From: an uncultured Gammaproteobacteria bacterium
Lineage (GTDB): Bacteria > Patescibacteriota > Patescibacteriia > 2-12-FULL-60-25
Length of the DNA stretch: 64,000 nt
Assembly: GCA_964600845.1 (NCBI GenBank)
Contig: CAZRJW010000002.1
Location: 9,910-73,909, forward strand
Direction of reading: 5' to 3'
Numbering within the stretch: the first letter of the stretch is position 1; each line of letters starts with the position of its first letter. Shown here piece after piece: positions 1 to 64,000 of this stretch. Below the pieces are notes generated by a model. The model did no database searches. It saw nothing but the letters and a program-made list of their open reading frames with translations, and had not been told where the DNA came from. Both the position numbers and the translations under genes were made by a program.

Positions 1-595
1 CTTTGCGGAGAGGACAGATCGCGCATTGCGGGGATTTTGTGCAGATACTTGTAGCAAGATCAAAGATGGCCTGTGGGATATCAAAGAAGTGGCCACGTGT
101 TGGAAGAAAATCCTTAGTTGCATTGCGGATGTGTTCATCATCCGTCAGCTGTGGGAAGGGGAGTTTGAGAAAAACGCGTCCAAGGACACGTCGGATATTG
201 GTATCAATCGGGAGGGTTCGCTGCTGTAGTGAAAATGCAGCGAGGGCGGCAGCCGTATAGGGTCCAATCCCTTTTAACTCGAGCCACTCCGCTTCGCTCT
301 TTGGTTCTCCGTGTTGGACAACGTGTTGGGCGATCGAACGCAGCATGAGGCCACGTCGGTTGTAGCCCAAACCGGACCAGGCTCGAATAACCTCATCTGT
401 TTTCGCAGTCGCAAGCACTTCCCAGTCTGGGAATTGCTTGAGCCAGCGATCGTAATACTCGATTACGCGCGAGACCTGTGTCTGCTGCAGCATGACTTCA
501 CTCACCAAAATCGAATAGGCCTCGCGCGTGTGGCGCCAGGGCAGATCGCGGCCTTCTTTTTTGTACCAAGCGAGCAGTTTTTGAGCGGGGGTCAT
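1..595 (-). CDS. mutY: A/G-specific adenine DNA glycosylase (MutY, HhH-GPD family); 3' end cut by window edge
   Basis: Own minus-strand translation from ATG (595-593): MTPAQKLLAWYKKEGRDLPWRHTREAYSILVSEVMLQQTQV...LKGIGPYTAAA...CTKSPQCAICPLRK (WY..R.LPWR start, HhH-GPD, Fe-S Cys cluster). Not in the ORF track because it runs off the window. TAATG overlap with the upstream gene's stop. Confidence 0.8.
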   Translation of the reverse strand, partial: MTPAQKLLAWYKKEGRDLPWRHTREAYSILVSEVMLQQTQVSRVIEYYDRWLKQFPDWEVLATAKTDEVIRAWSGLGYNRRGLMLRSIAQHVVQHGEPKSEAEWLELKGIGPYTAAALAAFSLQQRTLPIDTNIRRVLGRVFLKLPFPQLTDDEHIRNATKDFLPTRGHFFDIPQAIFDLATSICTKSPQCAICPLRK

Positions 596-1290
596 TACTC
601 AGCAGCAAACAACAAGGTCGAGAGACTGTCTAGGATCCGTTCTTGGGTCATCGTGCCAGTGACTTTGCTCCAGATAAGATGGGTTGGAACACCGCGACGT
701 TGGGTCTGAAGGACGAAGACGGTTGAGCTATCCGTAGAAACGCCACGCGTTCCGGTGATCAGCGTTTGGTTCAGTCGGTAAAAGACCGTTTCGGTATTGG
801 TTAAAAAGCGCGTGAGCTCTTCTGCGCGTGTTTTGTCGTAACGCGAGATGGAGAGCCAGGCGGTTGGATATCTGTCAGATGAGGTGATCGTCGACTGAAT
901 GAGCGTGTCACTGCTCGTGCTGGCGGTAAAGGCAGGAGTTCGAACAGAGATCCCAAGCGCGAAGGCGATCGTTTGGGGCCAGCGCTTAGACTGTGCCGAG
1001 CTTACGAGAGGAAGAGCTCGTTCGAGGGCCGCCTGTTCTTGGGTAACAGCATTCAAGAGTTCGCGTGTCGCGGAGGCGTTGCGGACAGCGGCGGCGACCG
1101 TCTTGTTCGCTTCTTGAATCAGTCGTTCGTGCTCCTGTTGAAGTTGAGAAACACGCGTCTCTTCTGATTGAAGTTTTTGTTCTAATCCATCTCGTTCTTC
1201 TTTGGCATTCAATAAGACGCTACCGATCCCAAGACTGGCAGCCAGTGCACCGAGCAGAATCCAGACCAAGATCGCAAATGAGCGGCGCAT
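595..1290 (-). CDS. hypothetical membrane-anchored protein with coiled-coil segment
   Basis: 231-aa ORF. N-terminal TM helix (FAILVWILLGALAASLGIGSVLL) followed by a Q/E-rich helical stretch. No recognisable catalytic motif. Confidence 0.55.
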   Translation of the reverse strand: MRRSFAILVWILLGALAASLGIGSVLLNAKEERDGLEQKLQSEETRVSQLQQEHERLIQEANKTVAAAVRNASATRELLNAVTQEQAALERALPLVSSAQSKRWPQTIAFALGISVRTPAFTASTSSDTLIQSTITSSDRYPTAWLSISRYDKTRAEELTRFLTNTETVFYRLNQTLITGTRGVSTDSSTVFVLQTQRRGVPTHLIWSKVTGTMTQERILDSLSTLLFAAE

Positions 1291-1342
1291 ACCCGGAAGA
1301 GTTTACTCCCCGAATGAGAAAAGCGGTAGCGTGTCGCTGGGG

Positions 1343-1915
1343 TTAGAGGTCGGACAAGAAGGCTCGAAGACGTTCTTTTGAAGCTGGATCATACTGCAGG
1401 CGAAGCAATGCGAGCGAGACCTCTGCGCGTCGTAGATTTTTTGTGAGACAAAGCTGCACGGCTTCCTCGAGGGAAAGAGGGAGAAGGCTGATCTCTTCCG
1501 TTGGGTCGTGGGTCTCGGAAGGGGTGGATGCGAGTGTCAGACCCTTGGCAAGATAGATCGACTGACGAAAACGAATCAGTCCGCCGTACTCGACAGTCTC
1601 CCAGGGGAGAAGCGTTGTCGCTTCGTAGCCTGTTTCTTCGCGTAGCTCACGTCGAGCGGCTGCCTCGTGATCTTCGCCCGGATCGACTCGTCCGCCCGGC
1701 GCATCGATAAACGTGTCTGTTCGACCAAGTTGTTTTTCTTGAGTCAGGAGAACCGTTTTTGCATCAAGGAAACCGATGACAGCGACGGTATCGGGACGAA
1801 CGCAGCGCTCAAAGGTGACGGTTTCACCGGTAGAGAGAGGCTGTTCCCATTGGTAGATCGTGAGGAGCGGACCTTGATAGCGTGGAGGAAGTTCGTTCAG
1901 AGAAAGGGGGTTCAT
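1343..1915 (-). CDS. NUDIX hydrolase
   Basis: Nudix box GGRVDPGEDHEAAARRELREETGY. Start moved to the internal ATG (MNPLSL) at 1915, preceded by tttcct; this avoids abutting the divergent gene at 1964. Confidence 0.8.
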   Translation of the reverse strand: MNPLSLNELPPRYQGPLLTIYQWEQPLSTGETVTFERCVRPDTVAVIGFLDAKTVLLTQEKQLGRTDTFIDAPGGRVDPGEDHEAAARRELREETGYEATTLLPWETVEYGGLIRFRQSIYLAKGLTLASTPSETHDPTEEISLLPLSLEEAVQLCLTKNLRRAEVSLALLRLQYDPASKERLRAFLSDL

Positions 1916-1963
1916 AGGAAACGCGTCCCTCAGTATACGTCTGTTTGGTATACTCCTGTCCAT

Positions 1964-2899
1964 ATGCTTTTGCTCCTCTCTGTCATCCTTCTTACTCTTT
2001 CAACGCTTGTTGTTGGTATGCCACCTATGACAGACTCGCAGCTTCCTTCAGAATCGTATGCGCTGTCAGAGCCTGTAACGGCAGGTGATGATGCATTATC
2101 TCAAGCGATGATCTCAACGCCCACTCAACAAATACTCGAACCGCTTCCTATTACGCGAGAGGCCTACGAAGCAGCATTGAACCAGCCAGCCGCGACCTAT
2201 CTCGGAGAAGGAGCGAGCACCACGTCTCAGGGGGTCGCGATTCATTGGGAAAAGTATGATGACTTCTTTCCTTACATCGTCTTGGGAATCGCTCTGCCTG
2301 AGCTCCCGGGTCTTGATCGTTTAAGGCAGGAGGGGGCGTTTGATCGTCGAGCCTATCTCACGGTTTCGCGTGTGTTGGATCGGGCTGGTAAAGATGTCTA
2401 TGACGGAGAAAGCTCCTTTGAAAAAGCTCCATTTAACGGAATTAATCTCCAATCGATTGAAGAGCTCCCGGGCTATCTTGAAGGCTCTCGCGAGATCCAT
2501 GTGATCGATGACGTCAAAGAGGCGGATATTCGTTCGGTGGAAGGGGCGATTGTTCTTGAGCTGCCAGTGAATATTCAAGCGCTTGAGTTTGCTCCAACGG
2601 AGCTCGGCAACGAGGAAAAGAAAACGGTTGGCGGAGCGGCTTCGCTGACGTCCATCGATGAGACGAGTTATGCGTTTGACTACATGGGAAAAGGAAAGAA
2701 CTTCATTAAGTTCATTGGATATGACGCAGAAGGAAAGACCGTCCCAGTCATTATGCAAACAGCGGAGGTGGAGGACTCAACGGAAGTACCAACAAGAATA
2801 GATGTAGGCTTTGAGACACCCGTAGCAAAGATTAAGCTCTTCATTGCGGACGAGGTGTTTATCAAAACAGTTCCATTTACGTTGAGAACGGGGAGATAG
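1964..2899 (+). CDS. hypothetical secreted/membrane-anchored protein
   Basis: In the 1667..2899 ORF only the part from ATG 1964 (MLLLLSVILLTLSTLVVG, signal/anchor) is plausible; the upstream part is antisense to the Nudix gene. Confidence 0.55.
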   Translation: MLLLLSVILLTLSTLVVGMPPMTDSQLPSESYALSEPVTAGDDALSQAMISTPTQQILEPLPITREAYEAALNQPAATYLGEGASTTSQGVAIHWEKYDDFFPYIVLGIALPELPGLDRLRQEGAFDRRAYLTVSRVLDRAGKDVYDGESSFEKAPFNGINLQSIEELPGYLEGSREIHVIDDVKEADIRSVEGAIVLELPVNIQALEFAPTELGNEEKKTVGGAASLTSIDETSYAFDYMGKGKNFIKFIGYDAEGKTVPVIMQTAEVEDSTEVPTRIDVGFETPVAKIKLFIADEVFIKTVPFTLRTGR

Positions 2900-2926
2900 A
2901 TGTGCGGAGGTCAGAGTGATTAAATA

Positions 2927-2956
2927 AAACACACCCCTCGTTTGAGGGGTGTGTTT
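2927..2956. terminator. bidirectional intrinsic terminator between convergent genes
   Basis: aaacacacccctc-gttt-gaggggtgtgttt, a perfect 13-bp stem flanked by A and T runs. Confidence 0.65.
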
Positions 2957-2969
2957 GTAAGGCTCTGGT

Positions 2970-3545
2970 CTACTGCTGTGTCGAGCTCGCGGTCGCCATC
3001 AACCCTTTATCCTGATCGATACCCGTCGTATTCTTTACCTCACTCTCAGGAGAGAAATCATTGAAGGTGAGAACGGTTTGGCCTTCTTTGTAGTTGGTGA
3101 AGAATGAATCTGGGAGGTCATCCACTTTGGTACTCCAATCTTTCCCGTAGAGTTGTTCCGCCACTTCTTCTGTTTTGATCCAGCGAAGCACGCCACCACG
3201 AGTGATCGCATAGACTTTTGGATCCGTATCTACCTTGATTAAGCGCACGCCAGGCTTATAGGTGACATTCCCCCCAAGCGGGGTTTTGATGAGCTCCGCA
3301 TCCGCAATCTGTTTCACATAGGTAAATGTATCGAACCAAGAAAGGTAGGTTTTATCATTCGGAAAGACGTAGCGTTTTCCATCAGGTCCAAGATAGTAAA
3401 CGGTGGTCCAGGAAGTGCCTTTGATGAGGCGCCCGTTTGTAGGGTCGGCTGGTTTGGTGGGGGATGGGGCGGGTGAATCTTTCGAACAGCCAGCGCCAGC
3501 GAGGGCGAGAAAGAAAATACTCGAGATGAGAAGGAGTTTTTTCAT
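2970..3545 (-). CDS. hypothetical lipoprotein
   Basis: MKKLLLISSIFFLALAGAGC: signal peptide plus lipobox (LAGAGC). Confidence 0.7.
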   Translation of the reverse strand: MKKLLLISSIFFLALAGAGCSKDSPAPSPTKPADPTNGRLIKGTSWTTVYYLGPDGKRYVFPNDKTYLSWFDTFTYVKQIADAELIKTPLGGNVTYKPGVRLIKVDTDPKVYAITRGGVLRWIKTEEVAEQLYGKDWSTKVDDLPDSFFTNYKEGQTVLTFNDFSPESEVKNTTGIDQDKGLMATASSTQQ

Positions 3546-3689
3546 AGTAATCTTAGTCTACTACGGTTGGAGGAACAAAAGTATCATTTGTAAGGCTTCT
3601 GATTGACAAAATGCCTATTTTATAGTATAGTTCTCCGTTAATTTACAATGCGAGATCGTACCAAAGTAGGCTAGAACACCGCCTTAATT

Positions 3690-4965
3690 CGTGGATAGAG
3701 CTTCAAGGAAGTGGCGCTTGAGGTCCTGTCCGCGATTCGCGGCTGGAGAGTCAATAGTGCATGAAGGAGGTCGACGACGATGAGAAGCAAGAAGATTGGT
3801 TTGGGTCTCGGTGCGGTGCTGACGACGATCATGGGCTGTGCCCAGATCGAGATCGGTCCGCAGACGCGACTCCGGAGGGTCGAGGACACCGGCACGACGC
3901 TGCCGCCCTCGGCCAACAACACCTCGCCCCCCGTGGACGAGCCCGACACCGGTACGCTCGTCTCCGACGACGTGCCCTACGTCGAACCGGCGGAGGACGG
4001 TGGCTCGATGGAGCTGCCGGTCGACGCGGGTGACCCCATCGAGCCGGAGGACGTCCCGACCCCGGTCGAGCCCGACGCCGGTCCGATGCTCCCGCCCGGG
4101 GAGCTGACGGCTTCGCGCTTCGACCTCACCCTCAGCCCCGGACGCATCATCGGCGGGACGTACCAGGACCTCCTGGGGCTCGTCTTCCGTTCGACCGGTG
4201 CGCCGGTCGCGCTGAAGATGTTCCGTATCGGGTTCACGATCGGCGGCGCCATGAACGGCGACCCGATTCCGAACTGGACGCTCAGCGACCTCGCCTTGCG
4301 CGGGACCGCGAACATCCCCGGGCTCCGGATGTCCATTCGCAGCGAGCGGATCCTGCCGAGCATGGGGTTCGAGGGTGGGTACACCAACACGGTGGTCACC
4401 TTCGTCTACGACCGCGAGCTCATCGTCACCCGGGACGGCGTGACGGCGACCTTCGGCGGCCGCTCCACGGGTGATCTCCGCCTCGGCGACCGCCTCTACA
4501 CCAGCTTCGTCTTCGGTGAGGGGCGATACACCTACGCGGGTAGCTCGGAGGGCGCACTCCTCCCGGGCAACTACCTGTTCCCGAGCTACAGCGAGGTCAC
4601 GGCGGACGGGCCCCACCTGTTCTACGGTACTGGCCGCTGCGACACCATCGTGCCGGCGGCCTACCACATGCCGGGCAACGCCACGCGCGGCATCATCCTG
4701 TGGTCGCCGCGCCTGCCGGGCCACAATGAGCTCGATTGCAGCAACGGCGGATCTGCCGACTGGCACAACGTGCTGGCTGCGCAGTACGACGGCCACGGCG
4801 GCGGCCCCATCAACTCGTACAGCACGGAGTACACCGCCGTCCCCTGAACCTTCCCACCCCGCTTGGTCCTGAGCTAACAGGACCGTCAGAGCAGCGCTCA
4901 CCCGCTGCGGCTCCCCGGATGCCCTGACCATCCACTCCCTCCTTTGTCATTCTCTCTGAGGATGA
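3690..4965. other. high-GC compositional island 1 (single gene), on the 3' side of tRNA-Gly
   Basis: Abrupt visible shift to GC-rich, GC3-rich sequence. The ORF track shows long open frames on both strands here (3684..4931-, 3780..4847+, 3977..4399-, 4471..4872+), typical of stop-poor high-GC DNA. Confidence 0.7.
3780..4847 (+). CDS. hypothetical lipoprotein (high-GC, probably horizontally acquired)
   Basis: MRSKKIGLGLGAVLTTIMGC, a lipoprotein-type signal. Canonical SD gaaggagg 9 nt upstream of ATG. Acidic/Pro-rich linker, then a globular domain. Competing frames are Arg/Ala-rich artefacts. Confidence 0.65.
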   Translation: MRSKKIGLGLGAVLTTIMGCAQIEIGPQTRLRRVEDTGTTLPPSANNTSPPVDEPDTGTLVSDDVPYVEPAEDGGSMELPVDAGDPIEPEDVPTPVEPDAGPMLPPGELTASRFDLTLSPGRIIGGTYQDLLGLVFRSTGAPVALKMFRIGFTIGGAMNGDPIPNWTLSDLALRGTANIPGLRMSIRSERILPSMGFEGGYTNTVVTFVYDRELIVTRDGVTATFGGRSTGDLRLGDRLYTSFVFGEGRYTYAGSSEGALLPGNYLFPSYSEVTADGPHLFYGTGRCDTIVPAAYHMPGNATRGIILWSPRLPGHNELDCSNGGSADWHNVLAAQYDGHGGGPINSYSTEYTAVP

Positions 4966-4974
4966 AAGAGGTCG

Positions 4975-5010
4975 CACAAACACCGAGCTGAGCTCGGTGT
5001 TTGTGTTTTT
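4975..5010 (+). terminator. intrinsic terminator after the island-1 gene
   Basis: cacaaacaccgagc..gctcggtgtttgtg followed by ttttt. Confidence 0.55.
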
Positions 5011-5377
5011 AGGAGAATGGGGTTTTAAGGAGCGCTCAAGAAACAACTCTCACCGCGCCCCGCGGACAGCAACACACTGCGTGCTGATCCCAGGGGTGCG
5101 TTGTTGTATTCAGGGGAATGTCTCACCAGTTTTTGAGGTTTTTATTGAGTACAATAGGCTATACTCCAGCATATGATTGATGGAAGAGCGCGTATAAGTA
5201 GCGAGGCGAACTCGTGGGCCGCTCCCTCTTGTAGGAGAAAGAGAGTAAAAGATATTGAGATAATATTTTAATACACATATTAGTTGTATTCTCTTTTCAG
5301 TACAAATAAAAACACCTCTCTTACGAGAAGTGTTTTTGTTTGTACCAATCTCAGCTTGTATATCGAGCTGAGCTCGA

Positions 5378-5452
5378 TGGAGCGGGTAGGGGGAGTCGAA
5401 CCCCCATCTCGTCCTTGGCAAGGACGCATAATAGCCGCTATACGATACCCGC
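5378..5452 (-). tRNA. tRNA-Gly (anticodon GCC), CCA encoded
   Basis: Reverse complement GCGGGTATCGTATAGCGGCTATTATGCGTCCTTGCCAAGGACGAGATGGGGGTTCGACTCCCCCTACCCGCTCCA folds as a cloverleaf: acceptor GCGGGTA/TACCCGC, anticodon loop TTGCCAA, T-arm GGGGG-TTCGACT-CCCCC. Confidence 0.9.
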
Positions 5453-5511
5453 TTGGGCGCTATTTACGCGCCCAGGATAGTACCAGGGGTAAAGCCGGCT
5501 TGCAAGGCCGT

Positions 5512-8046
5512 TTAGGTGGTACTTGGAATAGGTTGTTTCGGAAGGAGCTGGGTGGCTTTTCGTTTTTCGAGCCAGCGACGGATGCCTTCGACGGCGCCAA
5601 TGCTTCCGAGGGCAATGCCGATGGCGTTCCAGGGGAGGTTGGTGCTGCTTGGGCTGGTGGCGGCTGTCTTGGTGGTTGGCTCTGGATGACGAAGGATCAC
5701 AATGTCAGCCGCTTTCGAGGGTTGGATTTTCCAGACGCCACTTCGCCCATCAAAGATGCCGCTGACTTCGATTGTATCGCCTGTTTTTACGCGTTGCGCG
5801 CGATAGCCAAGGATGGCTTTGATCGGGATCGTTACTTCTCCAATCTGTGCCTCAAGCGTGATGGCGGAAGCGCGACTGTCGGTAACGAGGCCTTCGAGTT
5901 TGGTGAAGCTCCATTGATCTTCGATGCCGGGAGCGGTCCATTCAACGAGGCGTGGACTTGAAGTTGTGGTGAGCGCTACCGATTTCCAGGTATCGCCTGC
6001 TTCCATCTGAAGTTGGACCCCTTCATCATTCGCAAACAGGAGTCCGGTGATTTCAATTGTTTCGCCGAGTTGAGGACTGGGTTGAGCGGTTGTGGCTTTG
6101 ACAAGCAGGCCGCGTCCATCTGGGGCGAGGAGTACGAAGCGCTGCTTTCCAAAGACGCCAACCGTTGATCCGACCAAGCCTTGAAGCCGTACGCGAACAC
6201 GTGGCGTGAGCTGTTCGGCAGGGATCTGTTCGAAGTGAGTCACAGAAGAGGGGAGAACAAGAGATTTCTTAGTGGATGTTGCGGGAGCTTTTTTAGCTGT
6301 GGGTTTGGCTGTGGCCCTTTTCTTCGCAGGCGTTTTCTTGGGGACTGCAGTCTTCTTTTCGGTGGTATTACTGGATGAATCGGTGGAGCTCTTCGCAGCC
6401 GTTCCGAGAGTCTTAACTTCGCCTGTACTCTTCGGTGCAGTAGACGGGGGTGCAGATTGCTTAGCTGAAGCGACAGACTTGGGTTGAGTACCCGTCTTCG
6501 CTGTGACGGTCTTTGGAACGGGGGTTGCTTTCACCGCTGGTGTGGCTACGGTAGCCGCTTCAAACACGTTTGGAGCGTTCTTAGTGGGACGACGAGTGAG
6601 CTTCCAGGTGGATGAGAGATCATCTCTCATCCAAGAAGTGCCTTTCAAGCTCGCTCCATAGCGTACTTCTTGCGCAATTGTTCCGTCGGCACGTCTTAAT
6701 CGAACAAGCGCGCCAGCATTTTTCAGTTTCGCGGTTTTCCAAGCGGGAAGGAGATACGCTCCTTGAGGATTCAGGGCTTGGATCGTTGGAGCCGTCAACG
6801 AGAAGATGAGTTTTCCATCGGCTTCTAATTTCCAATCAATATAGCGGAGGGGGCTCGCGTTCTCTGGGAGTCTGAGCTCGATCCACTCTTCTTCGCCGGG
6901 AGCAGGGGCAGCCATGATTTCCGTGATAACCAGATCGAAGGCGGCGGAATCGAGAGGAGTTAAAACAGGAGCAGAACTTGGTGGAGCACTGGGGGGTATT
7001 ACAGCAGGAGAAGGTACGGCTACGGAGGAGATTGTAGACGTAACGTGTTCAATGGTGCTGGTTACAGGGGGAGTTGAAGTTGGGGTGATGACGAGTGTGG
7101 AAGTCCCCGACTCGAACGGGAGGATCTCGTCCGTACTTGTGACAGAAATGATTTCGGGAAGCTCGGGAGTTTCTTGTATCTCTGGTAGAGCTGATGTGCT
7201 CGTTGGGAGAGGAGCGGGTTCATAGGGGGAAGGTGCGGGTAAGTCAGATTGTTCTTCGATCAGGTCGGCAGGAGTCACTCCGTAGAGCAACTCCTCCTCC
7301 GGGTCTAAGAGAGGTGGCTCGGGCGCAGGCACGGGCTCTTCGGTGGGAAGGGTGCGTACTTCTTCCACCTCTTCGGGCAAGGGAATAGATTCGGTGACGA
7401 TAGGAGTGGTGCTGGTGGTTGCGGGAAGAGCGTTTTCAGCCCCTGGCTTTGGTATCGGCGTGCATTCATCACAGACGCCGGGAGTGCCAAGATCAGGAGC
7501 GCTCGGGTTGAAAACGCTTGTAGCCGACTTCCAAATCCATCCAGTCGTTGAAGCGGTTCTGATCATGCTCGTATTGAGTGGAGTGGAAGCGCCAGCCGGA
7601 GGCTTTGTTCCCGTTCCCGCGCTATCTCTGAGCGCACCGGTTTGATCACGCAGCTCAATCAAGAGGCGATCATTTGTAAGCGATAAGGTGCTGGTTGAAA
7701 GAGCGATGGTTTGGGTTGTGAGCAGCGTCTTATCCGATGTGTTCGTGTAGTTCGCGATGAGGAGCGTTTGTTGTGGAGCGATGCTGTCTGTCTGGGTGAA
7801 GAAGATAGGTGTATCGCTGACACCAGTGAGTGACCAGCCCGCAAGAGAGACGGGCTCGGTGCTAATGTTCCATAATTCGAGCCATTCATCTGCGGTCGAG
7901 CGGGAAGACCCAGACCACTGGATTTCACCGATGAGAATCTGAGTGGATGGTTCAAAGGCCAAGGTGGCTTGAAGCGGAGTGAATAAGGTACACCAAACCA
8001 ACAGAGACGAGAGCAGAGCTCGTCCCCTTGAGCTGGGGCGGGGCAT
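5512..8046 (-). CDS. large secreted lamin-tail-domain (LTD) protein with Pro/Thr/Ser linkers and C-terminal membrane anchor
   Basis: Signal peptide. Two LTD-like segments (IGEIQWSGSS..ADEWLELWNIS..VSLAGWSL; VITEIMAAPAPGEEEWIELRLPEN). Long PT/S-rich low-complexity region. OB-fold-like segments near the C-terminus. Terminal TM helix (LPWNAIGIALGSIGAV). Confidence 0.7.
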   Translation of the reverse strand: MPRPSSRGRALLSSLLVWCTLFTPLQATLAFEPSTQILIGEIQWSGSSRSTADEWLELWNISTEPVSLAGWSLTGVSDTPIFFTQTDSIAPQQTLLIANYTNTSDKTLLTTQTIALSTSTLSLTNDRLLIELRDQTGALRDSAGTGTKPPAGASTPLNTSMIRTASTTGWIWKSATSVFNPSAPDLGTPGVCDECTPIPKPGAENALPATTSTTPIVTESIPLPEEVEEVRTLPTEEPVPAPEPPLLDPEEELLYGVTPADLIEEQSDLPAPSPYEPAPLPTSTSALPEIQETPELPEIISVTSTDEILPFESGTSTLVITPTSTPPVTSTIEHVTSTISSVAVPSPAVIPPSAPPSSAPVLTPLDSAAFDLVITEIMAAPAPGEEEWIELRLPENASPLRYIDWKLEADGKLIFSLTAPTIQALNPQGAYLLPAWKTAKLKNAGALVRLRRADGTIAQEVRYGASLKGTSWMRDDLSSTWKLTRRPTKNAPNVFEAATVATPAVKATPVPKTVTAKTGTQPKSVASAKQSAPPSTAPKSTGEVKTLGTAAKSSTDSSSNTTEKKTAVPKKTPAKKRATAKPTAKKAPATSTKKSLVLPSSVTHFEQIPAEQLTPRVRVRLQGLVGSTVGVFGKQRFVLLAPDGRGLLVKATTAQPSPQLGETIEITGLLFANDEGVQLQMEAGDTWKSVALTTTSSPRLVEWTAPGIEDQWSFTKLEGLVTDSRASAITLEAQIGEVTIPIKAILGYRAQRVKTGDTIEVSGIFDGRSGVWKIQPSKAADIVILRHPEPTTKTAATSPSSTNLPWNAIGIALGSIGAVEGIRRWLEKRKATQLLPKQPIPSTT

Positions 8047-8406
8047 GTTGTGAGGCGACTGATCCGCCGACGGATCGGGTGAAGCGTCGTTGTTCTCAGG
8101 CCTTCTTCTCCATCATGTCATGGGTTTTTTCTTGCATGTGGAAAGGCTGTTTACGAGCAGAAAATAGATGTACGGAGGAACGAGTCTGTTTAGGTAAGAC
8201 GAGAATGACTTCGTTAAAACTTCTGAGCGAGAAGAGCTATCTCCAGGTTTTATCTTTGTTAGGTGTTAATCAAACGAATTACAAAACAATTTTGACGTTC
8301 CGTGTCTTGACGTAGGGGAGTTGAAGCTCGTTTTCGTAGAGGCGTTGTCCCCAGTTGAACAGTCTCTCTGTGGATAAGAAGAGGAAGTAGAGGAATAGTA
8401 GGCATC

Positions 8407-8435
8407 TTGACGGTGTTCTGTTTCTGTTCTACTTT
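8407..8435 (+). promoter_or_regulatory. candidate lexA promoter (TTGACG-17 nt-TACTTT); -10 ends 8 nt before the ATG (leaderless-type)
   Basis: ttgacg at 8407-8412, 17-nt spacer, tacttt at 8430-8435, ATG at 8444. No SD is possible in the remaining 8 nt. Confidence 0.4.
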
Positions 8436-8440
8436 TGTTC
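8415..8440 (+). promoter_or_regulatory. candidate LexA operator: three GTTC tetramers in direct repeat, 7-nt spacers
   Basis: GTTC(8415)-tgtttct-GTTC(8426)-tactttt-GTTC(8437), i.e. two overlapping GTTC-N7-GTTC units spanning the -35/-10 spacer and -10 of the lexA promoter. Confidence 0.45.
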
Positions 8441-8443
8441 TAT

Positions 8444-9067
8444 ATGGCGCTCGCTCTTACCCCAAAACAGAAAGAGGTACTGGACTTCATTGTTCAGTAC
8501 ATCCACGACCGCGGCTTTGCCCCTTCCTATCGCGAAATCGCGACTGGTCTGGAGTTGGCTTCGCCCTCGACGGTGCACGTGCATGTCCAAGCGCTTCGTC
8601 AGCGTGGGTATTTGCGTGATTCAGAGGGAGACTCGGGGAATCGTGAGCTTGAACCAACCGACCAAGCTGTTCGCTGGGGCCGAAGCGTTGTGCTGCCCCT
8701 GATTGGATTGATCACCGCTGGTCAGCCGATTGAAGCGATCGAAGATCGTCGCGAGACACTAGCTGTTCCATCCGAGCTGGCCTCGGACCCATCTAATAGC
8801 TATATCCTGAGAGTAAAGGGCGAATCGATGATCGATGAGGGGATTCTTGATGGCGACTACGTCGTGATCGAACGGAACCCAGCTCCGCGTAATGGAGATG
8901 TGGTAGTTGCTCTTCTTGATAACGCCTACGCCACTCTTAAAAAGTTTTACCGTGAACGTGGACGCGTCCGACTGCAGCCTGCAAACAAAACAATGAAACC
9001 GATCTACTGTGATGATCCATTGATTCAAGGAGTAGTAAAAGGCGTGATTCGATCCTTTAGTCATTAA
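8444..9067 (+). CDS. lexA: LexA repressor (S24 peptidase)
   Basis: MALALTPKQKEVLDFIVQYIHDRGFAPSYREIA (winged HTH), Ala-Gly cleavage site (LITAGQP), catalytic GESM and LKKF motifs. The ORF track starts at TTG 8435; ATG 8444 is preferred. Confidence 0.9.
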   Translation: MALALTPKQKEVLDFIVQYIHDRGFAPSYREIATGLELASPSTVHVHVQALRQRGYLRDSEGDSGNRELEPTDQAVRWGRSVVLPLIGLITAGQPIEAIEDRRETLAVPSELASDPSNSYILRVKGESMIDEGILDGDYVVIERNPAPRNGDVVVALLDNAYATLKKFYRERGRVRLQPANKTMKPIYCDDPLIQGVVKGVIRSFSH

Positions 9068-9145
9068 ATCAAATTCTTTTCAACGCTCTTCTTTCCAAGG
9101 CTCGCTTGGCGCTTCTTTTTGCTCTCTTTGTTTACTTCCTCTTCT

Positions 9146-9433
9146 ATGATCTATCGAAAAGTGCAGGCTCCCATCGATGTGATGATGTGTTTTCGTGATG
9201 GGCACCCTGAACCGATGTTTTTCAAATGGAATGATCGTTTTCATCAAGTGAAGCGCGTCCTCTTTATGCACGCAGAACGGGTAGGGCAGAGACGTGTCTA
9301 TTTTTTCTCCGTTTCAGATGGCTCTCAGGCCTTCCGCCTCCGTTTCTGCACCGAGTCCCTCAATTGGTCGCTCGAAGAGGTTTGTCGTATAGAGCGCAGT
9401 GTAACCCCTGTGCTTGAGGCGGTTTTGGCCTGA
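9146..9433 (+). CDS. small hypothetical protein downstream of lexA
   Basis: Start set at ATG 9146 (MIYRKV), preceded by cttcctcttct. The pattern PEPMFFKWNDRFHQVKRVL...VYFFSVSDGSQAFRLRF...WSLEEV has no function I can assign. Confidence 0.45.
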   Translation: MIYRKVQAPIDVMMCFRDGHPEPMFFKWNDRFHQVKRVLFMHAERVGQRRVYFFSVSDGSQAFRLRFCTESLNWSLEEVCRIERSVTPVLEAVLA

Positions 9434-9456
9434 AAAGCAAAACATTGTGCGAAAAG

Positions 9457-9530
9457 TCGGGGTGACAGGACTTGAACCTGCGGCCTCCTGCTCCCAAAGC
9501 AGGCGCTCTAGCCAACTGAGCTACGCCCCG
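9457..9530 (-). tRNA. tRNA-Pro (anticodon TGG), no encoded CCA
   Basis: Reverse complement CGGGGCGTAGCTCAGTTGGCTAGAGCGCCTGCTTTGGGAGCAGGAGGCCGCAGGTTCAAGTCCTGTCACCCCGA. Anticodon stem CCTGC/GCAGG, loop TTTGGGA. Confidence 0.9.
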
Positions 9531-9674
9531 ACTCTTTTCACAATGTGCGGGGATAATAGCGGGAAATGAGAAACTTGCCAAGCTCCTTTTGAAACGGTCC
9601 CGTAAATGATACACTATGGGCGATTGACGGATTCGTTTAGCCCTTCAATCGATTGATGATCCTTTGGGACATTT

Positions 9675-12519
9675 CATGCGTGATCCTGCCTCCAGAGCGG
9701 ACCAAGAACCGGACGCGCTTTCTCAAGATGAACAGATCTTTTTAGATGGATTGCTCTCTCGAGTAGGTGGACCGGTTCCCGCACAGCCAGCGAAGCGTCG
9801 AACAAGAAGAAAACTTCGACGGAGTGCTTCGCGTACACAAAGTTTGCAGGACGCAGAATCGATTGAGCAGCCAACAATTCACCTCCGTACTTCACATAAG
9901 GGTCCAGTTCGAATCCCTGTTCAGCATCGTCCCCACACGCAGAGTCCTTTTTTGGTCACCGTCCAGGGATTGGTCCAGCCAATTTACGAAGAAGAGCGGT
10001 CTCCACGCGAGCATTCCATTCATGAGTGGGAATTACCCGCTGAGCTATCCGTTTCTTCCGAGGCGTTGCTTGCCGAAGCGTTGGATTTACACCTTCCTGA
10101 TGTTGATCCGTTTATTTTTCATCAGCAATTCACCCCAGGTGATGCGGATGTTGCGTATGCGCAGACCTATGGATTTTGGACACGTGTTCGTAGGCCCTTT
10201 ATTCGCTGGGAAGTCTCGCGTGCGGAAAAGCGAGCGAATGTCCCGGTAAGACCTGTTCAGGCTGTACGCGTTACAAGTGAAGAGCATCTTCTTCCGTCGG
10301 ACTTCGATTATCAGTGGACTACACAGACAGGAGCGAAGCGCACAGCCTTGCGGCACCAGCTAGCGCTTGTACGGCATCGCGTTTCTGCATTTTTCTTGCG
10401 CACAACTGAGACGATTGAAGATACAGTTACTGAATTTGAAGAGCGTGAGGAGGGAGTCATTACAGAGACTGAGCAAGCTTGGGGCGTACCTGTTTTGGTC
10501 CCACGGTTGGACTTCATAAAGATTTTTGGTGGGTTAGCAGCCTTACTCCTTGTTGCGAGTTTGCCTGCAGGGGCAGTTTCCTTGTCTCGCTCCTTCCGAG
10601 GGACAGTCGAACAGAGCTTGGGTCAGAGTCGATCGGCTGTGGAAGAGGTGACGCGCATGACCGACTCAGCGAATCCATTGTTGATGGCGCCATCGGCGTT
10701 GGCGGCTGCCTCTGAGCAGTTCCGTTTGGCTGAAGACGGGCTTCGCCAGGTGAATGGTCTTACGACCCTGATCGTGCGTTCGTTGCCACAGACTCGCGAA
10801 GCCTATCGAACGAGCGTCGCGCTGTTAGATGCGGGTACGCAGGCAACGAAGGCGGGTCGACTCGTAACGGAGGGCGTACAAGAAGCGCTCACCATGCAGG
10901 TCCGTCATCCTATTGAACGCATTACAACGCTTCAAACATTCGTGGATGCTGCGATTCCAACGCTTCGCAAAGCAAGTGATCGCATGGGGGATGTGAATGA
11001 GGAGCTCCTGCCTGAGGGGGAGCGAGAGAAGGTGGTTCAGGCGCGAACAGCGATTGAAGGTGGGTCACGTGCGCTGGAAGATATTTCCAAAACGCTTAGC
11101 TTTGCCCGTTTGCTGATGGGGGAGGCGCGTGAACAGACCTATCTCCTCGTGTTCCAAAACCAGGCAGAGCTTCGTCCAACGGGTGGATTCATGGGATCGG
11201 TCGCCGAGGTTATGATCGATCGTGGAGACATTGATCAAGTGTTTATCCCAGGAGGTGGCCCTTATGATTTACGTAGCCAGCTGAAGAGTCGTGTGCTCGC
11301 GCCAAAGCCTCTCCACCTTGTAAATCCACGTTGGGAGTTCCAAGACGCGAACTGGTTTCCAGACTTCGCCGCTTCGGCCGAAAAGATTAGCTGGTTCTGG
11401 AGTCAGGGCGGACAGTCCACGCTGGATGGGGTGATTGCGGTGAATGCCTCTGTCCTTGAGCCGCTCCTGCGCTTCACGGGCCCAATTGACCTGCCAGACT
11501 ATGGAAAGAGCTTCACGGCGGATAACATCCAGTTAGAGCTGCAAAAAGCGGTGGAACTTGAATACGACAAGACAGAAAACAAGCCAAAGAAGATCATTGG
11601 AGATCTCTTCCCAGTGTTGCTTGAGCGTCTCCGGAACGCCCCACCGGAGGAAACATTGAAGCTCATTTCTATTTTGGACGAGTCGCTCCGAAAGAAAGAC
11701 GTCCAATTATGGTTCCGTGATCAGGAGTTGCAGGCATACACCGAACGCTTTGGCTGGGCGGGCCGCATCAAGCCGACAAAGGGGGACGCTCTAAGTCTGA
11801 TTGAAGCGAATATCGGCGGCCAGAAGACGGATACCGTCATTCGAGAAGCGCTGGATCAACGGGTCCAGATCCTGCCGAATGGTCAGATTGAAACGACCGT
11901 CACCCTTGATCGTACGCATGATGGAAAACAAGGGCAGTTGTTCCGTGGGGCGAATAACGTCGAGTATGTTCGCTTGTATGTTCCGCTTGGTTCGGAGCTC
12001 CTTTCTGTTGAGGGGGTTCAACCGCCAACGACCACAGCGTACAAACTACCAATCGCCCAAGATCTTCCAGATCCTGATTTAGCGAGATACGTGAATTTGC
12101 CACGTGTCGGTCCAGCAGGGGTAGATATTACCCAGGAATTCGGCCGTACGGCCTTTGGTGCGTGGGTGCAGCTCCGACCAGGGGCAAGTTCTCGAACCGT
12201 GTTCCGCTATCGATTGCCGTTTACGGTTCAGGAGCTGTCCGAGCGAGCCATGTCTGACTACGGAGGAGCGACTCCAGAACGTGGAGGCGCCTATACGCTC
12301 TATCTCACCAGCCAATCAGGGAAGACGGATCGAAGTTTAAATCTCCACGTACACTACCCAGAAGCTTGGAACGTTCGTTGGTCGAATCGTGAAGACCTTA
12401 TCCAGAAGCCGGGCGTATTGACCTGGTCCGGCCCGATGGCCGAAGATCAGATTTTTGCCTTGTCCTTTGCCCTCCCTTCGTCCTATGAACAAACCACCGT
12501 CCGACAAGAAGGAGAGTAG
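9675..12519 (+). CDS. DUF4012-like large membrane-anchored extracytoplasmic protein
   Basis: 947-aa from ATG 9675. Internal TM helix (FGGLAALLLVASLPAGAV). Motif FQNQAELRPTGGFMGSVAEVMIDRGDI recalled as typical of DUF4012; from memory, not searched. Confidence 0.6.
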
Positions 12520-12526
12520 GCCGGTT

Positions 12527-14452
12527 ATGCGTAAGAAGGCGGCCTCCAAACCGATGAAGGCGGAGCTGGTTGAGATTGAGGAGGGTGGGCGCGAGGGTGA
12601 GTCTGTCGAAGAGCGATTATCGAATATCTATCGTGATGATCAAGGAGATCTTCCCGATTTTAATCAATTCGACCGAAAGCGAAGCTTTTGGTGGCTACGT
12701 ACGACCGCGTGGATTGTAGTGGTGACATCGATTGTGAGTGTTTGTGCGTGGGCGGGCTTTATGGCTTGGCGCCCGTGGCGTACGGATGGACCACCCGCGA
12801 TCGCTTTGCGGATTGAAGCACCCGGTGAAATCAGTCCCGGAAAAGAAGAAGAGATCCGTATCTATTGGGAGAATACGGACTTGCGTCCAGTACGCGAAAC
12901 GGATCTACGGGTTTTTTTACCGACCGACTTTGTTTTGCAGAAAGCAACGCCTGTTCCGACCAGCGCTTCGTCCACCCTGTGGTCCTTAGGGCTTCTCCCT
13001 CCGCAACAAAAGGGGATAATTACGCTACGAGGGGTTTTTTATGGAGCTACCGATCGCCAAGCGACGATTCAGGCGCTGGCTACCTATCGCTATGATTCGC
13101 TTGATCGAGAGCGACAGCTCGCAGAGACGCTCCGCTTGGCCTACACGACTTCAACGGTTAACGGTGTTCTCACAGCTCCAGAGCGTATGTTGCCCGGCGA
13201 CCAGGTGACGCTTCGCTATCAAGTGACGAATCGTTCGGACCAGGTTCTTGGGCCACTCGTTGCTCGTTTTGTTTTGCCAGATGGGTTCGTGGTCTCGGCT
13301 TCGTCTTCACCTGGCTTGAATCAAGAGGGGCAGACACTGACCTTCCCGATCACGCGTCTGCCACCGGGATCGGTGACAACGCTTCAAGTTGGTGGAACGA
13401 TGCTCTCGGGTCATCCGGGGGATGCGCTTATCACAGCCGCGGTTGGCCGAGCGGATGTGCGTGGGGTCTTTGTTTCTTTGGCAATGTCGGAGGCTCGTTC
13501 CGTGGTCTTGGCGGGGGATCTGGCTCTGCGACTTATCGTGAATGGCAGTCCGACAGAATCCCCAATTGATCCAGGGACGCCACTTCGTATCACGTTAGGC
13601 TACGAAAATACGAGCGGAGAAGAGTTGAAGAACGTTTCTTTGACGCTTTCAACGGAATCATTGATAAACGCCAAACGACAGGCGGGGACAGTTGGGCTGA
13701 TCCAGTGGAGTGCGCTCGAAGATCTTCAGCGCGCAGCTTCGAGCACCAAAGGGCAGACGCAGACCTTGAAACTCACCTCGGCTCAGGTCCCAAGTCTCGC
13801 TTCGCTCCCAGCAGGAGCGAAAGGCTCGTTTGATTGGATTATTCCCATACGGAGCGCCCCAACAGGCACGCGAGACGCTGTCATTCAGGTCGGGGCTCTC
13901 GCACATATCGACCGCGTTGGAGCGACCGTGGGAGCACGAGATGTTCGTGTGATGCCTTTCAATTTACGTTACAAGACGGATGCAGATCTACGCGTAGAAG
14001 CGCAGTACGCAACCGAAGAAGGGGCGCCGATCGGTTTTGGTCCGTTGCCGCCAGAAGTAGGAAAGACCACCGGCTATCGAGTGAACTGGCGTATCACAAA
14101 GAAAGTGCATGAATTGGATCGAATTACCGTTAAAGCAAAGTTACCAGCCATCGCGACCTGGACAAAAAATATTCAAGTCGAACGCGGAACGGTGACCTAC
14201 GATGAAGCGACCCGCGAAGTTCGTTGGACGATCCCGAGTCTTCCACTCGATGTCGCGAGCATAGCAGCTTCCTTTGATGTGCAGGTGACGCCAGCGCGTG
14301 CAGATGTGGGGCGGTTCGCGCCGCTCATTGGAGAAGCGACGTTCGAAGCGCAGGATAAACAATTAAATACACCGCTTTTACGAGTAAAACCAGCCCTTAC
14401 GACGGACCTCCCTGGTGATGAGCTTGCGCGTGGCCGTGGTGTCGTACGCTAA
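12527..14452 (+). CDS. hypothetical membrane-anchored protein with repeated beta-sandwich-like segments
   Basis: ATG 12527, preceded by aaggagag (one of the few SD-like sites in native genes). TM helix (WWLRTTAWIVVVTSIVSVCAWAGFMAW). Reiterated segments such as ..L.Y.NTS...L.NV. Confidence 0.55.
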   Translation: MRKKAASKPMKAELVEIEEGGREGESVEERLSNIYRDDQGDLPDFNQFDRKRSFWWLRTTAWIVVVTSIVSVCAWAGFMAWRPWRTDGPPAIALRIEAPGEISPGKEEEIRIYWENTDLRPVRETDLRVFLPTDFVLQKATPVPTSASSTLWSLGLLPPQQKGIITLRGVFYGATDRQATIQALATYRYDSLDRERQLAETLRLAYTTSTVNGVLTAPERMLPGDQVTLRYQVTNRSDQVLGPLVARFVLPDGFVVSASSSPGLNQEGQTLTFPITRLPPGSVTTLQVGGTMLSGHPGDALITAAVGRADVRGVFVSLAMSEARSVVLAGDLALRLIVNGSPTESPIDPGTPLRITLGYENTSGEELKNVSLTLSTESLINAKRQAGTVGLIQWSALEDLQRAASSTKGQTQTLKLTSAQVPSLASLPAGAKGSFDWIIPIRSAPTGTRDAVIQVGALAHIDRVGATVGARDVRVMPFNLRYKTDADLRVEAQYATEEGAPIGFGPLPPEVGKTTGYRVNWRITKKVHELDRITVKAKLPAIATWTKNIQVERGTVTYDEATREVRWTIPSLPLDVASIAASFDVQVTPARADVGRFAPLIGEATFEAQDKQLNTPLLRVKPALTTDLPGDELARGRGVVR

Positions 14453-14508
14453 TCAACACTGTGGATATCGAATCTGTGCTATGATTACCGATGTTCTTTC
14501 CCTTTTGT

Positions 14509-15825
14509 ATGCCTATCCGCGGATCCCGTCGTCCTAACGTAGTCCCTATCACTGCTCCTTCGTTTTCCACCCCTCCCCGTTCCTACCTCTATCGTAAAAT
14601 CGCATTTGGATTTATTGGACTGACTGTCTTGCTCGTTGCGGCGATTCTCTGGTTGTCTTCGGTGAAGGCGCAGGTCATTGTCCGCGTAAAGAAAGAGCCA
14701 GTAGCGGTTGATACAGTGGTGGAATTGGCGAAGGTTCCAAAAACAGGGCAGCTCCTTGGCCGTGTGGCTCAAGGAACATTTGAGAATCGCAAAGAATTTC
14801 CTATTCGCACAGCAGGTGACAGCGCGACTACAACCACGCCCGTTGCTTTGATCCCTTCATCAACGACCGTTGCGGCTGCGCCTACGGCAACTGCGCCCGT
14901 GATTGCGCCAAACGCGCTTGCACGTGGCACGGTCAAAATTGTAAACACCTATTCGCGCGCTCAGCCGCTTGTACGTACAACGCGGTTGTTGACGGCTGAT
15001 AACAAATTATTCCGCATCGATAAAGCGGTGAATGTTCCAGCAGGTGGTTCAGTGGAAGTAGAGGTGTATGCTGATAAACCGGGTCCAGGATTCGAAATTG
15101 GTCCAACGAAATTCACCATTCCAGGCTTGTTCGTCGATCTTCAGAAATTTATTTACGCAGAATCAACGACTGCCTTCAAACTCGAAACAGTTCCAGTCCC
15201 TGCGCCAACTCCTGCTCCGCGTACGCAGCCAACCCCAGCTCCACGGACGACGCCTCGTGCCGGCGCCCTCACTCCAACGCAAGAAGAGCTTGATGCAGCT
15301 GAACGCCAGGCGATCGATGAGACGCTCGAGCGTGCAAAACGTCAGTTAGCTTCGGAGGTGACCGAATCAGCTTCGTTGGAAGGAGTCTATTTCACCAAAG
15401 TCCGTAAAGAAATCCTTCCTGGATCAACCCCACAATCGTTTATTGTCTATATCCAGGCAGATGTCACAGCCGTTTACTACCCAAAGGATGATATGTTGGT
15501 CTTAGTCCGCAGCAAGCTGCGCGAAAAAGTCCCTTCCGACCGTGAGATTGTCCCATTCGATGGAAAATCGATCCGTTATCAGATCGAATCGGTTGATCCA
15601 CGCTCCGAAACGGCAACGGTCCGCGTCCAAACAGATGCAACCTCTCGCCTAACGCCCTCAAGTGATGGCTTGAAGAAAGAAAATATGGTCGGCAAGTCAA
15701 AGCAAGAATTGGTCGATACGCTGAAGAAGATCGATGGAGTCGAATCGGTTGACGTCATCACCTCACCAGGCTGGTTACGCAAAATTCCAAGCATGCAAGA
15801 ACGGATTGAGTTGAAGGTGGAATAA
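14509..15825 (+). CDS. hypothetical membrane-anchored protein (last gene of the 9.7-15.8 kb surface-protein operon)
   Basis: ATG 14509, preceded by ttctttcccttttgt. TM helix (IAFGFIGLTVLLVAAILWL). The segment GTVKIVNTYSRAQPLVRTTRL...VPAGGSVEVEVYADKPGPGFEIGP resembles proteins often annotated baseplate-J-like in CPR; unverified recollection. Confidence 0.5.
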   Translation: MPIRGSRRPNVVPITAPSFSTPPRSYLYRKIAFGFIGLTVLLVAAILWLSSVKAQVIVRVKKEPVAVDTVVELAKVPKTGQLLGRVAQGTFENRKEFPIRTAGDSATTTTPVALIPSSTTVAAAPTATAPVIAPNALARGTVKIVNTYSRAQPLVRTTRLLTADNKLFRIDKAVNVPAGGSVEVEVYADKPGPGFEIGPTKFTIPGLFVDLQKFIYAESTTAFKLETVPVPAPTPAPRTQPTPAPRTTPRAGALTPTQEELDAAERQAIDETLERAKRQLASEVTESASLEGVYFTKVRKEILPGSTPQSFIVYIQADVTAVYYPKDDMLVLVRSKLREKVPSDREIVPFDGKSIRYQIESVDPRSETATVRVQTDATSRLTPSSDGLKKENMVGKSKQELVDTLKKIDGVESVDVITSPGWLRKIPSMQERIELKVE

Positions 15826-15836
15826 CAACGCCAAAG

Positions 15837-15867
15837 AAAACCCCACGCAAATACGCGTGGGGTTTTC
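15837..15867. terminator. bidirectional intrinsic terminator
   Basis: aaaaccccacgc-aaatac-gcgtggggtttt between convergent genes. Confidence 0.65.
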
Positions 15868-15878
15868 TGTTTAACGCA

Positions 15879-16547
15879 TTAAGGAGAAATGTTGTATCCA
15901 ATTTTGACCACCCCTTGTTTCTGCTTGATATATCGAATGTGCAGGCCGCCAATCTCACCCAAGGCTTGCACATGTGTTCCGCCACAGGGGACGGATTTGT
16001 CTCCTAATCGAACAATCCGCGTTGTTCCCTGAAGATCGATGGTTGTGGGTATGTTCGTTGCAATAAGCGCTGCGGCAGCCGCTTCGATACGGGCGGCTAA
16101 CTCAGCGTCAGGCACCTCCTGGGTCAAATACTCGACGTACGGACCATCTGCAAAGTGATACCCTTTTCCGGGTTGCCACTGGATAGAAAGCTGATCCAGT
16201 ACGACGTCGAGGAGATGTCCCGCCGAGTGGAGGCGGCTGTGAAGTTGTCTCCAGGCGGTATCAATTTCACACAGAACCTCTTCACCAGGTTCGATCATTC
16301 CATCGGACATGATTCCTATGTGCTCTATGGCTCCATCTTCACGTTTCTTTGCCTGGGTGACCTTCAGGATCCCCTGAGATCCCAGTATTTCTCCACGGTC
16401 GGCTGGTTGGCCGCCGCCCTGTGGGTGGAAGATGGTGTCCGCGAGCGTGACGACAACAAGCCCATCACGTAGTTCAGAGCCAAGAACCGTTGTCGAAAGC
16501 TGGCTGCACTGCATGTCGGCGTAATAGCGGGGGAGAGGATTGCTCAT
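15879..16547 (-). CDS. alaX: alanyl-tRNA editing protein (AlaX-type, tRNA_SAD domain)
   Basis: Zinc/editing motifs HSRLHSAGHLL and PCGGTHV. Size (222 aa) fits AlaX-M. Confidence 0.75.
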   Translation of the reverse strand: MSNPLPRYYADMQCSQLSTTVLGSELRDGLVVVTLADTIFHPQGGGQPADRGEILGSQGILKVTQAKKREDGAIEHIGIMSDGMIEPGEEVLCEIDTAWRQLHSRLHSAGHLLDVVLDQLSIQWQPGKGYHFADGPYVEYLTQEVPDAELAARIEAAAAALIATNIPTTIDLQGTTRIVRLGDKSVPCGGTHVQALGEIGGLHIRYIKQKQGVVKIGYNISP

Positions 16548-16630
16548 AGTTCATGGAGGTAAGTGGAATATGGACGTATCGTACGAGACCTCTGGTCAGG
16601 GCCAAAGAAAAACAGCAGATAGCACAAAAA

Positions 16631-16656
16631 TGACAGATATGTCATAAATATGACAT
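16631..16656 (+). promoter_or_regulatory. two interlocked palindromes abutting the start codon of the 16657 gene (candidate operator)
   Basis: TGACAgatatGTCA (16631-16644) overlaps ATGTCATaaatATGACAT (16639-16656). ATG follows at 16657, with no room for an SD. Confidence 0.3.
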
Positions 16657-17361
16657 ATGCGTTTAATTGCGGAAGGGGTCCGGAAACAGGTCTTGCAAGA
16701 TCCGATTGCCTACGACGCGTTGGTCGCCGGGATCCTTAATTGCCGCGCCTACGCCAAATCCATCGTCAAACCTGTGGGCGACTGGTGCCGTAAACCGGTC
16801 AAAATAGATACCGTTATGGCGGTGCTTTTGCGTTTACGACGCACGCTACAGCAAACACAACAAGAAACAGGGAGACTCCCGCTGATCCCTGATTTTTCCA
16901 TCTCCTCGCTGACATTAAAAACGAGCCTGGCAGAAATCGCCTTCGATCTCACAAAGGATATCGATCAAGTCACACATTGGCTCGAAGCCTATCCTAAGCA
17001 AAAAGACGCAATGGTCATCACGATTCGCGGGAATCACGAACTGGCAATCATTGCTCCGCATCAAATCGTCCTCGACCTTCAAAAAACGTTTCCACGCCGT
17101 AAACCAAAAGGCGTTGCCCTCGGCTTAGCCGCGGTGACCGTTACCTACCCCTCGGCGGACTACCTGTTTACTCCAGGGATTACGTACGCGTTGATTCGCC
17201 AGATTGCCTTGCAGCGCATTAACCTAGTCGAGAAATGTTCCACTTACTCAGAAGAAACATTCTTCGTTGCCGAGGAGGATGCGGCTGCTACCTTCGAATG
17301 TTTAAAGCCTTTCCTGAAAACAAAGAGTGATTCTGAACTAAAACAAAAACGGCCACGCTAA
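16657..17361 (+). CDS. hypothetical protein
   Basis: 234-aa ORF with ordinary composition and a terminator at its stop. No motif recognised. Confidence 0.5.
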   Translation: MRLIAEGVRKQVLQDPIAYDALVAGILNCRAYAKSIVKPVGDWCRKPVKIDTVMAVLLRLRRTLQQTQQETGRLPLIPDFSISSLTLKTSLAEIAFDLTKDIDQVTHWLEAYPKQKDAMVITIRGNHELAIIAPHQIVLDLQKTFPRRKPKGVALGLAAVTVTYPSADYLFTPGITYALIRQIALQRINLVEKCSTYSEETFFVAEEDAAATFECLKPFLKTKSDSELKQKRPR

Positions 17362-17374
17362 GTGGCCGTTTTTG
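17346..17374. terminator. bidirectional intrinsic terminator (serves the 16657 gene and rplA)
   Basis: aaaacggccac-gctaa-gtggccgttttt. Confidence 0.65.
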
Positions 17375-17389
17375 TTATATTTTTTTGGA

Positions 17390-18097
17390 TTACGCGACGA
17401 GTGTGCTGCCGTCGACTTTGACGCCTGGACCCATCGAGGAAGTCACTGTGATTGACTTGATGAACACGCCTTTCGAGGAGGCTGGCTTTGCTTTGCGAAT
17501 CGCTTCCACCAACATCGTGAGGTTCGCAAGAAGCGCGTTTACGTCCATCGAAGCTTTTCCGATCGCTTGGTGAATGTTTCCAGTCGTATCGTTCTTGAAG
17601 GATACTTTACCCTTCTTAATTTCTTCGACCATTTTCTTCACGTTTGGGCCAACCGTGTCTGTCTTTGGGTTAGGCATGAGACCGGCAGGACCAAGAATTT
17701 TCGCGAGCTTGGCGAGCTTAGGCATCATGTCTGGGGTCGCAACCGTGATGTCACAGTCGATCTTTCCGTTCTTGATGATTTCCGCAATCAATTCTTCGCC
17801 ACCAACGACGTCAGCGCCAGCATCTTTTGCTTCTTTTTCGCGGTCAGCGGAAACGAAGGCGACGACTTTCTTCGACTTTCCAACAGAGTGGGGGAAGACG
17901 AAGGTCGTACGGACCTGTTGATCACCCTTTTTTACATCGATGCCCAAGTTCAAGTGGACTTCGACGCTAGAATCAAACTTCACGTTTGAGGTCTTTTTGA
18001 CGAGCTCAAGTGCTTCGAGGCCAGAGTAAACCTTCTTGCTATCAATAAGCTTTGCGAGCTCGGTGTAGCGTTTTCCGTGTGCAGTGGCGTTAGCCAT
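17390..18097 (-). CDS. rplA: 50S ribosomal protein L1
   Basis: MANATAHGKRYTELAKLID...VHLNLGIDVKKGDQQVR...IKKGKVSFKNDTTGNIHQAIGK. Start set at the internal ATG 18097. Confidence 0.9.
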   Translation of the reverse strand: MANATAHGKRYTELAKLIDSKKVYSGLEALELVKKTSNVKFDSSVEVHLNLGIDVKKGDQQVRTTFVFPHSVGKSKKVVAFVSADREKEAKDAGADVVGGEELIAEIIKNGKIDCDITVATPDMMPKLAKLAKILGPAGLMPNPKTDTVGPNVKKMVEEIKKGKVSFKNDTTGNIHQAIGKASMDVNALLANLTMLVEAIRKAKPASSKGVFIKSITVTSSMGPGVKVDGSTLVA

Positions 18098-18259
18098 AGA
18101 CTGAATGTGGTGCAAACCTCCGTTTGAGCGGAGTCCCACGAACAAGAGTAAGTGGCCTGATAATAGCCATTTAAGCCAAAAATGTCAAAGGTTGCTCGGT
18201 TCTCTAAGCTCTGGCTTAATATGGGCGACTCGAATAGGAATGTTCGAGAAACGAGGACA

Positions 18260-19270
18260 AGTTCGCTCGAGAGGAGACGAGGACGATGGCGCTGAACAAT
18301 CTCGCACAGCGGTTCGTGGTGGCTAGTGTTGCTATCCCGGCGCTTCTGGGAGCGCTCTACTTCCGACAGGGGATCATCTGGTTCGTCCTCTGTCTGGTCT
18401 TCGCCCGTCTGGCGGCGAAAGAGTTCCTGGCGCTGGTCGCGCCAGACGAACCGGAGTCGACGGGCTACCACCCGCTGTTCTACCTCCTGTATGGAGGGGT
18501 GTTCGTCACACTCTTCCTGGCAGTGTCGCGGCACAGCCTGTTCGGCCTGCACTTCGAGGGGCTGCTCCCGCTGCTCTATGGCGGCCTGATCCTCGCGGTC
18601 GCAGTGCTCCTCTCCATCCTGATCTTCCCGCCCCTGCTCACACAGAAGCGGTTGAAGATCGGTGGCCTGGCGCTCGGGCCCTTCTACCTCGCGGGGCCCT
18701 TCGCTCTGCTCGCGCTCATTCGGCTGTACGGTACGTCGGCCGAGGGAGCGGGGCTCTGCATCTTCACGCTGTCAGTCGCCTGGCTCGGGGACTCGGTCGC
18801 CATGCTCTTCGGCAAGACGTTCGGCGGTCCGAAGCTCTACCCGACCGTCTCGCCGGGGAAGACCTGGAGCGGCGCCGTGGGCGGGCTCATCGGCTCGGCC
18901 TCGGTCGTGCTCTTCGCCAAGCTGCTCTTCCTGCCCAGCCTCCCGGTCGGGAAGGGGATCGCGCTCGCGCTCTTCGCCGGCGCCTTCGGGCAGCTCGGTG
19001 ACCTGTGCGAGTCAGTTCTCAAGCGTACGACCGGGGTCAAGGACTCGGGCAGCTCGCTGCCGGGCCATGGAGGCTTCCTCGACCGCGTCGATGCGCTCTT
19101 GTTCGTGACCCTGGTGGTCTTCGGCGCGCTCCAGTCGGGCTGGCTCGGTTTCTCGTTGCCGTCCACTCGTTAGCGCTGATCGACTACCGGAACAATCAAC
19201 CCACCTCTCCGGCCCTCGGCTGGAACGATGACGCACCTCTCGCTTCCGTTCCAACGAGGGCCGCGTCATA
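18260..19270. other. high-GC compositional island 2, inserted between rplA and rplK
   Basis: GC3-rich sequence. Multiple long overlapping ORFs in the track (18286..19173+, 18326..18589+, 18662..19108+, 18837..19166-, 19005..19454+). Confidence 0.7.
18286..19173 (+). CDS. cdsA: phosphatidate cytidylyltransferase (CDP-diglyceride synthase)
   Basis: Polytopic membrane protein with the CdsA signature SVLKRTTGVKDSGSSLPGHGGFLDRVDALLF and GKTFGGPKLYPTVSPGKTWSG. SD-like gaggag 9 nt upstream of ATG. Confidence 0.85.
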   Translation: MALNNLAQRFVVASVAIPALLGALYFRQGIIWFVLCLVFARLAAKEFLALVAPDEPESTGYHPLFYLLYGGVFVTLFLAVSRHSLFGLHFEGLLPLLYGGLILAVAVLLSILIFPPLLTQKRLKIGGLALGPFYLAGPFALLALIRLYGTSAEGAGLCIFTLSVAWLGDSVAMLFGKTFGGPKLYPTVSPGKTWSGAVGGLIGSASVVLFAKLLFLPSLPVGKGIALALFAGAFGQLGDLCESVLKRTTGVKDSGSSLPGHGGFLDRVDALLFVTLVVFGALQSGWLGFSLPSTR

Positions 19271-19280
19271 TTCAAATACA

Positions 19281-19315
19281 AAACTCCCAGCGAGGGTTGA
19301 GCTCGCTGGGAGTTT
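19281..19315. terminator. intrinsic terminator after rplK, convergent with cdsA
   Basis: aaactcccagcgag-ggttgag-ctcgctgggagttt. Confidence 0.6.
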
Positions 19316-19329
19316 GTTCGTTGTGATTC

Positions 19330-19752
19330 TTAGATCACGTCGACGCCCATGTTCTTGGCTGTGCCTTCGATCTGGCGCATTGCCGCTTCGATCGTGGTGC
19401 AGTTCAAGTCAGGCATTTTCTTTTCGGCAATTTCCCGGACCTGGGCTTTTGTGATCTTTCCAACCTTCTCCGTGAGCGGTTTAGCCGATCCCTTAGCGAT
19501 CTTAGCCGCTTTTTTGACGAGCTCCGAAGCCGGAGGCGTCTTCAGGATGAAGGTGTAGGAACGATCTTCGTAGAGGGTGATAATCGCTGGAACAACTTCG
19601 CCGAGACGATCTTGCGTTGCCGCGTTGATCTTCTGACAAAATTCAGCGATGTTCATTCCGTGCTGACCAAGGGCCGGACCAAGTGGTGGAGCTGGAGTCG
19701 CCTTGCCACCCATGACCTGGACCTTGATAAGTGCTTTGACTTTCTTGGCCAT
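19330..19752 (-). CDS. rplK: 50S ribosomal protein L11
   Basis: [44 protein letters not shown]. Confidence 0.95.
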
Positions 19753-19805
19753 AATGAGAGAAATAATCCGTTATAAGCGCCTGGATGGGGCGAGAAGCGT
19801 CCCTA

Positions 19806-20354
19806 TTAAATCTTTTTTACCTGGGTGAAGTCAAGTTCGAGCGGTGTCTCACGGCCGAACATGCTCACCAAGACCTTCACTTTGCCACGCGAACCGTCGA
19901 TGCCGATCACCTTGCCTTCGAAGCCTTTGAACGGACCTTCGCCGATACGAACAGCCATTCCTTCCTGCAAATCGATCGTGATTTCTGGATCTTGGCTGGA
20001 GCCCATGCGCTTCAAGATGGAAGCGACCTCTTCGGCGGCGAGGGGGCTTGGTGTTGTTCCCATGCCGATGAACTGGGTGACGTTTGGCGTGTTGCGTACA
20101 ACATACCAAGAGTCATCCGTCACAGTCATTTCGACCAACACATACCCCGGCAAGATCTTTTCTTCGACGACGCGGCGCTTTCCGTTCTTGATTTTGATCT
20201 TCTTTTCCTTTGGAACAACCACATTGAAGATCTTTTCCTGCATCCCGAGCGCCTCGAGACGCTGCTTCAAGTTGTTCATCACATTCTCCTCGTAGCCCGA
20301 GTAGGTGTTGATGGCGTACCAGCGTCGCCCGTACTCCGCGGTTTGCTTAGGCAT
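19806..20354 (-). CDS. nusG: transcription termination/antitermination factor NusG
   Basis: RWYAINTYSGYEENV (NGN) and C-terminal KOW (GMAVRIGEGPFKGFEGKVIGID). Classic secE-nusG-rplK order. Confidence 0.95.
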   Translation of the reverse strand: MPKQTAEYGRRWYAINTYSGYEENVMNNLKQRLEALGMQEKIFNVVVPKEKKIKIKNGKRRVVEEKILPGYVLVEMTVTDDSWYVVRNTPNVTQFIGMGTTPSPLAAEEVASILKRMGSSQDPEITIDLQEGMAVRIGEGPFKGFEGKVIGIDGSRGKVKVLVSMFGRETPLELDFTQVKKI

Positions 20355-20383
20355 AGAACCTTAGTAGATCAATGAAATGAGCA

Positions 20384-20752
20384 TTAGTTACCGGCGGGAG
20401 CCACTGGAGCGGGTGTGTTTGGGGCAACGGGAACCTGTTCCACTTGGATGTCGGCCGCACCCCCGTCTGGATTGGTGGCTTCGATTTCAATTGGGCTGAC
20501 GTCCACGGCACCTGGAGCCTGCTGGATCGGCGTTGCAGCGTTTTGAGTCGTTCCGGTCTTTGAGGTGATGATCGCTTGGATCCCCGCATTGATGACGAAA
20601 TCGAGGGCGCTGAAGAAGATTCCGAAAACGATGACGGTCGCGATGACGAGACCGGTGTAACGGATGATATCTTCACGGCTTGGCCACGCGACGGCGAGCA
20701 GTTCTTCTTTTGAGGCACGGAAATAGTTGCGGCTGCGATCAATGAGGTTCAT
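20384..20752 (-). CDS. secE: preprotein translocase subunit SecE with a Pro/Ala-rich C-terminal extension
   Basis: YFRASKEELLAVAWPSREDIIRYTGLVIATVIVFGIFFSALDF. Position upstream of nusG. Confidence 0.85.
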   Translation of the reverse strand: MNLIDRSRNYFRASKEELLAVAWPSREDIIRYTGLVIATVIVFGIFFSALDFVINAGIQAIITSKTGTTQNAATPIQQAPGAVDVSPIEIEATNPDGGAADIQVEQVPVAPNTPAPVAPAGN

Positions 20753-20885
20753 AGAGGGGCTAGATCTTTAAAAAGCCCTTTTGGGGCCGTTTGCGCCTAT
20801 TATACAGGAAAAGTTGATTTTGGCAATGGGTTTGGGTTATCCTCAGGTACGTATTTTTGTGCGAGAAGCCAATCCATCTTTCTGC

Positions 20886-20959
20886 CGGGGTATAGCTCAG
20901 TTGGCCAGAGCGCCTGCATGGGGTGCAGGAGGCCGCAGGTTCAAGTCCTGTTACCCCGA
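20886..20959 (+). tRNA. tRNA-Pro (anticodon GGG), no encoded CCA
   Basis: CGGGGTATAGCTCAGTTGGCCAGAGCGCCTGCATGGGGTGCAGGAGGCCGCAGGTTCAAGTCCTGTTACCCCGA. Anticodon loop ATGGGGT. Near-identical backbone to the tRNA-Pro(TGG) at 9457..9530. Confidence 0.85.
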
Positions 20960-21069
20960 CAGAGGGATGAATAAACAAAATGACGAATTCCGCTAGGTGG
21001 TTGACAAAAACCACCTTTTGTGATATTTTATTACGTCAAAATTGACCCCTACGGCAGGGAAAACCGACG

Positions 21070-21560
21070 TTCTTGAAAGAGGTTTTCGAGATGAGAATGC
21101 TGTATCGAGTGTTGCGCGTCACCACCACTAGCTTCGCAGACCCGCCCACAGTGACGGAGTACGAGGTCTGGTCGGGTGAAGACACGCGTGAGTTGAGTGA
21201 GTTACACCCACCCAGCCAGGTCTTCGGCGCCGATGACCTTCGGTCGTATGAGCTCGAAGACGGGTGGATCAAGTGCAATCACCGCTTCGAAAGGTTCGAG
21301 GGCAGCGCCTGGGTCGTCTGCCAGGATCCCCGTGTGCGGCTCGTCACTGGGATGACCGAGCTCGAGCAGGAGATCGACAGGGAGAACCGGAGGGACTTCC
21401 CTGGGGACTACGATGGGGATGATCCCGATCAGTGCTTGGACGACGATGACGAGCAGTACCTCGACGACTAGCCGGACTGGCTGGTCGTCACACGGCGCAC
21501 CCACGCGGCAAAGAACGTACTCGTTCAGCCGCCCCGGGTGCGCTCTTTGCTTTTCCACGT
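21070..21560. other. high-GC compositional island 3, on the 3' side of tRNA-Pro(GGG)
   Basis: GC-rich block with open frames on both strands (21073..21471+, 21202..21558-), bounded by AT-richer native sequence. Confidence 0.55.
21091..21471 (+). CDS. hypothetical small protein with poly-acidic C-terminus (high-GC)
   Basis: ATG 21091 (MRMLYRVLRV), with aagagg 8 nt upstream. C-terminus is DYDGDDPDQCLDDDDEQYLDD. Confidence 0.5.
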   Translation: MRMLYRVLRVTTTSFADPPTVTEYEVWSGEDTRELSELHPPSQVFGADDLRSYELEDGWIKCNHRFERFEGSAWVVCQDPRVRLVTGMTELEQEIDRENRRDFPGDYDGDDPDQCLDDDDEQYLDD

Positions 21561-21575
21561 TATCCCCATGTTTTC

Positions 21576-21604
21576 TTGTGCTTTAGGTGTGTACTTCGTA
21601 TAAT
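21576..21604 (+). promoter_or_regulatory. candidate sigma70-type promoter for hup (TTGTGC-17 nt-TATAAT)
   Basis: ttgtgc 21576-21581, 17-nt spacer, consensus tataat 21599-21604, ATG at 21651. Confidence 0.45.
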
Positions 21605-21650
21605 TCCCTTGCATTTACTTATTCTTTTCGTGTTTTTTCGCACATCTCTT

Positions 21651-21929
21651 ATGAAAATGACAAAATCGCAGCTCATGAAGGAATTGTCGGCCAAGACGGA
21701 TCTTCAGAAGAAGGACGTTGTTGCCTTCATGGAACAGCTCGTCAAAATCGCTTACACACAGGTCAAAAAGAATGGAGAATTTGTTCTTCCAGGCTTCGGC
21801 AAGTTGGTGAAGCTTGATCGCAAGGCGCGCATGGGCCGCAACCCAGCTACAGGCGAATCGATCAAGATCCCAGCGAAAAAAGTTGTGAAATTCCGCGTTG
21901 CAAAAGTTGCGAAGGAAGCAATTTTGTAA
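21651..21929 (+). CDS. hup: HU family DNA-binding protein
   Basis: MKMTKSQLMKELSAKTDLQKKDVVAFMEQL...GFGKLVKLDRKARMGRNPATGESIKIPAKKVVKFR. Confidence 0.9.
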   Translation: MKMTKSQLMKELSAKTDLQKKDVVAFMEQLVKIAYTQVKKNGEFVLPGFGKLVKLDRKARMGRNPATGESIKIPAKKVVKFRVAKVAKEAIL

Positions 21930-21945
21930 TTAGTTATTTTGCTGA

Positions 21946-21975
21946 AAAAGGAGATGGGAAACCATCTCCTTTTGT
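21946..21975 (+). terminator. intrinsic terminator after hup
   Basis: aaaaggagatgg-gaaa-ccatctcctttt. Confidence 0.65.
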
Positions 21976-21989
21976 TATATACTGAATAC

Positions 21990-22802
21990 ATGCCCAAGAA
22001 ACGCTCTGTCGCTCCTTCTTCATCTGCCGTAACGCCTTCCAAACCCAATCCAAATGTCATCTTGGGTGGGCAGACGTGCGAGATCCAAAATCCGCATCAA
22101 CGCATCCAACAATGGCTGGCACGCCCGCATGCGCCGACTACTGCCTCAACCTCTATTTTTGAAGGGATGGATGGAAGTATGAGCTGGCGCATTTTCCGCA
22201 TCTTATCCGAATTTGTGGAAGGGTTTGATTTTCTCTCAAAGCAATCTAAGACGGTGACGTTCTTTGGAAGCGCCCGCTGTTCCTTTGCGAGCTACGGTTA
22301 CCAACAAGCAAAAAAATTAGGGTATCTCTTGGGAAAAGAGGGTTTTACCATCATTACGGGAGGAGCGCCGGGGGTGATGGAGGCGGGGAACTGGGGTGCT
22401 TACGAGGCTGGCGCGCATTCCGTGGGACTGAACATTCAGTTACCGCATGAGGAGCGGAAGAACCAATACGTAAAAGAAAGTATTGCATTCCAACATTTCT
22501 TTACACGTAAGGTGATGTTGTCGGCGGCTGCTCAGGCCTACGTGTATTTTCCGGGAGGGTTTGGAACGCTCGATGAATTGTTCGAAATTGTAACCTTGAT
22601 TCAGACCGGAAAGATTGCGAATAGAGTACCTGTGGTGCTTGTTGGAAAAAAGTTTTGGACGCCAATGTTCGATTGGATCCGTAGCGAAATGTGGGATGAG
22701 AACTTGTTTATCGATAAGCACGATATGGACCTGATGTTTCTGGTGGACTCTGCCGAAGAGGCGTACGAAATTATTTTGGCGGTGAAGCACGAGATGGCGT
22801 AA
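21990..22802 (+). CDS. LOG/TIGR00730 family protein (cytokinin riboside 5'-monophosphate phosphoribohydrolase-like)
   Basis: ITGGAPGVMEAGNWGA and FPGGFGTLDELFE motifs. Start set after the hup terminator (MPKKRS). Confidence 0.8.
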   Translation: MPKKRSVAPSSSAVTPSKPNPNVILGGQTCEIQNPHQRIQQWLARPHAPTTASTSIFEGMDGSMSWRIFRILSEFVEGFDFLSKQSKTVTFFGSARCSFASYGYQQAKKLGYLLGKEGFTIITGGAPGVMEAGNWGAYEAGAHSVGLNIQLPHEERKNQYVKESIAFQHFFTRKVMLSAAAQAYVYFPGGFGTLDELFEIVTLIQTGKIANRVPVVLVGKKFWTPMFDWIRSEMWDENLFIDKHDMDLMFLVDSAEEAYEIILAVKHEMA

Positions 22803-22827
22803 TAAAAAAACAACTGCATCTGAGAAT

Positions 22828-22863
22828 AAAGAAATACCTCCCCAAGCGGGGAGGTATTTCTTT
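22828..22863. terminator. bidirectional terminator between the LOG gene and rpmB
   Basis: aaagaaatacctcccc-aagc-ggggaggtatttcttt, a perfect 16-bp stem. Confidence 0.7.
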
Positions 22864-22878
22864 ATTCCTTTGATCGAT

Positions 22879-23076
22879 TTACGCCTTCTCTTCGTGCTGG
22901 GTACCGACGAACTTCTTGATCGTTCGGAGGGTGCGGGCGGCGACGCGCATACGCTTGCCGTTGATGCGAACAACCTGAAGGTTGACGTTCTGACGACGTC
23001 GGGAAGCGATGTTGGAGTGACTGCGGGAGTTGCCGAAGATGGCACTCTTTCCGCTCAGCTGACAAATTCGGGACAT
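22879..23076 (-). CDS. rpmB: 50S ribosomal protein L28
   Basis: Internal ATG 23076 gives MSRICQLSGKSAIFGNSRSHSNIASRRRQNVNLQVVRINGKRMRVAARTLRTIKK (65 aa). Confidence 0.85.
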   Translation of the reverse strand: MSRICQLSGKSAIFGNSRSHSNIASRRRQNVNLQVVRINGKRMRVAARTLRTIKKFVGTQHEEKA

Positions 23077-23181
23077 AAGAAGTAATGCAATAGACGGCAA
23101 AATAATGGCCGTAGGATAAGGGAAGTGGTCCGATTTGGCAAGCGCTCGTCCACACGGCATCATAGAGAGCATCCTCTCTTT

Positions 23182-23829
23182 ATGAATTTATCTCTGCTCT
23201 TTCAGGAGCCCTGGCTGTTCCTGGTCTTCATAATCGCCTTCCTTTTGACGCTTGCTGTACATGAATTTTCCCATGCCTGGATGAGTACGATGCTGGGGGA
23301 TCAAACTGCTAAGCGAGAGGGGCGTTTAACCCTCAACCCCGTGTCCCATGTGGATATCTTGGGGTTTTTGGCGCTTGTGACCGTTGGTTTTGGCTGGGGA
23401 AAGCCCGTTCCGTTCAACCCCTATAACCTAAAGTATCAGAAATGGGGCCCTACCTTTGTGGCGGTCGTTGGTCCTATCTCCAACTTACTGTTTGGAACGC
23501 TCTGTATTTTGCTCGCAGGGATATTGAGTCGCGCCTTTGATTGGTCGCCATCAAACCTGTTGATTACAGCCCTGTCTTTCATGGGGTATCTCAACTTCTT
23601 ATTGCTCCTATTTAACCTAATTCCGCTCCCTCCCTTGGATGGATCAAAGGTGCTTTTAGCTCTTCTATCTTCAGAAGCGCATCGACCCGTACGCCAGGTA
23701 CTTGAACAGCAGGGACCGGTCCTTTTGCTCATTCTCATGATTCTGGATGCGGCGACAGGCATAGGATTCTTTGCCTGGATTGGATCGGTTGCTCGATTAA
23801 TGGTCGAATTCATTGCTCGTCTCACGTAG
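23182..23829 (+). CDS. site-2 protease (M50) family zinc metalloprotease
   Basis: HEFSHAW (HExxH) in a TM helix; NLIPLPPLDGSKV second motif. Start at ATG 23182, preceded by cctctcttt. Confidence 0.75.
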   Translation: MNLSLLFQEPWLFLVFIIAFLLTLAVHEFSHAWMSTMLGDQTAKREGRLTLNPVSHVDILGFLALVTVGFGWGKPVPFNPYNLKYQKWGPTFVAVVGPISNLLFGTLCILLAGILSRAFDWSPSNLLITALSFMGYLNFLLLLFNLIPLPPLDGSKVLLALLSSEAHRPVRQVLEQQGPVLLLILMILDAATGIGFFAWIGSVARLMVEFIARLT

Positions 23830-23847
23830 GGATAGTGAACTTCCCGT

Positions 23848-25467
23848 ATGTGGAAAAATCCTCCTGCAGCAGGAATAACGCGTTTGTTCGGACGTATCTT
23901 GGGTACGGCGCTGATACTTTCGATTGTATCGGCGTTGATAGAGTCGATCGCGGGGGTCGCAGGAAGAACCCGTCTCATCGATCTCACGAGCGTGTTTATT
24001 GAGTATCCCTTCTGGATCGTTGTATTTGGCGGCTGGGCCGCCTGGATTGTGCGCCGTTTGCAAGGGGTGTCTTGGTTGTCCGCGATAGAGCGTACGCTGC
24101 CCTTCGCTCCGCTCGCACTCCTTATCCCAAGCGTAAATTGTGTCGTGTCATGGCTGGGGTTGGAATCAGTGGTTCCGGCCTTTGTGAATGTACTGGAAGC
24201 TCCGGTGTCGATCCTGACCTTCGGCTGGTGGCCGCGTTTTCTCGCATCACCCGGGGTATTGATGCTTCTCATAGCAGTCGCTGGGTTGTTTGTTTATCAT
24301 TCCTGGAAAGAAAAGCACGCCCCTAAACGTATTTTGGGAGCTGTTCTTCTGTGGATTGCGGGAACGTTAGGGGGGCTTTTACTTCCCTCACTTGTCTCTT
24401 GGGCTACGGTTTCAGCCGAAATTTCACCCTTGAACGCTGGTCCGAATGTATTAGCGCGCACCTGGGTCGCCTTGTCTCAAGAAGGATATTGGTGGCGTTC
24501 GATGCTGGAGCGCTTCCCAGGGGTGCTAGAAGGGGAAGCGGAGGCCTCTGTGCGTTTTCTGCGGATAAGTGGTGCTTGGTTGATCGCACTCGCGTTTAGC
24601 GTCTTTGCCTTTTTCCGTCAGGTGTCGTTTTCGCCTCGCCACCTTCTCTCCTGGTTTAAGCCTGTTCGAGGGGTTTCTTTTCTGGGAGCCGCATTTTTCG
24701 GCCTGTGGATTGGGGGACTGTTTGGGGGAAGATTCTTTGTACGAGTGGTGGATGGGATCCCGTTTTTGCTCTTTCTTGTGACCGCGTTGGCGGTTTGGGG
24801 TGTGAGCGTCTGGAGAAATGATATCCATGACCTGGAGCAGGACCTGGCCGCTGGACGGAGTGATCGTCCGTTAGTGAAAGGGGACGTACGACCGGCGGAT
24901 TTTGCTTGGATGGGAAAGGCGATGTTATGTGTCGCCGGTATCAGTGGTTGGTTACTTGGTTGGCCTGTTTTTCTGCCGTTGATGGGTTTTTTGGTGTTAC
25001 AAGAAGGGCTGAGCGCTGCCGGTTTGCGCTGGAAAGAGCGCATGGTTGGCGGCCCTCTTCTCGCCCTATCCTTCGTGTGTGTGGCTACTTCAGGGATCTT
25101 CTTCGCTCTTCGAACGGCAGCCGTTCCTCTTCTCCCTGCGACTATTTGGCTTATGTTAGCGGCTTTTTATCTTTTTCAAGCAATTCCAAAAGCGATTCGC
25201 TGGTCTCCACGACTATTACAAGTGTTCACGACGTCTTTACGCATACCGCCACGGATGTTGATCCCGATCGCGTTAGCATTGGGGTACCTCTTAGTTCCAC
25301 TCTTGTCTGGATGGACGGTCCTTTGGTGGCTCGCATTACCCTGTGCTGTTGTGGCTCTTTTACCGCTTCTAGGAAGTGGCCGCTGGGATGAGCGAAAAAT
25401 CGTAGGTTGGCAAACGGCCTTCCTCATTATTGCGTTTCTCCTGCTGTCCGTGCGCCCATCCTCTTGA
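23848..25467 (+). CDS. polytopic membrane protein; C-terminal half UbiA-prenyltransferase-like
   Basis: More than 12 predicted TM helices. Motif WRNDIHDLEQDLAAGRSDRPL matches the NDxxDxxxD of UbiA-type prenyltransferases. The N-terminal ~270 aa are unassigned. Confidence 0.5.
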   Translation: MWKNPPAAGITRLFGRILGTALILSIVSALIESIAGVAGRTRLIDLTSVFIEYPFWIVVFGGWAAWIVRRLQGVSWLSAIERTLPFAPLALLIPSVNCVVSWLGLESVVPAFVNVLEAPVSILTFGWWPRFLASPGVLMLLIAVAGLFVYHSWKEKHAPKRILGAVLLWIAGTLGGLLLPSLVSWATVSAEISPLNAGPNVLARTWVALSQEGYWWRSMLERFPGVLEGEAEASVRFLRISGAWLIALAFSVFAFFRQVSFSPRHLLSWFKPVRGVSFLGAAFFGLWIGGLFGGRFFVRVVDGIPFLLFLVTALAVWGVSVWRNDIHDLEQDLAAGRSDRPLVKGDVRPADFAWMGKAMLCVAGISGWLLGWPVFLPLMGFLVLQEGLSAAGLRWKERMVGGPLLALSFVCVATSGIFFALRTAAVPLLPATIWLMLAAFYLFQAIPKAIRWSPRLLQVFTTSLRIPPRMLIPIALALGYLLVPLLSGWTVLWWLALPCAVVALLPLLGSGRWDERKIVGWQTAFLIIAFLLLSVRPSS

Positions 25468-25516
25468 CGCGGGGCAAAAAAAGCTGATAGATTAGCGCCC
25501 ATCAACTTACTTTCCC

Positions 25517-25948
25517 ATGCCTACTATTAACCAGCTGGTTCGACGCGCCCGCAAGCCATTGGCCGTCAAATCAAAGAGCCCTGCGCTCCAATTCAAGATG
25601 GACACGCTGCACCGCGTTCGCACGGAATACAAACGTGGATCCGGTTTGAAGCGTGGCGTATGTGTCAAAGTCACAACAATGACACCAAAAAAGCCAAACT
25701 CCGCTATTCGTAAAATTGCGCGTGTGCGCTTGTCGAATGCGCAGGAAGTAACTGCTTACATTCCTGGAGAAGGACACAACCTTCAAGAGCACTCGATCGT
25801 CTTGATTCGTGGAGGTCGCGTAAAGGACTTGCCAGGTGTGCGCTATCACATCGTGCGTGGTGTCTACGATACGCAAGGTGTCCAAGGTCGTCGTGGCAGC
25901 CGTTCTCTGTACGGTGCTCGTCGTCCAAAGGAAGACAAGAAGAAATAA
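25517..25948 (+). CDS. rpsL: 30S ribosomal protein S12
   Basis: [13 protein letters not shown]...[18 protein letters not shown]... Confidence 0.97.
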
Positions 25949-25971
25949 TTTTCAGTCTTTGATATTCAATT

Positions 25972-26439
25972 ATGCGCGGAAAGAAAGCCCCTCGTCGCAA
26001 GGTTGCGAACGACCCAAAGTACAACAATGCGGTCATCACCAAGTGTATTAACTACTTGATGATCGGCGGAAAGCGTCAGCTTGCTCAGAAGATTGTCTAC
26101 GGAGCATTGGCTATCGCTGAAGAAAAGCTTCAGAAGCCAGCTGCCGAAGTCTTCGATGAAGCGATGAAGAATGTTTCCCCAATGCTCGAGGTTAAATCTC
26201 GCCGCGTGGGTGGAGCGAACTACCAAGTTCCTCTCCAGGTGCGCGCCGATCGCCGTGTGCAGCTCGCGTTGCGCTGGATGATCACCGCCGCTCGTTCTCG
26301 CAAGGGAAAGCCAATGATCGAGAAGCTCGCAACAGAGTTCATCGACGCTGCGCAGAACCAAGGTGAAGCGGTTCGCAAGAAGACGGACGTACAGCGCATG
26401 GCCGAAGCCAACCGCGCCTTCGCTCACTTCGCCAAGTAA
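25972..26439 (+). CDS. rpsG: 30S ribosomal protein S7
   Basis: DPKYNNAVITKCINYLMIGGKRQLAQKIVYGAL...EVKSRRVGGANYQVP. Confidence 0.97.
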   Translation: MRGKKAPRRKVANDPKYNNAVITKCINYLMIGGKRQLAQKIVYGALAIAEEKLQKPAAEVFDEAMKNVSPMLEVKSRRVGGANYQVPLQVRADRRVQLALRWMITAARSRKGKPMIEKLATEFIDAAQNQGEAVRKKTDVQRMAEANRAFAHFAK

Positions 26440-26460
26440 CAGATTATTTAGTGGATACCG

Positions 26461-26513
26461 AGTAGCTAGTAGCGAGTAGCAACCGAAAGCGCTACACCTA
26501 CTAGCTACTTTTG
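26461..26513 (+). terminator. long hairpin plus T-run between rpsG and fusA
   Basis: agtagctagtag (26461-72) pairs with ctactagctact (26499-510); inner gtagc/gctac pairing; followed by tttt. Confidence 0.5.
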
Positions 26514-26555
26514 CTCTTAGCCAGCTCATCTCTCATCTTCTCTCACTCCATTCGT

Positions 26556-28637
26556 ATGCCCCGTGAATATTCATTGAAAGATACCCGCAACTTCGGAATC
26601 ATCGCTCACATCGATGCAGGAAAGACTACTGTGTCTGAGCGTATTTTGTTTTATACAGGAAAGAAGCACAAAATTGGGGAAGTGCACGAAGGTGAAGCGA
26701 CGATGGACTGGATGGAGCAGGAGCAAGAGCGCGGAATTACGATTACGGCTGCTGCGACAACCTGTTACTGGAAAGGCTCGCGCATGAACTTGATCGACAC
26801 TCCAGGACACATCGACTTCACGATCGAAGTACAGCGCTCGCTTCGCGTACTTGATGGAGCTGTAACTGTGTTCGACGGTGTGGCTGGCGTAGAATCACAG
26901 TCCGAGACGGTGTGGCGTCAGGCGGACAAGCACAACGTGCCTCGTATTTGTTTCATCAACAAGCTCGACCGCATGGGGGCTAACTTCTACAACGACGTGA
27001 AATCGATTCACGATCGTTTGACGAAGAATGCACATCCAATTCAGCTGCCGATCGGTGCAGAAGAAAACTTCATCGGGATCATCGACCTCGTGCGTATGAA
27101 GGCCGAGATGTATAGCGATGAAATGGGTCAGAACATCGCCGAAGTTGAAATTCCAGAAGACATGATGGAGAAGGCGAAAGAGTATCGCGCAAAAATGATT
27201 GAAGCGATTTCTGAGACGGACGAAGACATGATGAATCGCTATCTCGCAGGTGAGGAGTTCACGGTTGAAGAGATCAAAGCTGGGATCCGCCGCGCAACAA
27301 TCGCGAACCAGATCAACCCAATTTTGTGTGGCTCAGCGTTGAAGAACAAGGGCGTACAGTTCTTGCTCGACGCGATCGTGGACTATCTCCCATGTCCATT
27401 AGACATCCCTCCGACAAAAGCAACAGAAGTTGATGACCTCGATGTCTCTTTGGCGATCACTCCACAAGACAGCGAACCATTCGCAGCCTTGGCCTTCAAA
27501 GTCATGGCCGATCCATTCGTCGGAAAACTGATTTTCTTCCGCGTCTACTCCGGAATGTTGTCTGCTGGATCTTATGTGATCAATGCACGTACAGGGGAGA
27601 AAGAACGTATTGGTCGCATCGTCCGCATGCACGCGAACGATCGTGAAGAAGTTTCAGAGGTTTTCTCTGGCGACATCGCCGCTGCTGTAGGATTGAAAGG
27701 AACGTTGACAGGGGACACGCTCTTCGACGAGAAGCGTCCATTGAAACTTGAATCGATCGTCATTCCAGAGCCAGTTATCTCGCTCGCGGTTGAACCAAAG
27801 ACAAAGGCTGACCAAGAGAAGATGGGTGTCGCGTTGCAGAAGTTGGGTGAAGAAGATCCTTCCTTCCGTGTACGTACCGACGAAGAAACGCTTCAGACCA
27901 TTATCAGCGGGATGGGTGAATTGCACCTTGAAATCATCGTTGATCGCATGAAGCGCGAATTCAAAGTGGATGCGACGGTTGGTAAGCCACAGGTTGCCTA
28001 CCGCGAAGCCTTGAAGGGGTCAGCAGAAGGAGAAGGAAAATATATTCGTCAGTCTGGTGGTCGTGGTCAGTACGGTCACTGTGTGATCACGGTTGAACCA
28101 AACGAGCGCGGCAAGGGCTACGAATTCGTTGATAGCATTAAGGGTGGTGTGATTCCTCGTGAATTCATCCAGCCAATCAACAAGGGTATTCAAGAGGCGA
28201 TGTTGCGTGGTGTGTTAGCTGGTTACCCAATGCTCGATGTGAAGATCACGTTGACTGATGGAAGCTACCACGATGTTGACTCGTCCGAAGCCTCTTTCAA
28301 AGTCGCTGGATCACTTGCCTTCCAGGATGGTTGTCGCAAGGGTGGTGTCGTCATTCTTGAGCCAGTCATGAAAGTCGAAGTTGTCACCCCAGAAGCGTTC
28401 ATGGGTGATGTCATCGGTGACTTGAATGCCAAGCGTGGACAGATCGAAGATGTGGCAGACCGTTCGAGCGTGAAGGTCATTCGCGCCTTGGTCCCACTCG
28501 CTGAAATGTTCGGCTACTCGACCTCGCTTCGCTCTATGACCCAGGGTCGCGCCAGCTCCACCATGGAATTCGGCCAGTACGAAGAAGTCCCAAACAACAT
28601 CTCGAAGATCATCATCGAAGGTCGCACCAAGAAATAA
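26556..28637 (+). CDS. fusA: elongation factor G
   Basis: [25 protein letters not shown]...DTPGHIDF...NKLDR. Start set at ATG 26556. Confidence 0.97.
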
Positions 28638-28670
28638 GACGCACAGAACCGATCAATGGTTCGAACGAAG

Positions 28671-28706
28671 CCCAGCCTCTGGCAGTACGCCTCAGGCTGG
28701 GTTTTC
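28671..28706 (+). terminator. intrinsic terminator after fusA
   Basis: cccagcct...aggctggg followed by tttt. Confidence 0.5.
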
Positions 28707-28736
28707 GGTTCGTGACGGGTAGGGTAGGCTGCTGCC

Positions 28737-29210
28737 ATGGCTATACCTGCACTGACCCGGCTGTTCGAGCTTGTCCACCGTACCCGTCTACCTCTCATCG
28801 TTCAGTCTTCGGATGCAAGCGAACCCTGCGTTGTCCTTCCTTTGAGCGTCTACGAAAAGTTGGTGGGTGGAGCGCCCGAAATTTTGATAGGGGATGAAAG
28901 TCAGCCTCTCCCCGTCGCCGACCCTCAAGTATCGTTGGCGGACTTCATGACACCTGCTTCAAATCGCTCGTTCACGATGTCGAGTGGTACACTTGATCAT
29001 TCGGAGCTAGAATCTGGAAACAGCCTACGGCTTCAAGATTTACTTCAGGTCCAGGCTGAAATTCCCGTTAAATCGACAGTATCCGCAGTTCTTCCCCAGA
29101 TGGGTTCGGTGGAAGACCGCTTTGCTTTTGATGGGCTTGATGTAAGAATTTTGCCTAAAACAAGGCAAAAAATAGGTGGCATGCAGGACGCCCTTGACGG
29201 AAGTGGGTAG
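28737..29210 (+). CDS. hypothetical protein inserted between fusA and tuf
   Basis: 157-aa ORF. The N-terminal ~45 aa (LFELVHRTRLPLIVQSSDASEPCVVLPLSVYEKLV) are reminiscent of the Phd/YefM antitoxin fold; the rest looks disordered. No partner toxin ORF. Confidence 0.45.
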   Translation: MAIPALTRLFELVHRTRLPLIVQSSDASEPCVVLPLSVYEKLVGGAPEILIGDESQPLPVADPQVSLADFMTPASNRSFTMSSGTLDHSELESGNSLRLQDLLQVQAEIPVKSTVSAVLPQMGSVEDRFAFDGLDVRILPKTRQKIGGMQDALDGSG

Positions 29211-29214
29211 ACTC

Positions 29215-29243
29215 TTGCCTGAAATCAACACCTTTGTTATCAT
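29215..29243 (+). promoter_or_regulatory. candidate promoter for tuf (TTGCCT-17 nt-TATCAT)
   Basis: ttgcct 29215-20, 17-nt spacer, tatcat 29238-43. Confidence 0.3.
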
Positions 29244-29290
29244 CATGCCACTCATAATTACGTATTTTTAGTCTTATTTGACCTGCTCCT

Positions 29291-30481
<1,191 letters not shown>

Positions 30482-30489
30482 GCTAAACC

Positions 30490-30550
30490 GGGGAGGTTCC
30501 CCGCCTCGTAAAGAGCATCTCGCATGTTCTACGAGGTGGGGAACCTCCCC
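30490..30550 (+). other. 21-bp-stem hairpin between tuf and rpsJ, no U-run (RNA processing/stability or translational element)
   Basis: ggggaggttccccgcctcgta (30490-510) pairs with tacgaggtggggaacctcccc (30530-550), with one G.U. It ends 10 nt before the rpsJ ATG. Confidence 0.5.
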
Positions 30551-30560
30551 TCCATTGCAC

Positions 30561-30911
30561 ATGTCCGATATCAAGACAAAGGCAGCCCCAGTAGTGAAAA
30601 CAGCGGGAGCACAGCGCGTGCGGATTAAGATCCGTGCCTATGATCATAAGATCATTGACCAGGCGACTCGCATGATCATCGAAACGGCTGAACGGAATGG
30701 TGGGAAAGTGATCGGCCCGATCCCGTTGCCGACAGAAAAGAAGAAGTGGACCGTCAACCGTTCCACGTTCATCTACAAGGACGCTCGTGAGCAGTTTGAA
30801 ATGCGCATCCATAAGCGCATTGTCGACATCTTGGACCCAAATCCAAAGACGATCGATTCGCTCACCTCTCTCAACCTCCCAGCGGGTGTTGATGTAGAGA
30901 TCAAAATGTAA
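30561..30911 (+). CDS. rpsJ: 30S ribosomal protein S10
   Basis: [40 protein letters not shown]. Confidence 0.95.
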
Positions 30912-31046
30912 GAGTGAGTGGTTCCCAAGGAGAAAGTTGTCTGAAGGCTTACTTCAAAACGTGCTCGTTTAACGAGTACGTGACATAACCTCCCTGCAGT
31001 GAATCGTGAAGTTCCGAAACGTCGGTTCAGCCTACTCGAGGCTGAG

Positions 31047-31098
31047 ACCGGGAGTTTGGAGACAAACGATTGTCTGCAGACTCCCGGTTTTGTTTTTA
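31047..31098 (+). terminator. strong intrinsic-terminator-like hairpin inside the 213-nt rpsJ-rplC spacer
   Basis: accgggagt...actcccggt followed by ttttgttttt. Confidence 0.55.
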
Positions 31099-31124
31099 TC
31101 CATCCGCGACCAATCCGATCGCAT

Positions 31125-31730
31125 ATGAAATTCATCCTCGGTAAGAAACTCGAGATGTCGCAAATTTACGGAGCAGATGGAAATCTGATTCCCGTAACTT
31201 TAGTGCAGGCGGGTCCATGTGTTATCACGCAGGTTAAGACGAAAGAGACGGACGGCTACGAAGCAGTGCAGGTTGGATTTGGCACTTCCCGTACGCTGAC
31301 ACGTCCAGAGGCTGGTCACTTGAAAGATCTTCCTCAAGCTCCTCACTTGTGCGAATTCCGGTTGTCAGATGTCGCGTCCTTCAAGCGTGGTGACGCGATT
31401 GAGGCAGCGGTCTTCCAGCCAGGTGATAAGGTAAACGTTCGTGGGACATCGAAGGGTAAGGGCTTTCAGGGTGTGGTGCGTCGTCATCACTTCCATGGTC
31501 ACCCAACGAGTCACGGTCACAAGGACCAAGAGCGTATGCCAGGTTCTATCGGTGCCGGTGGTGTTCAGCACGTGTTGAAAGGCCGCCGTATGGCCGGTCA
31601 CATGGGCGACGAATCGGTCATGGTGAAGAACTTAGTTGTCGTCGAAGTGCGTGAAGGGGGAATCCTTGCTCTGAAAGGAGCCGTTCCAGGAGCCCGTCAT
31701 TCTTTGATTGAAATCGTTTCCGCTTCCTAA
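31125..31730 (+). CDS. rplC: 50S ribosomal protein L3
   Basis: [32 protein letters not shown]...[14 protein letters not shown]. Confidence 0.95.
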
Positions 31731-31732
31731 AT

Positions 31733-32359
31733 ATGGCTAAGACATCGATCTACAACTACCAGGGTCAATCAGTCGGCCAGATGGAACTTCCGGACCGTCT
31801 GTTCGCTGTGACTCCAGATCCAGCTCTCGTGCACGAAGCCGTGATTGCTCAGCGCGCCAATGCACGTCATGCAATTGCTGCAACGCAAACCAAGGGAATG
31901 GTGCACGGAGGTGGAAAGAAGCCATGGAAGCAAAAGGGAACTGGTCGCGCCCGTCAGGGATCGATTCGTTCTCCTCAGTGGAAGGGTGGAGGCGTCGTGT
32001 TCGGTCCAAGTTCCGAACGCAACTTCTCGCTCAAGATGAACCGCAAAGCGAAGCGCAAGGCCTTGTCGATGGTCCTCACCGACAAACTTATGCGTGAAAA
32101 ACTCATTGTGCTCGAGACGATCATGAAAGAGCCAGTGAAGACCAAGACGTTCCTCGCGATGATGCAGAAGCTTCCTGTGGATCGCACAACGCTCATGGTG
32201 CTTGGTGGCTCGGATCCAGTCGCAGTTCGCATGGCTCGCAACCTTCCATCCGTGAAGGTCGTGACCGTCAACAGTTTGAACATGCTCGATCTCTTGACCT
32301 ACCGTTCCGTAGTCTTTTTGAAAGACGCTATTTCGGCGTTGGAACAGATCTACGCCTAA
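31733..32359 (+). CDS. rplD: 50S ribosomal protein L4
   Basis: GGGKKPWKQKGTGRARQGSIRSPQWKGGGVVFGP. Confidence 0.95.
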   Translation: MAKTSIYNYQGQSVGQMELPDRLFAVTPDPALVHEAVIAQRANARHAIAATQTKGMVHGGGKKPWKQKGTGRARQGSIRSPQWKGGGVVFGPSSERNFSLKMNRKAKRKALSMVLTDKLMREKLIVLETIMKEPVKTKTFLAMMQKLPVDRTTLMVLGGSDPVAVRMARNLPSVKVVTVNSLNMLDLLTYRSVVFLKDAISALEQIYA

Positions 32360-32368
32360 TATTCTCCT

Positions 32369-32785
32369 ATGGGAATTATTGACCGCATCCGCAAGCAGCC
32401 GGCTGACAAAGCCACGAAGGACGCTGCTGCTCCAAAGACAAAGAAGACGGCAAAGAAGCCAGAGGCTGATTTGTCCGTCAAAGCTCCTACAACCGTCCTT
32501 CCTTCTTGGATGTACTCCGTTGTTGGCGCGCCTCGCGTAAGCGAAAAGGCTTCCCGTTTAGTAACGGAAACCAACACCTACACCTTTAATGTGCCAATCG
32601 CTGCTGAAAAGGTTGCGATCCGCAAAGCGATTGAAGCTCGTTACGGCGTGAAGGTGGTCGCTGTACGCACGATTCGTGGCGCTGGAAAAGTCGTCCGCCG
32701 TGGACGCATTGAAGGTCGCCGCAATGCCTGGAAGAAGGCTTTGGTTGAGCTTAAACCAGGATCATCGATTGATCTCTCCGCGTAA
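32369..32785 (+). CDS. rplW: 50S ribosomal protein L23 with ~45-aa Lys/Ala-rich N-terminal extension
   Basis: Core VVGAPRVSEKASRLVTETNTYTFNV...AVRTIRGAGK, preceded by KQPADKATKDAAAPKTKKTAKKPEA. Confidence 0.9.
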   Translation: MGIIDRIRKQPADKATKDAAAPKTKKTAKKPEADLSVKAPTTVLPSWMYSVVGAPRVSEKASRLVTETNTYTFNVPIAAEKVAIRKAIEARYGVKVVAVRTIRGAGKVVRRGRIEGRRNAWKKALVELKPGSSIDLSA

Positions 32786-32790
32786 TTGTT

Positions 32791-33630
32791 ATGCCTATTA
32801 AGCAATACAAGCCTGTTACCAAAGGCCGCCGTTTCTCCTCGGTTCAGGATTTCTCCGACATCACGACCAACGAGCCAGAGAAAACGCTTATCTCGTTCCG
32901 CAAGAGCCGAGCAGGTCGTTCGAATGGAAAGATCACCGTTCGTCACCAGGGTGGTGGCAACAAGCGTTATACGCGTGAAATTGACTTCGTCCGTTCTCGC
33001 TACGACATCCCAGCGAAAATCGTTTCGATTGAATACGATCCAAGCCGTGGTGCCCGTATCGGTCTCGTGAACTACGCCGATGGTGTGAAGAGCTATATCC
33101 TTCTTCCATTCGGTTCAAAGGTAGGGGACACTATTGTGTCTTCGCGCACAGAAGCTGAAATCACGGTTGGAAACCGTTTGCCACTTGAAAAGATCCCTGT
33201 CGGTACGCAGGTCCACGGAGTTGAATTGAATCCAGAGCAGGGCGCAAAAATCGCTCGTGCTGCGGGAACATTGATCAGCTTCATGGCGATTGAAGGCGAC
33301 ACAGCTATTTTGAAGATGCCATCCGGCGAAGTCCGCAAGGTTCCAAAATCTTGCTCGGCAACCATCGGAACAGTTTCGAACCCAGACTGGCACTTGGTGC
33401 GCTGGGGAAAAGCTGGTCGTATGCGTCATCGTGGGATCAAGCCTACCGTCCGCGGTAAGGTGATGAACCCGGTCGATCACCCACACGGTGGTGGTGAAGG
33501 TAAGCATCCAATCGGTATGAAGTACGCCAAGACGAAGTGGGGTAAGCATGCGCTTGGTGTGAAAACACGTCGCACGCACCGCTCCTCTGATCGCCATATT
33601 CTTACCCGTCGTCGCGGGAATACGCTCTAA
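32791..33630 (+). CDS. rplB: 50S ribosomal protein L2
   Basis: RHQGGGNKRYTREIDF...MNPVDHPHGGGEGK. Confidence 0.97.
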   Translation: MPIKQYKPVTKGRRFSSVQDFSDITTNEPEKTLISFRKSRAGRSNGKITVRHQGGGNKRYTREIDFVRSRYDIPAKIVSIEYDPSRGARIGLVNYADGVKSYILLPFGSKVGDTIVSSRTEAEITVGNRLPLEKIPVGTQVHGVELNPEQGAKIARAAGTLISFMAIEGDTAILKMPSGEVRKVPKSCSATIGTVSNPDWHLVRWGKAGRMRHRGIKPTVRGKVMNPVDHPHGGGEGKHPIGMKYAKTKWGKHALGVKTRRTHRSSDRHILTRRRGNTL

Positions 33631-33636
33631 CCTCCT

Positions 33637-33948
33637 ATGTCACGTAGTCTTAAAAAAGGTGCTTTCACCGATGCCAAGCTTCTTGCAAAGGTCATCGCTC
33701 AGAAGGCTGGGGATAAAACCCCCATCAAGACGTGGTCTCGTGCTTCGACGATCACTCCTGAGATGGTCGGTAAAACAATGGCAGTCCACAATGGCAAGAT
33801 GCACATTGCGGTTGTTATCGTTGAGAACATGGTTGGACACAAGCTTGGAGAGTTCTCTCCAACGCGTAAGTTCGTTCGTCATGGTGGTAAATTAGCTAAG
33901 TCGGATGCTCCAGCGGCCAAGCCAGCTGCAGCTCCAGCTAAGAAATAA
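33637..33948 (+). CDS. rpsS: 30S ribosomal protein S19
   Basis: [12 protein letters not shown]...[30 protein letters not shown]. Confidence 0.95.
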
Positions 33949-33951
33949 TCT

Positions 33952-34377
33952 ATGGACGTTCACGCATTTCTCCGTTCCCTCCGTATCTCACCCCGCAAAG
34001 TGCGTTTGGTGATCGATGCGGTTCGTGGAAAGTCTGTGAAAGACGCGGATATCCGTTTGTCTCTCATGAACAAGGGTGCTGCCTTGCCAGTGCTCAAGCT
34101 TTTGCGTTCCGCGATTGCAAACGCAGAACACAACTTCAAGATGGAATCGAGCTCGTTGTACATCAAGTCGATTACAGCGGACGGCGGACCAACATTGAAG
34201 CGCTCGCGCCCTCGCGCCTTTGGTCGAGCAGCGCCGATTCGCAAGCGAACCACGCATCTTTCGATTGTGTTGGCTGATCGTGCCGAACTTGCGGACAAGA
34301 AGAGCGCAAAGAGCAAGAAGGTTGAGAAAGTTGAAAAGACTGTCAGCCCTAAGAAGTCCTCTTCTTTGAAGGCCTAA
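33952..34377 (+). CDS. rplV: 50S ribosomal protein L22
   Basis: LRISPRKVRLVIDAVRGKSV...GPTLKRSRPRAFGRA. Confidence 0.95.
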   Translation: MDVHAFLRSLRISPRKVRLVIDAVRGKSVKDADIRLSLMNKGAALPVLKLLRSAIANAEHNFKMESSSLYIKSITADGGPTLKRSRPRAFGRAAPIRKRTTHLSIVLADRAELADKKSAKSKKVEKVEKTVSPKKSSSLKA

Positions 34378-34382
34378 CCTCT

Positions 34383-35201
34383 ATGGCACACAAAGTTCAT
34401 CCATTCGTTTTCCGTCTCGGAACCACGACCCAGTGGCCATCCCGTTGGTTTGCGCGCAAAGAAGTATTTAGCACGCACTTGCAACAGGATCACGACATTC
34501 GTTCGTACTTCGTTACGCAGTTGAAAGACGCCGCCTTGAACCGTGTCGATATTGAGCGTTCACGCGGAAATATCACGGTCACTCTTCACACGGCTAAGCC
34601 AGGTGTAGTGATCGGACGTTCAGGCGCAGGGATTGAAGAGCTTCGCAAGAAGGCGACCAAGCGCTTCTTCCCAATGCAGCGCGGAAAGATGCTCTTCACC
34701 ATTGCTGTGCAAGAAGTTGCACGTCCAGGGATTGAAGCGCAGCTCGTCGCGCAAGGAGTTGTCCAAGATCTCGAACGCCGCATGGCTTTCCGCCGTGTGT
34801 TGAAGATGACACTTGAACGTATCCGCAAGGCGGGTGCGCTCGGTGCGCGTGTCGCGGTCGCTGGACGTTTGAACGGCGCAGAAATTGCCCGTACAGAAAA
34901 ACTCGGTTGGGGAAAAATCCCTCTGACAAACTTGCGCGCAGATATTGACTACGCGTCCACGACAGCTCGTACGATCGCAGGAGCGATTGGGGTAAAGGTC
35001 TGGATTTACCGCGGAGATATCTTTGCTCAGGACCGTTTGTCTCAGTATCAGCCAAACACGCCTGCGCGTGGAGGTCGCTCGGATCGTTCCGGTGATCGCC
35101 GCGACGGAGGTGCGCGTCGCCCAATGGGAGGCCCACGTTCCATGCCAGCTCAAGCTCCAGCGCCAGCCGTTGAATCCACTGAAGCGCCAGCAGCGGCTTA
35201 A
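34383..35201 (+). CDS. rpsC: 30S ribosomal protein S3 with RGG/Ala-Pro-rich C-terminal tail
   Basis: MAHKVHPFVFRLGTTTQW...KH domain...tail ARGGRSDRSGDRRDGGARRPMGGPRS. Confidence 0.95.
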   Translation: MAHKVHPFVFRLGTTTQWPSRWFARKEVFSTHLQQDHDIRSYFVTQLKDAALNRVDIERSRGNITVTLHTAKPGVVIGRSGAGIEELRKKATKRFFPMQRGKMLFTIAVQEVARPGIEAQLVAQGVVQDLERRMAFRRVLKMTLERIRKAGALGARVAVAGRLNGAEIARTEKLGWGKIPLTNLRADIDYASTTARTIAGAIGVKVWIYRGDIFAQDRLSQYQPNTPARGGRSDRSGDRRDGGARRPMGGPRSMPAQAPAPAVESTEAPAAA

Positions 35202-35216
35202 TCGAACCCACGCATT

Positions 35217-35627
35217 ATGTTAATTCCAAGCAAAGTTAAGCACCGCAAGTGGCACAAAGGACGTGCGCGTAATATCCGCACGGCTTCCGATAAGATCGGT
35301 ATCGCCTTTGGATCACATGGTTTGAAAGCGATCACCCCATCCTGGGTCTCGAGCCAGCAGATCGAAGCGGCTCGTCGTGTTCTCACGCGCTACATCAAAA
35401 AGGGAGGCAAAGTCTGGATCCGTATCTTCCCAGATCACCCTGTCACAAAGAAGGGAAACGAAGTTCCGATGGGATCCGGTAAAGGAGCGGTTGACCACTA
35501 CGTGGCCGTCGTTCGCCCAGGAACAGTGCTCTTCGAGATGGATGGTGTTACTCCTGAAGCAGCGAAAGAGGCTCTGGAAAGTGCTGCGTTTAAACTCTCG
35601 AGTGTCTGTAAGTACATCGCGAAATAA
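35217..35627 (+). CDS. rplP: 50S ribosomal protein L16
   Basis: MLIPSKVKHRKWHKGRARN...IEAARRVLTRYIKKGGKVWIRIFPD. Confidence 0.95.
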   Translation: MLIPSKVKHRKWHKGRARNIRTASDKIGIAFGSHGLKAITPSWVSSQQIEAARRVLTRYIKKGGKVWIRIFPDHPVTKKGNEVPMGSGKGAVDHYVAVVRPGTVLFEMDGVTPEAAKEALESAAFKLSSVCKYIAK

Positions 35628-35629
35628 GT

Positions 35630-35830
35630 ATGGACATGAAAGAACTCCTCACCCAGACGACCGAAGAACTCTCGCGCATGCTCGGAGAAGCGGAGCGTGA
35701 CGAGCAGGCCCTTCGTCGGAAGCTCGCCTTGCGCACGTATGCCAAGACAGCGGAATCGACAACGATTCGTCGGCAGGTCGCCCGTTTAAAAACGGTGATT
35801 GCCCAACAGAAGCGTTCCACTACCGTATGA
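35630..35830 (+). CDS. rpmC: 50S ribosomal protein L29
   Basis: 66-aa helical protein between rplP and rpsQ. Confidence 0.85.
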   Translation: MDMKELLTQTTEELSRMLGEAERDEQALRRKLALRTYAKTAESTTIRRQVARLKTVIAQQKRSTTV

Positions 35831-36096
35831 TGACCACTCCTCCAACCACCACTCCTCACCGCCGTCTGCAGGGAGTCGTTGTATCCAACAAGATGCAAGC
35901 GACAACTGTTGTGCGTGTGGACCGTCGTGTCGCTCACCCGAAATACGGAAAGTATTTTACGGTCTCGAAGCGTTTCAAGATTCACTCCCCAGGAGTGACG
36001 CTCGATCTCGGAGATATCGTTCAGTTCGAAGAGTGCCGACCTATTAGCCGCGACAAGCGCTGGCGCTATATTGCAACCTTGAAGAAGGTTGCGTAA
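35827..36096 (+). CDS. rpsQ: 30S ribosomal protein S17
   Basis: [36 protein letters not shown] overlap with rpmC. Confidence 0.93.
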
Positions 36097-36103
36097 TCCC
36101 TTT

Positions 36104-36475
36104 ATGATTCAACACCGATCGATGATCGCCGTCGCGGATAACACCGGAGCAAAGTTGCTTCAGTGTATCGGCGTACAGGGCGGCTACAAGATGCGCTATG
36201 CGGGTCTTGGAGACGTGGTGACCTGCGTCGTGAAGGAAGCAGCCCCACGCGGTATGGTAAAGAAGTCCGATATCGTTCACGCCGTGCTCGTACGTATCCG
36301 CAAGGAAACACGCCGACCAGACGGAACGTATATCCGTTTTGATGAAAATGCAGCGGCGATTATTGACCCGAAATCTCTTGATCCAAAAGGCACACGTATC
36401 TTCGGCCCAGTTGCACGCGAATTGCGTGGACGTGGCTTCTCGAAGATCGTGTCCTTAGCTCCAGAAGTGCTCTAA
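36104..36475 (+). CDS. rplN: 50S ribosomal protein L14
   Basis: [24 protein letters not shown]. Confidence 0.95.
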
Positions 36476-36477
36476 CT

Positions 36478-36786
36478 ATGGCGACTCATCCAGTAAAGAC
36501 CGGCGACACTATCGAAGTGATCGCGGGAAAAGATCGTGGGAAAACTGGGAAAGTGCTGCAAGTGTTTCCTCGCTTGGCGCGCGTTTCCGTACAGGGGATT
36601 AACCTCATGAAGCGTCACATGCGCAGCCGACGCTCAGGAGACAAAGGACAGATCGTCCAGTTCCCAATGCCCATCCATCTTTCAAACGTTCGTGTAAGCT
36701 CCGCAACGGAAAGCGCTTCTGAAACAGCTCCGGAGAAAGAAGCTCCTGCTAAAAAGAAAGCGACGACGCGTAAGACGAAGACCTAA
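36478..36786 (+). CDS. rplX: 50S ribosomal protein L24
   Basis: KTGDTIEVIAGKDRGKTGKVLQV (KOW). Confidence 0.93.
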   Translation: MATHPVKTGDTIEVIAGKDRGKTGKVLQVFPRLARVSVQGINLMKRHMRSRRSGDKGQIVQFPMPIHLSNVRVSSATESASETAPEKEAPAKKKATTRKTKT

Positions 36787-36789
36787 CCT

Positions 36790-37329
36790 ATGACCACCCT
36801 TAAGGAACAATATCAGGCCCAAGTCGTTCCGGCCCTCCGTGAACAATTTGGCATCAAGAACGCCATGGCCCTTCCGAAAGTCACGAAGGTCGTGGTTTCT
36901 GTTGGCTTGTCACAGGCGATCAAGGACCCAAAGGTAATGGAAATGGTTGAACAGACACTCACGCGCATTACGGGTCAAAAGCCAGTGCGCACTAAGGCGA
37001 AGAAGTCCATCGCCAGTTTCAAAATTCGTGAAGGAATGATTGTTGGAATGATGGTGACACTTCGTGGTCCACGCATGTGGGACTTCCTGACGAAGTTGAC
37101 GCGCATCACCTTCCCTCGTATTCGTGACTTCCGTGGGATCAGTGCTAAATCCATCGATGCGCAAGGAAATGCCTCGATCGGGTTCCGCGAGAACTTGGCG
37201 TTCCCTGAAATCCGCCCAGACGAAATCGAGCGTACTCATGGTCTTCAGATCACGATTACGACAACCGCCGGAGCCAAAGACCGCGGTCTCGCGCTTCTTA
37301 AAGGGCTTGGCTTTCCTTTCCAGAACTAA
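36790..37329 (+). CDS. rplE: 50S ribosomal protein L5
   Basis: LKEQYQAQVVPALREQFGIKN...FRGISAKSIDAQGNASIGFRE. Confidence 0.95.
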   Translation: MTTLKEQYQAQVVPALREQFGIKNAMALPKVTKVVVSVGLSQAIKDPKVMEMVEQTLTRITGQKPVRTKAKKSIASFKIREGMIVGMMVTLRGPRMWDFLTKLTRITFPRIRDFRGISAKSIDAQGNASIGFRENLAFPEIRPDEIERTHGLQITITTTAGAKDRGLALLKGLGFPFQN

Positions 37330-37341
37330 TCCAACGATCCT

Positions 37342-37527
37342 ATGGCTACTGAAGCTCAAATTGCCAAGTCCCGTCGCAAGCCGAAGTTTTCTTCGCGCCT
37401 TGTTCGACGCTGCTGGCGCTGCGGCCGCACCCACGGATTCATGCGCATCTTCGGACTCTGTCGTATCTGCTTCCGCGAGATGGCGAACCGCGGTGAAGTC
37501 CCAGGTGTGACCAAATCCAGCTGGTAA
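37342..37527 (+). CDS. rpsZ: 30S ribosomal protein S14, zinc-binding short type (type Z)
   Basis: 61 aa with [23 protein letters not shown] (CxxC...CxxC). Confidence 0.93.
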
Positions 37528-37538
37528 TATCCTACGTT

Positions 37539-37931
37539 ATGTCTACTGACCCGATTAGCGATTTCCTCACCCGTATCCGCAACGCACATCTCGTGCGTCA
37601 CGACGTGGTGACTGCTCCAAGTTCTCGCATCAAGCGAGCGATTGCCGATATCCTTCAGCGTGAAGGCTATATCGAATCTGTTGAAGAAAAGTCTGAAGGT
37701 GCGAAGCGTACGATCTCCGTTCGCTTAAAGTATGTCGGAAAGCTGCCAGCGATTCACCAGCTCACGCGTATTTCGAAGCCTGGCCGCCGCGTGTATCGCA
37801 AGAACGATGAACTTCCTCGCGTCCTGTCTGGACAGGGGATGGCGATCATCTCCACTTCCGTTGGTCTCATGACGGATCGTGAAGCGCGTGCTCGTAAGCT
37901 GGGGGGAGAAATCTTGTGTGAAATTTCCTAA
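37539..37931 (+). CDS. rpsH: 30S ribosomal protein S8
   Basis: MSTDPISDFLTRIRNA. Confidence 0.95.
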   Translation: MSTDPISDFLTRIRNAHLVRHDVVTAPSSRIKRAIADILQREGYIESVEEKSEGAKRTISVRLKYVGKLPAIHQLTRISKPGRRVYRKNDELPRVLSGQGMAIISTSVGLMTDREARARKLGGEILCEIS

Positions 37932-37940
37932 CCTCCGCTT

Positions 37941-38492
37941 ATGTCACGTATTGGAAAAAAACCAGTCCTCCTCCCTGCCGGCGTCGATGCCACCATCGAA
38001 GCAAAGCAGGTGACGATCAAAGGACCGAAAGGGACGCTGCACGTTGGTCTTCCAGCGGCGGCTAAGATTGAGATGCAAGCCGATCCTCGTGCGTTGCTTG
38101 TGACGGTTGCCCGTCCAGAGCACGTCGATGACCGCGCCATCTGGGGTCTTGTTCGTCAATTGCTCTCGAACGCCGTAGACGGTGTTCAGAAGCCATTCGA
38201 AAAGGCACTCGAATTCGTCGGGGTTGGATTCAAGGTCGCGCTCGAAGGCCGCAAGCTCATGATGGATCTTGGGTTCTCGCACCGCGTTCCCTTTGAGCTC
38301 CCAGAAGGAATCGATGGTAAAGTCGAGAAGCAGATTTTGACGCTCTCCGGCATCGACAAAGCCCTTGTTGGAGAAACAGCTGCTCGCATTCGTCGCAATC
38401 GTCCACCAGAGCCTTATAAGGGCAAAGGTGTGAAGTATGTTGATGAAGTAATTCGTCGCAAGGCTGGTAAGACAGCTAAGTCTGCTGGCTAA
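37941..38492 (+). CDS. rplF: 50S ribosomal protein L6
   Basis: MSRIGKKPVLLPAGVD...VGVGFKV. Confidence 0.95.
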   Translation: MSRIGKKPVLLPAGVDATIEAKQVTIKGPKGTLHVGLPAAAKIEMQADPRALLVTVARPEHVDDRAIWGLVRQLLSNAVDGVQKPFEKALEFVGVGFKVALEGRKLMMDLGFSHRVPFELPEGIDGKVEKQILTLSGIDKALVGETAARIRRNRPPEPYKGKGVKYVDEVIRRKAGKTAKSAG

Positions 38493-38498
38493 CCCCTT

Positions 38499-38861
38499 AT
38501 GAAGATCTCCCTAGCAAACCAACAAAAGGCGCGTCGTATCGCACGTGTTCGCGCGACCATTTCCGGAACAGCTGAGCGTCCACGTCTCGCTGTCTTCCGC
38601 AGCCTCGCGCATATTTCTGCGCAGGTGATTGATGATACTTCCGGCAAAACTCTTGCCGCTGTCCGTGATGTCGAATTGTCCGAAGCAGAACGCAAAGGCA
38701 AGAAGAAGCTTGAAATTGCGAAGGCTGTCGGAATGCTTCTCGGAACGCGTGCCATGGAAAAGGGTGTGAAAGCGGTCGTCTTCGATCGTCGCGATAAGAA
38801 ATACCACGGTCGTGTTCGTGCTCTCGCTGAGGGCGCGCGCGAAGCGGGTCTCACATTTTAA
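38499..38861 (+). CDS. rplR: 50S ribosomal protein L18
   Basis: RPRLAVFRSLAHISAQVIDD...YHGRVRALAEGAREAGL. Confidence 0.95.
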   Translation: MKISLANQQKARRIARVRATISGTAERPRLAVFRSLAHISAQVIDDTSGKTLAAVRDVELSEAERKGKKKLEIAKAVGMLLGTRAMEKGVKAVVFDRRDKKYHGRVRALAEGAREAGLTF

Positions 38862-38864
38862 TCT

Positions 38865-39674
38865 ATGATGAACGAAGAACAGCAACCAACCTCCGCGCCA
38901 GAGGCGCCAGAAGCAGCAGCTGCTCCAGCTGCTGAAAACACAGCCGCTCCAGCGGCAGCGGCGGCAACGCCAGCTGCAGCTCCTGCGTCTGCTTCGGCTG
39001 CAGCACGTCCATATGGTGGAGGTGCCCGTGGTCCAGGCGGTGGCTTCCGTGGCGGAAGCCGCGGTCCAAGCGGAGGTGCTCGTGGCGGCCAGGGTGGTCG
39101 CGGCGGTGCTGCCGGTGGTCGTGGAGGTCGAGGTCCAGGCGGCCCAGGTGGTCGCGGTGGACGTCGCGATGGTCAGTCTGGAGATGTTCCAGCCGAAGCC
39201 GACTACGACGAAAAGAACTTGGAAGTCTCACGTGTTACACGTGTGACCCAGGGTGGAAAGCGCATGCGCTTCCGCGTGTTGAGCGTGATCGGAAACCGCA
39301 AGGGACGTGTTGGATATGGCTTGGCAAAAGGATTGGATGTCGCAGCTGCTTCCACCAAGGCCGCAACCAAAGCACGCAAAGCCCTTCTGACAGTTCCACT
39401 CATCAACGAAACAATTCCTCACATGGTGCGTGCAAAGGCGGGTGCCGCTGTCGTCTTGTTGAAGCCAGCGCCAAAAGGAGCTGGAATCAAAGCCGGTGGT
39501 GCAACGCGTGCCGTACTTGAAATCGCTGGTGTACCAAACGTTGTTTCGAAGCTCCTCGGATCTTCCAACAAGGTGAACGTCGTGCGCGCAACTTTTGCCG
39601 CCCTGCGCATGCTCCGCATGCCAATCAGCAAGACGGACGATAAACAGCCTAAGGAAGACGCTCCAAAGGCCTAA
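38865..39674 (+). CDS. rpsE: 30S ribosomal protein S5 with ~105-aa Ala-rich plus RGG-repeat N-terminal extension
   Basis: Core VSRVTRVTQGGKRMRFRVLSVIGNRKGRVGYGLAK..., preceded by AAAPAAENTAAPAAAAATPAAAP...GGARGPGGGFRGGSRGPSGGARGGQGGRGGAAGGRGGRGPGGPGGRGGRRDG. Confidence 0.93.
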   Translation: MMNEEQQPTSAPEAPEAAAAPAAENTAAPAAAAATPAAAPASASAAARPYGGGARGPGGGFRGGSRGPSGGARGGQGGRGGAAGGRGGRGPGGPGGRGGRRDGQSGDVPAEADYDEKNLEVSRVTRVTQGGKRMRFRVLSVIGNRKGRVGYGLAKGLDVAAASTKAATKARKALLTVPLINETIPHMVRAKAGAAVVLLKPAPKGAGIKAGGATRAVLEIAGVPNVVSKLLGSSNKVNVVRATFAALRMLRMPISKTDDKQPKEDAPKA

Positions 39675-39685
39675 TCTCACCTGCT

Positions 39686-40153
39686 ATGTCATTAAGTCTT
39701 CACACAATTGCCCCGAACGTAGGCTCACATGAGCGCTCGTTCCGTATCGGTCGTGGTCACGGCTCCGGTCGTGGCAAAACGGCAGGTAAGGGAACAAAGG
39801 GTCAGAAGTCCCGTTCCGGTGGAAAGGGTGGCTTGAAAATGCACGGCATGAAGCAGATGCTTCTCTCCTTCCCAAAGGTCCGTGGGTTTAAGAGCTTTGC
39901 GTCGAAGTTGGTCTCGATTCCTGTTCAGCGCTTGGATGTATTTCCAGAAGGAACGACGATTGACTTGAAAGCCATGCATGCAGCCGGTCTCTTGCATCGC
40001 GGAGAACATACCGTCAAAATTATTGGGGGAACAGCTCCAACGCACAAACTGACAGTTGTCGGCTTGCGTATGACTGCTTCTGCGAAGGAATTGATCGAGA
40101 AAGCTGGTGGATCGGTCGTTGCTGGTGACAGAAAGAAAAAGAAGACTGCCTAA
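39686..40153 (+). CDS. rplO: 50S ribosomal protein L15
   Basis: RIGRGHGSGRGKTAGKGTKGQKSRSG. Follows rpsE after 11 nt, so there is no rpmD/L30. Confidence 0.95.
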   Translation: MSLSLHTIAPNVGSHERSFRIGRGHGSGRGKTAGKGTKGQKSRSGGKGGLKMHGMKQMLLSFPKVRGFKSFASKLVSIPVQRLDVFPEGTTIDLKAMHAAGLLHRGEHTVKIIGGTAPTHKLTVVGLRMTASAKELIEKAGGSVVAGDRKKKKTA

Positions 40154-40192
40154 TTCCGTGTCTTTCCCTCGAAGCTGAGGGAAGATTCCTCT

Positions 40193-41470
40193 ATGTGGGA
40201 CAAACTCCTTCGTGCGTGGCAGGTCAAAGAGGTTCGACATGGGTTGCTGTTCGTGATCGCCATGATGGTGATCTTCCGAGTAGTCGCTCATATTCCGTTG
40301 CCTGGTGTTGATCTTGCAGCGCTCCAACAGTTTTTTGACGCGAACCAAGTCTTGGGTGTCTTGAACTTGTTCTCAGGTGGAACGATCCGAACATTCAGCA
40401 TTGTGGCGTTGGGTGTCGCTCCATACATCACCGCTTCGATTATCTTGCAGCTCTTGGCAGTCATCATCCCTCGTTTGGAAGAGATCCAGAAAGAAGGAGA
40501 AAGCGGCCAGCGTAAGATCAATCAGTGGACACGTCTTCTGACGGTTCCGCTTGCGCTGATTCAAGGAGTAGGGCTTCTGACGCTTATGCGTCAGTCGCAG
40601 GTGCCTATCTTGACCAGAACGGATCCGGTTCACATCGCTGCCATCTTGATCGCCGTCACAGCAGGAACCTTGTTCCTCATGTGGATTGGCGAATTGATCA
40701 GCGAAAAGAAAGTCGGAAATGGTGTTTCCTTGTTGATCTTCGCGGGTATTTTGGCGGATCTTCCAAGTTCGCTTGGACAGTTCATCACAACCTTCGATTC
40801 GTCACAGTGGATCATCGTCTTCATCTACGCAGCGATTGCGATTTTGATGGTTGCGGGTGTAGTCTTCGTTACAGAAGGTCAGCGCAACATTCCAATCCAA
40901 CACGCGCGCAGTGTTCGTGGGCAGGCTGGGTCAACAGGTGGAGTAGCCTCGAGCTTGCCACTTCGTGTGAATATGGTGGGTGTGATGCCGATTATCTTCG
41001 GTATTTCATTCCTCACGTTCCCAACCATGTTGGCGCAGCTCTTCGCTCAGGCGAATAATCCAAGTCTGCGCAGTGCAGCTGCCTGGATCCTGACGACGAT
41101 GCAAAACCAAACGATCTACGCCATTCTGTACCTCGCGCTGGTTGTCGGCTTTACCTATTTCTACACGGCGGTTGTGTTCCATCCAGAACGGGTGGCAGAG
41201 AATCTCCAGAAACAAGGAGCCTTCATCCCGGGTATCCGCCCAGGCCCTCCAACGGCCAGCTACTTGGAAGGAATCGTTGGTCGCATGACATTAGCCGGAG
41301 CCATCTTCTTGGGTCTTATCGCGGTGCTGCCAATTGTCGCTCAAGGGCTGACAGGGACGCAGACATTGGCGATTGGAGGAACCTCTATGTTGATCGTCGT
41401 GTCGGTTGTGATCGAATCTGTGAAACAGATTCAGTCACAGTCAACGATGCGCGAATACGATACGTACTAA
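40193..41470 (+). CDS. secY: preprotein translocase subunit SecY
   Basis: 10-TM protein; ...LNLFSGGTIRTFSIVALGVAPYITASII... Confidence 0.97.
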   Translation: MWDKLLRAWQVKEVRHGLLFVIAMMVIFRVVAHIPLPGVDLAALQQFFDANQVLGVLNLFSGGTIRTFSIVALGVAPYITASIILQLLAVIIPRLEEIQKEGESGQRKINQWTRLLTVPLALIQGVGLLTLMRQSQVPILTRTDPVHIAAILIAVTAGTLFLMWIGELISEKKVGNGVSLLIFAGILADLPSSLGQFITTFDSSQWIIVFIYAAIAILMVAGVVFVTEGQRNIPIQHARSVRGQAGSTGGVASSLPLRVNMVGVMPIIFGISFLTFPTMLAQLFAQANNPSLRSAAAWILTTMQNQTIYAILYLALVVGFTYFYTAVVFHPERVAENLQKQGAFIPGIRPGPPTASYLEGIVGRMTLAGAIFLGLIAVLPIVAQGLTGTQTLAIGGTSMLIVVSVVIESVKQIQSQSTMREYDTY

Positions 41471-41491
41471 TCGAAAAAAGACATACACGGT

Positions 41492-41525
41492 ACACAATGA
41501 GAACCCACCAGGGTTCTCATTGTGT
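41492..41525 (+). terminator. hairpin after secY
   Basis: acacaatgagaaccc-acca-gggttctcattgtgt (15-bp perfect stem); weak T-run. Confidence 0.5.
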
Positions 41526-41551
41526 ATTCTGACATGGTAGGCTTCCTGTAT

Positions 41552-41908
41552 ATGACCCCTCAATACACCGATGCCACTCAATTTCTTGGGAAGAGCGTTA
41601 CGGTTCTTATTGATCGCCCTCTCGGAACCAAGCACCCGAAATATGGGTATAAATACCCCATTAATTACGGCTTTATAGAGGGAACAATTTCTCCCGATGG
41701 CCGTGAGTTAGATGCCTATGTTCTCGGGGTAGATGAGCCGGTAGGGGACTTTACCGGACATTGCATTGCCTTTATCCGCCGAATTAATGCTCCGGATGAT
41801 AAGCTGATCATTGTTCCTGAAGGAAAAACCTTTTCTCAGGAGGAAATTCGTGAAGCGACACACTTCCAAGAGCAGTTTTTTCAGACGGAAATCATCTTCC
41901 CATCGTAG
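41552..41908 (+). CDS. short inorganic-pyrophosphatase-family protein
   Basis: INYGFIEGTISPDGRELDAYVLG resembles the family I PPase DG(D/E)xxD core in ~120-aa short homologues (from memory). Start ATG 41552, preceded by cttcctgtat. Confidence 0.5.
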   Translation: MTPQYTDATQFLGKSVTVLIDRPLGTKHPKYGYKYPINYGFIEGTISPDGRELDAYVLGVDEPVGDFTGHCIAFIRRINAPDDKLIIVPEGKTFSQEEIREATHFQEQFFQTEIIFPS

Positions 41909-41992
41909 GAAGGTTGGCCTTTCTCCTGTTTCCAGAAAGCTTCAGACAGGAAGGTTGTCGGATGGGCTCATTTTGGCTATTCTTACGGGTAT

Positions 41993-43405
41993 ATGCAACG
42001 TGAAGATGGACATCTGTTCAAGCTCCTGCCGCCGCCAGCCCATCTGCCACAATACACCGACTCTGCGCTGAAGAGCGTGTCGTATTTTGGTCACACGAAC
42101 TTCGTCAGCGGACTCTATCGATCGCGGACGGTTTTTGGGATTAAGCGAACAGATCGTCGTCGTCACATCTACTTGATTGGGAAGAGCGGTATGGGGAAGA
42201 CGCGCCTGCTCGAGCAGTTGATTCGGTATGATATTGCTGCGAATGAGGGAGTAGGTGTCATCGATCCGCACGGAGACTTAGCTCGGACGCTTTTGGATTT
42301 TATTCCGAAATCGCGTATTCAAGATGTGGTTTACGTGGACCCAGCGGACGCTGAGCATCCAATTGCGTTTAACCCGTTTGCGCGTGTCGATGCGACCCAG
42401 CGTCAAAATGTAGCACAAGGACTGGTAGAAATTTTCAAGAAACAATTTACGAGCAGCTGGTCGCCGCGCATGGAGCACTTGTTCCGTTTTGCGACCTTGG
42501 CGATTTTAGAACACCCAGAAGGGACGTTGTATGAATTATTACGGTTGCTGACGGATGCACAGGCGCGTCAACAAACAATTTCGCATTTGACGGACGATAT
42601 TGTGAAGCGGTTCTTTGCGGTTGAGTTTGCGAGCTTTAGTCAGAAGTATGACCACGAAGCGATTACGCCGCTTACGAACCGGTTAGGGCAGTTTTTTGCT
42701 GATCCATTGCTGCGATCCATTTTTACGAAGAAAGAAAATAAGATCGATATTGAATCGATCATGAATGAAGGGAAGATTCTCATTGTGAACGCGTCGAAGG
42801 GGTTATTGGGTGAGGATAATAGCGCCCTCTTGGGAGCGTTTTTCCTGACAAAGATTAACCAGGTCGCGATGGCGCGTTCACGTGTTGATGAAGATGAGCG
42901 CCGAGAGTTCTATCTTTACGTGGATGAATTCCAGAATGCCGCGACACAATCGTTTTCTTCATTGTTTTCGGAATCACGTAAATACGCGGTGAATATCACG
43001 ATCGCAAACCAGTATCTTGGGCAGATTCCTCCTTCGCTGCTTGAAGCGATCTTTGGAAACGTGTCGACCTTGATCGCGTTCCGATTGGGAGGAGGGGACG
43101 CCGATCGGATTGCAAAAGAGTTTATGCCCCTCGTTGAGCCGCATGACCTCATTAACTTAGGTGCACGCGACTTTTATATTAAAATGTCGGTTGATGGGCA
43201 AACGACGGCGCCTTTTTCAGCACGAACGTTGGATGTCGTGCCAGCCAAGCAATCGTATGCAGACGCGGTGATTCAATTATCACGTACTCAGTACAGCGCT
43301 ACACGTACAAAAGAGATGCCCGCGATCATATCTTCGCCGTTTATCTCCTCGATTGAAACGGAAGAGATGTCGGCAGAGGAGCTCCTCCCTCCGCCGGTTG
43401 TGTAG
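41993..43405 (+). CDS. VirD4/TraD-like (coupling-protein-type) P-loop NTPase
   Basis: Walker A IGKSGMGKT; Walker B FYLYVDEFQN; NITIANQYLGQ. No N-terminal TM helix. Confidence 0.6.
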   Translation: MQREDGHLFKLLPPPAHLPQYTDSALKSVSYFGHTNFVSGLYRSRTVFGIKRTDRRRHIYLIGKSGMGKTRLLEQLIRYDIAANEGVGVIDPHGDLARTLLDFIPKSRIQDVVYVDPADAEHPIAFNPFARVDATQRQNVAQGLVEIFKKQFTSSWSPRMEHLFRFATLAILEHPEGTLYELLRLLTDAQARQQTISHLTDDIVKRFFAVEFASFSQKYDHEAITPLTNRLGQFFADPLLRSIFTKKENKIDIESIMNEGKILIVNASKGLLGEDNSALLGAFFLTKINQVAMARSRVDEDERREFYLYVDEFQNAATQSFSSLFSESRKYAVNITIANQYLGQIPPSLLEAIFGNVSTLIAFRLGGGDADRIAKEFMPLVEPHDLINLGARDFYIKMSVDGQTTAPFSARTLDVVPAKQSYADAVIQLSRTQYSATRTKEMPAIISSPFISSIETEEMSAEELLPPPVV

Positions 43406-43413
43406 CTGTCAGT

Positions 43414-44085
43414 ATGCCACGCAAGCGTGTTCGGGCCGTGTTATTCGGTCCCCAAGGAGCGGGAAAGACGACTCAGGCACAGTTATTGTCTGAGTGGTTT
43501 GGAGCAGCGTCCTTGAGCTCTGGACAGCTCTTGCGCGGAGAGATGGAAGAAGGAACGCCGCTCGGGCAATTGGTAAAGCGCTATGTCGAGCATGGGGTGT
43601 TGGCTCCGGACGAGGTGGTGAATGCTATTTTGCGGAAACGGTTAATGTTAGAGGCGGAATCAAAACAGGGGTTTTTCTTAGACGGATTTCCTCGAAACGT
43701 AGAACAAGCGGGGGACTTGGATAAGTATGTAAAGATTAATCTCGCGATTCATTTGAAGGTCTCGGATGCGGTGGCCGAATCTCGTATGTTGGGACGGCTC
43801 TTCTGCGAATCCTGTCAGGCGGTTTATCATGAAAAGTACGTTCCTGTTTTGAAGGCGGGGATCTGTACGATCTGTGGAGGCTCTGTAAAACGACGTCCAG
43901 ATGATGCAGATGACGGCTCGGTCCGTGACCGACTGCTCGCGTATCACTTTATGACCGAACCACTTGTGACCTATTACCGGCAGCAAGGAGTGCTTCTTTC
44001 GGTGAACGCTGACCAACCGATCCCTTTCTTGTTCCAGGAGCTCGTAAAGAAACTCACCAAGCTAGGATTTGTGCCGGGGCAATAA
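43414..44085 (+). CDS. adk: adenylate kinase (zinc-lid type)
   Basis: LFGPQGAGKTTQAQ; lid CESCQAVY...CTICGG. Confidence 0.93.
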   Translation: MPRKRVRAVLFGPQGAGKTTQAQLLSEWFGAASLSSGQLLRGEMEEGTPLGQLVKRYVEHGVLAPDEVVNAILRKRLMLEAESKQGFFLDGFPRNVEQAGDLDKYVKINLAIHLKVSDAVAESRMLGRLFCESCQAVYHEKYVPVLKAGICTICGGSVKRRPDDADDGSVRDRLLAYHFMTEPLVTYYRQQGVLLSVNADQPIPFLFQELVKKLTKLGFVPGQ

Positions 44086-44105
44086 TTCCAGTACACTCGC
44101 TCTCC

Positions 44106-44885
44106 ATGTCACTTATCAAAAATCCCCAAGAAATTGAGAAATTAAAGGCCGGAGGAATCATCCTCTCGGCGATTTTGCGTGAGTTGAAAGCGCTGTGTGT
44201 CGCTGGTGTTGAAACAGCCGAATTAGATGCGCTGGCGCAGAAGCGCATGGCGGAACATGGAGGACGACCCTCCTTCATGGGCTATACGGCTGCACGCGAG
44301 GCGCCTCCGTTTCCGGGAGCTGTTTGTATTTCAATCAATGAGGAAGTCGTGCATGGCTTACCGACGCCTTCACGCACGGTGAAGGAAGGCGATATTGTCG
44401 GCCTTGATATTGGGATGTGGTATGAGGGACTTGCGACCGATATGGCAACGACGGTGATCGTCGGAACGATTCCGGATGCGGTACGGACGTTGGTCGCAGA
44501 AACGCGCGCATCACTCGAAGTGGCACTGACCCAAGTGAAAGCAGGAAAGTGGATTCATGATATTGGAAATGCGATTGATGATTACCTCACACCCAAAGGC
44601 TACGGCATTGTGCGTGATCTCGTGGGGCATGGCGTTGGACATGCGATTCATGAAGATCCGCAGATTCCGCACTTCCGCGATCGCTATGCGCCCCGTGTAA
44701 AAATGCAGGAGGGGATGGTACTCGCGATCGAACCGATGGTGACGCTTGGAACATGGAAGGTGCGCGTGAAGCGAGACGGATGGACGATCGTTACCGCTGA
44801 TGGAAAACCAGCCGCGCATTTCGAGTTGTCTGTCGTTGTCACGAAGACGGGGTACGAGCTCGTCACTCCTTGGCCCGACGTTTAA
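44106..44885 (+). CDS. map: type I methionine aminopeptidase
   Basis: VVHGLP...DIVGLDIG...GHGVGHAIHEDP...LAIEPM. Confidence 0.95.
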   Translation: MSLIKNPQEIEKLKAGGIILSAILRELKALCVAGVETAELDALAQKRMAEHGGRPSFMGYTAAREAPPFPGAVCISINEEVVHGLPTPSRTVKEGDIVGLDIGMWYEGLATDMATTVIVGTIPDAVRTLVAETRASLEVALTQVKAGKWIHDIGNAIDDYLTPKGYGIVRDLVGHGVGHAIHEDPQIPHFRDRYAPRVKMQEGMVLAIEPMVTLGTWKVRVKRDGWTIVTADGKPAAHFELSVVVTKTGYELVTPWPDV

Positions 44886-44906
44886 ACACAGGACCGAAGC
44901 CTCTCT

Positions 44907-45731
44907 ATGCCAGAGCTTCCAGAAGTAGAAACTATTCGTCGCCAACTTGATCGGCGCCTGCGTGGGTCGACCTTAAAAAAGATTGAATTATTCCGCACAG
45001 GACGTGAACGTCCTACAGGGAAAACGTTTATTGATGCGCTCACCGGTCAAACGATTCACTCTATTGATCGCCGCGCGAAGCTTCTCATTTGGCGGCTTAA
45101 GAACGATCAAGCGGTCCTCGCACATTTAAAGATGACGGGGAAGTTTCTGTTTGTAGATCAGGGGTATGAGATAACCAAACATGATGCAATTCGGTTCACG
45201 TGTGAGGACGCGCAAGGAAAAGAGTTTTTTCTTGTTTGGAACGATGTGCGGAAGTTTGGGTTTATGGAGCTCGTATCAGCGGAGGGACTAAAAGCAAAGC
45301 TTGAAGCGTATGGTCCAGAACCACTCGAGGCTACGGCGCAAACATTAGCCGACTGTTTACGAACGCCAAAAACGCGCCTCTTGAAAGCGGCACTCCTTAA
45401 CCAGGGGTGCATTGCCGGGATTGGAAATATCTATGCTGATGAAGCGTGTCATCGCGTTGGAATTCATCCGCGTCGCACGCTGGGAGCGTTATCTGATGCG
45501 GAACGACTACGTTTAGCGGAGGCGATTCAGACGGTTCTCTCAGAATCGCTCGACCAACGCGGAACAAGCGCGCATACCTATCAGGATACTTCCGGCTCAA
45601 AAGGAGGATTCCTGTCGTTTCTTCGAGTCTATGGTCGAGAAGGGGAGCCCTGCCGTACCTGCGGTACGTCGATTCAAAAATTTCGCTTAGTTCAGCGAGG
45701 AACTCATATCTGTCCTAAGTGTCAGTCTTAG
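44907..45731 (+). CDS. mutM: formamidopyrimidine-DNA glycosylase
   Basis: MPELPEVETIRR. C-terminal zinc finger CRTCGTSIQKFRLVQRGTHICPKCQ. Confidence 0.93.
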   Translation: MPELPEVETIRRQLDRRLRGSTLKKIELFRTGRERPTGKTFIDALTGQTIHSIDRRAKLLIWRLKNDQAVLAHLKMTGKFLFVDQGYEITKHDAIRFTCEDAQGKEFFLVWNDVRKFGFMELVSAEGLKAKLEAYGPEPLEATAQTLADCLRTPKTRLLKAALLNQGCIAGIGNIYADEACHRVGIHPRRTLGALSDAERLRLAEAIQTVLSESLDQRGTSAHTYQDTSGSKGGFLSFLRVYGREGEPCRTCGTSIQKFRLVQRGTHICPKCQS

Positions 45732-45773
45732 ACAGATCAAAAAAAGACGCTGAGCTGCTATACTCGATTAGCT

Positions 45774-46715
45774 ATGCTCGGTCGTACTCTCGTCCCTCTT
45801 TTTTCTGCACTTATCCTTCTAGGATCTGTGCAAGCTGTATCAGCTGCCTTGTATGATGCTTCTATTAGCTCAGGTGATATTTCCTTTTCGCCGGAAGAAT
45901 TGATTTTGGGGGATGCGACCCGTATTTACGCTACGATTTCAAATGCAGGCGACCGAGATGTCGAAGGCACGGTTCGTTTTTATGATAATGATACCTTGAT
46001 TGGCGCGAAGCCTTTTTCTATTCGTGCGAATCTTCGGCCGGAAGACGCTTGGGTGCGTTGGTCACCGCAGGTATACGGATCTCATACCATTCGAGTGGTG
46101 GTGGATAATGATCCAGCATTTACAGACGGAACTCCTGGGAATAATACGGTAACCGTGACGGCTTTTGTCGACCGAGACACCGATCGGGATGGGGTTCCGG
46201 ATCAGCAAGATGAAGATCGAGATAATGACACGATCTTGAATCGTGATGAGGTCACACGTGGAACGGATCCCTTTAATCGAGACACGGATGGGGATGGCGT
46301 GGATGATGCGAAGGATGTCTTTCCGCTGGATTCAAGACGATCTGTGACACCGCCCCCAGTCCCGACATCAACGGCAAGGGTGGTGGCGCCTGTTCCCACG
46401 CGTCCTCGTGTTGCCGCACCTACCCCAACGGTTACTCAGGCACCTACGGTACGGAATGTGGTGCCTGCACCGAGTTCGTTAACGATGCCTGCCACAAGCT
46501 CACCTCTGATCCTTGAACCAACCTCTACTGTGGTGATGGTTGAGGTTACATCGACGCCCGCGCTCCCCGTGATGGAGCCAGTCGCGCCTCTTGCCGTTTC
46601 TTCGACGTCAGTACGCCCTGCACCATCAAATCCCTGGAATGCTATTTTAGCTGCAGCAGCTGTTCTTTCTGCTGGTGCGGCGGGGATGTTTGTCTGGCTT
46701 GGCCGCAGGTCCTAG
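45774..46715 (+). CDS. secreted protein: CARDB-like domain, thrombospondin-type-3 Ca-binding repeats, PT-rich stalk, C-terminal TM anchor
   Basis: Signal peptide. DRDTDRDGVPDQQDEDRDNDTILNRDEVTRGTDPFNRDTDGDGVDDAKD. Terminal ILAAAAVLSAGAAGMFVWLGRR. Confidence 0.6.
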   Translation: MLGRTLVPLFSALILLGSVQAVSAALYDASISSGDISFSPEELILGDATRIYATISNAGDRDVEGTVRFYDNDTLIGAKPFSIRANLRPEDAWVRWSPQVYGSHTIRVVVDNDPAFTDGTPGNNTVTVTAFVDRDTDRDGVPDQQDEDRDNDTILNRDEVTRGTDPFNRDTDGDGVDDAKDVFPLDSRRSVTPPPVPTSTARVVAPVPTRPRVAAPTPTVTQAPTVRNVVPAPSSLTMPATSSPLILEPTSTVVMVEVTSTPALPVMEPVAPLAVSSTSVRPAPSNPWNAILAAAAVLSAGAAGMFVWLGRRS

Positions 46716-46720
46716 CTGCT

Positions 46721-47548
46721 ATGGATCGATCTTTGGGCCGCCTGCTTGTGTTAGCGTCATGCGTTGTATTGTTTGGTATTGGTTGTGAAAAGCTGGTCCC
46801 AGCTACCTTACCAGTTGTGTCACAGCGCTCTGCGACAACGACGACGAGTACAGCTCCGAGCGCTGTGATTGGCTGGAGCGCGCGTGGGCCGGGTGTTGAT
46901 CGAACTGCTTTTCGCTTTTCAACTTCAACAGCCAGTGAGGTTGTTCTCTATCGTTTCTCCCGTACGAAGCATACCTTTGGTTTTCGTCATTCAACCTCAA
47001 GTGCCGCTGTCTCTGAATGGATGGGTCGGGAGACGGGGGCAGTGTTTGCTGTGAATGGCGTATATTTTCATGAAGACGAACTTCCAAGCGGATGGTTTCG
47101 AGCCGAAGGAAAGGTCATAGGGACACGCTCGTTCGATGCAGACAAGAGCGCGCTCCTTGTCTTGGAGCCAAATCCAACGATTCTCGTAAACGCCTCAGAG
47201 CAAAAAGCGGCGAAGCAAAAAGCTCGGGACGCGGCCCAAAGTTTCCCCCTTCTCATTTCAGGCGGAGTCGCGGCGGTTAAAGAAGACTCGGGAAAGGTCG
47301 CGCGTCGGACCTTCGTGGGGACGGATAAAACGCAAGAATATCTCTATGTTGGGATTGTTCCGTACACGGGCATCTCTTTGTATGAACTAAGTCAGGCGCT
47401 GACACGTCTTCCTGTCCGCTGGGAAGCGGTCTTGAACTTGGATGGGGGGCCTTCGTCGGGTATAGTTTTCAGGGCGCCAGACCAGTCGGAAACGATCGAT
47501 AGTTATGTGACCGTTCCGAACGTTCTGGTCATCCATCCAAAAAACTAG
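46721..47548 (+). CDS. phosphodiester glycosidase (DUF2233)-like lipoprotein
   Basis: Lipobox LFGIGC. LNLDGGPSSG motif near the C-terminus. Confidence 0.5.
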   Translation: MDRSLGRLLVLASCVVLFGIGCEKLVPATLPVVSQRSATTTTSTAPSAVIGWSARGPGVDRTAFRFSTSTASEVVLYRFSRTKHTFGFRHSTSSAAVSEWMGRETGAVFAVNGVYFHEDELPSGWFRAEGKVIGTRSFDADKSALLVLEPNPTILVNASEQKAAKQKARDAAQSFPLLISGGVAAVKEDSGKVARRTFVGTDKTQEYLYVGIVPYTGISLYELSQALTRLPVRWEAVLNLDGGPSSGIVFRAPDQSETIDSYVTVPNVLVIHPKN

Positions 47549-47551
47549 CGC

Positions 47552-48196
47552 ATGTTTTCTACGCTGACACACCATCTGTTGGCTCTGAGTCAACAAGTTC
47601 CGTTGCCCGTTTTTACAGCGGTCGGCTCTTTTATTGAAGAAGTTATTTCGCCCCTCCCGAGTCAGGCGATCATGGTCTTTGGCGGATCATTGGCGCGAGC
47701 AGCGCGAACGGGTCAGGTTATGCTGGCATTTATGGCCGTGACGGGCGCGATTGGAAAAACGCTGGGTTCGCTCCTCTACTATGTGTTCGCGGATAAGATC
47801 GAAGACATCATCGTGCCCCGCTACGGAAAATACGTTGGGATCAGCCATGAGCAACTTGAACAGGTGGGAAAGAAATTAGGTCGGGGATGGGGGGATGATG
47901 TCGCGTTGTTTCTTCTCCGTCTTATTCCGGCTGTTCCGAGTAGCCCGGTTTCGGTGGCGTGTGGGTTGATCAAGATTGATCTCCGAACATTTATCGTAAC
48001 CGCACTTCTCGGGTCTTTCTTCCGCAACTGGATGTATCTCTTGATTGGATTTTATGGATGGGAAGCGTACCATCGCTTTCTGCGGCCTTTTTTGCCGTAC
48101 CAACGATACGCTATTCCCGCTCTGTTGCTCGGCTGTATGGGGCTCGCGATCTGGGGATACCGTTACTGGCAACGAAAGAAGCGATTGTCGGTTTAG
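47552..48196 (+). CDS. DedA/VTT-domain membrane protein
   Basis: FIEEVISPLPSQAIMVFGG and multi-TM topology. Confidence 0.65.
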   Translation: MFSTLTHHLLALSQQVPLPVFTAVGSFIEEVISPLPSQAIMVFGGSLARAARTGQVMLAFMAVTGAIGKTLGSLLYYVFADKIEDIIVPRYGKYVGISHEQLEQVGKKLGRGWGDDVALFLLRLIPAVPSSPVSVACGLIKIDLRTFIVTALLGSFFRNWMYLLIGFYGWEAYHRFLRPFLPYQRYAIPALLLGCMGLAIWGYRYWQRKKRLSV

Positions 48197-48212
48197 TTCC
48201 GGATAGTTTATC

Positions 48213-49778
48213 ATGGTCCTATCTATGGACGCGTCCTTTGCAGCTACCCCCGTCTCACTTACGCCATCAGATCTTCGCGCATTGATGGAGAAGTTGTCTC
48301 AAGGATCGCTGACGCCCTTTCAGGCATCTGAACAAGCCTTGGGTGGTGAGGTATTGCTGACGCGAGATGCGGAATTATTTTTTGGAGAGGCACTGAAACA
48401 CGGAGGTGCTCAAGTAGCGAATTTAATCGTCGACCATCTTTCCGTCTTGCGTGTTGGACATACGTCAGCATCAACCGCGAAATATTTAGGGAATCTCCTG
48501 CTCGATTATTCAACGGATCCAGATGTGAGTCGGAAGATTCTGGCTTGGTATCCTGATTTTATCGATGTGCCAGCAATCCTTGAGCATCTTTCGATTCAGG
48601 ATGAACGGGACCTCTCATTTTATCAGGAGTTATTTCGTCGACTCATTCGTGAGGGTGATAGCTATTCGGCGGGGGATCGTATTTCCAAACTGCTTGTTGC
48701 TGTCTTGAAACTTGCACCAGCCTGGATCGGTCGTCTACTGTCCGCGCTTGATCAAGTTCAGACGGAGATTGATTTAGAGCCATTTTTAAAGATGGCGGCC
48801 GAAATTGGTACCGCAAAAGAGGAGATTTATGAGCAGCTTCCGCTTATTGGACGGGTTGCGACTCAGCGAATGCGTTTGATGGATTGGGTCTTCCGTGTCT
48901 ACCCGGAGCGGCGTATAGAGGCGCTCGGTAGAATCCTTGAACAAGCTCGCTTCACTTCCATGAATGCGGAAGATGCCTTTGTTTCGCTTGCGCGTGGATT
49001 AAATACAAAGGATCTGCCTGCATTTACTCAGCTGCTTGAACGCTATCGAAAGCAGGAGGACTGGCCGCGGAAAGTGGTGATTGAGCTGCTCTACAATCCA
49101 AATATCCCAATGGAAGAGCTCGTTGACTCACAGCGTTCTTTTTCGCTGTATCGAAATGTCATCAACTGTCTTTCCGACCTCTTGGATCGTACATCAGACG
49201 GAGATCGGTCACTCGATATCAAGCGCCTCCTCACGCGAATTGTCGATGATACAAATTTCGGGACCTTGGACGTGACAACCTACAGTGCGCTCCTGTATGA
49301 AGTTTCACGTCGCAAGGGACAAGGAGATTTAAACCCGTTACGTATCTTGCTTCTGGAACGGATCGATTTCAAACACGCGACAATTTTTCATTCAGCCTTT
49401 TTTGAAGCGCTTCGAGGGTACTTTATTGAACCGATGCATGCGCAGCGTATCTTAGAAAAAATCGTCCGATATGGAAAATATCCGTTTCATGAGACGGATT
49501 TCCTCCTCCAACTTCTGGAGTGTGTAGACCAAGAAGTCTTTGCGAACTTTACGTTACGGTATAGCCAAGCCCTTTTTGATACGGCCTACACGGCAGAGCG
49601 TTTCTACTTAGCTCTTGCGGGTACGCTCCCTGAGCGTTTTGCGCCGGTATATATGTTCCATCGAAAGATCTTCAAGCGCTCCTTCGCCAAATATTCGGAT
49701 ACGGACAAGACTATCTACAAACTGTGTTGGCCATATCTCTCATTTGGTCAACGCTTCAAGGCGTTTATCTTTGGTTAG
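48213..49778 (+). CDS. hypothetical 521-aa all-helical cytoplasmic protein
   Basis: Long ORF with ordinary composition. No TM helix, signal peptide or recognisable motif. Confidence 0.5.
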   Translation: MVLSMDASFAATPVSLTPSDLRALMEKLSQGSLTPFQASEQALGGEVLLTRDAELFFGEALKHGGAQVANLIVDHLSVLRVGHTSASTAKYLGNLLLDYSTDPDVSRKILAWYPDFIDVPAILEHLSIQDERDLSFYQELFRRLIREGDSYSAGDRISKLLVAVLKLAPAWIGRLLSALDQVQTEIDLEPFLKMAAEIGTAKEEIYEQLPLIGRVATQRMRLMDWVFRVYPERRIEALGRILEQARFTSMNAEDAFVSLARGLNTKDLPAFTQLLERYRKQEDWPRKVVIELLYNPNIPMEELVDSQRSFSLYRNVINCLSDLLDRTSDGDRSLDIKRLLTRIVDDTNFGTLDVTTYSALLYEVSRRKGQGDLNPLRILLLERIDFKHATIFHSAFFEALRGYFIEPMHAQRILEKIVRYGKYPFHETDFLLQLLECVDQEVFANFTLRYSQALFDTAYTAERFYLALAGTLPERFAPVYMFHRKIFKRSFAKYSDTDKTIYKLCWPYLSFGQRFKAFIFG

Positions 49779-49781
49779 GAT

Positions 49782-51531
49782 TTAGTAGTTTGGAATGCAG
49801 GCCTCCAATTGTTCGAGTGTAGGTGGAGCGACGCTGTCTGTACGCGAAACGTTTCTGAGTTCCTGGCGAATGGAATCGGCTCGTCGTCTGGCGCCTGGGA
49901 CCCCTCCACGACACCCAAGCTCAACGAATTTTTCAAGGAAGCAGTCGATGCGCTCGCTTTCGCTCGCACCTGAATGAGAGCGACAAGCCTCGAGCACGAT
50001 TCCAAATCCGGCACCGCATCTTCCCGGGTTATTTGCGACGGTTGCCCACATGGCTTGGCCATAGGACGAACGAAAACCATGACTTGCGGCGGCTCTCACT
50101 CGCTGAGAGTATTTTTCGTACGAGTCTTGGAGCTGGGCGAGTGCGAACGCTCTCGTTGGGAGTGCAGTCTGAAGCATGTTTCGATAGTCCGCATTGCAAA
50201 TAAACCCACGATCCGTCTGATTGGATGCGCAGAGTGCAGAGGCGGACGTGTCACGATTGTTTCCGGCGGTCACGACGCGATTGTAAACAGCCGCATCTTT
50301 TTGTTGAAGTTTCCGCATTAATTGAGGGAGGTTTTGCTGCATATACCCTAAAATTCCGTAGGTACCTCCATCGAGCCCTTCAAGCGATCGGAACGTCTTT
50401 CCGGTACAGTTCCCAGTAACGGAAGCGAGGAATTGTCCATAAGAACCACCACATCTGCCAATTAGCGCTGGACAGGCGGGATCTGGACCTCCAACGATTG
50501 TGGTACCGCAGGAGACTTGGCTTTGGCAGGCAGCACACCAGACGGTGCTGTTGTTTGGTCGTGGTCGAGCGGCAAGTGTTTGCCGGCAAAAGCGTGCGGG
50601 CCCGGCTCCTGTCGCAGTCCCGGTCGCGCCTTCTTCGGCTGAGCGATCTGGGTCCGCATCTCTAGCGATGCTGTCATAGGCACTGTCGTCGGATGGTGGT
50701 ATCGCTTGAACATGCTGGACGCGAACCGGATTCATTTCGACCAGCTTCGGATTGATCGTCTTCAAGATCAAGAAGCTACTAAGAAGAACTACCAGCCCAA
50801 TAAAGGCATCTTGGATAATCGTTTTCCCATCAGACACACCCGGAGCAGAAGCCGACAGCATGTAGCGGAACCCTCCATAAACAATCATGATGGCTGCCAA
50901 AATCGCACCTAATCCAACGGATAGGCGATAAATACCCGAGATGTATTGCGCGAGATAGGGGACGCTAATAATGCCACCCTCCTCGGTTGCGGGGGTGAAA
51001 CGAACACCCGGGATTGGTACGGCGGGGTTTGGTGGGATGGGGGTGAATGGGCGTTGGGCGGCAGGCTCTGTTCCGCCCGCAATCGCCTCATCTGCCGGAC
51101 TTTGGACCGTTGTTGTTGGAGGAGTGGTTGGGGGTGTTGCAGGAGGTGTGGTTGTGCCGGCTGCAGCGGCCCTTGTCGCACAGCTCGCCCGAACGGGATT
51201 GCTTCCGATCGCTCGATTGAGGCTTTCTGCAAACGACGGTTCACAGGCTCTGGAGATCGTACAGCTAAAGACACTAGGATCAAATCGACCACTTAAAGGA
51301 GCGTTTTCGCAGCCTGAGCGTGCTTCTGATCGCTGGTCGCTGGTCGCTGGTCGCTAAACTAGCAAGTTCGCTTGGAGACCTGCCTGAAACTATACCCGTC
51401 CCGGTGATGGTACAGAGACAGCTCGACGCTTGCGCGAACGCGAGACCAGGTATGGTCAGGCCGATAATCAAAAATGAGAGGGTCGAGACGGCGAGAAGAT
51501 CCCTCAGACGCTTACTCCAATGAAGAGGCAT
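49782..51531 (-). pseudogene. frameshift-interrupted (candidate phase-variable) surface protein: signal peptide, Cys-rich region, PT linker, T4SS-pilin-like 2-TM module, Cys-rich C-terminal domain
   Basis: Frame A (ATG 51531, MPLHWSKRLRDLLAVSTLSFLIIGLTIPGLAFA) stops at 51280. Frame B is open from 51353 to 49782 but has no ATG/GTG/TTG for ~150 codons before TTG 50900. The two frames meet in a 7-nt repeat tract. The pilin-like core is GGIISVPYLAQYISGIYRLSVGLGAILAAIMIVYGGFRYMLSAS..GKTIIQDAFIGLVVLLSSFLILKTI. Confidence 0.6.
51327..51354 (-). repeat. heptanucleotide tandem repeat (GCGACCA)x3 plus degenerate GCGATCA on the coding strand
   Basis: Plus strand tgatcgc-tggtcgc-tggtcgc-tggtcgc. A unit length of 7 is not a multiple of 3. 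Confidence 0.9.
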
Positions 51532-51538
51532 ACGCGTA

Positions 51539-52795
51539 TTACAAACGCATCTTAATGAGCTGACCGCTATTTCCATCTGTTACAAAGGCGGATTGCCCAT
51601 CGCCTGAAACGCGCACTGCACGCACGGCTACGTTAGGGCCTGGATCGCCAAGTGGAGTGACTTGTCCATTTGCAAGATCGAGTTTGAAGAGTGTATCTGG
51701 GCCGACATCGAACAATGTTCGTTGTAAACCAGCTCCATTTGGCATTTCCTTTGGAACGCCACAGATAACCGTTGTTCCATTTGCCCATGTGCATTTGTCT
51801 GCCCAGGTTTCGATACTCATACGTCGACGATTCGCGTTCACTTCATCGCCCGAGGCGCCACTCAACCAGAGAGAGGGGCGATAGCCTTCGTCACCGCTCC
51901 ATACGCTGTACAGGAGCTGGGATCCATCCGGGGACCAATTTGGAGTAAAGCCACGTCCTTCCACGATGAGACCTTTAAAATTCTCCTGATTTTTTCCGAC
52001 GAGTAAAATCTGTTCACGATTTGCGCCCATGGCTTCGCCTGTTCGAGAAAAAGCGACGGTTTGGTTGTTCGGTGCCCAGCTTACCAATACCTTGTCCTGG
52101 TTATTCCCAAGTTCCTCAATTGGACGAGGTTCGGATCCGTCGCTGCCGGCAACGATTAAGAAGCGGTTGGTTGGGTTGCTCCCTAAGCTTTTGGCTACAA
52201 TTTGATCATCGTCAGGGGAGAATTGAAGCTCTTGCCAATAGCGGGGGATGGTCGTTTGTTTGTCTTGGGAGAAGTCGTAGATCACCTGATTTCCATCTGG
52301 GAAGCCTAATACAGCTTTCTCGCTCTTGTTTCCCCAAGTGATGCGATCAACGTTTGGGAAAACAGTTTCAGACAACGGAACCTTTGTTCCATCATCGAGG
52401 ATAGAGTAAAAACGTCCATCATTTGGATCATAAAAACGAATCGCGTTTCCACCGCCTTTCGTTGTTGCGATAGGGAGGCGTACGTCTTGAGCGATTACCG
52501 ACACGCGTGGCGCATCTGGTAGAAGCGAGTTATCCGGAAGCGTTGGAATTTCTCCTAGATCCACCGATCCCGTATTCTGGGCCGGTTGGAGGCTTCCATC
52601 GCCCAAATTTCCAATCGTACCGGGTGTTCCATCCTGTGCGCGTGGAAGGGAATTTCCGGTTCCGGGAAGTTGTGTTCCTGGAGTCTCCGTTGGTCGTATT
52701 GCTCGGAAGAAGAGCAGATACAAAACCGTCGCGATCCCTACGACCGCGAGAATGAAGAGGAACACAAAGAGCAGCTTCTTGCGACGTTCGTCCAT
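51539..52795 (-). CDS. membrane-anchored TolB-like beta-propeller (PD40 repeat) protein
   Basis: N-terminal TM helix. Repeats such as FSPDDDQIVAKS, VSWAPNNQTVAFS, PNWSPDGSQLLYS. Confidence 0.6.
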   Translation of the reverse strand: MDERRKKLLFVFLFILAVVGIATVLYLLFFRAIRPTETPGTQLPGTGNSLPRAQDGTPGTIGNLGDGSLQPAQNTGSVDLGEIPTLPDNSLLPDAPRVSVIAQDVRLPIATTKGGGNAIRFYDPNDGRFYSILDDGTKVPLSETVFPNVDRITWGNKSEKAVLGFPDGNQVIYDFSQDKQTTIPRYWQELQFSPDDDQIVAKSLGSNPTNRFLIVAGSDGSEPRPIEELGNNQDKVLVSWAPNNQTVAFSRTGEAMGANREQILLVGKNQENFKGLIVEGRGFTPNWSPDGSQLLYSVWSGDEGYRPSLWLSGASGDEVNANRRRMSIETWADKCTWANGTTVICGVPKEMPNGAGLQRTLFDVGPDTLFKLDLANGQVTPLGDPGPNVAVRAVRVSGDGQSAFVTDGNSGQLIKMRL

Positions 52796-52869
52796 AGATA
52801 CCCGAAGTATAGCACGGTTGCGCGTGCTTCAATATGCCTCGGAAGTGAATTGTAGTTTTGTTTTCTGTT

Positions 52870-54279
52870 TTAGATGCTCAAGTCGCCTGTTGAGGGACGA
52901 GATGGGCGATAGCCGCCGCTGCTTCCACCGCTGCGACGACCTCCAAAGCGAGAGGAAGAAGGGCGTGAAGATGAAGAGCCTCCTTGGCTCGAGCCATACG
53001 AAGAGGAAGAACGGGATCCGTATGAACGGCCAGAAGATGGGCGTCCGTTGCTACCGCCTCGACTTCCTCCGTAACTTGAACCGCCTCCACGTTGTGGATA
53101 GCTTGGACGATCGTCGTAACTCGTGTCAGACATCGAAGGCATTGGAGGCAAGACGGGCAAAGTAGGCAGAGGGCTGACAGGGAGCGGAAGACGAATCAAG
53201 CGCTCAATCATGCGGACGTCGCGTAACTGATCAGGTGTTGCAAATGAAATGGCTTTTCCAACAGCGCCAGCACGGCCTGTGCGACCGATGCGGTGGACGT
53301 AGTCTTCTGCTTGGTCTGGTAAATCAAAGTTGACGACAAGTTCGATGCCTTTGACGTCGATTCCACGAGCGGCGATGTCTGTCGCAACGAGCACGCGGTA
53401 GCTGCCCGTGCGGAAGCCCTGAAGAGCGGTCTGGCGTTGAGCTTGGGTGCGATCGGAGTGAATTTCAGCGGCCGTGTGACCAAGAACGCGAATCGAGCGG
53501 GTCAGTTTGCGGGCTCCGTGCTTCGTACGAGAAAAAATCAGGGTTGAGCCGCGGTGCTCCTGAAGAATTTTGGAAATGAGGCGCAACTTTTCTTCTTTGC
53601 GTACAATGAAGAGCTCTTGGGTCACGCCTTCGGCGGTTGTGCCTTGGCGCGCAATTTCAACCTGAGTTGGCTGCTTCATGTACTTGCGGGCGATCTGAAT
53701 GATGTCTGTTGGCATTGTCGCCGAGAACAACATGGTCTGGCGATCGGCAGGGATCGATTCAAAAATGCGCTTCAACTGAGGAGCGAAGCCCATATCAAGC
53801 ATGCGGTCCGCTTCGTCCAATACAAGAATTTTGAGATCACTCATACGGAGCGAGCCTTGTTCCATGTGGTCAAGAAGACGACCTGGGGTCGCGATGATCA
53901 CGTGTGGAGCGTTGCGAAGCGAGTGCAGCTGACCTCCCATTGGGACGCCACCGATCAATACGGCTGTGCGCAAGCCAATCGATGCACCTACTTTTTTGAT
54001 GGATTCATCCACCTGAACAGCGAGTTCACGGGTTGGAAGAAGCACGAGGCCGCGTCCTTTGTGCTGCGCGAGACGCTGCAACATTGGTAAGCCGAAGGCA
54101 AGTGTTTTACCTGTTCCTGTTTGGGCGATCCCAACAATATCGTTGCCTTCCATGGCAACCGGAATCGCTTGGCGCTGGATCGGGGTAGGTTCTTGCATCC
54201 CAAGCTTGCTGATGATCTCGAGCAAGGCGGGGGCGATTCCAAGGCCATGGAATCCGGTGGACGATGAAGGGGTCGGCAT
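52870..54279 (-). CDS. DEAD-box ATP-dependent RNA helicase with Ser/Gly/Arg-rich C-terminal tail
   Basis: Q motif; AQTGTGKT; DEAD; SAT; HRIGRTGRAG. Tail is GGGSSYGGSRGGSNGRPSSGRSYGSRSSSSYGSSQGG... Confidence 0.93.
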   Translation of the reverse strand: MPTPSSSTGFHGLGIAPALLEIISKLGMQEPTPIQRQAIPVAMEGNDIVGIAQTGTGKTLAFGLPMLQRLAQHKGRGLVLLPTRELAVQVDESIKKVGASIGLRTAVLIGGVPMGGQLHSLRNAPHVIIATPGRLLDHMEQGSLRMSDLKILVLDEADRMLDMGFAPQLKRIFESIPADRQTMLFSATMPTDIIQIARKYMKQPTQVEIARQGTTAEGVTQELFIVRKEEKLRLISKILQEHRGSTLIFSRTKHGARKLTRSIRVLGHTAAEIHSDRTQAQRQTALQGFRTGSYRVLVATDIAARGIDVKGIELVVNFDLPDQAEDYVHRIGRTGRAGAVGKAISFATPDQLRDVRMIERLIRLPLPVSPLPTLPVLPPMPSMSDTSYDDRPSYPQRGGGSSYGGSRGGSNGRPSSGRSYGSRSSSSYGSSQGGSSSSRPSSSRFGGRRSGGSSGGYRPSRPSTGDLSI

Positions 54280-54349
54280 ATATTGGGGGAGTCTATCAGA
54301 AAACGCGAATTTTGTCTAGTTTTAGCCAACAGTTCGCTTTTAAAGACGA

Positions 54350-54380
54350 TTATCCCCAAGGCATTTTGCCTTGGGGATAA
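54350..54380 (-). terminator. hairpin downstream of msrB
   Basis: atccccaaggc-atttt-gccttggggat. Confidence 0.5.
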
Positions 54381-54421
54381 GTCGTCCTTGATCGAGAATG
54401 TTTTATTTTAGCTAGTTCTGG

Positions 54422-54984
54422 CTATTTTTGCTCGTCAGGGATGAACGCGAGCGCGTCACCGTTCATACAATAGCGGAGACTTGTGGGTTCTGGCCCGTCA
54501 GAAAAGACATGGCCGAGATGGTCTCCGCATTTCGAGCGAATCTCTGTTCGTTCCATAAATAGACCTTCGTCCTTTTGTTCGATGACCGCGTCGGGTTTGA
54601 TCGGAGCCTAAAAACTGGGCCAGCCCGTGCAAGAATCGTATTTCTGTTCAGAGCGGAAGACAGGCCCGCACAATCTGCGGTTACGTAGGTACCAGGCCGT
54701 TTTTCATCCAAGAGCAGGCTGGTGAAGGGTGTTTCCGTCCCGGCTTCACGCAGGATGTGGCACTGCTCAGGCGATAAAATACTCTTCCAGTATTCCTCGG
54801 TGCGAGTAGCTTTCACAGGGTGATTCACCCGCTGTCTGGAGATTCGTACCCCAAATCCACCCACCATAAGAAGAGTGGCGAGTGCCGTGATACCCGTGTA
54901 TCGGGTGTGGGTTTCGTTGGGATTGGCAGCGTAGAGTGAAAATGATTTTAGGTTGTGGCAGGAGTTTCTTCTACGGTGGTACAC
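54422..54984 (-). pseudogene. msrB: membrane-anchored peptide-methionine (R)-S-oxide reductase MsrB, disrupted by a 1-nt deletion and an in-frame TAG
   Basis: Track ORF gives ...ILSPEQCHILREAGTETPFTSLLLDEKRPGTYVTADCAG, then loses similarity. Shifting +1 at ggcc^tgtc (~54662) restores [78 protein letters not shown]. Confidence 0.7.
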
Positions 54985-55679
54985 ACCTGTATCAGGGTTT
55001 CAACGAGGTCAAAGAGCAAGTCAGCTGCTTCACGATCTTTTAATGTAACCAGCTTGCATTGTTTGCGTGTTTCTTCGTACTGAGGCGCGGATAAAAAAGA
55101 AAGAAACTTGCGTAGATACTCAGGTGAACGAATGTACATGTTACAGAGCTCAACCGTATCTTCTATGACCTGCATATCCACTCCTTGAGCTGCGTAGACT
55201 CGAAGAGATCCAAGGGTAGAAAAACCCTTCCCTGTACTTATTCTTGCTGCCTTTATTTTTTGAACAAGCAGGCTATGAAGTTCTTTGGCATCAGGAATTT
55301 TCTGTGCTAAGTCCTCAACAAGGTGATGCGTTAGTTCATGAGAGAAACGATACGCGACTTCAGCTTCAGGAGTGAAACTTGCTTCATCAAATAAGATAAG
55401 ACTTCGTTCTTGAGGTGATAATAGCTTGAGTCCAACCTGCAATATTCTGAAACGATCAGTTTCAATGGTCGTACCACTATGCCAATTATTTGGATCCACC
55501 TGGACTCGGTCTGGGAAGCATCCATTACGATCGAGAGCTAGAGTGACAGCTTCTCCATGTTGCGTTTGAGTTCCTAACAAATCAAAAAGCTGACCTGCCG
55601 CCTCCTCTGGTCTTTGTCGAGCGGTTTCAATCAACTTCGTATGCCAACTTTTCGGACCAGCCATCTCGTAATGATTCAT
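54948..55679 (-). CDS. hypothetical protein with HExxH motif (putative metallopeptidase)
   Basis: YRFSHELTHHLVEDL. No signal peptide. Confidence 0.45.
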   Translation of the reverse strand: MNHYEMAGPKSWHTKLIETARQRPEEAAGQLFDLLGTQTQHGEAVTLALDRNGCFPDRVQVDPNNWHSGTTIETDRFRILQVGLKLLSPQERSLILFDEASFTPEAEVAYRFSHELTHHLVEDLAQKIPDAKELHSLLVQKIKAARISTGKGFSTLGSLRVYAAQGVDMQVIEDTVELCNMYIRSPEYLRKFLSFLSAPQYEETRKQCKLVTLKDREAADLLFDLVETLIQVCTTVEETPATT

Positions 55680-55687
55680 ACTCAGTG

Positions 55688-56320
55688 TTACAAGGAATGA
55701 AGTGCCGTCTCCAATACTCGTGCAAACACTTCATCCTGCGTCCCTTGTCCGTCTACGCGCTTCCAGCGAGCTTTGAGTAGGTCGTGATCAGCGAGAGCGC
55801 GATAGCCTTCAACGCAGGAACGGAAGAAGGCGATTGGCAGGGTTTCGAATTTATCGCCACGGGCATCGAAGGTGCGTTTCAATCCGATCTCAGGGTCGAG
55901 ATCCATTTCGATGATGAGGTCGGGGAGAAAATCTTTCACCGACGTTTTGTTCACCTCAAGAATGGTTTCGAAGCCCAAGCCGCGTCCGAAGCCTTGCCAG
56001 GCGATACTTGTACAGAAGCTACGATCAGAGACGACGATTCCTCCTTTTGCGAGCACAGGAAGAACGACGGTTCGTAACGATTGCGCGCGGGCCGAAGCAT
56101 ACAGATAGGCTTCGCACATTGGATCCATCGGTTCGTTGAACGGAGTCGCTTGAACCAGTGTGCGGATCGCTTCTGCGATTTCACTGCCGCCTGGTTCACG
56201 TGTCCAGATGATTTCTTTTTCGGGAAAGCGTTTCTTTAATTCTTCGACTAAGCGTTTTGATTGAGTGGTTTTTCCCGTCCCAACAACTCCTTCGAAGACA
56301 AGGTAGCGGCCAGTGGTCAT
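55688..56320 (-). CDS. tmk: thymidylate kinase
   Basis: YLVFEGVVGTGKTTQSKRL; DRSFCTSIAWQG. Confidence 0.9.
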   Translation of the reverse strand: MTTGRYLVFEGVVGTGKTTQSKRLVEELKKRFPEKEIIWTREPGGSEIAEAIRTLVQATPFNEPMDPMCEAYLYASARAQSLRTVVLPVLAKGGIVVSDRSFCTSIAWQGFGRGLGFETILEVNKTSVKDFLPDLIIEMDLDPEIGLKRTFDARGDKFETLPIAFFRSCVEGYRALADHDLLKARWKRVDGQGTQDEVFARVLETALHSL

Positions 56321-56354
56321 ATGCCGTTATCGTGCCAGGTCGATATCGTGTCGT

Positions 56355-58106
56355 CTAGCCGAAGGTGAAGGTGTAGGCTTCCAGTCCGCTCGCTTCCGCT
56401 TCAAGTTCGAGTAGGTGTTGGCCAGCACCGGCTGTGTCGTTGATGAGATGGTAGAGCTGCTCATCCTTAATCAAGGCATAGCTTTGGTCACCTTCAAAAA
56501 AGATGTCTGATCCGGCGGTCTCGCGTGTCAGTGGTTTTCCATCGCGGGTGACCTTGAGCTTCACGGGCTTGATAGCGCTCGCAACAAAGAAGACATTGCG
56601 TGCCGTATAGCGATAGATGATCTGAGCGTTTCGTGTTTTATTCTCCGCGCGTTCCCCATCGAAATTCCAAGTTCCTGCGAGGTATAGCGCATTTTGAGCA
56701 ATATCGGTTGGACGTTCTAATTGTTGTTCGCCACGTGTACCGAACCGACCGTTTGCGAGCGTGCTGTTTCGGTCCGAGCCGAAGTAGACTTCAGGGCTTT
56801 GATCGCGTGTTGGACTACTCGTCTCTTGCGGTTTGACTGCTCCTGTTGGTACCGATAGCACGGCTTGATTGTCGCGCGCCATCTTTTCACGCAGGAGTTC
56901 TTGAATCTTCTTTTCTGTTTCTTCGTAGCCACCTTCTCCAATATGATCGTAGACCACTTTGCCGTCGATATTAATTAAGTATTTACGTGGCCAGTAGTTA
57001 TTCCCCCAGGCATTCCAGGTGCCATAGTCATTATCCAGAACGACAGGAAATGTGATCCCATATTTTGTCATCGCTTTTTTGACGTTTTCAAGATTCTTTT
57101 CAAATGCGAATTCTGGCGTGTGGATGCCGACGACCTCGAGGCCTTGGTCCTTGTACTTATCGTACCAAGCGTTGAGATAGGGGAAGGTGCGAATACAATT
57201 GATGCAGGTGTAGGTCATGAAGTCGACCAGAATCACTTTCTTTCCCACAAGGCCACCGAGCGTCACGCTTGAGGTGTTTACGAAGCCAGAGGGATTTGTA
57301 ATTTCACGATACTGCGGAAACATCGTGTCGGCAGTTGCTGTCGGAGAAAGGGTGCCTGAGTTCAGTGCAGGCGTATCCATCTTTTCTGTCGATTGAAGAA
57401 TCGTTTGTTCGAAGTTCGTAATATTAAAGTAACCTTTTTCTAACAAGAATGTTTGTACGCGCTTGTCCGCTCCCGTCAGGATGAAGATTCCGACCAGGAT
57501 GAACAAAATACCTAAGCTACGTTTGAACCATCCATTCGGATTTGCTGCCCAGCGCGCTTTTTGAATAAAGCGCTGTCCAAGCAAGCTGATCAAGAGCAAG
57601 ACGAGGGCGAGTCCAAGGGCATAGGCGATTAAATACACGATCCCCGTCGCGAGGCTGCGAGGGAGAACCGTTGCGAGAATGAGGAAATACGTAGGTGAAC
57701 AGCTTGAGAAGACTGGTCCGAGGGATAGACCGATCAACACATCACCTAGACGAGTTTTCTGTTCACGGGATGAGTTCAGGAGTTGTTCCGACCGGTTGGC
57801 GAGACCGAGCTTCACGCTGATGGCGTCCCAGGCTCTTGGGAAGAGGCTGATTAGTCCGAAGATAATAAGGATGCCTCCTGAAATCGCGCTCCAGACACCC
57901 TGAGGAATGTTGATGAAGGCGGTGCTGAACTTGAGGGCGAGTGTAAATAATACGATCGCGACGGCGAGTGATCCGGTGATGATGTACGGATTACGCTTTT
58001 GTCCGCCTTGAACGGAGCCACCGATAATGATCGGCAGAACCGGCAAAATGCAGGGCGCGAGCACCGTAAGCGCGCCCGACAAGAAAGAAATGAGGAGCAG
58101 CAGCAT
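56355..58106 (-). CDS. CcdA/DsbD-type thiol-disulfide transporter fused to an extracytoplasmic thioredoxin-like (TlpA/redoxin) domain and a C-terminal beta-rich domain
   Basis: N-terminal 6-TM region with LAPCILPVLP. Central FMTYTCINCIRTFPYLNAWY (CxxC). Confidence 0.7.
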   Translation of the reverse strand: MLLLLISFLSGALTVLAPCILPVLPIIIGGSVQGGQKRNPYIITGSLAVAIVLFTLALKFSTAFINIPQGVWSAISGGILIIFGLISLFPRAWDAISVKLGLANRSEQLLNSSREQKTRLGDVLIGLSLGPVFSSCSPTYFLILATVLPRSLATGIVYLIAYALGLALVLLLISLLGQRFIQKARWAANPNGWFKRSLGILFILVGIFILTGADKRVQTFLLEKGYFNITNFEQTILQSTEKMDTPALNSGTLSPTATADTMFPQYREITNPSGFVNTSSVTLGGLVGKKVILVDFMTYTCINCIRTFPYLNAWYDKYKDQGLEVVGIHTPEFAFEKNLENVKKAMTKYGITFPVVLDNDYGTWNAWGNNYWPRKYLINIDGKVVYDHIGEGGYEETEKKIQELLREKMARDNQAVLSVPTGAVKPQETSSPTRDQSPEVYFGSDRNSTLANGRFGTRGEQQLERPTDIAQNALYLAGTWNFDGERAENKTRNAQIIYRYTARNVFFVASAIKPVKLKVTRDGKPLTRETAGSDIFFEGDQSYALIKDEQLYHLINDTAGAGQHLLELEAEASGLEAYTFTFG

Positions 58107-58110
58107 ACGA

Positions 58111-58653
58111 TTAGATTATTTGGGCGACGATGGATTGAAGCGTCGAGCCGCCACTCCACTTTTTTAGCAGCGTTCCTTGGGCATCAACTTGCACAAATGT
58201 GTGCTGGTAGGTGACGCCATACTTCTTTTTCAGTTCTGTCGAGGAGTCGTAATCCACAATGAGTAACGAGAGATCATTCGGAAGGCCTTTAAGATGGTTC
58301 TTTATATCCGTGTTAACCGTTTTGCATGTTGGGCACCACGGTGCATAAAAGAATAAAACAACATTCCCTGTTTCTGCCCGGCTAAGTTTTGATGCTTCAT
58401 AGGCTTCGTAGCTCCCCTCGGTGTTCACGAGTATGTTCGTTGCAATCATGGCACTGGTTGATGTCATGGAATTTGAGGCTTCCATTCGTCCCCCAGAAGC
58501 AGGTTCTATAACAGGTTCCATTTTTTGCATTGCAGCCGGTTGTGCGGCTGGCTGCATAGGTTGAGAATTTAGTTTGGATGGACCTTCGCAGCCAGCACCA
58601 ACAAGGATCAAGACGGAAAAGGCTGAGAGAAGGAGGGTGGGGAGTTTGAACAT
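58111..58653 (-). CDS. thioredoxin-family lipoprotein
   Basis: Lipobox LVGAGC; FFYAPWCPTCK (WCxxC). Confidence 0.8.
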   Translation of the reverse strand: MFKLPTLLLSAFSVLILVGAGCEGPSKLNSQPMQPAAQPAAMQKMEPVIEPASGGRMEASNSMTSTSAMIATNILVNTEGSYEAYEASKLSRAETGNVVLFFYAPWCPTCKTVNTDIKNHLKGLPNDLSLLIVDYDSSTELKKKYGVTYQHTFVQVDAQGTLLKKWSGGSTLQSIVAQII

Positions 58654-58700
58654 AGAATGTGAGAGAGGAGCAATGGACCTATCATAGAACAGACAAAAAA

Positions 58701-58724
58701 CTATGTAAAGTTAACTTTACATAG
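58701..58724 (-). terminator. perfect 24-bp palindrome followed by T6 on the minus strand
   Basis: CTATGTAAAGTTAACTTTACATAG. On the minus strand it is followed by tttttt. It lies after the XRE/membrane-protein pair and upstream of the thioredoxin operon. Confidence 0.5.
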
Positions 58725-58743
58725 TCCCTTGAAGCTCTGCATT

Positions 58744-59121
58744 TTAGTTCGTGGAATCTTTGTACAAACGTGCAATCAGTTTTGTGATCACCATGCCGCA
58801 CAATACAATCAGGAGCCATGGGTCGAGTTGATGCTGAAGTGTTTGAACGATGATCCCTGTCACAAGGAGCCCCGTTCCTACAAGGAAGCTGATGCGGCCC
58901 GCAACTTGGCGATGAAGCTGTTCGCGCTCGTCGCCAGTCGTTTCTTTCCAGATAATCCCAGCCAGCAAAAGGAAAGCTACGATAAAGGCGAGTAAAACCA
59001 TGCTCATGAACATGGTCGGCATCCAGAGTTTTTGAAAGGGATTCAGAAACAAGAGGGTGAGTCCAACGAGGATGAGGGACAGAACGAGCTCGCTACGTAA
59101 AATACTATTTTTCATAGGCAA
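58744..59121 (-). CDS. small 4-TM membrane protein (partner of the XRE regulator)
   Basis: 125 aa, four hydrophobic helices. Overlaps the upstream HTH gene by 17 nt. Confidence 0.6.
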   Translation of the reverse strand: MPMKNSILRSELVLSLILVGLTLLFLNPFQKLWMPTMFMSMVLLAFIVAFLLLAGIIWKETTGDEREQLHRQVAGRISFLVGTGLLVTGIIVQTLQHQLDPWLLIVLCGMVITKLIARLYKDSTN

Positions 59122-59317
59122 TAGAGAAGATATCTTCTACGGGTTTCTTGAAAAATTTGGCAATCTTGAGTGCCAAGAGTACGGAGGGCGTATAATTCCC
59201 TTTTTCAATCGCAATCACCGTTTGACGACTGACGCCGAGGGCATCCGCAAACGTTTGCTGAGTAATGTCGGCCTTGGTTCGGAGAGGCGCGACACGATTG
59301 TGTGTCACTTCTGGCAT
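59105..59317 (-). CDS. XRE-family helix-turn-helix transcriptional regulator (short, ~70 aa)
   Basis: LRTKADITQQTFADALGVSRQTVIAIEKGNYTPSVLLALKIAKFF. ATG 59317 preferred over the track's TTG 59353. Confidence 0.8.
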   Translation of the reverse strand: MPEVTHNRVAPLRTKADITQQTFADALGVSRQTVIAIEKGNYTPSVLLALKIAKFFKKPVEDIFSIAYEK

Positions 59318-59403
59318 GGGGGCATCAAACCACGGAAAGCGCGTGTCAAGCAAGCTTTACATGAAGGAATCGCACACATCTGCTAGTATCTAGCGGATCT
59401 CCT

Positions 59404-60345
59404 ATGAACCATTTTTCTCCGTCAACGTTAGTTTTGGATGAGATGGCGGATTTGGCACTCTATCAGAACTTTCGTAAAAATCTACGACAGCCAGAATTGA
59501 TTCGCTTGTTTGATACCTTAATTATCGAGGAGAAAAAGCATGTTGCGTTTTGGCAGAAGAAAACGGAAGTGGTTCCAGAATCACTCGGTATCGTGAGGAC
59601 ATTCAAGGTGGGAGCATTGACGCAATTTGGTCGTCTATTCGGGATCCCAGGAATCTTGTTGGTATTAGAGGCGATTGAAGTCCATGGAATTCGAAAATAT
59701 TTAGATCTCTGGAGCTCAACCTCTGAAGTCTCGCTAAAAGCAGACGTAATGTCGATTCTGAAGGATGAACTGCAGCACGAAGATCACATGATTACGAATG
59801 TTGCAGGACGAAGCGTTCGACCAGAAGTGATCCGCAACGCCTTTCTGGGTTTTAACGATGGCTCGGTTGAAATCTTGGGGGCAGTAAGTGGGTTCTCCGC
59901 CGCCTTCGGAAATGTCTGGCATGTCTTGATCGCTGGCTCGACCGTCGCAGTTGCGGGAGCGCTTTCCATGGCGGTTGGGGCTTTCATGGCCACAAGCGCA
60001 GAACACGAAGTCGCAGCGCTCGATAAACTTCGTCGTCAGGCCCTCAGCATCGAGGGTGAGAAACGAGAATCGGATGCACTTGCGTCGCCACTGAAGGCTG
60101 CACTGCTTGTAGGAATTACCTATCTCGTCGGAGCATTTGTACCAATCTTGCCATTTCTATTCGGTGCACAAAATGCCATTCCATCTATTTTGGTATCGGG
60201 TGTGTTGATCCTGCTCGTCTCTGCAACGCTCGCTTTCCTCTCTGGAATGCGTATTCGTCGTCGGTTACTGATGAATGGGGGATTGATTGCGTTCGCGGTC
60301 ATCGTTTCAACGTTGTTTGGAATGCTGCTAGAACGGTGGAGCTGA
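59404..60345 (+). CDS. VIT1/CCC1-family iron/manganese transporter with N-terminal ferritin-like domain
   Basis: EEKKHVAFW...ELQHEDHM (ferritin-like pair), then FLGFNDGSVEILGAVSGFSAA and C-terminal TM helices. Confidence 0.7.
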   Translation: MNHFSPSTLVLDEMADLALYQNFRKNLRQPELIRLFDTLIIEEKKHVAFWQKKTEVVPESLGIVRTFKVGALTQFGRLFGIPGILLVLEAIEVHGIRKYLDLWSSTSEVSLKADVMSILKDELQHEDHMITNVAGRSVRPEVIRNAFLGFNDGSVEILGAVSGFSAAFGNVWHVLIAGSTVAVAGALSMAVGAFMATSAEHEVAALDKLRRQALSIEGEKRESDALASPLKAALLVGITYLVGAFVPILPFLFGAQNAIPSILVSGVLILLVSATLAFLSGMRIRRRLLMNGGLIAFAVIVSTLFGMLLERWS

Positions 60346-60379
60346 TTTCTTTTGCACCGAAACGCATACACCCGTCGAA

Positions 60380-61185
60380 CCCAAGGGCGCGGATGTCTGC
60401 GCGGGGGTCCGACGGGTGTTGTTGAAGGCTATTCGTCCAGGAGACCCAGGTAGTTGGCGAGTCGCCAGAGACCGTAGAATTCCAGAACGAACGGGAAGAG
60501 GATGAGAAGTCCTCCGATGTAGGGGCCCACCTGTTTGAGCAGGTAGACGAGCGCGAGTGCGTCACTGATGATTGCGGCCACGAAGAGAAGGCCCACGCCG
60601 ATGAATTTTCCAGCGTACTTCCGCGCATCACGCTTCTGTTCCTCGGTCACCGCATCGAAGAGTCGGGTCCCCGGTCCGCCGTGCGCCTTGTGTGCGACGA
60701 CGATCGGCTCGATCGTCTCGTGCCGAGGAGGTGCTCGCTTCACGGCCTGCGTCGGCGCCTCCGGCGGCGCCAGAACGAGCGGCGCCTCCTGCGGGGGCAT
60801 GGGGATGGCGGCCGGGGTTGCGACGGGCGGCAGGCCGCCGATCGTCCGCTTGCGCGAGGTCGCGTTCGCTCGTCGAAACAGCTCCTTCGCGACAGACGCT
60901 GCGGCGAAGAAAACCAGCCTCGTTCGAGGATCAGCCGTGGTGGGCATCTCAGTTGCCAGCTCGTGGAGCAGGTCGCTCTCGAACGCGCGCATGATGCCCT
61001 GGAGGTCCTCATCGCTCTTCTCGGCGAGGAGCAGCTCGATCGTCTCGTGATGTCTCTGCCAGAGTCCCTGGAGAGAGCTGCTTTCGATCCGATCCAGGCC
61101 GCCTACACGGTCCACGATCAGATCAGTAGTGTTAGTTACGATTCGAATGTACCGGCCGTCGTCCATGGGAAAACCCTCCTTGTGG
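60380..61185. other. high-GC compositional island 4
   Basis: GC-rich block with five overlapping long ORFs in the track (60429..61166-, 60568..61050+, 60681..61349+, 60692..60994+, 60740..61012-). Confidence 0.65.
60429..61166 (-). CDS. hypothetical protein with two C-terminal TM helices (high-GC, probably acquired)
   Basis: Canonical SD aaggagg 8 nt upstream of ATG 61166. C-terminal FIGVGLLFVAAIISDALALVYLL and GGLLILFPFVLEFYGLW. Competing frames are Arg-rich artefacts. Confidence 0.6.
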   Translation of the reverse strand: MDDGRYIRIVTNTTDLIVDRVGGLDRIESSSLQGLWQRHHETIELLLAEKSDEDLQGIMRAFESDLLHELATEMPTTADPRTRLVFFAAASVAKELFRRANATSRKRTIGGLPPVATPAAIPMPPQEAPLVLAPPEAPTQAVKRAPPRHETIEPIVVAHKAHGGPGTRLFDAVTEEQKRDARKYAGKFIGVGLLFVAAIISDALALVYLLKQVGPYIGGLLILFPFVLEFYGLWRLANYLGLLDE

Positions 61186-61272
61186 GTACCTGTGTCTTAG
61201 GCGAGACCTACGTTAAACCAGGAAAAATAAGCCGTCAATGTAATAAAATACAGTTTCAATCAGGGGAAGGAG

Positions 61273-61719
61273 CTATTCGCAGGGGATCACTCGATGGATT
61301 TCTGCAAGATAGCGCGGAAAACGGAGTGTTTCTTCGTGTAATTCCTTGAACTTTTGGCGAACCTTCCACTCGGCTACCAGCTGTTTTCTTGCTTGGGCGG
61401 TCTCGACCGAACAGGCGAATGTGAGTACCTCCACTTGGTAGTCGTACGCCTCTGCTACCGCGACGTACGGAGCAAATTCGGCCATAAGAATGTTCGTATT
61501 GTCCACCACGATCCACGGTTCTTTTCGGAAGACTGCTTCCATAAAATCACGAAAGGCGCGTCCATGAAATTCTTTGAGCTTCGAGCCATCAAATTTGAAG
61601 CTTCCATCGGGTTGTATGAAATAGGTGTCGGTTGAAACAATGTAGGCTTGAGGTGCTTGTGTCTTTGCCCAGGTGCTTTTTCCTGAGCCTGAGATACCTC
61701 GAAGAATCGTTACCCGCAT
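61273..61719 (-). CDS. P-loop kinase (AAA_33/polynucleotide-kinase-like ATP-binding protein)
   Basis: MRVTILRGISGSGKSTWAK; VVDNTN Walker-B-like. Confidence 0.6.
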   Translation of the reverse strand: MRVTILRGISGSGKSTWAKTQAPQAYIVSTDTYFIQPDGSFKFDGSKLKEFHGRAFRDFMEAVFRKEPWIVVDNTNILMAEFAPYVAVAEAYDYQVEVLTFACSVETAQARKQLVAEWKVRQKFKELHEETLRFPRYLAEIHRVIPCE

Positions 61720-61864
61720 ATAAAAAGAGTATGCGGTAAAAGAGCGAAAGGGTCAGTAGGTCGTTGTGTATAGATTGATTGACGTCGTTGATGATCGGGG
61801 CTACGCTTTTTAGGAAGGGATGTAAAAGTACAAAAAACAATCCTTATTCCTAAAGCTGCTTAAT

Positions 61865-62092
61865 ATGAATACGATGAACATTCAAGGCTGGCCCTCAGGA
61901 TTTAATGTACAGCCAAACGAGACGCAGACCCGTGGACGTGGGTTAGCGGCTGCCGATCCACAGACACGTGCACGCGTGGCGAGCGCAGGTGGACTCGCCG
62001 TGAGTCAGGATAGAAAACACATGAGCGAGATTGGTCGCCTAGGCGGTCAACATAGTCGTACGAAGGATCGGCAAGAAGAGAGTGGCTTATAG
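61865..62092 (+). CDS. KGG-repeat general-stress-type small protein
   Basis: GRGLAAADPQTRARVASAGGLAVSQDRKHMSEIGRLGGQHS resembles stress-induced KGG repeat proteins. Confidence 0.45.
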   Translation: MNTMNIQGWPSGFNVQPNETQTRGRGLAAADPQTRARVASAGGLAVSQDRKHMSEIGRLGGQHSRTKDRQEESGL

Positions 62093-62440
62093 ATCTTTTC
62101 CGTTGAATTCTGTGACGGGTAGTCCGCTCAGATCCGTATTGTCGAGACAGCGCGCGTTTACAGCGATCATTTCTTGTCCGTCTGGGCCTGCACCTCGTGA
62201 GAAGGAGCGGACTCCGCAGTGCTTGCAGAAAAGATGGTGCAATTGTTTCTTTCCAAATTGATAATCGGTCAGAGCATCTTGGCCTGATTCAAGTGTGAAT
62301 TGAGATGCGGGAACAAATGCGAGTAACCAACCACCTTTGGAACAAATGGAGCAGTTGCAGGACATGAGTTCTTTTAGCTCCACGTTGACCGTATAACGTA
62401 CGGCGCCACAGTGACAGCCGCCGGTGTAGGATTGGTTCAT
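62087..62440 (-). CDS. GFA (glutathione-dependent formaldehyde-activating / CENP-V) family protein
   Basis: From ATG 62440: MNQSYTGGCHCGAVRY...CNCSICSKGG...CKHCG. Confidence 0.75.
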   Translation of the reverse strand: MNQSYTGGCHCGAVRYTVNVELKELMSCNCSICSKGGWLLAFVPASQFTLESGQDALTDYQFGKKQLHHLFCKHCGVRSFSRGAGPDGQEMIAVNARCLDNTDLSGLPVTEFNGKDL

Positions 62441-62513
62441 AGATAGAAAGTAAAGCACACCCGCCGAATTTATTCGACGGGTGTGTCCTCGTTCTGTGCT
62501 TCTGTTCGATTCA

Positions 62514-63071
62514 TTATCTCCCTCCACGCATCATCATGCCACGACCTCCAGGACCTTTTGCTCCGTTTGAACCACCTGGGCCTCGTCCACCGCCATGGCC
62601 ACCCATTGGACCAATGTGCGCAAACTGTTCAGGGATTCCATTGGTTGTCGCCCATTGCTTGAGTTCATCCATTTTTGTTTTCATGGCAGCTTGGCGCTCG
62701 GTTTCGGTTTTGTCTTTCAAACTTTCCATAAACGTCTTGAACTCCGCTTGCTTCGTGGTGATGAGGTCAGCCTGTGCTTGTGTGAGTTTGCCGTTTGTTA
62801 CCGCTTGAGCAAGGCGCGTCTTGAGCGCTTCTGTATGCTTTGCGCCTTTCTCCTGCTGCATTTGCGCATGCTGTTCATCAAAGATTTTTTGGACATCCGC
62901 TTGGTTCAGATTAAACTTTTGCGAAAGGGTCGTGATGAGACTCGCCATCGGATTTGGACGTGTTGTCGCGTTCGTATTTGGCGCGGCGTGAATGGCGGTC
63001 GATCCAAAGGCGGCGACTCCAGCGACGACGGCTGAAGTGATCGCAAGGGTCTTAATCGTTTTCAAATTCAT
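62514..63071 (-). CDS. secreted helical protein with Gly-rich C-terminus (Spy/CpxP- or DUF2680-like)
   Basis: Signal peptide MNLKTIKTLAITSAVVAGVAAFGSTAIHA; helical LTQAQADLI; tail GGHGGGRGPGGSNGAKGPGGRGMMMRGGR. Confidence 0.5.
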   Translation of the reverse strand: MNLKTIKTLAITSAVVAGVAAFGSTAIHAAPNTNATTRPNPMASLITTLSQKFNLNQADVQKIFDEQHAQMQQEKGAKHTEALKTRLAQAVTNGKLTQAQADLITTKQAEFKTFMESLKDKTETERQAAMKTKMDELKQWATTNGIPEQFAHIGPMGGHGGGRGPGGSNGAKGPGGRGMMMRGGR

Positions 63072-63137
63072 AGAGTAAGTGAAGTGAATGAATGCGTGTG
63101 ATCACTTCTCTACGCTATCAGACCACTCGTGAAGGAA

Positions 63138-64000
63138 TTATGAAGGGCGAGAAAGGGGGAGGAGAATCGTGAGTGTGGTTCCTTTCCCAAGCTCACTTTT
63201 TAGCTGAAGAGAGCCCTGTAACTGCTCAATAATCGTGCGCGTGATGGCGAGGCCAAGACCACTTCCACCTGTGAGACGTGAGCGGCTTTTGTCGACGCGA
63301 TAGAATCGATCAAAGATTTTATCCACATCCTCTTTTGAGATACCGATACCTGTATCTTGAATGCGAATACGAGCATGGGTGGAATCTTTCTCAAGCAGAA
63401 TCTGAACTGTTCCTTGAGGTTTATTGTATGTAATAGCGTTTTTGACGATATTCCCCAGCGCCTGTGTTAAAAGGGATTCTTGGGTGATGACGTGAAGTAC
63501 TGGAATCGCAGAAGAGTAATTCAGTATCACATCGTGTTGGGTTGCGAATGCCTCAAATCGATTGATCGTCGCTTGTAGGAGGGCGGATAGATTAACGGAT
63601 TTTTTCGGTTCTTCAGAAATGGCGGTTTCGTCTACCTGTGAAAGGAGAAGAAGATCTTTTACGAGTGCAGTCATGCGAGCCACTTCTTCAAGATGGCTTG
63701 TAGCCTGCTCGCGTATTTCCACGGAGATTGTTTGATTCGATAAAATATTCTCTAGGTCAGCTTGGAGAATCGCGAGAGGTGTTCGGAGTTCGTGCGAAGC
63801 ATCACTTAAAAAACGACGCTGTCGTTCGTAGAGTTCTTGAATGGGTGCCAGTGTTACGCCAGCAAGCCAATAGCTCAGAGCAGCGGCTAGGATGAGAAGG
63901 AGGCTATTCACTAAAATGAGCGATTTTGTCAGATCACGAAGAACATCTTCCGGTCGAGGAGCGACGACACCTTCGGAAAGATGTATTGGTTGACGAGGAG
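63138..64000 (-). CDS. sensor histidine kinase (5' end beyond window)
   Basis: H-box SHELRTPL; N, G1 and G2 boxes (NAITYN, DTGIGI, GGSGLGLAI). The reading frame stays open upstream to the window edge. Confidence 0.85.
   Translation of the reverse strand, partial: PRQPIHLSEGVVAPRPEDVLRDLTKSLILVNSLLLILAAALSYWLAGVTLAPIQELYERQRRFLSDASHELRTPLAILQADLENILSNQTISVEIREQATSHLEEVARMTALVKDLLLLSQVDETAISEEPKKSVNLSALLQATINRFEAFATQHDVILNYSSAIPVLHVITQESLLTQALGNIVKNAITYNKPQGTVQILLEKDSTHARIRIQDTGIGISKEDVDKIFDRFYRVDKSRSRLTGGSGLGLAITRTIIEQLQGSLQLKSELGKGTTLTILLPLSRPS

Follow-up and report, generated by a model that had tools for sequence, protein, structure and literature searches.

[quoted passage not shown] A first-pass annotation had quoted such leaders and counted about 28 genes with the tract. 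The quoted strings are present at the genes named (Table 1), and 31 genes were found to carry a CT-word (CCTC, CTCC, TCCT or CTCT) within 12 nt of the ATG. The pattern had been placed at 25500–44910; it is seen there but is not limited to that interval and runs through the whole window.

Source lineage

On gene content and protein identity the window is assigned to a bacterium of the Patescibacteria (CPR), within the Parcubacteria and near Candidatus Uhrbacteria. The closest uS3 matches are Patescibacteria MAGs at 83–89% identity, and identity to records named Candidatus Uhrbacteria is 59–64%. The uL30 gene is missing, uS5 (38865–39674) being followed directly by uL15 (39686–40153), while uS19, uL23 and uS12 are extended and uL1 is encoded by rplA. 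Genes for 16S rRNA, rpsU, rpsR, rpsF and tRNA-Met were found neither in the window nor in the relatives' loci compared, and rpsA was not found within the window.

Table 1. Leaders, canonical SDs and related features of the window, with positions counted from its first nucleotide.
Feature	Start or extent	Strand	String before ATG	Element and position	Remark
rpsL-rpsG-fusA-(ORF)-tuf-rpsJ-rplC...rplO-secY-(PPase-like, TraG-like)-adk-map-mutM block	25517..45731	+			27 homology-anchored starts
fusA	26556	+		ctcatctctcatcttctctcactccattcgt, 26525..26555	C/U-rich 31-nt leader, single G
tuf	29291	+	cctgctcctATG	CCTGCTCCT, 29282..29290	end of 80-nt leader
tuf-rpsJ intergenic hairpin	30490..30550	+			very stable, -53.6 kcal/mol
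rplW	32369	+	ttctcctATG	spacer TATTCTCCT, 32360..32368
rpsS	33637	+	taacctcctATG	CCTCCT, 33631..33636	between rplB stop TAA (33628-33630) and ATG
rpsC	34383	+	taacctctATG	CCTCT, 34378..34382	between rplV stop and ATG
rplE	36790		taacctATG
rplF	37941	+	taacctccgcttATG	spacer CCTCCGCTT, 37932..37940
rplR	38499		aaccccttATG
secY	40193	+	attcctctATG	ATTCCTCT, 40185..40192
map	44106		gctctccATG
mutM	44907	+	gcctctctATG	CCTCTCT, 44900..44906
ORF 9146-9433, downstream of lexA	9146	+	cttcctcttctATG	cttcctcttct, 9135..9145
secE (20384-20752)	20752	-		cccctct, 20753..20759
nusG, rplK, rplA, downstream of secE	19806-20354, 19330-19752, 17390-18097				T at -1 too
hup	21651		tctcttATG
S2P	23182		cctctctttATG
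helicase	54279	-	actcccccaatatATG
thioredoxin (58111-58653)	58653	-	ctcctctctcacattctATG	leader ctcctctctcacattct, 58654..58670
VIT	59404		gatctcctATG
Lipoprotein-like gene	3780-4847	+		SD AAGGAGGT, 3764..3771	8 nt before ATG; GC4 0.88; anti-SD duplex -11.2 kcal/mol
CTP_transf_1 gene	18286-19173	+		SD GAGGAG, 18271..18276	9 nt before ATG; GC4 0.86; anti-SD duplex -7.2 kcal/mol
Gene 60429-61166	60429-61166	-		SD AAGGAGG, 61175..61181	8 nt before ATG; GC4 0.72; anti-SD duplex -10.5 kcal/mol

Composition of the start sites

Statistics were obtained by comparing 71 starts with 730 internal ATGs from the same genes. The ATGs of ribosomal-protein genes agree with canonical N-termini and are therefore real starts; for non-ribosomal genes the first ATG was used, and a few of these are possibly wrong. 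The pyrimidine fraction at -8..-1 was 0.67 at starts and 0.48 at internal ATGs (p=1e-13), a CT-word in -12..-1 preceded 44% of starts as opposed to 9–11% of internal ATGs, and pyrimidine runs of 5 nt or more touched the ATG at 23% and 3.8%, respectively. The strongest start signal, which the first-pass annotation overlooked, is U at -1 together with depletion of G. T occupied -1 at 54 of the 71 starts but at only 118 of the 730 internal ATGs (16%; Fisher p=2.6e-25), and at 57 of 73 starts (78%) after the gene list had been corrected for two shadow ORFs, a bias of the kind expected from extended codon-anticodon pairing. G at -10..-1 was 0.14 at starts and 0.27–0.30 at internal ATGs (p=1e-17), the whole window containing 28%. 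Shuffled controls, which had been proposed as a check, were run on the window genes: shuffling by column gave CT-words in 23% and shuffling within each sequence in 26%, both below the observed frequency (p<0.0005), and alternating CUCU/UCCU/CUCC was preferred over homopolymers. The words are thus about 2-fold over position-specific or per-gene composition, and some sequence preference beyond the absence of G exists in the window's subclade.

Folding, competing starts and pairing with the anti-SD

The MFE of the segment -20..+23 was -5.5 kcal/mol at starts compared to -8.3 kcal/mol in the background (p=3e-9), folding being weakest around position 0, and the predicted unpaired probability at -10..+6 was 0.53 compared to 0.42. 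The density of NTG triplets at -10..+25 was 0.01–0.03, as against 0.05–0.07 around internal ATGs. Canonical SD-led initiation was not evident in the window: GGAG/GAGG at -18..-5 was not enriched (6% of starts, 4–5% of internal ATGs), predicted anti-SD duplexes were weaker at starts than in the background (-2.1 vs -3.1 kcal/mol) and a single operon gene out of 27 had an SD core. The native genes therefore lack SDs as had been claimed, the tract is indeed unable to pair with a canonical CCUCC tail, and the folding and hybridisation results agree with the earlier suggestions of an unstructured leader and of selection against SD-like sequence. With G depleted over the 10–12 nt before AUG, SD-like words and competing AUG/GUG/UUG triplets disappear and local folding is reduced. 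Leaderless initiation is not indicated in the window, judging from sequence, as most starts belong to internal cistrons 1–12 nt past a stop or follow leaders of 30–100 nt and more.

Two of the examples given earlier require correction. The string cctcccctcc quoted for rpsJ exists but is the 3' arm of the tuf-rpsJ hairpin and not a free leader, and the exception that had been named at 12527 is an AAGGAG 12 nt upstream that falls within the final codons of the gene before it. Canonical SDs are carried by three atypical, high-GC3 genes (Table 1), which are the strongest GC4 outliers; the split into native and foreign genes that had been drawn is real. Homologues retain these well-spaced (7–9 nt) SDs, in the case of the gene at 60429–61166 even where identity has dropped to 57%, and on this account the 16S rRNA of the lineage probably keeps a canonical anti-SD.

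Comparison across CPR lineages

The starts of the 27 operon genes were anchored by homology in roughly 80 other genomes, and mainly ribosomal-operon genes were compared. In the window, all 27 starts are ATG and 24 (89%) have T at -1. Each CPR lineage sampled was without SDs, used AUG near-exclusively and was poor in G before the start, traits that were absent from the non-CPR outgroups. Mean anti-SD duplexes in the CPR groups lay between +0.8 and -1.7 kcal/mol, 0–3% of genes had strong SDs and 92–100% had ATG (98–100% outside a small Peregrinibacteria/Peribacteria set), while the outgroups, put through the identical procedure, gave -7.0 kcal/mol, 44% and 81%, with SD cores in 40–95% of operon genes. 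The frequency of T at -1 was 0.90–0.92 in the window clade, the Uhrbacteria-like genomes and the Magasanik/Falkow/Kerfeld groups, 0.74 in other Parcubacteria, 0.57 in Saccharibacteria, 0.38 in Peregrinibacteria and 0.14 outside the CPR. U(-1) is accordingly near-invariant, with about 90% of operon genes carrying it across more than 40 genomes; the homology-anchored starts give the strongest signal. Compared at these loci, SD-less AUG starts belong to the whole CPR sample and not to this genome alone, a point that the first-pass annotation had missed along with the exclusive use of AUG; they extend to every sampled group, even those described as retaining the anti-SD motif.

The comparison with related lineages, also proposed earlier, separates these shared features from the C/U tract, which is restricted to the window's subclade. 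Composition at -10..-2 was A.25, C.38, G.10 and T.27 in the window clade and A.37, C.25, G.14 and T.25 in other Uhrbacteria, the sister genomes having A-rich or A/C-rich stretches there; the A peak of relatives at -5..-7 coincides with upstream TAA stops. Among relatives at about 90% protein identity some 30% of positions -8..-1 differ and CT-words are not conserved. Spacers of close relatives vary in length and sequence yet keep T(-1), that of rpsS reading TCTCCT, TATTCT or TCT. As the C/U flavour is confined to one subclade, sister lineages use A and spacers turn over fast, the likeness of the tract to the anti-SD is most likely coincidental, a by-product of G-free, C-rich sequence and not a recognition element. 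In the window's subclade it is mainly C that replaces the missing G, and this gives rise to tracts that look like CCUCC, CUCCU or CCUCU.

Proposed mode of initiation and alternatives

We consider it likely that the native genes are initiated independently of SDs, from U(-1) and a G-free, NUG-free, unstructured stretch, with the resemblance to the anti-SD arising as a by-product. The 30S subunit would land on this stretch, the start would be fixed by codon-anticodon pairing, and U(-1) probably adds a fourth base pair with A37 of the initiator tRNA that may reinforce it; such an interaction has been demonstrated in E. coli and chloroplasts. A37 is found in bacterial tRNAfMet and is assumed for the window lineage; quadruplet pairing of mRNA U(-1) with it was reportedly described by Esposito and colleagues in 2003. 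A wider reading, put forward tentatively and falling a little short of what we would call probable, is that a four-letter UAUG, read by the anticodon and A37 of the initiator tRNA inside a pad free of G, SDs, NUG and most structure, is a near-obligatory rule of Parcubacteria-type CPR that replaces SD pairing. The canonical anti-SD would perhaps be kept for a few atypical or acquired genes, and the alternating C/U preference would perhaps reflect a clade-specific factor. If true, SD pairing would be replaced by the UAUG rule over much of the bacterial tree.

An SD of a new kind, in which the C/U tract pairs specifically with purine-rich rRNA (an altered 16S 3' tail or a G/A-rich stretch near the mRNA exit or E-site), would explain the 2-fold excess of CT-words and the preference for alternating over homopolymeric words, and the first-pass annotation had offered a non-canonical rRNA-mRNA contact through CCUCC-like words. 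Precedents exist in that some Parcubacteria are reported without a canonical anti-SD (PMC9297842) and the two partners co-vary in Chryseobacterium-type Flavobacteriia (PMC7797042). This contact is nevertheless very improbable: seen from the mRNA side, neither the words nor the spacer lengths are conserved at about 90% protein identity, and the A-rich or A/C-rich sister Uhrbacteria would need rapid rRNA co-variation. Nucleotides -1..-8 of an mRNA lie in the E-site and exit channel, and a tract abutting AUG there leaves no room for an SD-type helix. The canonical SDs conserved on three genes favour a canonical tail (...GAUCACCUCCUU 3' end), and the genome, as it encodes uL1, does not belong to the group for which loss of the anti-SD is reported. 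The S1 protein prefers unstructured, U- or pyrimidine-rich RNA, and the leaders, C/U-rich and predicted to be single-stranded, could serve as sites for bS1, or for some other protein that binds single-stranded RNA, through which the 30S subunit is recruited. Most CPR bS1 proteins have 3–4 S1 domains (PMC9297842). Many tracts, however, comprise just 1–8 nt between stop and AUG, too short for a multi-domain S1, and relatives use A-rich stretches, so that binding of this kind is unlikely as the explanation; it is compatible with SD-independent initiation from U(-1) and does not exclude it.

Translational coupling, in which a ribosome that terminates starts again at the following AUG and short spacers need no signal, draws on the 30 of 71 starts that lie less than 30 nt from the preceding gene, typically as TAA, 1–10 nt and ATG, where T(-1) is highest (0.87). 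A signal confined to TAA-proximal spacers had been named as grounds for rejecting the pattern, but the 41 genes preceded by 30 nt or more of intergenic DNA, first genes such as tuf, fusA, rpsL, thioredoxin and VIT included, share it (T(-1) 0.68, Y 0.62–0.65, G 0.13–0.20 at -10..-2). Coupling moreover predicts neither U at -1 nor G depletion, and we judge it improbable as the source of the signal. It is scarcely credible that the signal stems from mis-called starts or simply mirrors the background composition of intergenic DNA or its mutational bias. In favour of this, pyrimidines are mildly in excess on the sense strand at 4-fold sites (Y 0.54), the starts of a few genes beyond the operon are uncertain, and the two shadow ORFs had initially been used. 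G, however, is 0.25 at 4-fold sites, 0.27 in other non-genic DNA and 0.25 at -60..-31, as against 0.10–0.14 at -10..-1; its depletion before starts is therefore not mutational, and the objection that intergenic background suffices, also anticipated in the annotation, falls away. The signal is also sharply position-specific and is strongest where starts are anchored by homology, and outgroups treated in the same way show SDs.

Relation to known systems

SD-less Bacteroidetes, studied in Flavobacterium johnsoniae (Baez et al. 2019, PMC6847099), have unstructured TIRs depleted of AUG. The window resembles these and other Bacteroidia (Jha et al. 2021, PMC7797042) in the absence of SDs, genome-wide there and at native window genes here, ribosomal-protein genes included, in mRNA structure that reaches its lowest point at the start, in depletion of AUG/NUG triplets around it, and in the few genes that retain strong SDs. 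It differs in context: the A-rich, Kozak-like pattern of Bacteroidetes (A-3, A-6, A-12/-13) is not found in the window clade, where A at -3 is 0.17–0.23 and C 0.35–0.48, and where U(-1) adjoins G-free, C-rich sequence. In Bacteroidetes the canonical anti-SD is retained but sequestered by bS21/bS18/bS6, and rpsU and rpsR carry strong SDs; many Parcubacteria reportedly lack bS21, and a published table lists AAGGAGGTG before rpsU in other CPR groups. The upstream word of Chryseobacterium and Riemerella that pairs with ASD2 (PMC7797042) is likewise other than GGAGG; it is complementary to an altered tail, sits at SD distance and occurs only on rpsU, whereas the window words directly precede AUG, differ from one close relative to the next and are found on most genes.

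Pairing of U(-1) with A37 was shown in E. coli by compensatory tRNAfMet mutants (Hollerer & Jeschek 2023, PMC10018350). In both cases U is favoured 5' of AUG, independently of folding in that study and as the most informative position here, but in E. coli it is a modest modulation atop the SD, while in the present lineage it reaches about 90% and the putative pairing would act without an SD. Loss of the anti-SD motif is reported for one Parcubacteria subgroup alone, which overlaps the uL1-lacking group (Tsurumaki et al. 2022, PMC9297842). The window shares with it the superphylum, the disuse of SD helices, the absence of uL30 and the extended uS19/uL23/uS12; that work concerns the rRNA side and the uL1-lacking subgroup, and the present one the mRNA side in a uL1-encoding genome.

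No description of U(-1), G depletion or a clade-specific C/U flavour in CPR was found in the literature searched. Gene finders return None, TAA or AAT and not GGAGG for CPR genomes (PMC6509639; CPR_rbs_motif sheet of PMC7550191), Prodigal giving 'TAA' as the RBS in a Roizmanbacterium (PMC6509639), and these motifs are reported merely as annotation by-products. The TAA motif reflects the upstream stop located a few nt before ATG, as in the window.

Start-site context in the window

The 71 start sites of the window were compared with 730 internal ATGs, that is, non-start ATGs within the same genes. Starts of ribosomal protein genes were pinned by conserved N-termini and, for non-ribosomal genes, the first ATG was used. 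The first-pass annotation had described native genes without Shine-Dalgarno (SD) sites in which a pyrimidine tract directly abuts the ATG, and every string it quoted was present at the named gene. Enrichment of SD words was indeed absent, as GGAG or GAGG was found at SD distance in 6% of the 71 starts versus 4–5% of the 730 internal ATGs. Pyrimidines accounted for 0.67 of positions -8 to -1 at starts versus 0.48 at internal ATGs (p = 1e-13) while G at -10 to -1 was 0.14 versus 0.27–0.30 (p = 1e-17). A CCTC, CTCC, TCCT or CTCT word lay within -12 to -1 at 44% of starts (31 genes) versus 9–11% of controls, roughly two-fold over shuffled sequences (23% expected from position-specific and 26% from per-gene composition, p<0.0005), and alternating CUCU, UCCU and CUCC were preferred to homopolymers. 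Pyrimidine runs of at least 5 nt abutted 23% of starts and 3.8% of internal ATGs. At position -1, directly 5' of the start and not remarked on in the first-pass annotation, T was present in 76% of cases, a pyrimidine in 92% and A in 1%, whereas internal ATGs had T there in only 16% (Fisher p = 2.6e-25). This count became 57/73 once two shadow ORFs were replaced and secE, nusG and a NUDIX gene were added; within the ribosomal block it was 24/27.

Neither background composition nor operon packing accounts for the signal. G stood at 0.25 at 4-fold degenerate sites of the sense strand, at 0.27 in other non-genic DNA and at 0.25 at -60 to -31, and its depletion before starts is therefore local and not compositional. 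Confinement to the short spacers of operon genes is contradicted by the 41 starts preceded by 30 nt or more of intergenic DNA, which keep T(-1) at 0.68 and pyrimidines at 0.62–0.65 (-10 to -2); at the 30 starts with tight spacers T(-1) was 0.87. Two individual examples changed in meaning upon inspection. The cctcccctcc upstream of rpsJ exists but forms the 3' side of a hairpin of 61 nt and provides no free leader. The start at 12527 had been singled out as an SD-bearing exception; AAGGAG is found 12 nt upstream of it but falls in the final codons of the gene before it, and the start otherwise obeys the local rule (TAG, then 7 nt ending in T, then ATG).

Predicted folding also set starts apart. 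The segment -20 to +23 had an energy of -5.5 kcal/mol at starts versus -8.3 kcal/mol around internal ATGs (p = 3e-9), a sliding 30-nt window showed the least structure exactly on the start, and unpaired probability at -10 to +6 was 0.53 versus 0.42. Start-like NTG triplets were two- to five-fold rarer between -10 and +25. The predicted duplex of -22 to -2 with CACCUCCU was weaker than background, at -2.1 versus -3.1 kcal/mol (p = 0.002).

Coordinates of features in the window (SD-bearing genes: motif, duplex energy and GC4, the GC content at 4-fold sites)
Feature	Position	Strand	Remarks
415-aa ORF, rejected	3684-4931	-	Shadow of the lipoprotein-like gene; apparent SD aaaggagggagtggATG
Lipoprotein-like gene	3780-4847	+	AAGGAGGT N8 ATG; -11.2 kcal/mol; GC4 0.88; no U(-1)
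secE-nusG-rplK-rplA cluster	17.4-20.8 kb	-	
CTP_transf_1 gene	18286-19173	+	GAGGAG N9 ATG; -7.2 kcal/mol; GC4 0.86; no U(-1)
ORF, rejected	19785-20375	+	Shadow of nusG (19806-20354) on the opposite strand
str-S10-spc block	rpsL 25517; tuf 29291; secY 40193-41470	+	rpsL, rpsG, fusA, tuf, rpsJ ... rplO, secY, then adk, map, mutM
157-aa ORF	28737-29210	+	Between fusA and tuf; no Pfam family
61-nt hairpin	30490-30550	+	Between tuf and rpsJ; almost perfectly paired; MFE -53.6 kcal/mol, z=-9.2
Stem and T-run	31048-31098	+	rpsJ-rplC spacer; G+C-rich stem, ccgggagt...actcccgg ttttgttttt
uS19 C-terminal tail	33860-33948	+	Ala/Lys-rich
uS5 N-terminal extension	38865-39200	+	~110 aa, Ala/Gly/Arg-rich
Pyrophosphatase-like gene and TrwB/TraG-type coupling-protein ATPase (470 aa)	41534-43405	+	Between secY and adk, spc-operon region
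SD-bearing gene	60429-61166	-	AAGGAGG N8 ATG; -10.5 kcal/mol; GC4 0.72; no U(-1)
CCC...GGG...CCC segments	61167-61272	-	Around the SD of 60429-61166, in the window and in comparison loci L093-L098 (acCCCacaaGGAGGGttttCCCATG); possible alternative hairpins

Comparison with other genomes

The CPR (Patescibacteria) constitute a very large, mostly uncultured share of bacterial diversity and have reduced ribosomes. Identity of uS3 was 83–89% to Patescibacteria MAGs, 59–64% to records named Candidatus Uhrbacteria and ~50% to Magasanik-, Falkow- and Kerfeldbacteria, and was lower to Saccharibacteria, Peregrinibacteria and non-CPR bacteria. In the ribosomal block uL15 directly follows uS5, with uL30 missing between them. 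Judged by this similarity ranking and by the content of a str-S10-spc block without uL30, the source belongs to the CPR, in the neighbourhood of the Uhrbacteria. Many species-representative MAG records, including several of the closest, are titled 'uncultured Gammaproteobacteria' (L006-L009, L011, L013 and L014 among others) and one 'Planctomycetota' (L055). These titles are evidently mislabelled, since operon content, the start-site signature and the similarity of uS3 clearly mark the records as Patescibacteria.

Starts of 27 operon genes were anchored by tblastn of the window proteins in 80 genome loci and 5 near-identical metagenome contigs, and a duplex with the anti-SD of -7 kcal/mol or below was counted as a strong SD. 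In this set, made up mostly of ribosomal-operon genes and including close relatives that are non-independent samples, CPR groups had mean duplex energies of +0.8 to -1.7 kcal/mol, strong SDs in 0–3% of genes, ATG at 92–100% of starts (98–100% except in the small Peregrinibacteria/Peribacteria set) and G at -10 to -2 of 0.07–0.14. The same procedure gave -7.0 kcal/mol, 44%, 81% and 0.34, respectively, for non-CPR outgroups (Lysobacterales, Dehalococcoidia and one Firmicute), the Firmicute showing textbook AGGAGG sites. T(-1) reached 0.92 in other Uhrbacteria-like genomes (483 starts), closely matched by the window clade (0.90) and the Magasanik/Falkow/Kerfeld group (0.91). It dropped to 0.74 among other Parcubacteria, to 0.57 for Saccharibacteria and to 0.38 for Peregrinibacteria, with genomes outside the CPR at 0.14.

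The remaining letters of the tract varied. Composition at -10 to -2 was A.25, C.38, G.10 and T.27 in the window clade versus A.37, C.25, G.14 and T.25 in other Uhrbacteria, with A rising to.42–.50 further out. Spacers were A/C-rich in a relative with 63% GC (ctaaccactATG) and A/T-rich in low-GC relatives (aaatattATG). Gene-by-gene listings showed spacer length and sequence to vary even among genomes at ~90% protein identity; those of rpsS read TAAcctcct, TAAtctcct, TAAtattct and TAAtct, with the final T in all. Between relatives ~30% of positions -8 to -1 differ, and changes at pyrimidine sites stay pyrimidine in 61%. The pyrimidine-rich flavour is thus confined to the subclade of the window, unlike the absence of SDs and scarcity of G, which are CPR-wide.

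Genes carrying a Shine-Dalgarno sequence

Three genes of the window carry a canonical, well-spaced SD and lack U(-1), and these are its strongest compositional outliers (the median GC4 over genes being 0.53), in support of the distinction between native and foreign genes that had been drawn from the sequence. Over all genes GC4 did not track SD strength (Spearman -0.05), and the three genes at the extreme are the sole ones to stand apart. Perfect 7-mers at SD distance numbered 2 among ~70 genes versus a roughly estimated chance expectation of ~0.03. The SD of the 60429 family persists in a 57%-identity homologue despite an altered flanking leader (aaaggagggatcttcccATG), the leader itself being conserved among L093-L097, genomes too close to be informative. 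That of the 3780 family persists in a homologue of 78% identity whose spacer and N-terminus are not the same. Both families are clade-restricted orphans. The three were probably acquired, or else make up a small regulon dependent on SDs, and they suggest that SD pairing may still be possible in this lineage. The CCC/GGG/CCC order around the 60429-61166 SD also occurs in the homologue of 57% identity (CCCCtaaaGGAGGGatcttCCCATG), which hints at a possible structural switch over the SD.

The canonical 16S 3' end is GAUCACCUCCUU. A search word for the 16S 3' end was missing from all 85 comparison loci, a scan of viral contigs for it returned only unrelated matches, a 10 kb leftward extension of the window held protein genes only and no 16S, and an Rfam search of the 64-kb window found no rRNA. 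Likewise, rpsU, rpsR and rpsF were not found in the window or the comparison loci. Some Parcubacteria have, according to published work, lost the anti-SD motif, but only a subgroup overlapping the lineages that lack uL1 is reported to be affected (PMC9297842). The window genome encodes both uL1 and uL11. The presence of uL1 and the three SD-bearing genes each speak indirectly for a retained canonical anti-SD. In Microgenomates, CPR2 and a Peregrinibacterium, sequences upstream of rpsU mostly contain AAGGAGGTG or AAGGGGGTG (PMC7550191 supplementary file 1, CPR_rbs_motif), in genomes to which Prodigal assigns None or TAA as the overall motif. Flavobacteriia present a similar case, with an SD on rpsU only (PMC7797042), and by analogy this suggests that a retained anti-SD in CPR may be under bS21-linked control. 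In a codon-shuffle test for avoidance of SD-like words inside genes, meant as a proxy for a functional anti-SD, GGAGG occurred at 0.79 of expectation but the control CCTCC at 0.71.

Proposed mode of initiation

Native genes lack an SD, and the stretch before their AUG is G-free, poor in NUG and weakly structured, with U(-1) as its conserved letter. These traits are CPR-wide; the CCUCC-like look is the subclade's own way of filling the G-free stretch. The tract had been considered for a non-canonical contact with rRNA. Positions -1 to -8 of an mRNA sit in the E-site and exit channel. It is there that the tract lies, it is unconserved and sister clades have other letters in its place, so a helix between tract and rRNA is unlikely; the idea that gave the finding an exotic look, recognition through a tract of anti-SD sequence, has the least support of all.

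SD-independent initiation would instead proceed by landing of the 30S subunit on the open region, with codon-anticodon pairing setting the start and a U(-1):A37 pair with the initiator tRNA reinforcing it. Compensatory mutants of tRNAfMet have demonstrated the quadruplet pair U(-1):A37 in E. coli and, before that, in chloroplasts of Chlamydomonas (PMC10018350). Initiator tRNA was not found in the window or any comparison locus. The proposed mode resembles that of Bacteroidetes (PMC6847099), where SDs are likewise absent, start regions have little structure, AUG is depleted and the 30S subunit simply lands, but the A-3/A-6 preferred there are unenriched in the window.

Bacteria without SDs, start regions with little structure, depletion of AUG and an effect of U(-1) have each been described before, and CPR gene finders that return TAA or None in place of an SD are visible in published annotation (PMC6509639). 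The literature searched on SD usage in Patescibacteria, Parcubacteria, Saccharibacteria and CPR yielded no account of the pattern seen here on the mRNA side: SD-less starts CPR-wide, even in lineages reported to retain the anti-SD, an almost invariable U(-1), a pad free of G and the subclade's C/U variant. If CPR in general start translation without SD pairing and depend on U(-1) and G-free leaders, SD-trained gene finders and start predictors would misplace starts in these genomes, and expression constructs for the few tractable CPR organisms should carry a U(-1)/G-free context instead of an SD. CPR would also be a second independent natural experiment, after Bacteroidetes, in start choice without mRNA-rRNA pairing, and a canonical SD with no U(-1) and high GC3 would serve as a simple marker of recently acquired genes.

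Gene layout of the window

The window has a GC content of about 52% and three tRNAs. The hairpin between tuf and rpsJ lacks a U-run behind its stem, which sets it apart from canonical intrinsic terminators, and may serve in processing or stability or as an S10-operon leader. The rpsJ-rplC spacer is unusually long (213 nt), its stem and T-run are terminator- or attenuator-like, and public gene calls place the rplC start differently (201 vs 243 aa). The 157-aa ORF before tuf appears in the gene calls of every near-identical contig; it starts at gctgccATG, which breaks the U(-1) rule. Close relatives share the insertion between secY and adk. Additions to ribosomal proteins, namely those to uS5 and uS19, an internal insertion in uS12 and an N-terminal extension of uL23, are CPR-type elaborations.

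Follow-up and report, generated by a model that had tools for sequence, protein, structure and literature searches.

The DNA stretch analysed here, a window of 64,000 nt, probably carries a null allele of a conserved CPR envelope-protein gene, i.e. a naturally occurring slippage knock-out. The reading frame is broken within a short heptamer tract by exactly one repeat unit, and the intact form of the gene is present in five other assemblies of the same species.

The heptamer tract and the two reading frames

The broken allele consists of the following parts (window coordinates):
51327..51354 (-): heptamer tract (GCGACCA)x3 + GCGATCA, the site of the frame break, one unit above the intact alleles
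51280..51531 (-): short ORF left in the broken allele (truncated product), 83 codons + stop
49782..51353 (-): rest of the gene, 523 codons + stop, in the +1 frame relative to the ATG

The short ORF starts with the ATG at 51531 on the minus strand, encodes MPLHWSKRLRDLLAVSTLSFLIIGLTIPGLAFA... and ends with the stop codon at 51282-51280. Its 83-aa product comprises the predicted signal peptide, 31 native residues of the N-terminal domain followed by 19 residues read out of frame (PAIRSTLRLRKRSFKWSI); with the extra unit the frame changes after codon 64, and the stop is reached 19 codons on. The tract lies 26 codons past the signal-peptide cleavage site. Tandem Repeats Finder reported it at 51326-51355 with period 7, 4.3 copies, 95% matches and a score of 53. 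The downstream frame, bounded by a TAG at 51356-51354 and the stop at 49784-49782, has its first ATG, GTG or TTG codon (a TTG at 50900) 151 codons in, and is identical to residues 58-580 of the database protein P0001.

All statements of the initial annotation on the sequence itself, namely the short signal-peptide ORF, the start-less second frame and the tract coordinates, were reproduced. The same holds for its codon reading, according to which loss of one unit or gain of two fuses the frames: the fusions have 580 or 587 codons, respectively, and read ...SLATSDQRSEARSGCENAPLSGRF... across the tract. Tracts of 3 or 6 units are in frame and 4 units break it. The two frames are thus one gene, as had been proposed, broken by exactly one repeat unit, and the break should be annotated as a frameshifted allele, not as two ORFs.

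Intact alleles, orthologues and selection

The conceptual 580-aa fusion was 100% identical to P0001 at 100% coverage. The intact gene, with 3 units (2 perfect and 1 variant), was found in five other assemblies of the same species (GCA_020049755.1, GCA_020047435.1, ERZ27249659, ERZ27249654 and ERZ27249658). Copy number had been suggested to differ between related genomes, and it does: 4 units in the window stand against 3 in the five otherwise matching assemblies, a single variant length among six haplotypes. Since these five assemblies carry the intact gene, the copy-number variation is, as read from the assembled sequences, real.

In the alignment with loci L001-L003 a 7-nt gap appeared at 51349-51355. 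This indel is the sole difference in 1743 nt from L001 and L002, while the genes flanking the locus differ by 1-5% from the same two loci; the slippage event therefore appears younger than any substitution, with no pseudogene decay. The frame break is not conserved in related genomes, in line with the initial annotation, and orthologues with 83%, 72% and 58% identity are uninterrupted single ORFs in a shared gene neighbourhood. No repeat was found at the homologous site in L010, L004, L011 or L012.

Judged by its substitutions the gene is under strong purifying selection. Within the species 31 synonymous changes were counted versus 2 non-synonymous ones, and dN/dS against two orthologues was 0.085 and 0.073 (about 0.08 between species), with 0.10-0.22 for the N-terminal domain. 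This domain is found in some orthologues and missing from some close alleles. Alleles with and without it do not differ in their 3' part, and the flanks are mosaic; the locus is an allele-specific recombination mosaic.

Exact look-ups for the window's own truncated fragments gave no match. With the truncated 83-aa peptide as query, a homologue search gave no hits and missed even P0001 itself, hence it is uninformative. On the window's own contig a 359-aa protein has been called (P0034), for which a look-up returned no contig. JGI metagenome contigs were scanned at the DNA level for the tract flanks, allowing a variable gap between them, without a match, and protein-seeded scans of metagenome and GTDB genome contigs yielded distant or partial loci only, so that no large table of copy numbers could be compiled.

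Protein architecture and genomic setting

The features of the intact protein and the gene upstream are:
51433..51531 (-): predicted Sec-type signal peptide (read from the sequence; Kyte-Doolittle segment aa 9-39; AF2 helix 5-25)
51171..51432 (-): predicted Cys-rich ectodomain at the N-terminus with 6 Cys (aa 34-118 of the intact protein), split by the tract
50970..51170 (-): Pro/Thr-rich linker, aa 119-185 (AF2 pLDDT below 50)
50760..50945 (-): predicted two-helix membrane hairpin, PF18895 T4SS_pilin-like, aa 194-255 (Pfam, AF2, hydrophobic segments)
49785..50600 (-): predicted Cys-rich all-alpha ectodomain at the C-terminus with 14 Cys, from a rare family (AF2 model, Foldseek)
51539..52795 (-): upstream PD40/beta-propeller protein gene, stop 7 nt before the ATG

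This domain order, from signal peptide through Cys-rich segment, PT linker and two-helix module to a Cys-rich C-terminal domain, bears out the one initially predicted. The putative signal peptide has a basic n-region, a hydrophobic core and the residues AFA followed by Q, and the AF2 helices of the hairpin span 189-224 and 231-257. An HMM search of the fused protein, by which the pilin assignment was to be checked, indeed gave a match to PF18895 (E=4.3e-4, 20.8 bits, profile positions 8-69 of 71), which is below the curated Pfam cut-off of 26.6 bits. The same profile matched 12 of the 13 family members at E<=0.01 (best E=2.7e-6), and some homologues have a precomputed PF18895 match in the database. 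The hairpin module is homologous-looking to PF18895 but sub-threshold. From the protein topology, both Cys-rich domains are predicted to be extracellular.

The protein resembles the CPR VirB2-like/PF18895 proteins in its signal peptide, its two-helix hydrophobic hairpin and its Patescibacteria host (bioRxiv 10.1101/2025.01.22.634366). Unlike a VirB2-like pilin of ~100 aa, it carries the hairpin inside 580 aa between two large Cys-rich domains, and with these two extra domains it is not a small pilin made of signal peptide and two helices only. The variability of CPR VirB2-like arrays has been interpreted as host adaptation (bioRxiv 10.1101/2025.01.22.634366); in contrast to such arrays, the window gene is neither beside virB4 nor part of a pilin array.

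For the C-terminal domain the AF2 model reached pLDDT 81 and pTM 0.80; the full-length model is of low confidence (pLDDT 64) and the usable model is that of the C-domain alone. The family is represented by 37 clusters only among 1.84 billion representatives. The suggestion that the domain is GH108/muramidase-like did not hold up: no Pfam match was obtained with the domain and 21 relatives, no match in a PDB sequence search with the domain, and the weak fold matches favour GH46. A GH108 identity was consequently rejected. In Foldseek the best matches were GH46 chitosanases and phage GH46-like proteins at E=0.3-3; their TM-scores, normalised to query or target, lay at 0.30-0.54. GH46 chitosanases (PDB 7xh0, 5hwa, 4qwp, 1qgi) and phage GH46-like BFVD models recurred as best structural neighbours in two libraries. 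The conserved motif LDGxT[FY]GI is similar to the DG(RG)YTxGIxGF region of GH46, a resemblance that we take as a lead only. The structural E-values of 0.3-3 are not significant and there is no sequence-level match; furthermore, the catalytic Glu of GH46 has no obvious counterpart in the domain, which, unlike GH46, carries 14 cysteines.

Because the PD40 gene stops only 7 nt ahead of the ATG, the two genes are probably co-transcribed. The arrangement is kept in L001, L002, L010, L011 and L014; in L003, L008, L009 and L012 an upstream gene is present at the same 7-nt spacing, cut by the contig end and without family call. The immediate neighbours encode the PD40 protein, a DEAD helicase, a 521-aa unknown protein, and VTT and NAGPA proteins. 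A TrwB/VirD4-like coupling-protein-like ATPase at 41993-43405, 6.4 kb off, was the only T4SS-like gene seen, and no virB4 was detected among the ORFs scanned, which were part of those in the window. That the host is of CPR type, as initially assumed, was confirmed by two features: the nearest named relatives of EF-G belong to the Patescibacteria group and Ca. Uhrbacteria (80-84% identity), and between S5, which ends at 39674, and L15, which starts at 39686, there is no room for L30. Contigs of ~0.9 Mb bear relatives of the target gene.

Origin and meaning of the frame break

The allele would be best explained if one 7-nt unit had very recently been duplicated in a single slipped-strand event, converting (GCGACCA)2GCGATCA to (GCGACCA)3GCGATCA. 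The 3-unit state, on this reading the ancestral one, is in frame and encodes the 580-aa protein, with a predicted cleavable signal peptide, a disulfide-rich N-domain, the PT linker, the VirB2/T4SS_pilin-like hairpin and a disulfide-rich C-domain. The tract may be the most slippage-prone site of the gene, comparable to (CTGG)3 in E. coli lacI, which is reportedly a frameshift hotspot at a short repeat. The two have in common 2-3 copies of a short non-triplet unit, slippage by one unit and revertible null alleles; they differ in unit length (7 nt versus 4) and in that a natural metagenome polymorphism is compared with a mutation screen, and the likeness implies no regulatory role. The null allele can in principle revert, and it would do so somewhat more easily than the intact allele breaks because its perfect repeat is longer. 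With 2-3 perfect units, the expected rate would be that of a mutational hotspot and not that of a dedicated phase-variable locus. Hotspots mutate very roughly at 1e-7 to 1e-6 per generation, dedicated phase-variable loci at 1e-5 or more. We would therefore describe the locus as a knock-out or, going as far as the data allow, as a proto-contingency site. The null allele may have risen to majority frequency in this one population through drift, through hitch-hiking or because loss of the surface protein was selected.

Although the gene is strongly constrained elsewhere, one assembly has the null allele as its consensus; frequent switching, or selection favouring the OFF state, would make it easier for the allele to become so common. 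As the in-frame states are three units apart (3, 6, 9), five intact consensuses with 3 units are a weak argument against hypermutability. The early position of the tract, just past the signal peptide of an exposed protein, fits the layout of a switch.

A true contingency locus, in which a selected hypermutable tract is ON at 3 or 6 units, OFF otherwise, and switches at high frequency, would help an epibiont population to spread its risk under pressure from phages, the host surface or predators; we regard this as rather unlikely. A non-triplet unit within the ORF of a protein with predicted extracellular Cys-rich domains, a natural ON/OFF pair of alleles that are otherwise 100% identical, and an OFF allele without secondary decay are what such a locus should present. 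Other signs of diversification at the locus, namely the N-domain alleles and mosaic flanks described above, point in the same direction, as does the frequent amplification and variability of CPR VirB2-like genes (bioRxiv 10.1101/2025.01.22.634366). However, the perfect units of the tract number 3 in the window and 2 in the ON allele, below the published working cut-off for phase-variable tracts of at least 5 units for units of at least 4 nt (PMC6321876), and known heptamer tracts are far longer, with 6-38 units (PMC2651432). The tract is missing from all three orthologues examined, the six haplotypes display a single variant length, and exact look-ups for the products of 1-, 2-, 5- and 6-unit alleles, a weak test, gave no match. 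Moreover, the commonest ordinary indels are frameshifts at short repeats.

The repeat content of the window also counts against a switch. The heptamer tract is the sole non-triplet repeat (unit of 4, 5, 7, 8, 10 or 11 nt) with at least 3 perfect copies in the 64 kb, and a scan of the window for further contingency-type repeats, of the kind that the initial annotation had proposed for the rest of the genome, found no other; neither homopolymers of at least 7 G/C or at least 8 A/T nor runs of at least 5 dinucleotide units occur in it. Thirty shuffles of the window contained no tract of three 7-mers. According to our own rough calculation a 3-unit tract is improbable by chance (~0.01 per 64 kb, ~0.16 per Mb), a point against the plain knock-out reading. 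An argument from chance codon choice was dropped: the tract came to notice because it had mutated, and its mere presence is therefore uninformative on design.

Haemophilus influenzae provides the closest precedents for heptanucleotide tracts, with AATTTTG x14 in hmw1A and AACAACC x8-13 in an HI1369 homologue (PMC2651432). As in these genes, a 7-nt unit lies in the ORF of an exposed protein, a change in copy number truncates the product and strains vary in copy number. In contrast to the 6-38 units of known heptamer tracts, the window gene has 2-3 perfect units and one variant length, and its tract is neither kept in orthologues nor accompanied by a set of such loci in the window. Within CPR, a Gracilibacterium gene contains a hypervariable 9-mer (PTD) repeat, for which slipped-strand mispairing was invoked (PMC6851277). 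It shares with the window gene a polymorphism driven by a tandem repeat in a probable CPR surface protein; the Gracilibacterium repeat is in frame (9 nt), long and alters the protein sequence, whereas the repeat studied here is out of frame, short and abolishes the protein.

The switch put forward in the initial annotation was thus not established, the tract being short, absent from orthologues, alone in 64 kb and of one variant length. That the tract works as a reversible slipped-strand ON/OFF switch, acting in an Uhrbacteria-like CPR bacterium on a disulfide-rich surface protein with a pilin anchor, seems to us a little more doubtful still. Literature searches on phase variation in CPR, Patescibacteria and Saccharibacteria yielded no report of the frameshift type in CPR. 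If the switch were true, no contingency locus would have been described in CPR before it; ultra-small epibionts would use stochastic surface variation toward hosts or phages, and a contingency tract would have been caught very early in its evolution (3 units, species-specific).

It is quite improbable that the sampled organism really has the intact 3-unit gene and that the fourth unit was introduced by mis-assembly, by polishing or because a minor bubble path was chosen. The window is part of a 74,047-nt contig assembled from a metagenome, and all five other assemblies have 3 units, which is what one would see with an artefact of assembly or consensus calling, or with a minority variant. Against this, the 28-nt tract is shorter than reads and usual final k-mers, and the inserted bases are exactly one repeat unit; an exact whole-unit insertion in such a tract is not typical of assembler or read error. 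Over several kb around the tract the sequence agrees at 100.0% with that of other assemblies and shows no stray or other coding indel, the EF-G and ribosomal protein genes checked are intact, and no further broken gene was noticed among ~35 ORFs scanned. Even the choice of a bubble path would still mean that the variant is present in the population.

Programmed ribosomal frameshifting, transcriptional slippage or two separate genes, i.e. a break that is bypassed or intended, are highly improbable, nothing beyond the bare adjacency of two frames speaking for them: orthologues and conspecific alleles are single continuous ORFs, the downstream frame is start-less for 151 codons, and the tract as read is not a homopolymer and has no slippery X XXY YYZ site. 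On these grounds the two-gene reading and programmed frameshifting were rejected; the Rfam matches in the window are three tRNAs only.

If the tract does switch appreciably, the CPR would have a first example of phase variation driven by a repeat. Culture-based tests of CPR episymbionts are almost impossible, and this locus is directly testable with existing metagenomic reads. On the conservative reading, it provides a clean, validated case in which a strongly conserved envelope protein of CPR has been knocked out naturally and the exact intact allele is known, and it draws attention to a rare, uncharacterised family of Cys-rich ectodomains fused to a VirB2-like membrane hairpin.

Frame break and heptamer tract

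The minus-strand surface-protein gene is interrupted by a short heptamer repeat, around which the following features were located.

51531 (-): ATG, 7 nt downstream of the stop codon of the upstream PD40-repeat gene
51354-51327 (-): heptamer tract (GCGACCA)x3+GCGATCA, inside the short ORF
51282-51280 (-): stop codon of the short ORF (83 codons from ATG 51531), which crosses the tract
51356-51354 (-): TAG after which the +1 frame is open for 523 codons, to the stop codon at 49784-49782 (-)
50900 (-): TTG, 151 codons into the +1 frame, with no ATG, GTG or TTG before it

The short ORF starts with a typical Sec signal peptide, MPLHWSKRLRDLLAVSTLSFLIIGLTIPGLAFA, followed by Q. Removal of one unit, or gain of two, fuses the frames. 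All details that the initial annotation had read from the sequence (ORFs, tract, start-less frame and fusion by -1 or +2 units) were reproduced. Tandem Repeats Finder reported the repeat at 51326-51355 (period 7, 4.3 copies, score 53), and within the 64-kb window it is the sole repeat of a non-triplet unit with at least three perfect copies. Long homopolymer or dinucleotide tracts were absent from the window, and the shuffled window sequence yielded no such tract.

Intact alleles and orthologues

The conceptual 580-aa fusion matched the database protein P0001 from end to end at 100% identity. Five other assemblies encode P0001 itself or a variant that differs from it by a single residue (P0031, P0033).

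Assemblies with an intact allele
L001: GCA_020049755.1
L002: GCA_020047435.1
L003: ERZ27249659
L008: ERZ27249654
L009: ERZ27249658

In all five the gene neighbourhood is the same as far as the contigs reach, and the tract reads GCGACCA GCGACCA GCGATCA between identical flanks. The comparison of orthologous loci proposed earlier revealed a copy number difference, four units in the window versus three in the five assemblies. Compared with L001 and L002, the 1743-nt gene differs by nothing but the 7-nt indel, while adjacent genes differ by 1-5%. The only database protein resembling a gene call from the broken allele, P0034 (359 aa, starting MLSAS), is the window's own record, since its 74,047-nt NCBI contig also bears the window's exact EF-G.

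It is very unlikely that the extra unit is an assembly artefact. Several kb around the tract contain long stretches 100.0% identical to other assemblies without stray indels, EF-G, SecY and the checked ribosomal protein genes are intact, and the insertion is exactly one unit within a 28-nt tract that is shorter than a read and than the usual final k-mers.

The orthologues L010 (83% identity), L004 (72%), L011 and L012 (both 58%) are single ORFs in which the Cys-rich N-domain is contiguous with the remainder, which excludes two separately initiated genes. None of the four shows heptamer periodicity at the homologous site (ATNESQRTE, ATADQRTQ or VTDDHRAT versus ATSDQRSE in the window's species); the four-unit state is therefore derived. 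Within the species 31 synonymous and 2 non-synonymous differences were found, and dN/dS was 0.085 against L010 and 0.073 against L004 (0.10-0.22 for the N-domain by itself). Judged by these comparisons, the gene is under constraint and functional; the broken allele is too young for decay.

The alleles form a mosaic: six assemblies share the gene at 99-100% identity, while the genes on either side diverge by up to 5-12%. Other near-identical alleles (P0030/L013, P0032/L006, P0003/L014) begin with another signal peptide and wholly miss the Cys-rich N-domain; L013 is 100% identical to the window from about 50780 downstream and divergent upstream. The pattern implies that a recombination breakpoint lies within the gene and that the N-terminus is modular.

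Among named relatives, EF-G is closest (80-84% identity) to those of the Patescibacteria group and Ca. Uhrbacteria. The L15 gene begins 11 nt after the S5 gene and the intervening L30 gene is missing, which is a hallmark of the CPR. S5 itself (38865-39674 (+)) has an N-terminal extension of about 110 aa containing a 33-nt tandem repeat (1.9 copies, 39026-39088). Two short contigs with orthologues of the broken gene, L004 (CAYUCP010000049.1, which also shares flanking genes with the window) and L005 (CAZRDS010000091.1), come from bins labelled 'uncultured Gammaproteobacteria bacterium', probably a binning error.

One-off knock-out or switch

The break is due to ordinary slipped-strand frameshifting, and it probably represents a recent one-off knock-out at a slippage hotspot, reversible at low rate. 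One-unit gain or loss in repeats of two to three copies is textbook ordinary frameshift mutation, as at the lacI (CTGG)3 hotspot, and the broken allele has three perfect units, the intact alleles only two.

The initial annotation had proposed an ON/OFF switch. The one-unit difference does break and restore the frame, but a true high-frequency contingency switch is unlikely. In its favour, the non-triplet unit lies near the start of the ORF for an exposed protein, an otherwise identical ON/OFF allele pair exists in nature, and the OFF allele is the consensus of one population despite strong constraint on the gene. The five three-unit intact consensus sequences are expected under either model, since in-frame lengths lie three units apart. 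The tract resembles the intragenic heptanucleotide phase variation of Haemophilus in form, but differs in length and conservation. For putative phase-variable tracts with units of at least 4 nt, a working cut-off of at least five copies has been used, and even such tracts may, according to its authors, include some mutating at <1e-5 (PMC6321876); the known heptanucleotide tracts of H. influenzae comprise 6-38 units (PMC2651432). The tract is shorter than both, is species-specific and has no second of its kind in the 64 kb; no further length variants were found in look-ups, which are weak tests.

Full-text literature searches turned up no published case of phase variation by frameshift in CPR. 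The nearest case is the hypervariable 9-mer repeat of a Gracilibacterium, which is in-frame (PMC6851277). The variability that VirB2-like genes show in CPR has been discussed in terms of adaptation to the host (bioRxiv 10.1101/2025.01.22.634366). That the tract is the first CPR contingency locus is quite doubtful.

Domain architecture and genomic surroundings

Domains of the intact 580-aa protein
Residues 1-33: signal peptide
Residues 34-118: N-domain, 6 Cys
Residues 119-185: Pro/Thr-rich linker
Residues about 189-257: two hydrophobic helices
Residues about 276-308: acidic linker
Residues 309-580: C-domain, 14 Cys

The suggested T4SS-pilin-like two-helix module found partial support: the hairpin matched PF18895 (T4SS_pilin) with E=4.3e-4, its 20.8 bits falling short of the curated cut-off (26.6 bits); 12 of 13 homologues matched at E<=0.01, and the AlphaFold model of the region is a helical hairpin. 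Given the cleaved signal peptide and VirB2-like hairpin, both Cys-rich domains would be expected outside the cell. Relatives sharing the hairpin at about 70% identity bear a Peptidase_C39_2 domain instead, so the hairpin looks like an anchor of general use for ectodomains of varied kinds.

The C-domain (49785-50600 (-)) belongs to a rare family (P0035-P0069), with 37 clusters found at E<=1e-3 in a set of 1.84 billion representatives. The earlier suggestion of a GH108/muramidase-like domain gained no support, as neither Pfam nor PDB gave a sequence match. The C-domain model is confident (pLDDT 81, pTM 0.80) and all-alpha, and the best structural neighbours in the PDB and a viral library were GH46 chitosanase-like (TM-scores 0.30-0.54, non-significant at E=0.3-3), which makes the lysozyme superfamily a lead, not a finding. 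Many of the family's members are secreted proteins of about 300 aa that stand alone. The family as a whole shows a conserved GLDGxT[FY]GI motif and some 12 conserved cysteines; it has no Pfam model, and GH46-like proteins recur among its weak structural neighbours.

Among the ORFs scanned, the gene does not appear to lie in a T4SS cluster. The sole T4SS-like gene noticed encodes a TrwB/VirD4-like ATPase between secY and adk. Other genes of the window include the following.

41993-43405 (+): this 470-aa ATPase (TrwB_AAD_bind, 35.8 bits, above the curated cut-off; also T4SS-DNA_transf), flanked by secY/pyrophosphatase and adk/map, where the ribosomal protein operon ends
5512-8046 (-): probable surface protein, Lamin-tail (844 aa)
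9664-12519 (+): probable surface protein, DUF4012 (951 aa)
12455-14452 (+): probable surface protein, DUF11 (665 aa), sharing 65 nt with the preceding same-strand ORF
45774-46715 (+): probable surface protein, CARDB/Ig-like
54463-54984 (-): 173-aa ORF, SelR/MsrB profile matched at the first 37 of 116 positions only
54948-55679 (-): upstream 243-aa ORF without family match, overlapping the 173-aa ORF by 37 nt
56355-58106 (-): DsbD-type membrane domain fused to Redoxin and Thioredoxin_10
58111-58653 (-): adjoining separate thioredoxin gene

The 173-aa ORF, which may be a divergent or remodelled MsrB, carries no window-specific break, since the same product is called in L001. The DsbD-thioredoxin fusion and thioredoxin genes lie 5-7 kb from the broken gene, and their products would serve as the machinery that handles disulfides in the Cys-rich secreted proteins whose genes are close by.
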